A stretch of DNA of 64,000 nt from Candidatus Gastranaerophilales bacterium (GCA_944326455.1 CALVEA010000004.1:32305-96304), one strand, 5' to 3'; shown: positions 1-64,000, numbered from the stretch's first letter. Translations and numbers: made by a program. Notes: generated by a model not told the origin, from the letters alone.

Positions 1-485
1 ATCATATTTTTAACGTTTTCTGCCACTGTTGCGTTAGCTTCATAAGCGCGGGAAGCCGATATCATGCCAACCATTTCTTCTACAATATTAATATTAGGCA
101 TATCTACGTACCCTTCTTCATCTGCATCAGGGTGAGACGGGTCATAAATTGTTTTTATGGCATTTTCGGATTCATAAATTTCATCTACTTCCACACCGCC
201 TGTAACCATACCGTTATTAAGCGCTATATTGGCGTTAATAAGCATATTGCCGGTTTTGGGGTCAAACTGTGCGTCCGGTGCATTACTTGAAAAATTTGAA
301 TACCCCCTGTTTATATTCTCTTCGTATATTGTTCTAAAAGAAACATCCTTTTTTATGTATGCTCCTTTAGCCCCGTTGGGTTGTCTGGTTGTGTTAACGT
401 TCGCGATATTGCTTGCGATTGTGTCAAGTTTTACTCTTTGAGCGGTCATACCTGAACCAGCAATATCAAATATATTGAAACTCAT
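1..485 (-). CDS. flgC: Flagellar basal-body rod protein FlgC (3' end runs off the window; absent from ORF track)
   Basis: Manual translation from ATG at 485: MSFNIFDIAGSGMTAQRVKLDTIASNIANVNTTR...YDPSHPDADEEGYVDMPNINIVEEMVGMISASRAYEANA; ANxNT motif and YDPxHPDA/PNVN motifs of FlgC; directly downstream of flgB. Confidence 0.95.
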   Translation of the reverse strand, partial: MSFNIFDIAGSGMTAQRVKLDTIASNIANVNTTRQPNGAKGAYIKKDVSFRTIYEENINRGYSNFSSNAPDAQFDPKTGNMLINANIALNNGMVTGGVEVDEIYESENAIKTIYDPSHPDADEEGYVDMPNINIVEEMVGMISASRAYEANATVAENVKNM

Positions 486-497
486 ATTTTATACCTC

Positions 498-980
498 CTA
501 TTGTCCGGAAATTACTCTTGAAACACTTTCAAAAGATCTTCTTTCAAGGTTTGAAAGTACAAGGTATCTCATGCCGGTTTTGGATAAATCCATCATTTCG
601 CGTTCCAGTTCAACATTATTTCCGGTTGCGTCAGTTCCGCTGTAAATATCTGTGACATATTGAGGCTTAAAATCCTCATAAGTATTGCTTTTTAAGTATG
701 CTTTTTCTTGTAAAGTCGGGGTTCTGTAAGTATGGATTTCTCCGGTGAAGACATCAACCATTGGCGGTTTGTATTCAATACTGTTTTGGGATTTGATATA
801 GTCTTTCAAATCCTCTTTTTCCATAATCTCGGAGAGCTGACTTTCAAAAGCAACTTCTTTTCTTTGATAACCCGGAGTCATAACGTTGGCTATGTTTGAA
901 GCTATGGCGTGCTGTCTGTCCATTAGCCCGTCCATACCGAGTTTTGTTATTTCCATTGTTCTTGATGTAATCAAATCCAC
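498..980 (-). CDS. flgB: Flagellar basal-body rod protein FlgB
   Basis: RQHAIASNIANVMTPGYQRKEVAF and GNNVELEREM motifs; GTG start with GAGGAG RBS; adjacent to flgC. Confidence 0.93.
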   Translation of the reverse strand: MDLITSRTMEITKLGMDGLMDRQHAIASNIANVMTPGYQRKEVAFESQLSEIMEKEDLKDYIKSQNSIEYKPPMVDVFTGEIHTYRTPTLQEKAYLKSNTYEDFKPQYVTDIYSGTDATGNNVELEREMMDLSKTGMRYLVLSNLERRSFESVSRVISGQ

Positions 981-985
981 TGCTG

Positions 986-2242
986 TTACTCCTCTCGGTT
1001 TACTATACCTAAGCGGATTGTAAATTCCGTGTAATCCTCGCTATAGCGGGAAAGTTCAAGTTCACCCAGCTGTTCTTCTATAGATTTTTTGCAAATCCAA
1101 AGCCCCAACCCGCTGCCTGTAGATTTTGTAGTAAAACCTTCTTTAAATATATCGTCAGGGTTTTCAATCCCGGGTGCGTTATTTGAGATTCTTACTGTTG
1201 CAAAATCTTCTTCCTTTTCGGTTACAATTTTAATATACTTATCATTTTGGACGTTTTCTGATAATTCGTCGATTTCAAAAGCTTCTGACGCATTTTTTAC
1301 AAGATTAATAATAACTGCTGCAAGTTTTTCACTGTCTGCCAGAACAAAAATATCAGGAGTATTTTCAACTTCTATTTTAATATTTTTACCTTCTGCATAC
1401 ACTTTCGAAAGTTCTACTGCATTTTCTACAATTTCAGCCAAATTGCTTTTTTCAAGATTTGGTGCATTTGATGATTTTAGTGCAATTAGGGAATTCCCAG
1501 CCATCTTTAATGCTTTTGAGATGGCATTTGCTGCATTTTCAATTCCCTCTTTGTCTACAATTTCTTTTGAAAGATGTTTTCTAATGATTTCTGAGTACAA
1601 ATCGCAAATTGAAAGTTGATTCTTTATTTCATGAGCGATAACTCTTGTTTTTTTGATATTATAATCTTCCGGCGTAATTGTTACGGCGCTTTTTTCTGCA
1701 TAACCTATGACCGCGTCGCTGCTGGCTTCGTCGAGTGTATCCAGGAGCCGCCTGATAGAAGAATTCAACAGGATATTATCACGTCTGTCAGGATTATATT
1801 TTTCCATATACGGCGATATATCAATCTTAGAATTTCTTTTTATAATATCTAAAGGTTCTCTTTGAAGCTTGGTATTATAAAGAGAATAGTATCTAACACT
1901 TTTATCATCCCCTGTATGAGAATCCCATATCAGTATTGAAACATATCTGTGAGTCATAACGCACAAAAATTCCGTGTTTGCCCAAACCTTTTCAATAAGG
2001 TTTTTAGAATTATCTGCGTAGCTGAAGGATTCTATTTCAGAAAACTCTAATCTCTTTAACAAACCTTGGAGCCCTTCAGTGTTAATTATTCTATATAGAA
2101 CAACTCCGCTTTCAGGAGCATCCAAAAGAGGTTCTAAAGCAGAACGGACAAGGCACCGAAGTGCCTGTTTTGATAAGAACCTATTTCCCTGTGAGTCAAT
2201 AAGTTCTCTTAAATAATTTTGTTGTCTTACAATTTTTTTCAT
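986..2242 (-). CDS. Sensor histidine kinase with uncharacterised soluble N-terminal domain
   Basis: H-box AHEIKNQL, N-box NLVKNA, F-box IFKEGFTTK, G2 GSGLGL; no transmembrane helix evident. Confidence 0.88.
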   Translation of the reverse strand: MKKIVRQQNYLRELIDSQGNRFLSKQALRCLVRSALEPLLDAPESGVVLYRIINTEGLQGLLKRLEFSEIESFSYADNSKNLIEKVWANTEFLCVMTHRYVSILIWDSHTGDDKSVRYYSLYNTKLQREPLDIIKRNSKIDISPYMEKYNPDRRDNILLNSSIRRLLDTLDEASSDAVIGYAEKSAVTITPEDYNIKKTRVIAHEIKNQLSICDLYSEIIRKHLSKEIVDKEGIENAANAISKALKMAGNSLIALKSSNAPNLEKSNLAEIVENAVELSKVYAEGKNIKIEVENTPDIFVLADSEKLAAVIINLVKNASEAFEIDELSENVQNDKYIKIVTEKEEDFATVRISNNAPGIENPDDIFKEGFTTKSTGSGLGLWICKKSIEEQLGELELSRYSEDYTEFTIRLGIVNREE

Positions 2243-2270
2243 TCTGCCTTACTTTTATTGTTTTATAGAT

Positions 2271-2975
2271 TTATACGGCAATCTTTATTTTTTTTGTTAA
2301 AAATCCGTTATTGATTGCATATAAAACTGCTTGGGTTCTATCATTAACCTGTAATTTTTGGAAAATGTTATTAACGTGGGTTTTAACAGTTGTTTCAGAA
2401 ATGAATAACTTATTAGCAACCCCCTTGTATGTAATACCCTGAGTAAGGAGTTCAAGCACTTCTTCTTCTCTCTGGGTAAGATATGAAAGCAGATTTTCTT
2501 CTTCTGTTTCTTGTTTTGCGTTTTCTTCTCTGAAAGATTGTTGGAAGTATTCGAAGAATCTGGAAGAAAGTGCAAGCGGAAGATAAATTTTCCCGTTTAA
2601 AACTTCTTCTATTGCATAAATTAACTGAGCCGAAGCCATAGTTTTTAAGACGTAGCCTTTAGCACCTATTTTCATTGCTCTGAAGATTAAATCGGCATCA
2701 TCATATCCGGAAAGGGCAAGAACTTTTGTTTCGGTTTCAAGTTTAGAAATTTCAATAATTCCTTGCAAACCGTCTTTATCCGGCATATTCATGTCCAAAA
2801 GCACAATATCAGGTTGATATTTTTTGATTAAATTAATCCCTACATTAACATTTGTTGCGATACCAACGACGTCAAAAGTCCCTTCAATGTTAAGCAATTC
2901 TCTGATACCGACAAGGTGTTCATAGTTGTCATCAATCAAAAGCACTTTAGACTTTTTCTTAAATTCGCGTCTCAT
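2271..2975 (-). CDS. NarL/LuxR-family response regulator
   Basis: REC (LLIDD, LLDMNMP, GYVLK) plus LuxR HTH LTQREEEVL...TVKTHVNNIFQKL. Confidence 0.95.
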   Translation of the reverse strand: MRREFKKKSKVLLIDDNYEHLVGIRELLNIEGTFDVVGIATNVNVGINLIKKYQPDIVLLDMNMPDKDGLQGIIEISKLETETKVLALSGYDDADLIFRAMKIGAKGYVLKTMASAQLIYAIEEVLNGKIYLPLALSSRFFEYFQQSFREENAKQETEEENLLSYLTQREEEVLELLTQGITYKGVANKLFISETTVKTHVNNIFQKLQVNDRTQAVLYAINNGFLTKKIKIAV

Positions 2976-3111
2976 ACTCTCTTCTCTCCCCTAATTTATA
3001 AATCTTTGTAATTATATTCCATCTCTACACTATGTATATTACCTTCTTTTAGAGGATTGTTTCATCAATACAGGGGTTAATTTTCTGTAAAAATTCATTG
3101 ATTGAAAGATA

Positions 3112-3127
3112 TAGACCACATGGTCTA
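3112..3127. promoter_or_regulatory. Perfect palindrome, possible regulator binding site
   Basis: TAGACCA-CA-TGGTCTA in the divergent intergenic region 2976-3319. Confidence 0.4.
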
Positions 3128-3270
3128 CAAAAGGTTCTAATCCATGTAATAACTTGAAAAAATGTATTATATAGTCTTTGTTCAAATCTACAGTAAAAAG
3201 AGTAGTCAAAAAATACGAGCATCATCTGATTAGTTTAATATAGATGCAGGGTTTTCTTGCCAAATACAGT

Positions 3271-3298
3271 TTGACCTTTTTGCGAAATCTGCTAAAAT
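3271..3298 (+). promoter_or_regulatory. Sigma70-type promoter of 3320..3682
   Basis: TTGACC-16 nt-TAAAAT with extended TGn before the -10 box. Confidence 0.55.
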
Positions 3299-3319
3299 AC
3301 TCATAAGGAGTATTATATT

Positions 3320-3682
3320 ATGAATAAGTTTATTTTATTGTTAGGAATTTCTCTGACAGCTTCAATGATTTCAGTTTCAGCAATCGGTCATTCTTCAGAC
3401 TTGCCGGAAGAGGGACTTTATATAAAACACGGTAACTCCGTTATAACTCCAAGCGGAGATATGTATACCAGAAATGGAAATGTTATCACCGGAACAAATG
3501 GAGATATGTATGTGCAAAACAGAAATATTATTACAGGTCCGAAAGGCACGTATATAAGAAACGGAAATACAACAGTATGTCCGGAAGGAGTGTATTTACA
3601 TAACGGGAATACAACAATTACTCCAAATGGAGATATGTTCAGAGTCAACGGCACAGGCAGCCACTGGTGGATTTCTCATTAA
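3320..3682 (+). CDS. Small secreted tandem-repeat protein
   Basis: Signal-peptide-like N-terminus, AGGAG RBS, five to six 14-15 aa repeats Y-x-x-x-G-N-x-x-x-x-x-x-G. Confidence 0.75.
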   Translation: MNKFILLLGISLTASMISVSAIGHSSDLPEEGLYIKHGNSVITPSGDMYTRNGNVITGTNGDMYVQNRNIITGPKGTYIRNGNTTVCPEGVYLHNGNTTITPNGDMFRVNGTGSHWWISH

Positions 3683-4896
3683 TAACCCGTAAGTCCGTCC
3701 TTTGAATCGGATGCGAAATTTTTAACAGCTTCTTTTCTTTGCCGGATTTTAAACAGGGTATCCATATTCATTTGATTTATCTTTCTTTCATATTCAAGCT
3801 GTTTAATTTCTTTCAGCTGTTTTTCGGCTTTAATTGAGTCTTTTTTTATTTTGTCTTCTTTTTCTTTTGCGCGTTTTGCTTCAAATTCTGTTTCTGATGA
3901 ATCTACGACAAAGTCTTCAGCGAGTCTGTAACCGACTGTTGATACGGGGATGTAATTTCCATCAAGGTCTTCAAGTTTGGAGTTTTCTCCTTCTGTATCA
4001 ATGCTCCATGTTCCCAAAAATTTCGGAGTATTCCCGGTGTAAGCGTAAGCACAGACAATAATTCTGTCGTCATTATTGTAATCAAAACCCATAGGATAGA
4101 TATCCCAGCGGTTTTCAGTAAGCTCCACTCCGCCTGTAAATTTCCAATATTCTTCAATTGCTTCCCTAATTTGCGGAAGTTTTTTTGCTTCTTTTTTTTC
4201 AAAATTGTAAACCCATAAATCTGTTTTCCAGATGCCGTCATGACGATATCCGACTTTTTCTTTAACTGCAAGCTTTTTATTGTCGGCAGAAAAATCAATT
4301 GGAGTTAAGGTTCTAAAAATATATTTTTCTTCCAGAGATTTTTCTGTTGAAATCAGCGGAGTCTCTTCTTTTTGAATAATATTGGCTCTTTTTACTCTCT
4401 CTGTTTCATTTAATGAAGAATCAAGCTTGATTAAAAACAAATCACAAGCAGTGCAGTCAGTTTGTGCATAATAATAAACCGCAGGATAAACCAGCATTGT
4501 CTTATCTCCGGAGACGATTCCCTGGGCATTAATTTGCCGGTCAAAGTTTAATCTGCGCGGCAGGTAAAGTTCAGGACTTCCAACAGGGTCATTGTACTTA
4601 ACAAGTTTAAAAGTTTTTTGCGGGACGTAAACCATATTTGAGTCTTTGGGAATTCTCGCTTCCTGAACTTCTATTTCTTTTTTTGATTTCCCTCTTGAAA
4701 TGGTTTCGTATTCTTCAACTGTCATATAACCGGATTCCGGCATACGGCTTTTTTCATATTTTTCTTTTTCTTCAGCCTTATTTACTTTATTTTCATAAAT
4801 ATATTGATTAACAACCGCATCCTCTTGTTTAAAAGGGTTAATCTGGCTGAAATGAATTTTCATTGCCATAATCATACCGGCAAGAGCATCAAACAT
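3679..4896 (-). CDS. Hypothetical protein (beta-rich core, charged C-terminal coiled coil)
   Basis: 405-aa ORF, TAATG overlap with upstream response regulator. Confidence 0.75.
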   Translation of the reverse strand: MFDALAGMIMAMKIHFSQINPFKQEDAVVNQYIYENKVNKAEEKEKYEKSRMPESGYMTVEEYETISRGKSKKEIEVQEARIPKDSNMVYVPQKTFKLVKYNDPVGSPELYLPRRLNFDRQINAQGIVSGDKTMLVYPAVYYYAQTDCTACDLFLIKLDSSLNETERVKRANIIQKEETPLISTEKSLEEKYIFRTLTPIDFSADNKKLAVKEKVGYRHDGIWKTDLWVYNFEKKEAKKLPQIREAIEEYWKFTGGVELTENRWDIYPMGFDYNNDDRIIVCAYAYTGNTPKFLGTWSIDTEGENSKLEDLDGNYIPVSTVGYRLAEDFVVDSSETEFEAKRAKEKEDKIKKDSIKAEKQLKEIKQLEYERKINQMNMDTLFKIRQRKEAVKNFASDSKDGLTGY

Positions 4897-5558
4897 TAAA
4901 CCAATCCTTCTTTCATAGCAGTAACTGTTGCCTGGGTTCGTGTTGCAGCGCAGAGCTTTTGTAAAATGCTATGTACATGAGCTTTAGCGGTAGCCCTTGT
5001 TATAACAAGTCTATCTGCAATTTGAGGGTTTGACAAACCTTCTACCATCAGAGCCAGAACATCAAGCTCTCTTTCTGTAAGACCATAAGAGTTTTTCTCC
5101 CGCTTTTCGGTAATTGTTGAAACAGAGGTATTTGGGGCAGGTCTTTGCAGATTGGAAAATACAACTTTTGCAATAGCCGGATCAATCCAACCCACACCGT
5201 CATAAACAGCTTTAATAGCCGCAATAGTTTGTTCGGGAGTTGCACCTTTCATAATATAGCCGTCTGCGCCCGCTTTAAAAGATTCAAAAATGTCTTGCTC
5301 AGTATTCCTGGAGGTAAAAATTAAAATCTTCACATCCGGTAGAAATTCTTTTATTCTTGCGGTTGCCTCTATTCCGTCAATGTTAGGAAGCCCTATGTCC
5401 ATTAAAATGACATCCGGTGCGGTTTCTCGAGCTTTTTTTATGCCGTCTGCACCATCCGCAGCCTCTGCTGTGAGATTAATCCCTTCAGCTTTTTCAAGAA
5501 GCATTGATAAACCCATTCTATATAGTTGATGATCTTCTACCAATAATACATTAATCAT
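4896..5558 (-). CDS. NarL/LuxR-family response regulator
   Basis: LLVEDH, ILMDIGLP, GYIMK; HTH LTERELDVL...TAKAHVHSILQKL. Confidence 0.95.
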   Translation of the reverse strand: MINVLLVEDHQLYRMGLSMLLEKAEGINLTAEAADGADGIKKARETAPDVILMDIGLPNIDGIEATARIKEFLPDVKILIFTSRNTEQDIFESFKAGADGYIMKGATPEQTIAAIKAVYDGVGWIDPAIAKVVFSNLQRPAPNTSVSTITEKREKNSYGLTERELDVLALMVEGLSNPQIADRLVITRATAKAHVHSILQKLCAATRTQATVTAMKEGLV

Positions 5559-7111
5559 ACTTGTACACCTGTCGGAATATTTACTACTGTATCGGTTAAT
5601 ATAAATGAAAATTCACTGCCCTTATTCAAGACACTTTCAAGCCATATTTTACCGCCATGGGATTCAATTATTTGTCTTGAAAGGTAAAGACCTAAACCGG
5701 TGCCGGCAGAACGTTTTTTACTGGTTCCTTGAGAAAATCTTTGGAACATATTAGGGATATCTTCTTGCGGAATACCGCATCCATTATCAGATACTGAGAA
5801 AATCAAGTCTTTGCTTTCATTTTTAATAGTGATAATAACTTTACCGCCTTCTTGGGTGTAATTTATGGCATTTCCGCAAAGATTACATATAACTCTTCTG
5901 ATTTCGCTTCTGTCAGCATTTATTTGCAAATCTTTATTTGCACAATCTATAGTAAAATCAATATTTTTACTGTCAGCAAGAGGTTTGAGCTCGTCAAAAA
6001 TTTGTTTTGAAAGTTCATAAATATTAAAATCTGTTTTATTCAGAACCAGCTTTTCTGCATCATATTTATAAACCTCAAGCAAAGCGTTTACCAGCCCTAA
6101 CAAATCCTCGTTACTCTTTTGCATAGTGGATAATAGAAGTTTCTGCTTGTCATCTAATTCTCCCAGCGCGCCATCCAAGAAAAATTTTAAAGTCTGAATA
6201 GCAGCAAGCAGAGGAGTCCTCAAATCATGAGTTAATGTGGCAATAAAATCATCCCTGAGTCTGTCAGCTTTTTTCTGCTCGGTAACATCTCTTATTACAC
6301 CGACAAAACGCTTAAATCCATCATCGGGATTGATTCTTGCAAAGCTTATTTCAACCGGAACAATTGCATTGCTTAAAGGATTCTTTATATGAAAATCTCT
6401 TAAAAAAAGCTCATTTCCTTCTGATTTGTGCAGTTCTTTTGAAATAAATGTTTTTTCGCTAAAAAGATAATCATCAATAGAGGCATTTACAAGCTTGCTT
6501 CCGACAAGCCCGATAAGGCTTTCGCACGCCGGATTGACCTGCTCTATTATGCCGTCCTCGTTGAGTATGACAATCCCGTCAGCGCAATAAGTTACGATAC
6601 CTTCCAGTTTAGCATTAGATTGTTTTAAATCTGCCGTTCTTTCTTCAACGAGTTGTTCAAGATTTTTAGAATATTTCTCAAGTTCTTTTTTGGCAGCTTC
6701 CAATTCCGAAATCTTTTGACGCAGCTGGGAAAGTAGATAGCTTCTTTCAATTCCGTTTTTAATATTAATTATTAAATCATCATTGCTCCAAGGCTTCTCA
6801 ATGTACCTGTAAAGACCGATTTCATTAATTGCGCGAATAGCATTTTCTTTATCAGCGTAGCCGGTGAGTAGAATTTTGCTTACTTCCGGATAAAGTTTTT
6901 TTACTTCTGACAGAAATTCAAGTCCATTCATTTCCGGCATTAAAAAATCTGAAATTACGAGATCCGGTGTGTTATCTTTTAAAAAATTTAAAGCTTCCCG
7001 AGGGCTATTAAAAAAATGAGCATCACAAAACCCTTCCACCTTTAATAGGGTTGAAAAGGCAGATGTAACTATTTTCTCATCATCAACTACAACAATCTTC
7101 CCCGTTTCCAT
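5555..7111 (-). CDS. Hybrid histidine kinase REC-coiled coil-PAS-HisKA-HATPase
   Basis: VVVDDE/ISDFLMP/EKPW receiver; DGIVILNEDGIIEQVNPA PAS; THDLRTPL H-box; NLCGNA, DNGCGI, GTGLGL. Confidence 0.93.
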   Translation of the reverse strand: METGKIVVVDDEKIVTSAFSTLLKVEGFCDAHFFNSPREALNFLKDNTPDLVISDFLMPEMNGLEFLSEVKKLYPEVSKILLTGYADKENAIRAINEIGLYRYIEKPWSNDDLIINIKNGIERSYLLSQLRQKISELEAAKKELEKYSKNLEQLVEERTADLKQSNAKLEGIVTYCADGIVILNEDGIIEQVNPACESLIGLVGSKLVNASIDDYLFSEKTFISKELHKSEGNELFLRDFHIKNPLSNAIVPVEISFARINPDDGFKRFVGVIRDVTEQKKADRLRDDFIATLTHDLRTPLLAAIQTLKFFLDGALGELDDKQKLLLSTMQKSNEDLLGLVNALLEVYKYDAEKLVLNKTDFNIYELSKQIFDELKPLADSKNIDFTIDCANKDLQINADRSEIRRVICNLCGNAINYTQEGGKVIITIKNESKDLIFSVSDNGCGIPQEDIPNMFQRFSQGTSKKRSAGTGLGLYLSRQIIESHGGKIWLESVLNKGSEFSFILTDTVVNIPTGVQV

Positions 7112-7207
7112 ATTTTCATCTTAACCTAAATAAATACATTAGACAAATTATTAACATTTATGAATAATATGATATAATCAATGATGTTAATTCATAACAG
7201 GAGATAT

Positions 7208-7966
7208 ATGATGAAATTGAAAGTTAAAGGAGGTTTTACGCTCTCGGAAATGTTGCTGGCAATGGCAATCGTGGGCGTAGTAGCTGCTATAACAATACCT
7301 CAGCTCGCTGCCGGTATGCAGAAAAAACAAGCCGGAGCAATTTTAAGCAGAGCTGTAACACAAATTGAACTGGGATGCCAAAACATGATTCAGTATGAGA
7401 ATTCTAACAGTGTTGACGGTTCATATTATAGTACGGTGACAGCTTTGCCAGGTGTAAGTATAGCAAAATTGGCTCCGTTTATCGGGGTTGCTGATACCGG
7501 CGACACCGTAGCCGCAGCTACTGTGAAAAAGTATACTTATCTCCCGGGTATATTGCCTGCTGCCTATGCTGCAGATGCAGTTAGCACAGGAGACAGTATC
7601 ACCGGTACAACTACAGTTACACCAATAGAAGATGCAACCAAGCTGGAGGCTCTTGAAGGAAACTTAAAAGAATTCAAATTCCAAAAATTCGGTGCGGAGC
7701 TGCTGCTGCCGGATAAGATGAATACCTCAGCAACAGGCGGCGATCCAAACTATGTAGTATTGCAAATGCTTATTGATACTAACGGGGCAGCTAAAAAACC
7801 GAATATGTACGGCAAAGATGTCTTTGAGTTTCATTTGACAAATAGCTGCAAAATGGTACCTTATGGACTTTCAACATATAAGACAGAGTGCGCAGGTACT
7901 TCAATTACAGAGGGAAGGTCTTGTGCAGCTCGTGTTGCGGCAGAAGGATGGAAAATTAATTATTAG
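7208..7966 (+). CDS. Type IV pilin-like (prepilin cleavage/methylation) protein
   Basis: GF/TLSE cleavage site then hydrophobic helix MLLAMAIVGVVAAITIP; C-terminal IDTNG...PNMYGKDVF and Cys pairs; start moved to ATG 7208 after AGGAGA. Confidence 0.88.
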   Translation: MMKLKVKGGFTLSEMLLAMAIVGVVAAITIPQLAAGMQKKQAGAILSRAVTQIELGCQNMIQYENSNSVDGSYYSTVTALPGVSIAKLAPFIGVADTGDTVAAATVKKYTYLPGILPAAYAADAVSTGDSITGTTTVTPIEDATKLEALEGNLKEFKFQKFGAELLLPDKMNTSATGGDPNYVVLQMLIDTNGAAKKPNMYGKDVFEFHLTNSCKMVPYGLSTYKTECAGTSITEGRSCAARVAAEGWKINY

Positions 7967-7977
7967 GAGGCAATAAT

Positions 7978-8211
7978 ATGGCAGAAGCAAAAATTCTTGC
8001 AACAATACCAAGAACAGATACGGAGCAACTACAGATTTCTATATCGGAATACAAGGGAAAAAGTTACTTTAACCTCAGAATATTCTATACAACAGATGAT
8101 GGTGCAACCTGGCTCCCGACTAAAAAAGGTGTTACCTTTGCGCCGGATCAGCTGGATATTCTGACAGATGCTATAGAAGAAGCAAAAAAAGAATTTATGA
8201 TTGAAGAGTAA
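7978..8211 (+). CDS. PC4/YdbC-family ssDNA-binding protein
   Basis: ISISEYKGKSYFNLRIFY...WLPTKKGVTF pattern of the PC4 family; AGGAGG RBS. Confidence 0.85.
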   Translation: MAEAKILATIPRTDTEQLQISISEYKGKSYFNLRIFYTTDDGATWLPTKKGVTFAPDQLDILTDAIEEAKKEFMIEE

Positions 8212-8929
8212 CTGTATGACATCAATTGAAGATGAATTTATTTCAACAGTATCACATGAATTAAGAACCCCCCTTACAAGTATAAGGGGGTTTTCTCAAA
8301 CTCTTTTAACTTCTTGGGATAAGCTGAAAGAAGAGGATAAAAAAAAGTTTATAAAAATTATAGAAGAACAGTCAAACAGGCTTATTCATCTTGTGGAAAA
8401 TGTACTTTCCGTCTCAAAAATGAACGCCGGAGTTGATGTTCTAAAAAAAGTTGACGTGAATGGGGTTATAAAAAAAATTATACCAATATTCACGGAGCAG
8501 TATAAGACAAGAACTTTTAGCCTGGAATTATCACCTAATTTACCACCTTCAAGGCTTGATGAAGATAAGTTTGAACAAATCATGACAAACCTCATTGATA
8601 ATGCTGCAAAGTATTCGGGGGATGGTAAAACTGTTATAATATCAACAGAACCGGAAGCCAATATGATTCTTATTAAAGTTAAAGATGAAGGTGTCGGTAT
8701 AAAAAAAGAGGATTACGGGAAATTATTTAAAAAATTCAGTCGGCTTGAAAACCACCTCACAAGCACAACTCAAGGTAACGGCTTAGGACTTTATATAACA
8801 AAACAGCTTGTAGAAAAGATGGGCGGCGAAATAAGTTTTGAAAGCGAAGAGAATATAGGGACGACATTTTCTGTAAGAGTTCCGATTTACAATCAGGAGG
8901 AGGCTTTAAGATGCTCTCTTGTGTCCTGA
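8201..8929 (+). CDS. Histidine kinase lacking a sensor domain (HisKA-HATPase only)
   Basis: FISTVSHELRTPLTSI begins at residue ~13; NLIDNAAKYS, DEGVGI, GNGLGL. Confidence 0.9.
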   Translation: MKSNCMTSIEDEFISTVSHELRTPLTSIRGFSQTLLTSWDKLKEEDKKKFIKIIEEQSNRLIHLVENVLSVSKMNAGVDVLKKVDVNGVIKKIIPIFTEQYKTRTFSLELSPNLPPSRLDEDKFEQIMTNLIDNAAKYSGDGKTVIISTEPEANMILIKVKDEGVGIKKEDYGKLFKKFSRLENHLTSTTQGNGLGLYITKQLVEKMGGEISFESEENIGTTFSVRVPIYNQEEALRCSLVS

Positions 8930-10188
8930 TAATTGATAAGAGGAAAGAACTTTCCACAAAATACAAAAAAAGTCTGGAAGATAACCAGACTTCTGCTCTT
9001 ACAGCAAGGACTCTAAAGGAAGGTATTGAACTTACAAGACAAGCAGAACCTGATTTGATACTGGTTTCAGACAGTATAGATGAAGATTTGGCATCCTTTT
9101 GTGAAAAAATACGTTCTCTTACCTATAATACAAGACCTACAATTATAGCTCTTTCCAAATCTGCGGATATAAATGACAGAATCAGGGTTTTGGAAAAAGG
9201 AGCTGATGATTTCATCAGTGAACCCGTTAATATCGAAGAGTTTAAGATGAGAATAAAAGCTCACTTAAGGCGGGATATTGAATCTAATCTTGATAATATA
9301 ACTCTTCTTCCGAATAAAAAATATACCCTGAAAGCTTTGAGATGGCTTTTAAATTCAAAAAATAAGCCGGCTGTTCTTCTTGCCGGAGTTGAGAAGTTGG
9401 ACAATTATAAAAGTGTATATTCTGATATTGCCGGAGATAAGTTATTGCAAACATTCACGGCTATTGCAAAATCTACGCTGGATAAAAATGACTTTTTAGG
9501 GCAGATTAGTGAAAGTAATTTTATTATAATAACCAGTCCTTATAGTGCAGAAAAAATGGCAGCCTTTTTAACCTTTGCATTTGATACCGTTGCTCCGAAA
9601 TTCTATTCCGAGCAAGATGCAAAGCGCGGATATACACTTCTTCAAGGCGACAGAGAAGCCGGTATGAGAGCAAACTTTGTGTCTGTACTAATCGGAGGAA
9701 TTATTGATAACTATGAAATGATATCTTCGGAAAATCTGCTGTTGGAAAAATTATATGCAATAAAAAAGGTTGCTAAAATTCCGAATGGTTCAAATTATGC
9801 CATAGACAGAATTAAATTGACGGGTGATAATTCAATTGTTAATCCGGAAGTTAAAAGAAGTGTGTATATTGAAGAACCCGATGAAGCACTTTCGCTTCTT
9901 TTACGTACAACATTTGAATTGCAGGGGTATGATGTTGCTGATAAACTTGATATAGATTCCAATGAGCAGCCGGGAGTTATAATTTTAGACAGTAATGAGG
10001 ATATGTCCGGACTTGATTTTTGTCGGAAAGTAAAAAATAATCGACACTTTGTCAATACTAAAATTGTTGTGACAAGTACAGTGCATGATAAATCTGCCGT
10101 ACTGGATGCAGGAGCTGATTTGTATCTTCCAAAACCCTATGAAATGTCCGACTTAGTTATGTGGGTTGAATATCTTTTAAAAGGATAA
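8911..10188 (+). CDS. REC-degenerate GGDEF-like-REC signalling protein
   Basis: N-terminal REC (GADDFISEP), central ITLLPNK...GDKLL...FLGQISESNF GGDEF-like fold without GG(D/E)EF, C-terminal REC (IILD, ADLYLPKP). Confidence 0.75.
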   Translation: MLSCVLIIDKRKELSTKYKKSLEDNQTSALTARTLKEGIELTRQAEPDLILVSDSIDEDLASFCEKIRSLTYNTRPTIIALSKSADINDRIRVLEKGADDFISEPVNIEEFKMRIKAHLRRDIESNLDNITLLPNKKYTLKALRWLLNSKNKPAVLLAGVEKLDNYKSVYSDIAGDKLLQTFTAIAKSTLDKNDFLGQISESNFIIITSPYSAEKMAAFLTFAFDTVAPKFYSEQDAKRGYTLLQGDREAGMRANFVSVLIGGIIDNYEMISSENLLLEKLYAIKKVAKIPNGSNYAIDRIKLTGDNSIVNPEVKRSVYIEEPDEALSLLLRTTFELQGYDVADKLDIDSNEQPGVIILDSNEDMSGLDFCRKVKNNRHFVNTKIVVTSTVHDKSAVLDAGADLYLPKPYEMSDLVMWVEYLLKG

Positions 10189-10226
10189 TGTAACATTTTG
10201 TAAAAGCAAATTATATTTGCCGGCAA
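10187..10226 (+). promoter_or_regulatory. Tandem TGTAA repeat (HLR1-like on the opposite strand) followed by 17 nt and GGCAA
   Basis: Reverse strand of 10187-10204 reads TTTACAAA-AT-GTTACATT; GGCAA at 10222-10226; same arrangement recurs at 35491-35530 and 42618-42657. Confidence 0.5.
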
Positions 10227-10271
10227 TTTTTTAAATTTTTTGGACTTATTAAATATGAATTAGGGGAAAAA

Positions 10272-11621
10272 ATGGGATTAACAGTCAGTTTAAATTTATT
10301 TAAATCTTTTTTGTGCAGAAATGGCAAGAAGATTGTAAAAGAAGTGCCGCAGGTTTCTCAAAGAATGACAAGAACAATGACGGATCCGTCGAGCGGAATT
10401 GTCAGAATGGAAAGAGAAATTAACCGTAACGGACAGGATGCGCTTGCAATTCTGGAAAAATTTCCGGACGGAAAAACAAAAATGACAATTAAAGGCGGCG
10501 GTGACAATGATATGTGGCGCACAAAAACGATTACACGAGAGCCTGGGGCAAGTGTCTTTGGAGGTGATAAAATCACAGTAGAAAAAGACTGTACAAAGTA
10601 CTGGTGTTTCAGAGAAAATATAAATCTTACCAAAGAATATAACCCGCAAGGAGTGTTGGAACATAAAGAATTGAGTCTTAGTCACAGTTCCGGGAACGGT
10701 TTGAGGGATTATTCCCATAGGGCTGTTCAGGATAAAGTATATAATGAGTATCTTTTGAGCAGCGGATATAAAGATATGCTAACGAAGCCGGAAAATAACA
10801 GATATATTAAACATTCATTAGATAAAAATGATAATTATTATCAATTTGCGGATAAAGATTCAACAGCTTATACCCGTGCAATACAGGCAAAGGAACAGGC
10901 AGCAATAGATGCAGCTAAAAAAGCTGAGGCAGAAGCTATTGCCGCAAAAGAAGCTGCAGAGAAGGCTGCTGCCGAATTGCGGGCAAAACAGCCGAGAATT
11001 AATATTTCAAAGGCTTTAAACAAAGATATTAATGATTTAACCGTAAAAGAAATAAAGCTGGCTGACGGTACAATAGAAAGAATATTTACAGATCCTGATA
11101 CCGGAAAAGTTCTTGCAAAAACTCAGGATTTGGGTATTTTGCATAAAGAATGGATATATGGCGGAAAGGCTGATATGATTTATATGAAACAGGTTGGTGA
11201 CGGCAAGCCGTATATTATTGCTAAAAAAGGAAATTATACACAATTGGATTATGTTGTAAAACAGCCCGGTTATGGTTCGGATAAAGTTAGAGATGTTACA
11301 CAAAGGGTTCAATATTATAACGATGGGCAAAACGGGTTGGCGCGTTATGCGGGATCCGGAACCACTTGCTCTGCAAAAGGGTATGTAACCGTGTATGATA
11401 AAACGGCAGCGCAGTCAAGAGCTGATTTCCCGGCTTTGGCTGATTCATATCCTGATTATCCTAAGTTCAGGGTATGGCAGGATAGAATCGTATATAATTC
11501 ATATTTTGATGCACAACCAAATTCAGTATTAGAGGCTCAAAAATTGTTGAAAGAATTGAATGCGGATTCAAAACGTAATTTTATTAATCTGAGCGATTTG
11601 TACAGCAGCTATAAAGTATAG
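10272..11621 (+). CDS. Hypothetical protein with central Ala/Glu/Lys-rich linker
   Basis: 449-aa ORF, AGGGGA RBS; no recognised family. Confidence 0.8.
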   Translation: MGLTVSLNLFKSFLCRNGKKIVKEVPQVSQRMTRTMTDPSSGIVRMEREINRNGQDALAILEKFPDGKTKMTIKGGGDNDMWRTKTITREPGASVFGGDKITVEKDCTKYWCFRENINLTKEYNPQGVLEHKELSLSHSSGNGLRDYSHRAVQDKVYNEYLLSSGYKDMLTKPENNRYIKHSLDKNDNYYQFADKDSTAYTRAIQAKEQAAIDAAKKAEAEAIAAKEAAEKAAAELRAKQPRINISKALNKDINDLTVKEIKLADGTIERIFTDPDTGKVLAKTQDLGILHKEWIYGGKADMIYMKQVGDGKPYIIAKKGNYTQLDYVVKQPGYGSDKVRDVTQRVQYYNDGQNGLARYAGSGTTCSAKGYVTVYDKTAAQSRADFPALADSYPDYPKFRVWQDRIVYNSYFDAQPNSVLEAQKLLKELNADSKRNFINLSDLYSSYKV

Positions 11622-11740
11622 AATTTTAATGCACTCCTATTAAGCACATTTTTAATTGAAAAAATACTTGCAAATAAAGCTTTATGTGATATCTTAGAAA
11701 TTGAGCTTGAAAAAAGCTTGTGTAAAAATTTACGGCTTAT

Positions 11741-11814
11741 GCGTCTGTAGCTCAGCTGGATAGAGCATCTGCCTTCTAAGCAGAGGGTCCCGCGTTCGAA
11801 TCGCGGCAGGCGTA
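11741..11814 (+). tRNA. tRNA-Arg(UCU), CCA not encoded
   Basis: Cloverleaf: GCGTCTG/CAGGCGT acceptor, GCTC/GAGC D-stem, TCTGC-CTTCTAA-GCAGA anticodon arm, CCGCG-TTCGAAT-CGCGG T-arm. Confidence 0.97.
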
Positions 11815-11823
11815 TTTTTTCAA

Positions 11824-11854
11824 AAAAAGAGACAGGTTTATTCTGTCTCTTTTT
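11824..11854 (+). terminator. Intrinsic (bidirectional) terminator after tRNA
   Basis: AAAAAGAGACAG-GTTTATT-CTGTCTCTTTTT. Confidence 0.8.
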
Positions 11855-11876
11855 ATTTATGTTCATTATAAAAGTC

Positions 11877-12165
11877 TTATGCAATTTTAAGATTATAGCC
11901 CAGTGTTTTTAGAATTTTGGTAAGAATATCAACTTTTGGGACTCTTTTTCCATTGAAAATTTGCTACAACATAGCTCTGTCAATTCCTGCTTTTTCACAG
12001 AAACCGGAAATACTATCTCTGGATTTTCTCACCAGTTCTAAAAGAACGAAAGAACGCATTGAAATATCCATTGTTGATATATTCTGCCAGGCTTTCATTC
12101 ATATATTCTTTTTGAAATTTTTCATCTTTTAGTTGTTCTATAATAAAATCATTTAATTCTGTTAT
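11877..12165 (-). pseudogene. HTH antitoxin (addiction-module antidote type) pseudogene
   Basis: Joined frames read TELNDFIIEQLKDEKFQKEYMNESLAEY...FFRS/LELVRKSRDSISGFCEKAGIDRAML*QIFNGKRVPKVDILTKILKTLGYNLKIA; +1 frameshift in the A-run 12040-12043, in-frame TAG at 11964-11966, ATA at the expected start. Confidence 0.8.
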
Positions 12166-12316
12166 AATTATTTCCCTTCATATTTTGTAAATAACGTTGG
12201 GCAATTTTAATCTCTTTTTGCTGATTAGATTTATCTCCGGCATATAAAAGAATTACAACAATATAATTTTCTATTGTGTAATAAATTCTATAATCTTCTT
12301 CAAAAGATATCAATAA
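12149..12316 (-). pseudogene. 3' remnant of RelE/ParE-superfamily toxin (addiction-module killer type)
   Basis: LLISFEEDYRIYYTIENYIVVILLYAGDKSNQQKEIKIAQRY matches the YR(I/V)Y...ILLxxGDKSxQxxDI C-terminus of this family; N-terminal half missing. Confidence 0.7.
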
Positions 12317-12354
12317 CTAGCAAATATTTTTTTTCTGTGTTTTAAGATTAAAGT

Positions 12355-12837
12355 ATGAGAATTAATAATAACCCAACCTATAACAAGTATAATCAAACTT
12401 TTGGAGCGAAGCTTGGCTGGCGAGCTGTTTATGAGCTGAAACGCAATCCCGTAAAATTGGCAGAAGTTACACAAAAATTGGAAAAAATGGGAGAGCCGAC
12501 AACGGTTGTAGATATAATGTCGCAGAATACCAGAAAAGGAAGTCTGTATTCATTGCGATTGTTTAACGAAATATTTGGCGAGGGTTATAGTGTACCTATG
12601 CTTAAAGATAATTATAATAAAGAAATTATTTCCTCTTCGGCTAAAGATTTTCTCAGTACGATAGAAAATTTAACAAAACCTGTACTGGAAAATAAAGAAT
12701 ATAATTTGTTTAATAAAATCAAGAATGAACATTCCGGTTCAGGTGTTATGATGAAATACTTGAAGGATTTATTAAGCAGATCAAAAGAAGATGGTAAATA
12801 TTTGAGTCCGAAATCTGAACAAATTTTTTTAAAATAA
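12355..12837 (+). CDS. Hypothetical protein with N-terminal TFGA motif
   Basis: 160-aa ORF; no recognised family. Confidence 0.7.
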   Translation: MRINNNPTYNKYNQTFGAKLGWRAVYELKRNPVKLAEVTQKLEKMGEPTTVVDIMSQNTRKGSLYSLRLFNEIFGEGYSVPMLKDNYNKEIISSSAKDFLSTIENLTKPVLENKEYNLFNKIKNEHSGSGVMMKYLKDLLSRSKEDGKYLSPKSEQIFLK

Positions 12838-12873
12838 TTTTGATTATTAATTTCTGAGTTGCTCAGTGCAAAA

Positions 12874-12902
12874 TTGTAAACTCTTCCAAAATGTGCTATT
12901 AT
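12874..12902 (+). promoter_or_regulatory. Sigma70-type promoter of adh
   Basis: TTGTAA-17 nt-TATTAT with extended TGn. Confidence 0.5.
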
Positions 12903-12979
12903 AAACATATAAATTTTAATACATATAAATTTTAATGTTTTCTGTAGAAAGGTTAATTAAACACGCAAAGGAGGTGTTT

Positions 12980-14041
12980 ATGAAAGGTTTTGCAATGCTG
13001 ACAATAGGTCAGACCGGCTGGATTACAAAGGATATGCCAAAATGCGGACCGAATGATGCAATATGTAAACCTATTGCACTTGCTCCTTGTACATCTGATG
13101 TACATACAGTTTGGGCTGGCGCAATCGGTGACAGGCATAACATGATTCTCGGGCACGAAGCTGTAGGTGAAGTTGTAGAAGTCGGTAATCTTGTTAAAGA
13201 CTTTAAACCGGGAGATAAAGTCCTTGTCTCAGCTATTACCCCGGATTGGAATTCTCTTGAAGCTCAGGAAGGTTATGCAATGCACTCCGGCGGAATGCTT
13301 TCAGGCTGGAAATTCTCCAACTTTAAAGACGGAGTTTTTGCTGAGTATTTCCACGTAAATGATGCTGACGGAAACCTTGCGCATCTGCCTGAAGGAATGA
13401 GCCTTGAAGCTGCTTGTATGGTCAGTGATATGGTTCCTACCGGTTTCCACGGAGTTGAACTCGCTGATGTACAGTTTGGAGACAACGTTGTAGTTATCGG
13501 TATTGGACCTGTAGGTCTAATGGCTGTTGCAGCTGCCGCTATCAGAGGCGCAGCAAATATTTATGCAGTCGGCTCCAGAAAGAACTGTGCAGATCTTGCA
13601 AGAGAATTTGGCGCTACGGATATTATCAACTACAAAGAAGGCGATATTGTTGAACAGGTGCTTGATAAAACTCACGGAAAAGGTGTTGACAGAATTGTTG
13701 TAGCAGGCGGAGACAACGACACCTTTGACCAAGCTGTGAGAATGCTTAAGCCGGGCGGCAAAATAGGTAATGTTAACTATCTTGGAGAAGGTGACTACCT
13801 TAAAGTTCCTCGTATAGAATGGGGCTGCGGCATGGGGCATAAACAAATTGTCGGAGGTTTAATGCCTGGCGGTAGATTGCGTTCTGAGAAGCTTGCAAGA
13901 CTTGTTATGACACATAGAATTCATCCTGAAAAATTGATTACACATACATTCCACGGATTAGAAAACGTGGAACCTGCTCTGATGCTTATGAAAGATAAGC
14001 CTAGAGATTTGATTAAACCTATTGTTTTAATCCAGGGTTAA
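12980..14041 (+). CDS. adh: NADP-dependent secondary (isopropanol-type) alcohol dehydrogenase, Zn-MDR family
   Basis: MKGFAML start after GGAGGTG RBS; PCTSDVH, GHEAVG, DMVPTGFHG, GIGPVG, GSR and INY NADP-specificity motifs as in Clostridium beijerinckii/Thermoanaerobacter brockii ADH. Confidence 0.92.
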   Translation: MKGFAMLTIGQTGWITKDMPKCGPNDAICKPIALAPCTSDVHTVWAGAIGDRHNMILGHEAVGEVVEVGNLVKDFKPGDKVLVSAITPDWNSLEAQEGYAMHSGGMLSGWKFSNFKDGVFAEYFHVNDADGNLAHLPEGMSLEAACMVSDMVPTGFHGVELADVQFGDNVVVIGIGPVGLMAVAAAAIRGAANIYAVGSRKNCADLAREFGATDIINYKEGDIVEQVLDKTHGKGVDRIVVAGGDNDTFDQAVRMLKPGGKIGNVNYLGEGDYLKVPRIEWGCGMGHKQIVGGLMPGGRLRSEKLARLVMTHRIHPEKLITHTFHGLENVEPALMLMKDKPRDLIKPIVLIQG

Positions 14042-14046
14042 TTATG

Positions 14047-14085
14047 AAAGCGAGGGCGGAATCTTCGATTCCGCCCTCGCTTTTT
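14047..14085. terminator. GC-rich hairpin terminator between convergent genes
   Basis: AAAGCGAGGGCGGAATC-TTC-GATTCCGCCCTCGCTTT then TT. Confidence 0.85.
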
Positions 14086-14092
14086 AAACAAC

Positions 14093-14965
14093 TTATAATT
14101 CTTGCTTTATAGAATCTTTTACCCCGGAAAGAGGTCCGTTATCAGGATTCCTTAGAATTTTAAAGTAGTTTTTTGTATAGACTATCGGGAATTTAGGCAG
14201 CCAACCTATTTTCATAAATATTGAAATTGCCTCTGCGCCTTGAGATAGCATAAGTTCATCAATTGTTGCTTCATAAGCAGGTGAAATTGATGAAAATATT
14301 TTCAAGGTGTAATCTGTCGCTGTTACCAGCGAGTATTTGGAAGCTGCTCCCGGACTGGTTACGAGCTTTGTTATTTTAAAAGTTTGGTCAGATTTAATAT
14401 TTTTTATATCTTCAGGCAGTGTAAGAGTTTCGGCTTTAACCTGCTCAATTTCGTACCATTCTCCGTTGTATTTTACCCTCATGATGTTAGGTTTTGGCAT
14501 ATAAATATCATCACATACATAATCAATCAAGATATTTCCGTCTTTATCTCTTACACCGAACTTATAATCTTTTGAGACAAGGAACATTCCGCCGAATAAT
14601 AAATCAATTGTGTCCTGCTCCTGAGGAATGATTGTTTTTCCGTATTCATCATACAAACCGAAGCCTTTTCCGTTTTTGAATTTTACATATTTACCCAAAA
14701 GCCTTGCTGCATGTGTATATTTAAATTTTACAAGCTCAGTTCCGTCTTTTGAAATTAGTCCGTACTTGCTTCTTTTAAGCGCAATAAACGCATTATCTCC
14801 CAGCCGGATTAATTTTTTATAATCAGCTTCTGTAATAATGTTGTTGTTTTCATCTTTTAACCCGAATTTTCCGGAATCGTTGCTGTATACAACTACGTCT
14901 GAAGCTGCTAGAACAGGAGAAAAAACAAAAAATAAACTTATTAAAACGGAAATTAACTTTTTCAT
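14093..14965 (-). CDS. Secreted WG-repeat-like protein
   Basis: Signal peptide; repeated K(F/Y)GLxDxxGxxII motifs. Confidence 0.75.
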   Translation of the reverse strand: MKKLISVLISLFFVFSPVLAASDVVVYSNDSGKFGLKDENNNIITEADYKKLIRLGDNAFIALKRSKYGLISKDGTELVKFKYTHAARLLGKYVKFKNGKGFGLYDEYGKTIIPQEQDTIDLLFGGMFLVSKDYKFGVRDKDGNILIDYVCDDIYMPKPNIMRVKYNGEWYEIEQVKAETLTLPEDIKNIKSDQTFKITKLVTSPGAASKYSLVTATDYTLKIFSSISPAYEATIDELMLSQGAEAISIFMKIGWLPKFPIVYTKNYFKILRNPDNGPLSGVKDSIKQEL

Positions 14966-15021
14966 ACCGATATGATAACATAAAATTTCTCTATGCTATA
15001 ATTTTTTTTGAGGGTTAAGTT

Positions 15022-17820
15022 ATGAATAAAAAAAGATTTTTTGAAATATTTTTGTCCGTTATCGTGATTTTAGTTGCTTTATGGACTTTGTTTTATTTGG
15101 TAATATTACCAAAAATCGTTATGAGCGATTTTGGGATAAATAAGGTAAAAGAAATTACTTCCAAAACTCTGGGCGTGGATTTAGTTCTTGAAAAACCGCT
15201 TTTAAAAACAAGTATTCTGCCGAGGCTAATTATTGGCTGCGATAATTTAACTCTCAAGAAAGGTGAAGAAAATCTTCTTGTAATAAAGGATTTTAAAACC
15301 GATTTTACTTACGGTTTGATTTTCGATAGAAATATTACTTTTAAAGAACTCGGAATTGATTCTGTTTATGCTGATGCCGATAATCTGATGAAACTTTTCC
15401 CTGCAGAAGAAAAGAAAACAGAAGAAGTAAAACCGCTTCCTTTCAAGATTAATATTCTTGATTCCAAGCTATATATAAATAATTGCGAAGTTTTAACCTC
15501 CCTTTCAAAAGATGTTAAACTAAAACTTCTCGGCAAAAATATGCTGATTGAAGAAAAAAGAAATCCTAAATATGTCAGGTTCAACATAGATGCAATCTTA
15601 ACCAAAGGAAACCATACTACAAAAATAACTTTGAATGATAATAACAGTTTTTATACGGCTAAAAAACGCTTAATAATCAAAGATTGCCCTATAAATATTA
15701 ATAATTCAAAAATTACGCTAAAATCTATTGCGGGCAAAAAAGGTTTTGCGGTTAAAGCCGAGTCTAAAAACTTTAATGTCCAGGACGGCGCAGACCTTTT
15801 AGGGCTAAATCTTATTCTTGCAAACGGGAGTGATATTTTAGCGGAAACTCAAAATCTTAAAGGGTTTGTTGACTTTGATATTTTAATGACTAAAAAAGGT
15901 CTGGATGGGAATATAAAAGTCAAGAACGGATTCTTTAATATGCGCTCATTATCAATGATGCCTGTATATGCAGAAAAAGGTTCTATAGATATTACCCCTG
16001 AACTTATTACGCTTAAAGATTTTGAGGGGTATTACGGTTCAAATAGGAATAACAAGCTTAAATTATACGGTACTGTTACGGATTATTATAAATCCGTTGA
16101 TACAAAAATAACTGTTGATACGGTTATGACGGATGATTTTACAAGGAACTATCTTTCCAAACTTGCCGGAATTAATATAACGATGACGGGTGAAAAGCCT
16201 GCCGGTACAAGGATTGAAATATTATCAAAATACAATAATATTGATGTAAATTATATGGCTCTCTTAACTAAAGGGAATGATATTTTGCTGGAAGGCTCTT
16301 CGCTGAGTCCGGTAAACTATGACAGAGCTATTGTTTGCAATATGCATGTAAAAGGGAATATTCTGAATATTGAAAATATTAAATACTATATAGCTTCACA
16401 AATAAATAAAGACAGTAAAATTAAACCTATACTTACATTAAACGGAAATGTTGATCTTGCACAAAATTCCAAAATTCTTGATTTTGGATTTGATATTCCA
16501 AAACCTCTGCCGAGTGAGTTTTTGAACGTATTTTTAGGGCAGAGGGTATTCAGAAAAGGTTTAATTTCGGGTAACTTAGAATGGATTGACAGAGGCAAAC
16601 ATCCTGTTCTTAAAGGAAATCTTAAAGCGGAAAAGGTTATAATCCCGTCTGCCAGATTATTTATTAAAGAAGGAAACTTTAAGACAACAAGAAACAGACT
16701 GCTTTTCTATTCAAAAGGAAAATTCAGACGCTCAAACTATACCTTTGGCGGAAGTATTCTTAACGAAATAACCTTCCCTATTGTAATTGAAGGAGTAAAA
16801 CTGAGCATAGACCAAATTGATATTGAAAAACTTTTGGCTCCGCCTCCTGCAAAACAACCTGCTGCTGCAGAAGCAGAAAAGGCTAAAGCAGAAGAAGATT
16901 TTGTAAAAGCAATGGAAAACGATACTGATACAGCTTCTGATGAAGCAATGCCGGCATTTGTTCCGGGGCTTGTAGTGCTAAATAAAGCCGTGTTTACTCT
17001 TGACAGGGGTAAATACAAAGATATTGAATTTGGTAACTTAAAAGCAACCGCTTCTTTAGATAAAGACGGAAATTTGAGTATTGATTCAAACAGATTTGAT
17101 TTTGCAGACGGACACTCGTCAGTAAAAGTACGCTGTGACCTTGTTAATTTCTTGTTCCATTTTGTACTCGGAGTAAAAGATGTTGACTCTGATAAAATTG
17201 CGACGGCAATCCTCAGCCTCAAACGGGAAATAACCGGTAAAGCAAGCGGTATCATTGATTTAACAACCGATAAAGATATGAAGCTTGATGGTATGATGAA
17301 ATTTGCTATCAATGACGGAACAATACAAAAAGTCGGATTGGTTGAATATGCTCTGAACTTTGTATCTTTGTTCAGGAACCCTATGGCAATGATTAGTCCG
17401 TCTACATTGTTTGACCTTGTTAATATTCCGGAAGGAAGGTTTGATAAGATTAGCGGACAGCTGGATATAAAAGACAATGTTATTGAAAGAATGATGATTA
17501 AATCTTCTGCCGAACAGCTTGCAACTCTGATTATGGGAAGATTTGATTTGGAAACAAGAGATGCATCTTTAAGAATTTATGCTAAATTTACTAACAAAAA
17601 TAAGGGTATTGAAGGCTTTTTAAGAAACTTCTCGCTAAACAGTCTTGCCAACAGAAGTTCTCTGGGAAATTCTAACGATGCGAACTATTATGCGGCAGAA
17701 CTTGCGCTTATACCGGAATTAACTTCCGGAGATGAAGAGAATGCGCAGGTATTCTTGACCACTGTTGACGGTGATGTTGAGCATTTCAACTTTATTTCGG
17801 CATTAAAGAAAATTAAATAG
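15022..17820 (+). CDS. AsmA-like (AsmA/TamB superfamily) envelope protein
   Basis: N-terminal TM anchor, long beta-rich body, C-terminal F(D)KISGQLDIKDNVI...IMGRFDL typical of AsmA-like C-termini. Confidence 0.65.
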   Translation: MNKKRFFEIFLSVIVILVALWTLFYLVILPKIVMSDFGINKVKEITSKTLGVDLVLEKPLLKTSILPRLIIGCDNLTLKKGEENLLVIKDFKTDFTYGLIFDRNITFKELGIDSVYADADNLMKLFPAEEKKTEEVKPLPFKINILDSKLYINNCEVLTSLSKDVKLKLLGKNMLIEEKRNPKYVRFNIDAILTKGNHTTKITLNDNNSFYTAKKRLIIKDCPININNSKITLKSIAGKKGFAVKAESKNFNVQDGADLLGLNLILANGSDILAETQNLKGFVDFDILMTKKGLDGNIKVKNGFFNMRSLSMMPVYAEKGSIDITPELITLKDFEGYYGSNRNNKLKLYGTVTDYYKSVDTKITVDTVMTDDFTRNYLSKLAGINITMTGEKPAGTRIEILSKYNNIDVNYMALLTKGNDILLEGSSLSPVNYDRAIVCNMHVKGNILNIENIKYYIASQINKDSKIKPILTLNGNVDLAQNSKILDFGFDIPKPLPSEFLNVFLGQRVFRKGLISGNLEWIDRGKHPVLKGNLKAEKVIIPSARLFIKEGNFKTTRNRLLFYSKGKFRRSNYTFGGSILNEITFPIVIEGVKLSIDQIDIEKLLAPPPAKQPAAAEAEKAKAEEDFVKAMENDTDTASDEAMPAFVPGLVVLNKAVFTLDRGKYKDIEFGNLKATASLDKDGNLSIDSNRFDFADGHSSVKVRCDLVNFLFHFVLGVKDVDSDKIATAILSLKREITGKASGIIDLTTDKDMKLDGMMKFAINDGTIQKVGLVEYALNFVSLFRNPMAMISPSTLFDLVNIPEGRFDKISGQLDIKDNVIERMMIKSSAEQLATLIMGRFDLETRDASLRIYAKFTNKNKGIEGFLRNFSLNSLANRSSLGNSNDANYYAAELALIPELTSGDEENAQVFLTTVDGDVEHFNFISALKKIK

Positions 17821-17827
17821 AAAGAAC

Positions 17828-18868
17828 CTAGCTTTCAATAGCGATTTTCAAACAAGGCTCCGGTCTTGTTTCAAAAAGCTTGTACCCTTCTTCAATTCTT
17901 TCAAGCGGATAAGTATGCGTGATTAGAAAATCGGTATTAATTTTACCTTCGGATATAAGATTCAAAAGCTTTTTCGAATGGATTCCGTCTACTCCTCCTG
18001 TTTTAAAGATAAGATTTTTACCGTACATTTGAGGAAGCGGAAGGATTTGATTTTCTTCATACATTGCAACAACTGCAATAATCCCGTTAGGGCGGGCGAT
18101 TTTCCAAGCCGTTTCAAAAGTGTTTTTGCCCCCTGCAGCTTCTATGACTTTGTCAGCACCTCTGTTTGATGTTATAGATTTAATCTCTTCTTCTATATTG
18201 CAATTAAGCGGATTAATCGTATAATCGGCAAGGTTCCGTTCTTGTGCTAAATTAAGCCTTACTGGGTTGGTATCAATTGCGATAATTCTCTCTGCTCCTA
18301 AAATTCTGGCACATATCATGGAGCATAGCCCGACAGGTCCGGAGCCGATTACTGCAACAGTATCGCCGGAAGTTACTTCGCAGAGTTCTGCTCCAAAATA
18401 GCCGCTTGCGAGAATATCTCCGACAAAGAGTGCATTTTTGTAGCTAAGATTGTCGGGGATTCCGGTTAAACCGTTGTCTGCATAAGGAACTCTGATATAT
18501 TCTGCCTGACATCCGTCTATAGAACAGCCCAGCAGCCATCCGCCTTTTTCGCAATTATTAATAAATCCTCGTTTGCAAAAGTAACATTCTCCGCAAAAGG
18601 TTTCACAATTCGCACTTACCCTGTCGCCGATTTTTAAGTTTGTGACCTCATTTCCAATTTCGACAACTTCTCCCACAAATTCATGTCCCAGTGTAACCCC
18701 TTCATGTGAAGCCGGTACAAAACCGTTTTTTATATGCAGGTCGCTGGTGCAAATACTTGATAAGGTTACTTTTACGATTGCATCTTTAGGGTCAATAATT
18801 TTCGGAAAGGGTTTTTCCGAAAGTTCTACAGTTTTTTCTGATTTGCTTTTCCAGATAAGAGCTTTCAT
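17828..18868 (-). CDS. Zn-dependent alcohol dehydrogenase (MDR family)
   Basis: ICTSDLH, GHEFVG, structural Zn CGECYFCKRGFINNC, GSGPVG. Confidence 0.92.
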   Translation of the reverse strand: MKALIWKSKSEKTVELSEKPFPKIIDPKDAIVKVTLSSICTSDLHIKNGFVPASHEGVTLGHEFVGEVVEIGNEVTNLKIGDRVSANCETFCGECYFCKRGFINNCEKGGWLLGCSIDGCQAEYIRVPYADNGLTGIPDNLSYKNALFVGDILASGYFGAELCEVTSGDTVAVIGSGPVGLCSMICARILGAERIIAIDTNPVRLNLAQERNLADYTINPLNCNIEEEIKSITSNRGADKVIEAAGGKNTFETAWKIARPNGIIAVVAMYEENQILPLPQMYGKNLIFKTGGVDGIHSKKLLNLISEGKINTDFLITHTYPLERIEEGYKLFETRPEPCLKIAIES

Positions 18869-18961
18869 AATTTTATTATACCATTAATGAACAAATTTAC
18901 TTTTCTGTCGTTAATATTATGTATGGTATGATTATATATGTAGTGAGAAGGAGAAAATTTT

Positions 18962-19714
18962 ATGAAAAAGACATTAATAGCTATTACTGTACTAAGCTTA
19001 TTTGCCGGCTGTGCGACACTTTCAAGCCAGGCTGTTACTTTAAACAATCCGGAGAGAGGGTACGTTTCAGTTAACACAACTGCAAATACAGAAGTTGCTC
19101 CTGATGTAGCCGAAATATCCTTTGCGGTTCAGACATCGGATGCTAAATCAATGCAAAAAGCTACAACACAGAACAAGGAAATTTCTGACAAAGTTTTTGC
19201 TCAGTTAAAATCAATGATTGATACAAATAACGGAGATTATATTAAAACTGCTGATTTTAGCGCATCTCCTATTTATACTTACACAAATTCAAAGAAAAAC
19301 TTTGACAGATACGAAGTATCAAACAGAGTAATTGTTCATACAAAATCTATTGATAAAGTAGGGAAAATGATAGACAGTGCCATAGCTGCAGGTGCTACAA
19401 ATGTTGATAACCTTACATTCTCTGTTTCTAATTATGAAGCGCAATGTAATGATTTAATTTCAATAGCATCTGAAAAAGCTCAAAAAAGAGCGGGAGTCAT
19501 CGCGAAAACTCTTTCAACAACGGTTGATGGTGTAAGAACATTTGATGTAAGCTGTAATGCTAACAACTATTCTGCGCCAAGATTCTATATGGCTAAGAAT
19601 ATGTTAGCAGCTGTTGCAGAAGACACTGCTGCTTCTGAAGGAAGTGCAACAACTATATCTAACGGTGTTGTAAAAATCAACGCAAATGTTAATGCAACTT
19701 TCTTTGTAAAATAA
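18962..19714 (+). CDS. SIMPL (DUF541) domain protein, possible lipoprotein
   Basis: EVAPDVAEISFAV, YEVSNRVIV, IDSAIAAGATNVDNLTFSVS; LFAGC lipobox-like signal. Confidence 0.88.
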   Translation: MKKTLIAITVLSLFAGCATLSSQAVTLNNPERGYVSVNTTANTEVAPDVAEISFAVQTSDAKSMQKATTQNKEISDKVFAQLKSMIDTNNGDYIKTADFSASPIYTYTNSKKNFDRYEVSNRVIVHTKSIDKVGKMIDSAIAAGATNVDNLTFSVSNYEAQCNDLISIASEKAQKRAGVIAKTLSTTVDGVRTFDVSCNANNYSAPRFYMAKNMLAAVAEDTAASEGSATTISNGVVKINANVNATFFVK

Positions 19715-19732
19715 CCGGTTGACAGCCAGAAT

Positions 19733-19763
19733 AATGCGAACGGGAATATCTCCCGTTCGCATT
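19733..19763 (+). terminator. Hairpin after SIMPL gene
   Basis: AATGCGAACGGGA-ATATC-TCCCGTTCGCATT, 13-bp stem. Confidence 0.7.
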
Positions 19764-19838
19764 TGGTTTTGTTATATTCCCTTTTGAGCTTCACCAATCA
19801 AAATTGTTTTTTTCTTAAGTTTAGAGTATAAATATAGT

Positions 19839-20702
19839 ATGAAGAAGAGTTTGTTGGGGAGTATAGTTTTAGCTTTATTATTGATGCCGGCAGGCGGTGT
19901 TTTTGCTGCTGTTTCGGACGAAGTTACACTGGATAAAACTGATTTAGAAAAGCCCCAGTATATGAAATCGGAAGACACTACAACCTTGAAAGGTACACTT
20001 CTGATAAATGATTCGGAAACTTTAGCAAATATTATAGAAGAACAGAAAGAACATGACTTAAAAGATTTGGAGAAACTCTGGCAGGGCACTGTAGAGAATA
20101 ACAGAGTCATAGAATTTGCGCTCAAAAAGTTAGCTACCCCCGAATCTCAAAGAAGAATTCATTCGTCATTAATGGCAAAAACACTTTCTGCAATTGTATC
20201 AGGAGCATCTTTTGTTCCGTATTTAATGGGCGCGGACCCTACTCTTTCGACTTCGGCTTTTTCAGCAGGCAGGCTTGCAATGGGACTTCTGAACAGAAAA
20301 AATGTACCGCAGGAAACCCCGCTTACTGATACAGAGCTTATTGAATTAGCAAGTATGGTGGAAGAACTGCAGGATTCTCTGGTCAGTTCTTATTATAACT
20401 ACAAAAATACATTAACTCAGCTAAAAGCTACAAGAGCTAAAATGCTTTTGTACAGCAGAAATTATTCAAAAGCTGCAAACAGTTCTGAAGTTCTTGAACT
20501 TGCCATATCTTCTTCTTTGTATGATTCCATGAGGCTTCAGGAATATAGTCTTGAGCAGTCTGCTAAAAAATACCATATCCAGCTTCAGAGGCTTGCCGGT
20601 AAAAAAGCGGTAGATTCTCTGGATATGTATCAATACGACTTTAATTCTGTATTGTATAAAGATGATACCAAGCTCCCTGAAAAGAAAGGGAAGAAAAAAT
20701 GA
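19839..20702 (+). CDS. Secreted helical protein, paralog A (partial TolC/OEP-like repeat)
   Basis: Signal peptide; aligns with 20699..21589; V-x-x-YY-x-Y...LQRLAG pattern like an outer-membrane efflux repeat. Confidence 0.6.
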   Translation: MKKSLLGSIVLALLLMPAGGVFAAVSDEVTLDKTDLEKPQYMKSEDTTTLKGTLLINDSETLANIIEEQKEHDLKDLEKLWQGTVENNRVIEFALKKLATPESQRRIHSSLMAKTLSAIVSGASFVPYLMGADPTLSTSAFSAGRLAMGLLNRKNVPQETPLTDTELIELASMVEELQDSLVSSYYNYKNTLTQLKATRAKMLLYSRNYSKAANSSEVLELAISSSLYDSMRLQEYSLEQSAKKYHIQLQRLAGKKAVDSLDMYQYDFNSVLYKDDTKLPEKKGKKK

Positions 20703-21589
20703 AGAAATATCTGGCTTTAGCTTTAATATTATTAATAACAATCCAGGGTTCATCAGCTTTAACACTGGATGATGTTAAATCGCCTAAAGATATTTTTTAC
20801 AGAATGGGTACAACAGACACTCCGGAATCCAAATTTGATTATAATATTGAACCGACTATAAAACCATCAATCCAAAAAGAAGAACAAAAAGAGCCTCAAA
20901 ATCTTACTTATGCGGATTTGAGCATAAAAAAAATGTCTCTGGAGATTTCCAAGTCAATTGAGATAGATTATAATGAAATGCAAAGCGACCTCTCTCTTTT
21001 ATGGCAGGGGGCTGCTATGCGGAGCGATACTATTAAATTTGCCATATACAAGCTTTCAAATCCTGATAGAGATAAGCCCGACAGCGGAGCGGTAAAAAAA
21101 GTCCTTACAACGATTGCCGGAATGTCAACTTTTATCGGTGCCGGCATGGGGAACCCTGTTCTTGCAAGTGCTGCTCTTATCGGGGGGAATACTTTAGGTA
21201 TAATGTCGCAGGATGCAAAAGCTTTAAATTATAAGTATTCTCAAGTAACAGATGCGGATATGATTATACTTGTAAGAAAAGTTGAGGATTTGCAGCAAAA
21301 AGTTGTTGATATGTATTATGATTATATGACGGCTCGACAGCTTTATGATATGACAACAGAAACGGTTGAGAAATGTTATAAGAATTATCAAAATTCACAA
21401 AAACTATCAAAAGAGGTTATTCTGATAACCGATACTTTTTACCGTGATGCTCTGGATGAGCAGCAAAAGGCTCGCGGGCAGTTCTTTGAAAAACGATCAA
21501 GGCTTGAACAATTAGTCGGCAGCGATGTTTTTAGAGATTTTGAGGCAGCTGTCGATAAAAGAACCGGAAAAAGTACTGAAAATGGTTGA
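20699..21589 (+). CDS. Secreted helical protein, paralog B (partial TolC/OEP-like repeat)
   Basis: Signal peptide; DLxxLWQG, IxFAxxKLxxP, TDxxxIxL, VExLQ, YYxY, LxxLxG shared with paralog A; 4-nt overlap. Confidence 0.6.
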   Translation: MKKYLALALILLITIQGSSALTLDDVKSPKDIFYRMGTTDTPESKFDYNIEPTIKPSIQKEEQKEPQNLTYADLSIKKMSLEISKSIEIDYNEMQSDLSLLWQGAAMRSDTIKFAIYKLSNPDRDKPDSGAVKKVLTTIAGMSTFIGAGMGNPVLASAALIGGNTLGIMSQDAKALNYKYSQVTDADMIILVRKVEDLQQKVVDMYYDYMTARQLYDMTTETVEKCYKNYQNSQKLSKEVILITDTFYRDALDEQQKARGQFFEKRSRLEQLVGSDVFRDFEAAVDKRTGKSTENG

Positions 21590-21660
21590 TTTTCAGGTGT
21601 GAAATCTTTACTTTTCCGCTCAAATATGATACTTATAGATTATTATTAGAAGGAAGAGTA

Positions 21661-23331
21661 ATGTTTGAGAAGAACATGGAGTTCATAGACAATCTGGCGC
21701 TGAAAAGGCGGCTTACCAGAAGGTCCCCGGGGCAGTCTCGTGCCGGAATTTCTTATTGCGTAACTCCTTCAAATGACTATATACTGCTCAAAAATGATAT
21801 TCCTTCTGATGATTTGAATAACCCTCGTGCAGCTGTCCGCGAGATGCTTAAGAGTACAATTAAGCATGAAATGAAAAGTAATGATATTATTATTACTTTC
21901 GGTATTGGTTTGGGTTACTTGTTAGATGAAGTTTTTAATACCTATCCTTCAAGAATTTTTGTTTATGAACCTGATGTAGATTTTTTGCATTTTGTTCTTC
22001 ATAATATTGATATTTCTCAACACCTGGCAAGCGGCAGAGTTTATATCACAAATGATTTGGATGAATTGCTTTATAAGCTTAATTCGATTTTTCTAACAAA
22101 AGACAGGGTTGAAATTGTTTATCTTAAAAATTACGCAATCGCTAAAAATAAAGAATTACTTTTGCTTACCCAAAAAGTATATGATACCTGTAAGAGCAAA
22201 ATGGTTGATGTAAATACTATTACCAAGTTTTCTAAAATATGGCTTGTTGATACTGTTCAAAATATTGCAGCAATTAACAGTACAAATATGTATAAGCTTT
22301 CAGATTTGGAAGGAAAATTTTCCGGACAGACTGCTTTGATTGCCGGTGCAGGACCTTCTCTGAGAGATAATATAAAATATATCCAAGAGAACAGAAATCA
22401 TTTTATTATATTTGGAGTTAACAAGGCTCTCAAATATCTTCTCCAAAACGGGATTGTTCCTGATTTTGTAGTGTGCCTGGATGCTTATAATATGGAACAA
22501 ACTATTGGCGGTACAGAAGAACAGCTTGCACGTGTAAATTGTATTATGGATATAAGGGCTGATCGTACAATTGTGAAGCGCGGTTTCAATAGAATTTTTG
22601 TTAATTTTTCTAACACGGATTCTATAATGAATAAATTGGCAAATTTCAATAATGATATCAAATTTTATGAATCGGGCGGTTCTGCAACTACATTAGCATT
22701 AACTTCCGCAATAAAAATGGGTTTCTCAAAGATTGTGCTTGCAGGATTGGATTTGGCTTTCAAAGACAATGTTGTGTATTCATCCGGTGAAACACTAAAT
22801 AGGGTTTCTCCTGATGAGATTATGGTTGATTCTGTTAAAAAGCATCTCGTGCGTGTTAAATCTGTTAACGGCGGTTTTGTTTATACAAGAGAAGATTACG
22901 AGGTCTTTATTCACCATATTGAAGGTATTTTGCGCGAGGCTGATTATAAAGAGGTCTATAATATAAGTTCATTTGGAGCAAGTATAGACGGGGTGAAAAA
23001 TGTTTCTTTTGATAAACTTAATCTGACAGGGAATTCTAACTCTTACCCGGCTGAACAAGTCTTACCGTTTAAAATTGAATTGAAATCTTTTATGCAGGAT
23101 GAATTCCGCCATATAAATGATGTTATTTCTCTTCTTTCAAGAGGAGTGTTTTCAACCGCTCTGGTCTCTTCAATTGTTAAATCAGTGCTTGTATATCAAT
23201 GTATGCAGGCTGATATCTTGGATGTTCTGCAGAAAAATTTAGACTCATCGTTAGCGGAAGATTTTATCGAAAAGACAAAAGTTGCAATCAAAAAGGTTGT
23301 AGATCTCCTGCAAAGGAGCAAGCTTATTTAA
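21661..23331 (+). CDS. Motility-associated factor (MAF/DUF115) glycosyltransferase-like protein
   Basis: IAGAGPSL, PDFVVCLD, GGSATTLA, IVLAGLDLAF motifs; start moved to ATG 21661 after GGAAGAG. Confidence 0.85.
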   Translation: MFEKNMEFIDNLALKRRLTRRSPGQSRAGISYCVTPSNDYILLKNDIPSDDLNNPRAAVREMLKSTIKHEMKSNDIIITFGIGLGYLLDEVFNTYPSRIFVYEPDVDFLHFVLHNIDISQHLASGRVYITNDLDELLYKLNSIFLTKDRVEIVYLKNYAIAKNKELLLLTQKVYDTCKSKMVDVNTITKFSKIWLVDTVQNIAAINSTNMYKLSDLEGKFSGQTALIAGAGPSLRDNIKYIQENRNHFIIFGVNKALKYLLQNGIVPDFVVCLDAYNMEQTIGGTEEQLARVNCIMDIRADRTIVKRGFNRIFVNFSNTDSIMNKLANFNNDIKFYESGGSATTLALTSAIKMGFSKIVLAGLDLAFKDNVVYSSGETLNRVSPDEIMVDSVKKHLVRVKSVNGGFVYTREDYEVFIHHIEGILREADYKEVYNISSFGASIDGVKNVSFDKLNLTGNSNSYPAEQVLPFKIELKSFMQDEFRHINDVISLLSRGVFSTALVSSIVKSVLVYQCMQADILDVLQKNLDSSLAEDFIEKTKVAIKKVVDLLQRSKLI

Positions 23332-24152
23332 TGTATCATATAAAGAGCATTACTACCCAGAACCTTGTCTTTTAAGCGCTTAAATCCTTTTCCATAAATG
23401 TATTTCATTTGTTCAACAAGATTTTCTTCAACATCAATTAAGTACATGTCATGTACAATAAACTCTTTTATTATAAAAACAATACTTTTATTTTGTGTCC
23501 ATATAATATTTGTGTCTGTAGAATCGTTTTTATAGGAGGATATTTTGCCGATAACGCCTTCTGAATCGTCTGCCGCTATTATTACCATTCTTCCGCCCAA
23601 AGACATTTCAATATCTCTTGCAAAGGCATGTTCAAATACAAGACCGAATTTGGATGAAAAATTGTCATAACCGACAATTCTGATTTCAACATTTCGATTA
23701 TAAGCGTTTAAAAGTTCTTGTTCAAAAAGCTTAAAATCTTGCGACCAAACTTCTATATAAATTTCGCGTTTTGCGTTTTGTATAACTTCAAGAATTTTGT
23801 TTTGGATTTTTTGTTTGCCGGTAATGGTAACAATAGGCTCATTGTAATTATCTTTTACTTCCGGCAGGTGTTTTTCAAGATAATTTAATGTAGAAGACAT
23901 TTTCCTTTGATAACTAGTCAGGATTTGCTTTGGTTTGACCGGGGTATATGTAGCGGGTTTTGTATTTGTTGAAGCAACAATATTCTTTTCCTCAAGAATT
24001 TTTAGTGTGTCATAAGTTCTTGATTGAGGAATATTGGCAAGCTTAGAAACTTCATAACCCGTTGCAGGATATTTTTTTAGAAGTGCAATATAAACCTTTG
24101 CTTCATAGGTGTTGAACCCAATTTCTTTCAGCTTTTCTACTAAATCTGCCAT
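23328..24152 (-). CDS. TrmB-family transcriptional regulator
   Basis: LKEIGFNTYEAKVYIALL...IPQSRTYDTLKILEEK winged HTH and C-terminal effector domain. Confidence 0.9.
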   Translation of the reverse strand: MADLVEKLKEIGFNTYEAKVYIALLKKYPATGYEVSKLANIPQSRTYDTLKILEEKNIVASTNTKPATYTPVKPKQILTSYQRKMSSTLNYLEKHLPEVKDNYNEPIVTITGKQKIQNKILEVIQNAKREIYIEVWSQDFKLFEQELLNAYNRNVEIRIVGYDNFSSKFGLVFEHAFARDIEMSLGGRMVIIAADDSEGVIGKISSYKNDSTDTNIIWTQNKSIVFIIKEFIVHDMYLIDVEENLVEQMKYIYGKGFKRLKDKVLGSNALYMIH

Positions 24153-24169
24153 ATATAAATTTTATCAGA

Positions 24170-27100
24170 TTATTCTTCCGGTTGCAAATTAATTAGACTG
24201 GTTTTGTAGTCTATCAGCTGTTTGAATTTTTCAGTGATGATATCTCTCTGTTTATTAGCACTTGAGTTTTCATTCAACATAATATGGTTAATCAAATTGA
24301 TTACGGCAGTATTTGCTGCAAAAATACTATTAGCAGTAGAAATATGGCTTTGAACTTTTTCGGCAATAATTGTTTTTGCTTTTACTACCAATGAGTCAAA
24401 CAAGATTTTTCTGTCTGCATTCGGATTCTGTATACAGTTGTTTTTGATAAGGTCAAAGACATTTAAGAGCGGTTCAACATCGTTCTTGTCAAGATTGTAT
24501 TTTTTTCCAATGCTGCATATTTCTTTTTTAGTATTATCAATTACTGATATATAATCGGCATGGACTATATCTTCTCGGGTTTTTCTTAACAATTCATCAG
24601 TTTCACGGACGAAATGCTTGAAATTGCTGAGTATAGAATGTACATTTTTAATCATATCTATCAGACCATCGAAATCCATATTTTCTGCCATATATTCAAT
24701 ATATTTTTCACCGAGTCCGAAACGTTCTATAAGCATTAATGCTGTTTCTTGCTGGTTATTATGCATTAATCTGTGAATCATTTGGGCAATAACCATTCCT
24801 GAACTCATCGGTACATCAACTCCTTGTATATCAAGGCTGTAGTTCCCAAACATTGTTTTTGCACTCATTTCAATTCCTTCGGCAGCAGCGTTCATAAGAA
24901 TCTCCTGAACATCAGCCATCTGCGCGTATTGTAGAGCTTTTGTCAGCAATGCTTTATAGACATGAGCAATATTCTTTGTGTTAGAGTCTTTGGTCTCTGA
25001 GAGGATGTAAGACTTCAAAAGTTCTTTAGGGTTGTTTAGAATATGGTATTTAATATAACTATCATATATTTCATCCTGAATATTTCCGGCTTTTGTAGGA
25101 TTATTATGAGTAAGTTCGTGTACATATTTATTGCAAAGAGATATTAAATTGTTTCTGTATCTTTCTTGAATAAATATTTTTGAAAACTCAGAAATAATTT
25201 CGGTTAATTGTTTTCTATGTTCTTCCTGAAGCTGTACGATGTCTTCTGCGGAGGTTGTTTTTTCAAAAGTCTGTATAAGATTTACAATTTCTGTAATATG
25301 CGGACGGTATTCTTTAAAAGAACTTCCTTCCGGAATTTCCATTGCTCTTTCTGCTGCTTCAAAAGCTTGAGTAACAGAGTTATCATTGTAGTTTAGTGTA
25401 ATGAATTCGCCCAGAAGCATATTAAGGCTGTTAAATTTTTCACTTTCAATAATTGTATCATCTTTAAATTTGTTCAAATAATCGCTTAATTTGTGTGAAA
25501 TTTCATAGTTCCTAAGCTGTTCTTTGCTGCTTTTAATTATATTCTGAAACTCTGTTATATTTTCCATAAAAGAATTAAACTCAAGACCAATATCCTCTTC
25601 TTCCAAGTAGTCAAATTTAGGGTATGCAGGATAAGCGCCATATTTAATGATATTAGAACTTTTGTATTTGTTGAAAAGTTTAGGCAGCATCAGATATGAT
25701 AAATCCATTGCCATATCCCTGTATATTGAACTTAAATTATGATTAACGAGAACTTTGTCATCTCTTGTTAATTTGTTATATGTATAAGTAAGTTTATAAC
25801 TTTCTTGCCCGTAGTCCGGTGAAAAATTGTCATAATAAATCGTGTTCATGAAAGCGGTTTCTGCTTTTTCCTCATATCTTTTTAATTTTTTTAATATATC
25901 GTAACCGGTGTTATTTTTTATACCCAAATCTTCAGGCTTAATTTTTGGGAGAATTTCTCTTTTGAATTCTTCATTTGTCATATCCTGGATTTTTCGGTAT
26001 ATACGGACAAATTCTGTATCATTTTCCGGGTCAAATTCTCGGTCGATGAATTTTACTAAATGTGAAATCTTTTTATTAGATAGGTCAGATTTATTGAAAT
26101 AAATTTTGCTTGTAAAATAGTTATTAAAGAATTTTAGAATTTCTTTCTTAGCGTTTTCGTTGTCTATAATTTTATTCAAATCATCTTCTATAGAGCTGAG
26201 TAAAAGATTTATGGTTGTTTGTGCGCTTCCGTCAAATTCATCCAAATCAAAGGAAAAACTTGAGCCTATAAGACTCTTTTGCTCCTCTGTGAGGTTGAGA
26301 TTCAATTTTTCTAATAAGTTGTCCAGCTCTTCGCTCTCTTTTTCACGGAAAGAATCTGTTACAAAATCAACAACATTCAAATCTTTAGAAAATGCGTACT
26401 TAAACCCGTTTAGAGCCCGGTTTTTCTGTGCAGATCTAAATTTGCCTAAATCTTTGATGTTGCGGACTTTTGCAAGCTCAGGTTCAAGCCCTTTAAGCTG
26501 ATAATTTTGTTTTAATGCAATTTTTTCCAGAACAACTTTTAAATAGTCGTCATCGGCAAGTTTATTATAATCTTCTTCAGTTTCAAGTTTTGGCGCAAAA
26601 GGTGAGTATAATCTTTTTTGTAAATCTTGATGGGTTCTTTTCCACCCTGTGCCTGCCGTTTCGGCTGTTTTAATCAGTTCTTTTGCTTCCTCTGATGTAT
26701 ATTTAGAAGAGAAATTCCCCAGATTGTTTATATATGCAGAAGACGGAACAAAAACAGCATCATGAATTTCAGCCGCTGTATGTTTAGCCTCTGGAGAGTC
26801 ACCCTGCAATATTATTGAACCGACCTGAGGGGCTTTATATTTTATGTCTCTTATAGGTTTTAACTTTTTATATGTTTTGCTTTTAGTGAGGTCCTCTTCT
26901 TCTTCGACTACCATATCTCCCAGAATCCTTTCAACAAGGTTTCCGTTTTGGAATTTTTCATTTGTTATATAGCCGAGGGTTCCGCCTCTTCGATCACTGT
27001 AATCTGTTCTTGTTAAACCTTTGGAATCAATCCAAGTATTTTCCATTTCAGCTGCACCCCAAGTATTATCATGGAAAAGGACATCCTTTACTTCTTCTCC

Positions 27101-36655: not shown

Positions 36656-38242
36656 TTATCCGTTAAATGTCTTGAAGGAGCTTTCAACGTTATCATCGAC
36701 CACTTTCTTAACAGCTTCCATTTCGGTTGAAAGTGCGCTTTGTTCGGTATCAAGCTGTTTTAATCTCAACTCCAGCTGCAAGTCTTCCTGCTGAATAATT
36801 GAAGTCTGTGCATTGATATCCTGAACGGTTTTATCATATACAGCATTATCGTAATAATACTGGTTCATTGCATCTTGGTAAGCGTCATCATCAGTAACTG
36901 TTTCCATATTCAAAGTGTATGTAACGGAATCATTTTCAAAACGAACGCTGGTAAATCTTCCGTTCCCGTCAGTTTCAAGCAGAGCTTTTTCTGTTTCTTC
37001 AACTCTTGTAGAAACATAACTTGCATTGTAATAATTGAGTTTTGCTTGCCCGTCAATATGATTATTTCCGGTTCCGCTTTCATAAGAACTTATTAAATCT
37101 TCATAAGTCGTATAATATGTAGTTCCGTTAAGCTGGAATGAATAAATGCCTCCGGTGTAGCCTCCGTCTTCGCTGTAGCAATCAAGAATGCTTGCATCTA
37201 TTCCTTGTTCTTTTAGGTCTGCTACAACCTGACGAATTTCTGCTTCTTGGTCTTTTGTGAGAGAGGTTAAAAGCGTTAGTTCACTGTTCCCCAGATATGT
37301 AGGTCTTTTTAAAGCTTCATAATCCAGTACAGCTTGGTCATAGGCGCTTTTAGCTGTTTCTTCCGCTTCTTTAAGAGCATCAATTTGGTCATCATATTCG
37401 TTTGCAATATTTCCTATGGAGTTTTGCCCGGAAGTATGCAATACAGGAAGTATTGTTAATGTGCCGCCGCCGCTGCTGCCGTATAAAGAATTTAAATCAG
37501 AACCAAAAGCAATATCTCCTGTGGCTGAGTCAAAGTATACATCGCTCATATCCGGATCATTAGGATCCATATCCAAGGCGCCTTCATCAATCAACCTTTG
37601 AATCCCGGCGAGAACAAGAGCCTGATCGTCAGGATCAAGAGATGCATAACCCGTGTAGTTATGATAATCTCCCGCAGTCATATCTCTGGTACGGAAAGAA
37701 TAAGTATCCGTATTAGCATCGTATGTGCTTTCATTAATACCGGTATAAGTTGTCCTATCAATGTAGTTTGTTAAAGTGGCAGCTTGTTCTTCCAGTTCTT
37801 GTCTTGCGGCAACTGCTTCATCATAAGCCTGTTGGGTTTGTGTAACCAGGTTTTGTGCAGCTGTAATTTGAGCAATCGTTGCTTCTGTCCCTCCGGAGAA
37901 TTGTACCTGAGGGTCAGACAGACGTTTCATAGAACCTGTATATCTGTCAGTGTAGTAATAATGGGTTACAACATAGTTATAATCCGGGTCTGCGCTGGAT
38001 AGCTGCTGCCAGCTGTCTATTACAGAATCATTTGAACCGTCGGAATAAGAGTATTGAATCTTTGTATAGTCCGATGTGCTTGGCGGTACAGGTACCGTCA
38101 AACCCAGCATCTGATTAAATAAATTGGCACTCTGATTTGCCAGGACAGTACGAGCTTGGTTAATCTGCTGACCTTCATATTCGCAATTGGATTTTCGAGC
38201 AACCAGAGCTAAGTATCTGGCTTGTGATGCTGCCATTCCCAT
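36656..38242 (-). CDS. Acidic protein with conserved terminal helices and large variable middle (MGMAASQAR-type)
   Basis: 528 aa; AGGAGA RBS; N- and C-terminal coiled-coil segments around a D/S/T/Y-rich domain. Confidence 0.82.
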   Translation of the reverse strand: MGMAASQARYLALVARKSNCEYEGQQINQARTVLANQSANLFNQMLGLTVPVPPSTSDYTKIQYSYSDGSNDSVIDSWQQLSSADPDYNYVVTHYYYTDRYTGSMKRLSDPQVQFSGGTEATIAQITAAQNLVTQTQQAYDEAVAARQELEEQAATLTNYIDRTTYTGINESTYDANTDTYSFRTRDMTAGDYHNYTGYASLDPDDQALVLAGIQRLIDEGALDMDPNDPDMSDVYFDSATGDIAFGSDLNSLYGSSGGGTLTILPVLHTSGQNSIGNIANEYDDQIDALKEAEETAKSAYDQAVLDYEALKRPTYLGNSELTLLTSLTKDQEAEIRQVVADLKEQGIDASILDCYSEDGGYTGGIYSFQLNGTTYYTTYEDLISSYESGTGNNHIDGQAKLNYYNASYVSTRVEETEKALLETDGNGRFTSVRFENDSVTYTLNMETVTDDDAYQDAMNQYYYDNAVYDKTVQDINAQTSIIQQEDLQLELRLKQLDTEQSALSTEMEAVKKVVDDNVESSFKTFNG

Positions 38243-38275
38243 AAGACTATTCTCCTATTTGTTGTTGTTTTATAT

Positions 38276-38305
38276 GGTTATTAATGAATCTTTACATAAA
38301 GTCAA
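38276..38305 (-). promoter_or_regulatory. Promoter-like 30-mer shared with 29992-30021
   Basis: TTGACTTTATGTAAAGATTCATTAATAACC on the minus strand. Confidence 0.6.
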
Positions 38306-38440
38306 TATTCCTATAATAGTATTATATAGTAGTGTAGACTGTTTTTATTAAATTATTTTTGAAAAATCATCCAAATGAATTAGAAAAGTTTTAAAAATCC
38401 TCTGTTTAATCCAGGAGTTTATATGGTATAATTTTCATCT

Positions 38441-39526
38441 ATGAGACTTTGTAAGTTCTTAATGGTTTTTATATGTTTTTTTGTATTTGCTCCGTGCGTT
38501 TTTGCTATTGAAGAGGTTTTTTTAAGTCCCGAAGATGTTTTTACTAAACCTAAACAAGAGCAGAGAAGCAGATATTTGTTTGAAGAAGTTTTGACTAAAA
38601 ATTTTGAAAAATCTCCTATTGAAACAATTCATCTCTTTGGAATTTACAGAGGAGATTTCGGTTTTGACTTTGCGCCGGACGGAGAGTCGGGTGAGTACAA
38701 CTTTACAGAGCTTAGTGCAGGTGTTAATGGAAAATTTAGAGACGGAAAAACGTATTATGAAGCGAGGTTTCGTTTTTCTCCGCAGAATGACTATTCATTT
38801 TTCCAATTTTTGCCGAGTAATTTGTATATAGCAAATACTGCTATTCCTCATCATACCGTAATATTGGGTAATACACGTACTCCTACGGGTTATGAGGGTG
38901 TTCAGTCTATAGAATCAATCCCTTTTGTTGTCCGATCTCAGATTGCAAGAAATTTCGGAAATGTGAGAAAAGTCGGGTTAAGAGTTAAAGGAAACTATGA
39001 TTTTATAGATTATGATATAGGAGGATACAGTTCTGATACATATTTTAGAAAGTTTTTCCCCGGTGCCGAATTTGCAGGATGGGCAACATTAAAACCGCTT
39101 GCATTTACGGATGGAAAATGGGGAAGTCTAAAGCTTGGCGGAGGTATAACTGCCGGACAAAATGAAATTGATTATTTTGTTTCCGGCGCCTATGCAGGTT
39201 ATGAGTACAAAAACTTTTCTCTGGATTTTGAATATGCAAAAGCAAATGGATATAATGGTTTTTATGCGCTTTCTTCGGATGAAGCTGAAGGATTTTATAC
39301 TACGTTAGGTTATAAAGTGACGCCGAAATTACAATGTTTGATGCGATACGATCAGTACATGCCAAATCTCACGTATTCTGATGATATAAGAAGAGAGTAT
39401 TCTTTTGGAATTAATTATTTCATAAAGGAACAGGCTCTAAAACTAATGTTAAACTATGTTTATTGCCAAAATGATTTATTAGATGATTCACACAGGATAA
39501 TTCTTGGAACTCAGCTTCTTCTTTAA
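38441..39526 (+). CDS. Outer-membrane porin (phosphate-selective OprO/OprP-like)
   Basis: Signal peptide, alternating aromatic beta-strands, GINYFI...LKLMLNY, C-terminal LGTQLLL. Confidence 0.75.
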   Translation: MRLCKFLMVFICFFVFAPCVFAIEEVFLSPEDVFTKPKQEQRSRYLFEEVLTKNFEKSPIETIHLFGIYRGDFGFDFAPDGESGEYNFTELSAGVNGKFRDGKTYYEARFRFSPQNDYSFFQFLPSNLYIANTAIPHHTVILGNTRTPTGYEGVQSIESIPFVVRSQIARNFGNVRKVGLRVKGNYDFIDYDIGGYSSDTYFRKFFPGAEFAGWATLKPLAFTDGKWGSLKLGGGITAGQNEIDYFVSGAYAGYEYKNFSLDFEYAKANGYNGFYALSSDEAEGFYTTLGYKVTPKLQCLMRYDQYMPNLTYSDDIRREYSFGINYFIKEQALKLMLNYVYCQNDLLDDSHRIILGTQLLL

Positions 39527-40305
39527 GCGAGTGTATCCAGCCCATTAAAGGCGCTGTCAGCAATTTGAATATCAAGGTGGTATGTTCCGTCCCCGTGTCC
39601 TTCTACTGCAACTCTGGAGAACAGTCCTGTATTTTTGAGTTTGCTTTGCAAGCTGTAAGCTCTTTGTTGGTTTAGTCCGCCGCCAAGGTCGAGTTTCGGG
39701 TTTTCGCTGTTATAGTGGCTTGCTTGTGAGTTGCTTTTAACGTGAGGAGAATTTTTTGTTCCTAAAGCAGAGGTAACAACCAGGTTTTCGCCGGTCAGAG
39801 AGGCTGCTTTTGCAAGGATTGCACTTGTCCCCTTTCGAGCATAAGGAATATCATTTTGGAAAGAGGCATCACTTACTGTCCAATTGGCGCCTCCGGTTAA
39901 TTTTTCCAAATTTGCGTTCCCTTCAGCAGCACTTAAAGCTTCGCTTCTTGTCATGTTAGCAAATGAATATTTGGAGCTGCCTTTTTGTTTACCGAAGCTT
40001 GGGATGTTATTGTTTAGTTTAAAATTATTCCAAGCATTACCCCAGTCAGAATTTTCAGAAACATTTCCTGCTTGTTTCCAAAGTTCAGAGAAGTCTATTT
40101 TCCCTTGAGTTTCCGGTTTAAAGTTCCATCCTCTCCAGAAGTTAAAGTCTCCGAAATTACAGAAGTTGCTAAAGCCGCCCCAATTCCATATATTTATGCT
40201 GTTAAATGACAGCGGAAAATTGCTGAAATTCCAGTTAAAAACAGGAAATGCAGTTTGTTCGCTTGTAAATTTTATGTTGCTGTAAAGAGTTGAATCGAAG
40301 CTCAT
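39523..40305 (-). CDS. Protein with Phe/Asn/Trp-rich N-terminus and peptidase M15-like C-terminal domain
   Basis: VVTS...SH197...LD206...VE...YH243LD arrangement; AGGAGA RBS. Confidence 0.55.
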   Translation of the reverse strand: MSFDSTLYSNIKFTSEQTAFPVFNWNFSNFPLSFNSINIWNWGGFSNFCNFGDFNFWRGWNFKPETQGKIDFSELWKQAGNVSENSDWGNAWNNFKLNNNIPSFGKQKGSSKYSFANMTRSEALSAAEGNANLEKLTGGANWTVSDASFQNDIPYARKGTSAILAKAASLTGENLVVTSALGTKNSPHVKSNSQASHYNSENPKLDLGGGLNQQRAYSLQSKLKNTGLFSRVAVEGHGDGTYHLDIQIADSAFNGLDTLA

Positions 40306-40464
40306 AGTTTCTCCTTAAATATATAAAGTATATACTTTGTAAATAATTGCCTTTTTGTTACAAATATTTAACATTTTTAAATCTCTACATTTAATAAAGG
40401 ATTTCAAATTAAAAATAATGGTATATTATGTTTATTATCAAATTGGAATATAAGGAGAGTTTAA

Positions 40465-40860
40465 ATGAAAAAAATAATTTGTGCTTTAGGATTTTTGCTG
40501 GTTTTAAGTAGTGCAGCATACGCAGATGGAAATGCATTTACACCGTTGAATTTTAATGATACCGGTTACGGTAAAACTACAGCCAGCGGAAGTGCCGTAT
40601 ACAATAAGTCTGCTGAAACAACTGTGAGCGAAGCAGTAGGAAACGGTAACATTCAGAATGCCTTAACTCAGCTTGAAAATGCGCAAGTAGATATTCGAAA
40701 TGACTTGTTAAACTGCAAAACAAAATATGCAGATGTTGATGCACAATACAAATTAATCAAAAATGAAAGAAGTGCTCTCAAAAAACAAGTAAAGGCTATA
40801 GAAAAGAGAATTAAAGAAATAGATAAAGCAAAAGAAAAAATTAGAAAAAATATGCTTTAA
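40465..40860 (+). CDS. Secreted coiled-coil hypothetical protein
   Basis: Signal peptide ending AYA; AGGAGA RBS; heptad-rich C-terminus. Confidence 0.75.
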   Translation: MKKIICALGFLLVLSSAAYADGNAFTPLNFNDTGYGKTTASGSAVYNKSAETTVSEAVGNGNIQNALTQLENAQVDIRNDLLNCKTKYADVDAQYKLIKNERSALKKQVKAIEKRIKEIDKAKEKIRKNML

Positions 40861-40879
40861 TTTGATTAAGAGATGAAGA

Positions 40880-40921
40880 AGAGAGCGGCGAGCCGGACAT
40901 TTGTCCGGCTCGCCGCTCTCT
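40880..40921. repeat. 20-bp perfect GC-rich inverted repeat between convergent genes
   Basis: AGAGAGCGGCGAGCCGGACA-TT-TGTCCGGCTCGCCGCTCTCT; no U-tract. Confidence 0.85.
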
Positions 40922-40924
40922 CAG

Positions 40925-41239
40925 CTATCGTTTTTGAAAAAGTGTGTCTGTTCTGTCTTGGAGACATACTCCGAATTGGCAATTTGAGTTATAGCTGTAG
41001 TCGCTGTTTTGTGTTCGGAAATTCCGCAGCTGATTGTCCGTGGCTGTATTATGGGATGGAGTCAGTCGAGATTCCGGAGAGCCTGAATACTCTTTAATCA
41101 TTGGGTTTGTGGTATAGGTTGGTTTGAAAGGCTCTCTTATTTGGGCAATTGAACAGGCATTTGTTACTCCATCAATGGGACAGGCTGCAAAAACCGGAGA
41201 TGAGATTAAAATAACGGATAATATTAAAAACTTTTTCAT
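40925..41239 (-). CDS. Small secreted Cys-containing hypothetical protein
   Basis: Signal peptide ending VFA; AGGAG RBS; ACPI...ACS and CQFGVC pairs. Confidence 0.72.
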   Translation of the reverse strand: MKKFLILSVILISSPVFAACPIDGVTNACSIAQIREPFKPTYTTNPMIKEYSGSPESRLTPSHNTATDNQLRNFRTQNSDYSYNSNCQFGVCLQDRTDTLFQKR

Positions 41240-41421
41240 AATAAACTCCTTGCTTACTCTTATATTGTAAAAGCTTTGTTCTTTTTAACATTAGCCGTTT
41301 GTACTACCCTAAAATATTGTTTTATTTCTATTCAAATTTGCAACTTTACACTATTTGAAGGATTTTACAAAACTTAATATAATGTTAGCATACTAATAGA
41401 AGGGGAGTGGAGGGCTGTTTT

Positions 41422-42618
41422 TTGTACGCATATAATCAGCAGAGAGAAATCAGAACCTTACATGTAGTTCCGCAAAAGCGGGTAGTAAGGAGAAGGATTC
41501 AACCAAAAAAGATTAGGGTTAAAAAAGTTAATCCTATAATTGCACTGTTTAGATTTATGGTTGTTTCAGCTTTTCTTGCAGCTTTTGCGGTAATTGTTTT
41601 TCCGGTCAGTTTTCATAGGTTAGTAAAGCAAGTTTTCTTTTTTTCGGGGATTCCTGTAAAAACGTCTTACGAAAATAATATGAAAACACAGAATCCCATT
41701 TACGATACAACTGTCAATTTATATACTCTTGCAAATCCTGTTACAAAATATATTCACAATGATTTGTACGGAAATTATCTTCTTTTGACTCCAACGATTC
41801 AAAAAACTCATAGTGAAGTGACTACAATGTATCATACTTCCGAAATGGGAGGGCTGAAAAAGCAGCTTTTGAATTTGATGGCTCAATATCCTTCAATAAA
41901 ACCGGCAATCTATGTTTGGGAGTACGATAAAGGGCAATATATTGATATTAATGCTGATAAAATTTATCCTGCTGCAAGTATTATAAAACTTCCAATTCTT
42001 GTCAGAATGTTCAAATCAATTGAGGCAAATCAATTTACAATTTACGATGAGATGAAGATGATTGAACAGTATCGTTCATCGGGTTCCGGCAATTTGCAGT
42101 ATTCACAGGCGGGTAGGTCTTATACAATGGACTATCTTGCAAAGATAATGATTCAGGATTCTGACAATACTTCAACTAATATGATAATGGCAAAGTTAGG
42201 CGGCATGGATGACATTAATATCGGTCTGAGAGACTGGGGAATTTCAACCACTTATGTAAGAACCTGGCTTCCTGATTTGAACGGTACTAATAAAACAACA
42301 GCTGCTGATATTGCAAAAATTCTTTATAACCTTGATAATCCCGGATTCTTGAATATTAATTCAAGAGAAAGCATTATTGATTATATGAGTCATGTAAAAA
42401 ATGACAGGTTAATACAGGCAGGTATTAGTGATAATGCTTTATTTATCCACAAAACCGGCGATATAGGGACCATGCTTGGCGATGCCGGAATAGTTTTTGC
42501 TCCTAACGGAAAGAAATATATTGTGGTAATTCTTGCTAATCGTCCTTATAATTCACCTCAAGGAAAAGACTTTATAGTAAAGGCTTCCGGACTTATTTAT
42601 AAAGCTATTGTCGGTTAA
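41422..42618 (+). CDS. Class A beta-lactamase-like serine hydrolase / penicillin-binding protein (PBP-A type), membrane anchored
   Basis: ASIIK (SxxK), SDN, HKTG; omega loop RTWLPDL lacks the deacylating Glu; TM helix near N-terminus; TTG start inferred. Confidence 0.85.
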   Translation: MYAYNQQREIRTLHVVPQKRVVRRRIQPKKIRVKKVNPIIALFRFMVVSAFLAAFAVIVFPVSFHRLVKQVFFFSGIPVKTSYENNMKTQNPIYDTTVNLYTLANPVTKYIHNDLYGNYLLLTPTIQKTHSEVTTMYHTSEMGGLKKQLLNLMAQYPSIKPAIYVWEYDKGQYIDINADKIYPAASIIKLPILVRMFKSIEANQFTIYDEMKMIEQYRSSGSGNLQYSQAGRSYTMDYLAKIMIQDSDNTSTNMIMAKLGGMDDINIGLRDWGISTTYVRTWLPDLNGTNKTTAADIAKILYNLDNPGFLNINSRESIIDYMSHVKNDRLIQAGISDNALFIHKTGDIGTMLGDAGIVFAPNGKKYIVVILANRPYNSPQGKDFIVKASGLIYKAIVG

Positions 42619-42657
42619 TTGTAAAATTTTGTTAAATATTACCCCAAAATTAGGCAA
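42618..42657 (+). promoter_or_regulatory. Tandem TGT(T)AA repeat-17 nt-GGCAA
   Basis: ATTGTAAA-AT-TTTGTTAA-N17-GGCAA upstream of 42818. Confidence 0.5.
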
Positions 42658-42817
42658 GTATTTTTCTTTACGGCTTTTTTGATAGTATGATTAATTAATA
42701 CAAGCCGGAGGAAAATTGTTCATGGAAAGTTTGAACTTAAAAATTTGTTACAATAGGGCAATTTCTAACGAAAAAAATTCTTTATATAAGTACATAGGTA
42801 ATAGAGGATTAAAAATT

Positions 42818-44845
42818 ATGAGAAATTTTGCAAAAAAACTATCAGCCATCGCATTATGTACAATGTTTGCTACAATGCAGGTTTCATTTGCTGCAATGGA
42901 TACCGGTTTAGGCGGCGGAATCGGCGGAGCGGTTATCGACTCGACACAGGGCGGATATGTCGGTATGAATGGTGCAGGTACCGGTAATGTTGACCTTAAC
43001 TTTAATGGTAATGCTCATGTTAACTGGGGTTCTTTGAATATTAATAAAGGTGAAAGTCTGAATTTCAATGCTATAGACGGTAAGAACGGTTTGACTGTTG
43101 TCAATACTGTCAACGGCGGAATGTCTCAGATTTATGGTAATATTAATGCGAATGACGGTATTGCAAAATTAATTATATCTAACCCGAACGGTATGTTATT
43201 TGACGGGGCTAAATTTACTACAGCCGGAGACTTGCAGCTCACAACACAAGCTCTTGGTGTAAATTATGTAAATGGTAATCTTGATATTACAAATTTGAAT
43301 CAAACTGCTTTAGGCAGTATTACTGTTCAAAATACAGACTTTACTGTAGGTGGTGAATTCAATATCACGGCACCTTCTATTGAAATTGTAAAAGGTGTAA
43401 TTAAAGCAGAAAACGGTTTGAAACTTGTTACCAGAAATGGACAGGATTTTATTGCAGCACCTTCAACAGAAGATGTTTATACAGAGAAAGGTGTTCGACT
43501 TGAAACAGTAAGTATTGACGGAAACGTTTATATATTATCAGGAGAAGATGTTGTTAAAGTAGTTAACGGCGGTACTATCAATGGCGATTTAACAATTGAT
43601 TCCCAAGGTGTTGTAGCCCTTAATTATGCAAATCCTGATAAAAATCTTCTTGAAGTTAAAGGTAACTTGAATGCAAAAACAACAGGAAGCAGTGCAGGTT
43701 CAATTACAGACAAAGAAACTGGCAACTATCTTGGCAGTATGATGTATTTAGCAAATGCAAAAGTTGACGGTGATGTTAACTTATCAAATGCCGGCGGTGT
43801 AATGGAAGTCGGTAATTTGACAACCGGCGGAAATGTTTCATTAACAACTACAACCGGTGTAAACGACAATATTAAACATTATGTTCATATTGTCGGCGAA
43901 AATAATATCGGCGGAAACTTAAATATAGATTCAATCCACAATATTCACATCGGCGGTTACTACTTTGAAGAAGGTCAAATCGCAACAGGTAAGTTGAATG
44001 TTGCAGGAACAATTGATGCATTTGCCAGAGAAGGTAGCATTGGTATCTCTTCTGATATAACAGCTCAAACAATTGCTCTTGAATCAGGTACATTGAACAT
44101 TATTACAGATGGAAAAGCAACTTTAGCAGCTGATGAATACAGCTTTATCGCAAATGGATATGTCGGCGGTTTAGATTCTTCAGACAAGTTCATTGATTCA
44201 ATGGAAGGCTACAAGTTACTTCCTCCGACAACATTATCACTTTTATACGTTGACGGCGGTACTATCACAAACCTTGATACACAATATGCAGCTATCGGTT
44301 CTAAAACAAACCTTGATGTAACAGGTGTTAATGCAGACAAAGTTTATTTGGAAGCAGAAAACGATATGAGAATTACAGGTAACGATGTTCACGCAAACCA
44401 AATCAGAGTTGGTAATAAGACTGATAACTTGACAGTCGAAACAGCAAGCAGAGATTACGATTTGAAATATACAAATATCCGCGATGCACAAGAAATTGTA
44501 ATCAATGGTAAGACAGAAATCACTTACGATATGGCAAACGGTCAGAACGGATTAAACGTTAACGAAAATGGCAGACCAAACAACACTACATACCTTGTAG
44601 TAGACGGCGGCAACCAGCCGGGTCCTGGTCCGGATCCAGATCCGCTTCCAAATCCGGAAGATAACGATAACGTTAAAATCTTGAACAACTTACAAAGAGA
44701 TCAAATCAACGCAGCAATCGATGCAAACTCAGTATACACTCCGGTAGCATTCGCAGCTGACTTAGATGAAGAAATTGACAAAGGTGTTCGTAAGAACGTT
44801 GACGGATCTGTTACAGTTGTAAAAACATACGCAATGGGTAAATAA
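42818..44845 (+). CDS. Filamentous-haemagglutinin N-terminal-domain beta-helix surface protein
   Basis: Signal peptide, WGSLNINKGESLNFN and ISNPNG TPS-domain motifs, G/N/T-rich beta-helix, PGPGPDPDP linker; start moved to ATG 42818. Confidence 0.82.
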   Translation: MRNFAKKLSAIALCTMFATMQVSFAAMDTGLGGGIGGAVIDSTQGGYVGMNGAGTGNVDLNFNGNAHVNWGSLNINKGESLNFNAIDGKNGLTVVNTVNGGMSQIYGNINANDGIAKLIISNPNGMLFDGAKFTTAGDLQLTTQALGVNYVNGNLDITNLNQTALGSITVQNTDFTVGGEFNITAPSIEIVKGVIKAENGLKLVTRNGQDFIAAPSTEDVYTEKGVRLETVSIDGNVYILSGEDVVKVVNGGTINGDLTIDSQGVVALNYANPDKNLLEVKGNLNAKTTGSSAGSITDKETGNYLGSMMYLANAKVDGDVNLSNAGGVMEVGNLTTGGNVSLTTTTGVNDNIKHYVHIVGENNIGGNLNIDSIHNIHIGGYYFEEGQIATGKLNVAGTIDAFAREGSIGISSDITAQTIALESGTLNIITDGKATLAADEYSFIANGYVGGLDSSDKFIDSMEGYKLLPPTTLSLLYVDGGTITNLDTQYAAIGSKTNLDVTGVNADKVYLEAENDMRITGNDVHANQIRVGNKTDNLTVETASRDYDLKYTNIRDAQEIVINGKTEITYDMANGQNGLNVNENGRPNNTTYLVVDGGNQPGPGPDPDPLPNPEDNDNVKILNNLQRDQINAAIDANSVYTPVAFAADLDEEIDKGVRKNVDGSVTVVKTYAMGK

Positions 44846-44866
44846 CAAACTCAGATGTAAGATAAA

Positions 44867-44900
44867 AAAAAGAGACCGATTGAAAAATCGGTCTCTTTTT
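44867..44900 (+). terminator. Intrinsic terminator
   Basis: AAAAAGAGACCGAT-TGAAAA-ATCGGTCTCTTTTT. Confidence 0.85.
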
Positions 44901-45001
44901 ATGATTTAATTCAGAGCAGTAGAAGAGAAGTTCTAATATTAAAAAATAAAAGATTAAATAATATTATCGTAAGATGTTTAATTATGTGCTAAAATACTTT
45001 T

Positions 45002-45610
45002 ATGGATATTTTAAGAAGGCTTCTGAATAAAATACGCAGTATAGATAGTAAAAAACGCTATTATATATTAGCTCTTATTGGCGTGATTGGGATAATGGCG
45101 TGGGCTTTTATAACAGCGGGAATCATCACCTGTAATTTTAACAGAGCACAGCTTAAAGGTTCTGAAAATGAGCAAAAAGTTGATGCTCTCGGGCTTATTA
45201 TTACCGAAACAAAAGAAGGGAAAAAGTATTTTGAAATATATGGAGAGAAAGGCAATTACAGCAATGAAGAAAGTCTTGCCGTCCTTCATAATGTTGTAGG
45301 TAATTTCTATAAAGATAATAAAGTTGCAATGAGCTTCCAATCATCTAAAGGTTCTTATAATGAAGACACCGGAGTAATTACACTGTATGAAAATACCTAT
45401 ATTGTACTGGAAGACAGTACCTCTCTTTCTACAGATAAATTGACTTGGTCAGGTTCCAACAACGATACTATTGCTGATGGACATGTCGTGATTAAAAGAG
45501 GAAAAGAAATGCAGGCTGTTGCAGATAAATGTATAATTAGCGCCGGCTATGATAAGTTTAAGATAATAGGAAAAACCCAAACAAAATTATTCAGCGATAA
45601 GGAGAAGTAA
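45002..45610 (+). CDS. lptC: LPS export periplasmic protein LptC-like
   Basis: Single N-terminal TM; SSKGSYNEDTGVITL...LSTDKLTW...IADGHVVI jellyroll pattern; precedes LptA-like gene. Confidence 0.75.
   Translation: MDILRRLLNKIRSIDSKKRYYILALIGVIGIMAWAFITAGIITCNFNRAQLKGSENEQKVDALGLIITETKEGKKYFEIYGEKGNYSNEESLAVLHNVVGNFYKDNKVAMSFQSSKGSYNEDTGVITLYENTYIVLEDSTSLSTDKLTWSGSNNDTIADGHVVIKRGKEMQAVADKCIISAGYDKFKIIGKTQTKLFSDKEK

Positions 45611-64000: not shown

Follow-up and report, generated by a model that had tools for sequence, protein, structure and literature searches.

Candidate RpaB-type tandem repeats upstream of two kinds of putative non-housekeeping promoter in a Gastranaerophilales genome

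Repeats and core promoters in the window

The window, a stretch of 64,000 nt from a Candidatus Gastranaerophilales genome, contains several copies of a tandem repeat resembling HLR1, the 8-2-8 direct repeat of (G/T)TTACA(T/A)(T/A) bound by RpaB, a regulator of light stress, in Synechocystis 6803 and Synechococcus 7942 (Riediger et al. 2019, PMC6525291). The host is a gut bacterium, a non-photosynthetic relative of cyanobacteria. Copies were scored out of 16 against the published cyanobacterial consensus KTTACAWW-N2-KTTACAWW, and all -35, -10, and -61 labels used here come from geometry.

10187-10226, plus strand: site 1, AATGTAAC-AT-TTTGTAAA-N17-GGCAA
10187..10204, plus strand: HLR1-like repeat of site 1, 16/16 to the published consensus, read on the minus strand
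10222..10229, plus strand: GGCAATTT box of site 1, read as a -35-type octamer
10244..10261, plus strand: degenerate putative -10/initiation block of site 1, ACTTATTAAATATGAATT, 12/18 to the consensus ACTTTATATATATGTAAG
10272..11621, plus strand: 449-aa orphan gene downstream of site 1, without Pfam match
29997..30014, plus strand: HLR1-like repeat TTAACATA-TC-TTTACAAA, 15/16, adjoining a strong core promoter on its upstream side
30017..30056, plus strand: that strong core promoter, GTCAATTT box (30017-30024), N14, block ACTTTATATATGTAAGGT (30039-30056)
30082-31347, plus strand: 421-aa orphan gene, predicted target of the core at 30017..30056
35666..35683, minus strand: HLR1-like repeat TTCGTAAA-TT-TTTGTAAC, 15/16
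35611..35637, minus strand: sigma-28-type promoter TAAAGTTT-N11-GCCGTTAA, P1 of the 91-aa/109-aa/405-aa operon, kept in 16 congeners
35530-35491, minus strand: site 2, GATGTTAA-CA-TTTGTAAC-N17-GGCAA
35513..35530, minus strand: HLR1-like repeat of site 2, 14/16
35457..35495, minus strand: core of site 2 (P2), GGCAATTA box (35495-35488) and variant downstream block ACATGTTTTATTATACATGTAG (35478-35457)
35435, minus strand: ATG of the 91-aa gene downstream of P2
38281..38298, no strand assigned: weak HLR1-like copy, 13/16, followed by GTCAAT; absent among matches with at most two mismatches
40312..40374, minus strand: strongest member in the window, HLR1-like ATGTTAAATATTTGTAAC (40374-40357, 14/16), GGCAATTA box (40351-40344), block ACTTTATATATTTAAGGA (40329-40312)
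39523-40305, minus strand: 260-aa orphan gene, predicted target of the core at 40312..40374
42618-42657, plus strand: site 3, ATTGTAAA-AT-TTTGTTAA-N17-GGCAA
42618..42658, plus strand: the HLR1-like repeat of site 3 (15/16), N17, and GGCAAG, with a poor downstream block
42737..42796, plus strand: strong core promoter, HLR1-like repeat (42737-42754, 14/16), GGCAATTT box (42757-42764), block TCTTTATATAAGTACATA (42779-42796)

The three TTGTWAM-N17-GGCAA sites had been singled out in the first-pass annotation, and all three sequences read as given there. That annotation had made its case depend on enrichment over shuffled AT-rich DNA, which is found: three sites are present where 0.09 are expected, and at least three occur in 0 of 100 shuffles. 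Genome-wide, TTGTWAM-Nx-GGCAA peaks at x = 15-18 (7, 8, 10, and 6 matches), with 0-4 matches at the other spacings tried. Repeats with at most one mismatch to HLR1 number 4 in the window (0.52 expected), and perfect copies number 37 in the genome, 35 of them intergenic (4 in the control).

The three sites score low on the core model (two-block score); they are weak members of the class 1 promoters described below, with degenerate or variant downstream blocks. The site 1 core reaches 10.5 on the fixed-spacing PWM, and the 449-aa gene behind it is present in 6 of 30 congeners. Two orthologous promoters keep the layout of tandem TGTAA units, followed at N17 by GGCAAT in one genome (G012) and at about N18 by GGCAAA in the other (G019), and have a better block, with ACTTTAT 16 nt from the box. 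For site 2, an alignment of 16 genomes has invariant HLR1 (ATGTTAA and TGTAACAAA), GCAA, and downstream block, with spacers that vary in sequence at fixed length. The second repeat of this region (35666..35683) stands N28 upstream of the sigma-28-type -35 element, one helical turn beyond the usual N17, and its core letters GTAAA..TTTTTGTAA are identical in 16/16 aligned congeners. Site 3 has a two-block score below 8; it may be a distal site, or else a promoter that is weak or secondary.

The strong cores score far higher, with PWM and two-block values of 33.1 and 32.5 at 30017..30056 and of 40.9 and 40.4 at 40312..40374. The core at 42737..42796 lies 120 nt downstream of site 3; its predicted target is a TPS-domain gene whose true start is likely the ATG at 42818 and whose product has the N-terminal signal peptide MRNFAKKLSAIALCTMFATMQVSFA. 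Among the related copies that had been listed along with the three sites, those at 29997, 35666, and 40357 hold up at 14/16 or 15/16, but the one at 38281-38298 reaches just 13/16 and its gene assignment is ambiguous. That all copies share one orientation relative to a downstream gene is roughly right, except that the copy at 29997-30014 runs opposite to the plus-strand gene whose core it adjoins. The element comes close to a palindrome, since TTGTAACAA is the reverse complement of TTGTTACAA, and both orientations are present genome-wide.

Two promoter classes in the genome

About 65 copies of a composite promoter (class 1) are present in the 1.93-Mb genome. In order, it consists of phased TGTWAM units, a (G)GCAATTT box, N16, a strongly conserved ACTTTATATATATGTAAG block, and a start codon about 40 nt further on. 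An alignment anchored on ACTT(T/A)AT brings some 50 intergenic sites into this one layout, and the derived PWM finds 65-73 sites at scores of at least 14-18 (0-3 in reversed sequence), about 90% of them intergenic. The long form of the block, (A/T)A(T/A)ACTTTATATATATGTAAG, begins 16-17 nt past the box; the start codon usually follows 35-47 nt past the A of ACTT, and its distance to the block varies from 23 to 59 nt. The repeat units (TGTWAM or KTWACA) are direct and tandem with a period of 10-11 bp. TGTWA words recur in phase, at -54, -43.5, and -33 relative to the anchor; the one that varies least occupies the slot N15-17 before the box. On the same scale, the HLR1 centers fall at -47 and -36. 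HLR1 at 14/16 or better stands upstream of 48 of 65 cores (74%); the corresponding shares are 9% for 567 control upstream windows and 2% for shuffles. To judge from these comparisons of sequence, the repeated words are real regulatory DNA and a conserved regulon signature. Over the two promoter types together, the sites stand before about 90 genes, mostly orphan, with peptidoglycan hydrolases, the TPS-domain protein, and small RHH proteins also represented.

Class 2, with about 25 copies, is an ordinary sigma-28 promoter, TAAAGTTT-N11-GCCGWTAA, matching the consensus TAAAGTTT-n11-GCCGATAA (PMC2859248). Measured from TAAAG, its TGTWA words fall at exactly -33 (17 times) and at -23/-22 (22 times), that is, TGTWAM-N17-TAAAG, a pattern found 24 times in the genome and never in the control. 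Whichever the class, 15-17 nt separate the end of the proximal repeat from the first box downstream. Within the window, the sigma-28 sequence is found at 35637-35611 only, and the GGCAAT class does not conform to it. Among the sigma-28-class targets tested, no flagellar Pfam domain was found.

The class 1 core was also compared with the housekeeping sigma-70 type (TTGACA-N17-TATAAT, often TGnTATAAT), and its consensus shares neither hexamer. The tRNA-Arg promoter of the window is of the ordinary type (TTGCAA-N16-TGaTATCTT); in this single case checked, the TGnTATAAT-type boxes ascribed to housekeeping genes by the first-pass annotation are borne out.

Candidate regulator and position of the GGCAA box

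An RpaB equivalog is encoded at C2:134001-134786 (353.8 bits on NCBIfam NF045944, cut-off 330), as a search for rpaB suggested earlier had anticipated. Each of 15 family genomes sampled has one match to it, at 86%-89% identity; the best matches in the large cyanobacterial genomes sampled are at 69%-73%, and one of these scores 398 bits on NF045944. In the BLASTP alignment, DTRVVDVHISRLR, which we take from the general OmpR/PhoB-family fold to be the recognition helix, and the wing ILTARG.GY are identical in host and cyanobacterial RpaB. Together with the frequency of HLR1 at the cores, this supports the RpaB-like regulon that had been proposed, still as a prediction. The genome also encodes a FliA/WhiG sigma factor (TIGR02479, 228.9 bits, cut-off 189.6). 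The companion search for group-3 sigma genes gave a SigB/F/G-like gene at C3:112148, but its protein falls below the NCBIfam cut-offs. Homologs of NblS, RpaA, and RpaB have been reported in Melainabacteria (PMC3787301; bioRxiv 10.1101/2025.01.21.633742).

RpaB-type tandem repeats stand here upstream of two non-housekeeping kinds of core promoter, and we consider it probable that they work with GGCAAT as a -35-type element and the RpaB ortholog as activator. GGCAAT(TT) would then be the -35-type element, the ACTTTAT block would contain the -10 element, and transcription would start near the invariant purine 13 nt into that block. The repeat centers would lie near -61 or -50, which are class-I activator positions; counted from a start at +13, those at -47 and -36 from the anchor come to about -60 and -49. 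The genome's RpaB ortholog would bind the repeats and recruit RNA polymerase carrying FliA (class 2) or a second, putative alternative sigma factor (class 1). Against this, the Shine-Dalgarno sequence of three genes begins right at +13 to +15, which would leave a transcript begun at +13 with a leader of unusually small length.

The first-pass annotation had instead taken GGCAA as the -10 element of a SigF/SigB-type sigma factor. In its full form, that explanation has the proximal HLR1 unit overlapping the -35 position (class II, PhoB-like), GGCAAT recognized as the -10/-12 box by a group-3 sigma of SigF/SigB-like type, and ACTTTATATATATGTAAG as part of the transcribed 5' leader, where it would act as RNA. 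The spacing of TTGTWAM-N17-GGCAAT is indeed that of a -35/-10 pair, GGCAAT resembles group-3 boxes such as GGGTAT (sigma-B) and GGTAA (the -12 region of Synechocystis SigF; PMC2532724), the gene at C3:112148 could supply the sigma factor, and the TGTWA unit that varies least is the one N15-17 ahead of the box. Yet the repeats also stand N17 upstream of the established sigma-28 -35 element TAAAGTTT, and the median distance from box to ATG is the same for GGCAAT (63.5 nt, n = 42) as for TAAAG (64 nt, n = 13), not some 23 nt shorter; for these two reasons GGCAA is most likely the upstream, -35-type box. The GG is poorly conserved (43% and 80%), with variants GCAAT, TCAAT, GAAAT, and TAAAT, whereas the block downstream is far more conserved. 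A purine occupies +13 of that block in 47 of 49 sites (96%), and no purine preference is seen 6-8 nt past GGCAAT (47%-65%). The spacing of the block is fixed on the side of the box and varies on the side of the start codon, which one would not expect if it were an RNA element linked to translation, although a leader begun at a fixed distance from its promoter would likewise hold a fixed distance to GGCAAT. We regard this explanation as possible but unlikely. The earlier reading is half right. Its RpaB part is supported, and the core is still likely to be read by an alternative sigma factor, an idea thereby kept in changed form, but a SigF/SigB-type -10 box is unsupported.

If GGCAAT is the -35-type box, the repeats could still be bound by a regulator other than RpaB, either another OmpR-family member or an unrelated factor, or could serve the alpha subunit as UP-like elements. 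The genome has genes for three OmpR-family regulators, the short word TTGTAACAA is palindromic and present in both orientations, and another order of the class has a different palindrome, TGTAACC-N3-GGTTACA, standing likewise N17 upstream of TAAAGTTT. Only one of the three regulators passes the RpaB cut-off, however, the other two reaching 204-208 bits; its recognition helix is that of cyanobacterial RpaB, and the experimentally defined RpaB site is exactly such an 8-2-8 direct repeat (PMC6525291). We therefore hold a non-RpaB reader to be rather improbable. UP elements are A/T tracts with no conserved G or C, which also argues against that variant. That the three N17-GGCAA matches are functionless accidents of AT-rich intergenic DNA is very hard to credit. 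Their low core scores would fit, as would the repeats with at most two mismatches to HLR1, which are not significant alone in the window (15 vs. 9.1 expected) and show no excess over chance in AT-rich DNA genome-wide (290 vs. 334). But the excess of the full sites over expectation, the block-by-block retention of sites 1 and 2, with drifting spacers, where other species have the orthologous region, and the conservation of the motif family through an entire family of genomes, against near-zero controls, speak against it, and for sites 1 and 2 a chance origin is already contradicted.

Known systems and distribution

The predicted arrangement has the 8-2-8 direct repeat in common with cyanobacterial HLR1/RpaB, as well as an RpaB equivalog with identical recognition helix and a predicted regulon also of the order of 100 promoters. 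In Synechocystis, HLR1 centered at -66 to -45 from the mapped TSS activates and at -38 to +23 represses (PMC6525291); the centers deduced here, near -50 and -61, would lie inside the activating range. Since the host is non-photosynthetic, photosystem and high-light genes are not among the targets, which are mostly orphan proteins. The sites described here go with putative alternative-sigma cores, sigma-28 and a lineage-specific class, and not with SigA-type promoters.

Sigma-28 (FliA/SigD/WhiG) promoters with an upstream activator are known, CRP acting at aer and trg (PMC2859248). Class 2 fits the sigma-28 consensus, the FliA/WhiG gene is present, and a predicted activator site stands at a fixed distance upstream, here a response-regulator direct repeat in place of the CRP palindrome. 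Class 1 has a similar two-box layout, an octamer ending in TTT, and equal distances to the activator site and start codon, but its boxes, GGCAATTT and ACTTTATA, have no sequence in common with those of sigma-28, and the distance to the downstream block is greater by about 3 nt. The group-3 SigF promoter of Synechocystis, with TAGGC at -32 and GGTAA at -12 (Asayama and Imamura 2008, PMC2532724), is likewise a non-sigma-70 two-box promoter of the same phylum. The box AGGCA resembles its -32 element TAGGC(A), and a SigF-like gene is present; yet the expected place lacks GGTAA, and the block downstream is rich in A and T (ACTTTATATAT) instead of AG-rich. As in OmpR/PhoB tandem sites (pho boxes, OmpR F and C boxes), the direct repeats have a 10-11 bp period with successive slots on one helix face. 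Pho boxes take the place of the -35 element, whereas here a conserved -35-type box stands on its own, one to three turns downstream of the repeats.

For the distribution, genomes were searched with CAAT-N15-17-ACTTTATATA. Matches number 0-6 (about control level) in other orders of the class and in the rest of the phylum, and 1-19 (rare) in other families of the order. They rise to 8-29 in 40 of 40 sampled genomes of the family's other genera, and to 25-52 per genome in 25 genomes of the genus; the core motif is present in every sampled genome of the family.

The GGCAA sites and the class 1 core promoter

The first-pass annotation had named three places where a TTGTWAM word, part of an HLR1-like repeat, is followed by 17 nt and GGCAA. 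All three read exactly as described there. The 64-kb window contains this arrangement three times where 0.09 would be expected, and 0 of 100 dinucleotide-preserving shuffles reached three. In the whole genome (1.93 Mb, 39 contigs, 35% G+C), TTGTWAM-Nx-GGCAA is found 7, 8, 10, and 6 times at x = 15–18, and 0–4 times at the other spacings tried.

Repeat-linked sites and HLR1 copies in the window (HLR1 scored against the published consensus)
10187–10226, plus strand: site 1, TTGTWAM-N17-GGCAA
35530–35491, minus strand: site 2, TTGTWAM-N17-GGCAA
42618–42657, plus strand: site 3, TTGTWAM-N17-GGCAA
29997, 35666, and 42618: HLR1 copies with one mismatch
35513 and 40357: HLR1 copies with two mismatches

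HLR1, the binding site of the cyanobacterial regulator RpaB, is a tandem direct repeat with the published consensus KTTACAWW-N2-KTTACAWW. The copy at 10187–10204 matches it at 16/16 positions, the perfect fit claimed for it. Among the related copies proposed, those at 29997, 35666, and 40357 have one or two mismatches; the one at 38281–38298, with three mismatches, is doubtful. At one mismatch or fewer, there are four matches in the window (0.52 expected); at two or fewer, the excess in the window is not significant taken alone, so that the case is carried by the context and not by the repeat alone.

That context appears when all intergenic GGCAA are listed with their flanks: a much stronger conserved word follows many of them at a fixed distance, and about 50 intergenic sites align when anchored on ACTT(T/A)AT. 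We call these promoters class 1, with box and block as the core and the A of ACTT as the anchor. The layout is, from 5′ to 3′, TGTWAM units, an A-tract, a (G)GCAATTT box (variants GGCAAT, AGCAAT, GTCAAT, TGCAAT, and TGAAAT), 12–13 unconserved bases, and the ACTTTATATAT block, (A/T)A(T/A)ACTTTATATATATGTAAG(A/G). A weight matrix of box plus block finds 65–73 sites, ∼90% of them between genes, at scores that give 0–3 in the reversed genome. Usually, a start codon preceded by a Shine-Dalgarno lies 35–47 nt after the A of ACTT. Sites 1, 2, and 3 are weak or variant members of the class: the block of site 1 has the right spacing and matches at 12/18, that of site 2 is a variant, and that of site 3 is poor. 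The strong core at 42779 follows site 3 at a distance of 120 nt.

Strong class 1 cores in the window
Anchor 30039, plus strand: precedes the 421-aa gene at 30082–31347
Anchor 40329, minus strand: precedes the 260-aa gene at 39523–40305
Anchor 42779, plus strand: precedes the TPS-domain gene

In the TPS-domain gene, the longest ORF begins at TTG 42716, and the core promoter is inside that extension. Because the ATG at 42818 yields a clear, classic signal peptide (MRNFAKKLSAIALCTMFATMQVSFA), the gene most likely starts there and not at TTG 42716. The HLR1 copy at 29997–30014 lies between divergent genes (29966–30056), one for a 1922-aa protein on the minus strand and the 421-aa gene on the plus strand. 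The plus side has a canonical core; on the minus side, there is only ACTTTATTTAT, at a non-standard distance and with CTGACA before it, and the 1922-aa gene may therefore have a different promoter type. At 8201–10188, site 1 is directly preceded by the ends of two genes, one for a histidine kinase (HisKA and HATPase_c) and one for a receiver-GGDEF protein; the stop codon of the latter overlaps the first HLR1 unit. Several top-scoring cores (C20:21885, C2:3704, C22:12724, and C12:17310, C-numbers being contigs) have no ORF of at least 60 aa for hundreds of bases downstream; transcripts from them may be small RNAs or encode very small proteins. No tRNA or tmRNA gene, sought to constrain the transcription start, lies behind any core site.

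Sigma-28-type promoters and the position of the GGCAA box

Many HLR1 sites without a class 1 core precede TAAAGTTT-N11-GCCGWTAA, which is the sigma-28 consensus (PMC2859248), and a FliA/WhiG sigma factor is encoded in the genome (above the curated cut-off). In these promoters (class 2), TGTWA occurs at exactly −33 (17 times) and −23/−22 (22 times) from the T of TAAAG, with 24 genome matches to TGTWAM-N17-TAAAG versus none read backwards. HLR1 and sigma-28 are coupled most strongly in this genome and less so in the remaining family, and in other orders the coupling does not exceed control. In G208, G221, G193, G188, and G225 (genomes of family f39, in another order of the class), a palindrome TGTAACC-N3-GGTTACA is found before TAAAGTTT with the same N17 offset, which hints at a different regulator at the same position.

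GGCAA had been taken for the −10 element of an alternative sigma factor of the SigF/SigB type, a reading that is not supported. The repeat is N17 upstream of the sigma-28 element, with its established −35 role, and N15–17 upstream of GGCAAT. Measured from its first base to the ATG, the GGCAAT box lies at a median of 63.5 nt (n = 42) and the TAAAG box at 64 nt (n = 13); with GGCAAT as a −10 box, its distance should be ∼23 nt shorter. The two Gs of GGCAAT reach only 43% and 80% conservation. Position +13 of the block is a purine in 47 of 49 sites, against only 47%–65% purine 6–8 nt after the box. The Shine-Dalgarno of three genes already begins at +13 to +15, which means that the transcription start cannot be much further downstream. 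With a start near +13, GGCAAT would occupy −35 to −30 and CTTTAT −12 to −7, and the HLR1 centres would fall near −60 and −49. On this geometry, with the starts deduced from it, GGCAA is better read as a −35-type element. A weight matrix of the −35 box used alone is unspecific (dozens of coding matches).

Other known promoter types do not account for the class 1 core. A sigma-54 promoter (GG-N10-GC) has a conserved GC, which is absent at the required place after GGCAA; promoters of the Bacteroidetes type (TTTG or TAnnTTTG) have the wrong spacing, and the organism is related to cyanobacteria; the housekeeping promoter differs from the core. For a mobile element or MITE, conservation is at the motif level only, with free spacers, and long identical copies are restricted to two paralogue pairs. 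As for the upstream words, NtcA/CRP-type palindromes (TGTA-N8-TACA) do not fit in spacing, the units being direct repeats with a 10–11 bp period. The genome also contains intergenic arrays of short degenerate repeats (CACTTAATCACTTAGTCACTCAGTCACTTATT..., e.g., C28:9169, C29:3255, C32:9951, C17:39422, and C4:108767; all outside the window). These arrays account for the most over-represented upstream hexamers (AGTCAC, ACTAGT, and GTCACT) and are unrelated to the promoter motif.

HLR1 repeats and the RpaB candidate

From the anchor of class 1 cores, TGTWA words are found at −54/−53, −44/−43, and −33, about one helical turn apart, and the centres of HLR1 matches cluster at −47 and −36. HLR1 occurs in both orientations (TTGTAACAA is the reverse complement of TTGTTACAA). 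Genome-wide, there is enrichment of matches at 16/16 and 15/16 and none at 14/16.

HLR1 matches upstream of class 1 cores and in the genome
Upstream of class 1 cores, at least 14/16: 48/65 (74%)
Control upstream windows, at least 14/16: 9% (n = 567)
Shuffled sequence, at least 14/16: 2%
Genome-wide, 16/16: 37, of which 35 intergenic (control 4)
Genome-wide, 15/16: 67, of which 53 intergenic (control 22)

Three OmpR-family regulators are encoded in the genome. The one at C2:134001–134786 (261 aa) reaches 353.8 bits on the RpaB equivalog model NF045944 (NCBIfam, cut-off 330), and the other two 204–208 bits; the rpaB gene to be looked for is thus present. This regulator has one match, with 86%–89% identity, in each of 15 family genomes sampled. 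In the large cyanobacterial genomes that were sampled, the best matches to it have 69%–73% identity over nearly the full length. One of these cyanobacterial matches scores 398 bits on NF045944, and in pairwise alignment helix DTRVVDVHISRLR and the wing are identical. A homologue search with the regulator returned only close metagenome relatives; no RpaB is present in the PDB, the best matches there being MtrA, RegX3, and RpaA. As far as sequence can tell, the RpaB-like regulon proposed at first has good support: the repeats before the cores, the equivalog score, and the identical helix.

To our knowledge, the only role known for RpaB is that of master regulator of photosynthesis genes in response to redox state and high light. 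Gut Melainabacteria retain homologues of RpaB, RpaA, and NblS without photosynthesis, with their role left open (Di Rienzi et al. 2013, PMC3787301). In Synechocystis, HLR1 activates when centred at −66 to −45 and represses at −38 to +23 (PMC6525291). The literature search found no paper describing this regulon or targets of RpaB, RpaA, or NblS in gut Melainabacteria.

Conservation, sigma factors, and target genes

An alignment of the site 2 region (35700–35400, minus strand) covers 16 species of the genus (72%–92% identity). Invariant are the first HLR1, TAAAGTTTTT, GCCG(T/A)TA, the second HLR1 (ATGTTAA..TGTAACAAA), GCAA, and ACATGTTTTAT(A/T)ATACATGT; the spacers drift in sequence and keep their length. 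From these invariant blocks, the operon has two tandem promoters, P1 of the sigma-28 type and P2, which is site 2. The HLR1 of P1 is one turn further upstream than usual (N28). For site 1, the orthologue in genome G012 (62% identical) has TGTAA-N5-TGTAAA-N17-GGCAAT-N16-ACTTTATTATAG, and the layout in G019 is very similar.

CAAT-N15–17-ACTTTATATA per genome (controls: almost always 0–2; one genome reaches 4)
25 genomes of the genus: 25–52
40 genomes of other genera of the family: 8–29, present in 40/40
Other families of the order: 1–19
Other orders of the class: 0–6, about control level
80 other genomes of the phylum: 0–2, equal to control

The observation is real and marks a conserved regulatory code of a gut Melainabacteria family. 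In the block of site 2 (35457–35478, minus strand), two self-complementary ACATGT words, almost invariant in the 16 species, are 8 nt apart (ACATGT-TTTATTAT-ACATGT); a further regulator may use the pair as an operator, which would overlap the −10/start region.

Eight sigma-70-family genes are present: primary, two group-2-like, a divergent one of 295 aa, SigB/F/G-like (a group-3 sigma had been among the genes to look for), FliA, and two ECF. The 295-aa sigma (C5:105459–106346) has orthologues with 58%–68% identity throughout the family and best matches of only 38%–45% in other orders. By eye, it has divergent residues in regions 2.4 and 4.2, at positions with which E. coli sigma-70 touches the −10, extended −10, and −35 elements. 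Upstream of its gene (C5:105225–105330) are two HLR1 matches (16/16 and 15/16) and an ACTTTTGATATATAT word, suggesting a feed-forward loop or a cascade. The SigF-like protein fits the group-3 layout, and the −32 element of Synechocystis SigF, TAGGC(A) (PMC2532724), resembles AGGCA of the class 1 box. These are weak pointers to the 295-aa sigma and the SigF-like protein as candidate readers of class 1.

Most of the 20 class 1 products scanned have no Pfam match, the exceptions being a GH108 lysozyme, a phage-type lysozyme, a HEAT-repeat protein, and a weak MgtE_N; the class further includes the TPS-domain protein and small ribbon-helix-helix proteins. Among the seven sigma-28-class products scanned, there are EF-hand and SLT matches only. 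No functional theme is provable from the Pfam scan of these 20 and seven products.

Tentatively, as a reading we hold possible rather than probable, RpaB would here be a master co-activator acting via FliA and a lineage-specific sigma, switching on ∼90 mostly orphan, possibly exported proteins. The lineage-specific sigma may be the 295-aa protein, with HLR1 before its own gene. If true, RpaB and NblS would have a role apart from photosynthesis, and a ready-made regulon would be at hand for working out their signal in the gut. The regulon is a concrete one (∼65 promoters of the lineage-specific class and ∼25 of the sigma-28 type, RpaB-type sites standing at fixed positions in all of them), conserved across a whole family of uncultured gut bacteria. 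Should RpaB binding be confirmed, a photosynthesis regulator would be working with alternative sigmas on a wholly different gene set. The new core-promoter consensus can be used to annotate transcription units, to find small RNAs and orphan genes, and to correct gene starts, as for the TPS-domain gene in the window.

Two of the genome's three top-scoring cores (C2:131063 and C2:132364) lie 1.6–3 kb upstream of the RpaB gene (C2:134001) and drive proteins of 81 aa and 56 aa; C9 carries a paralogue identical to the 81-aa gene and preceded by the same promoter.
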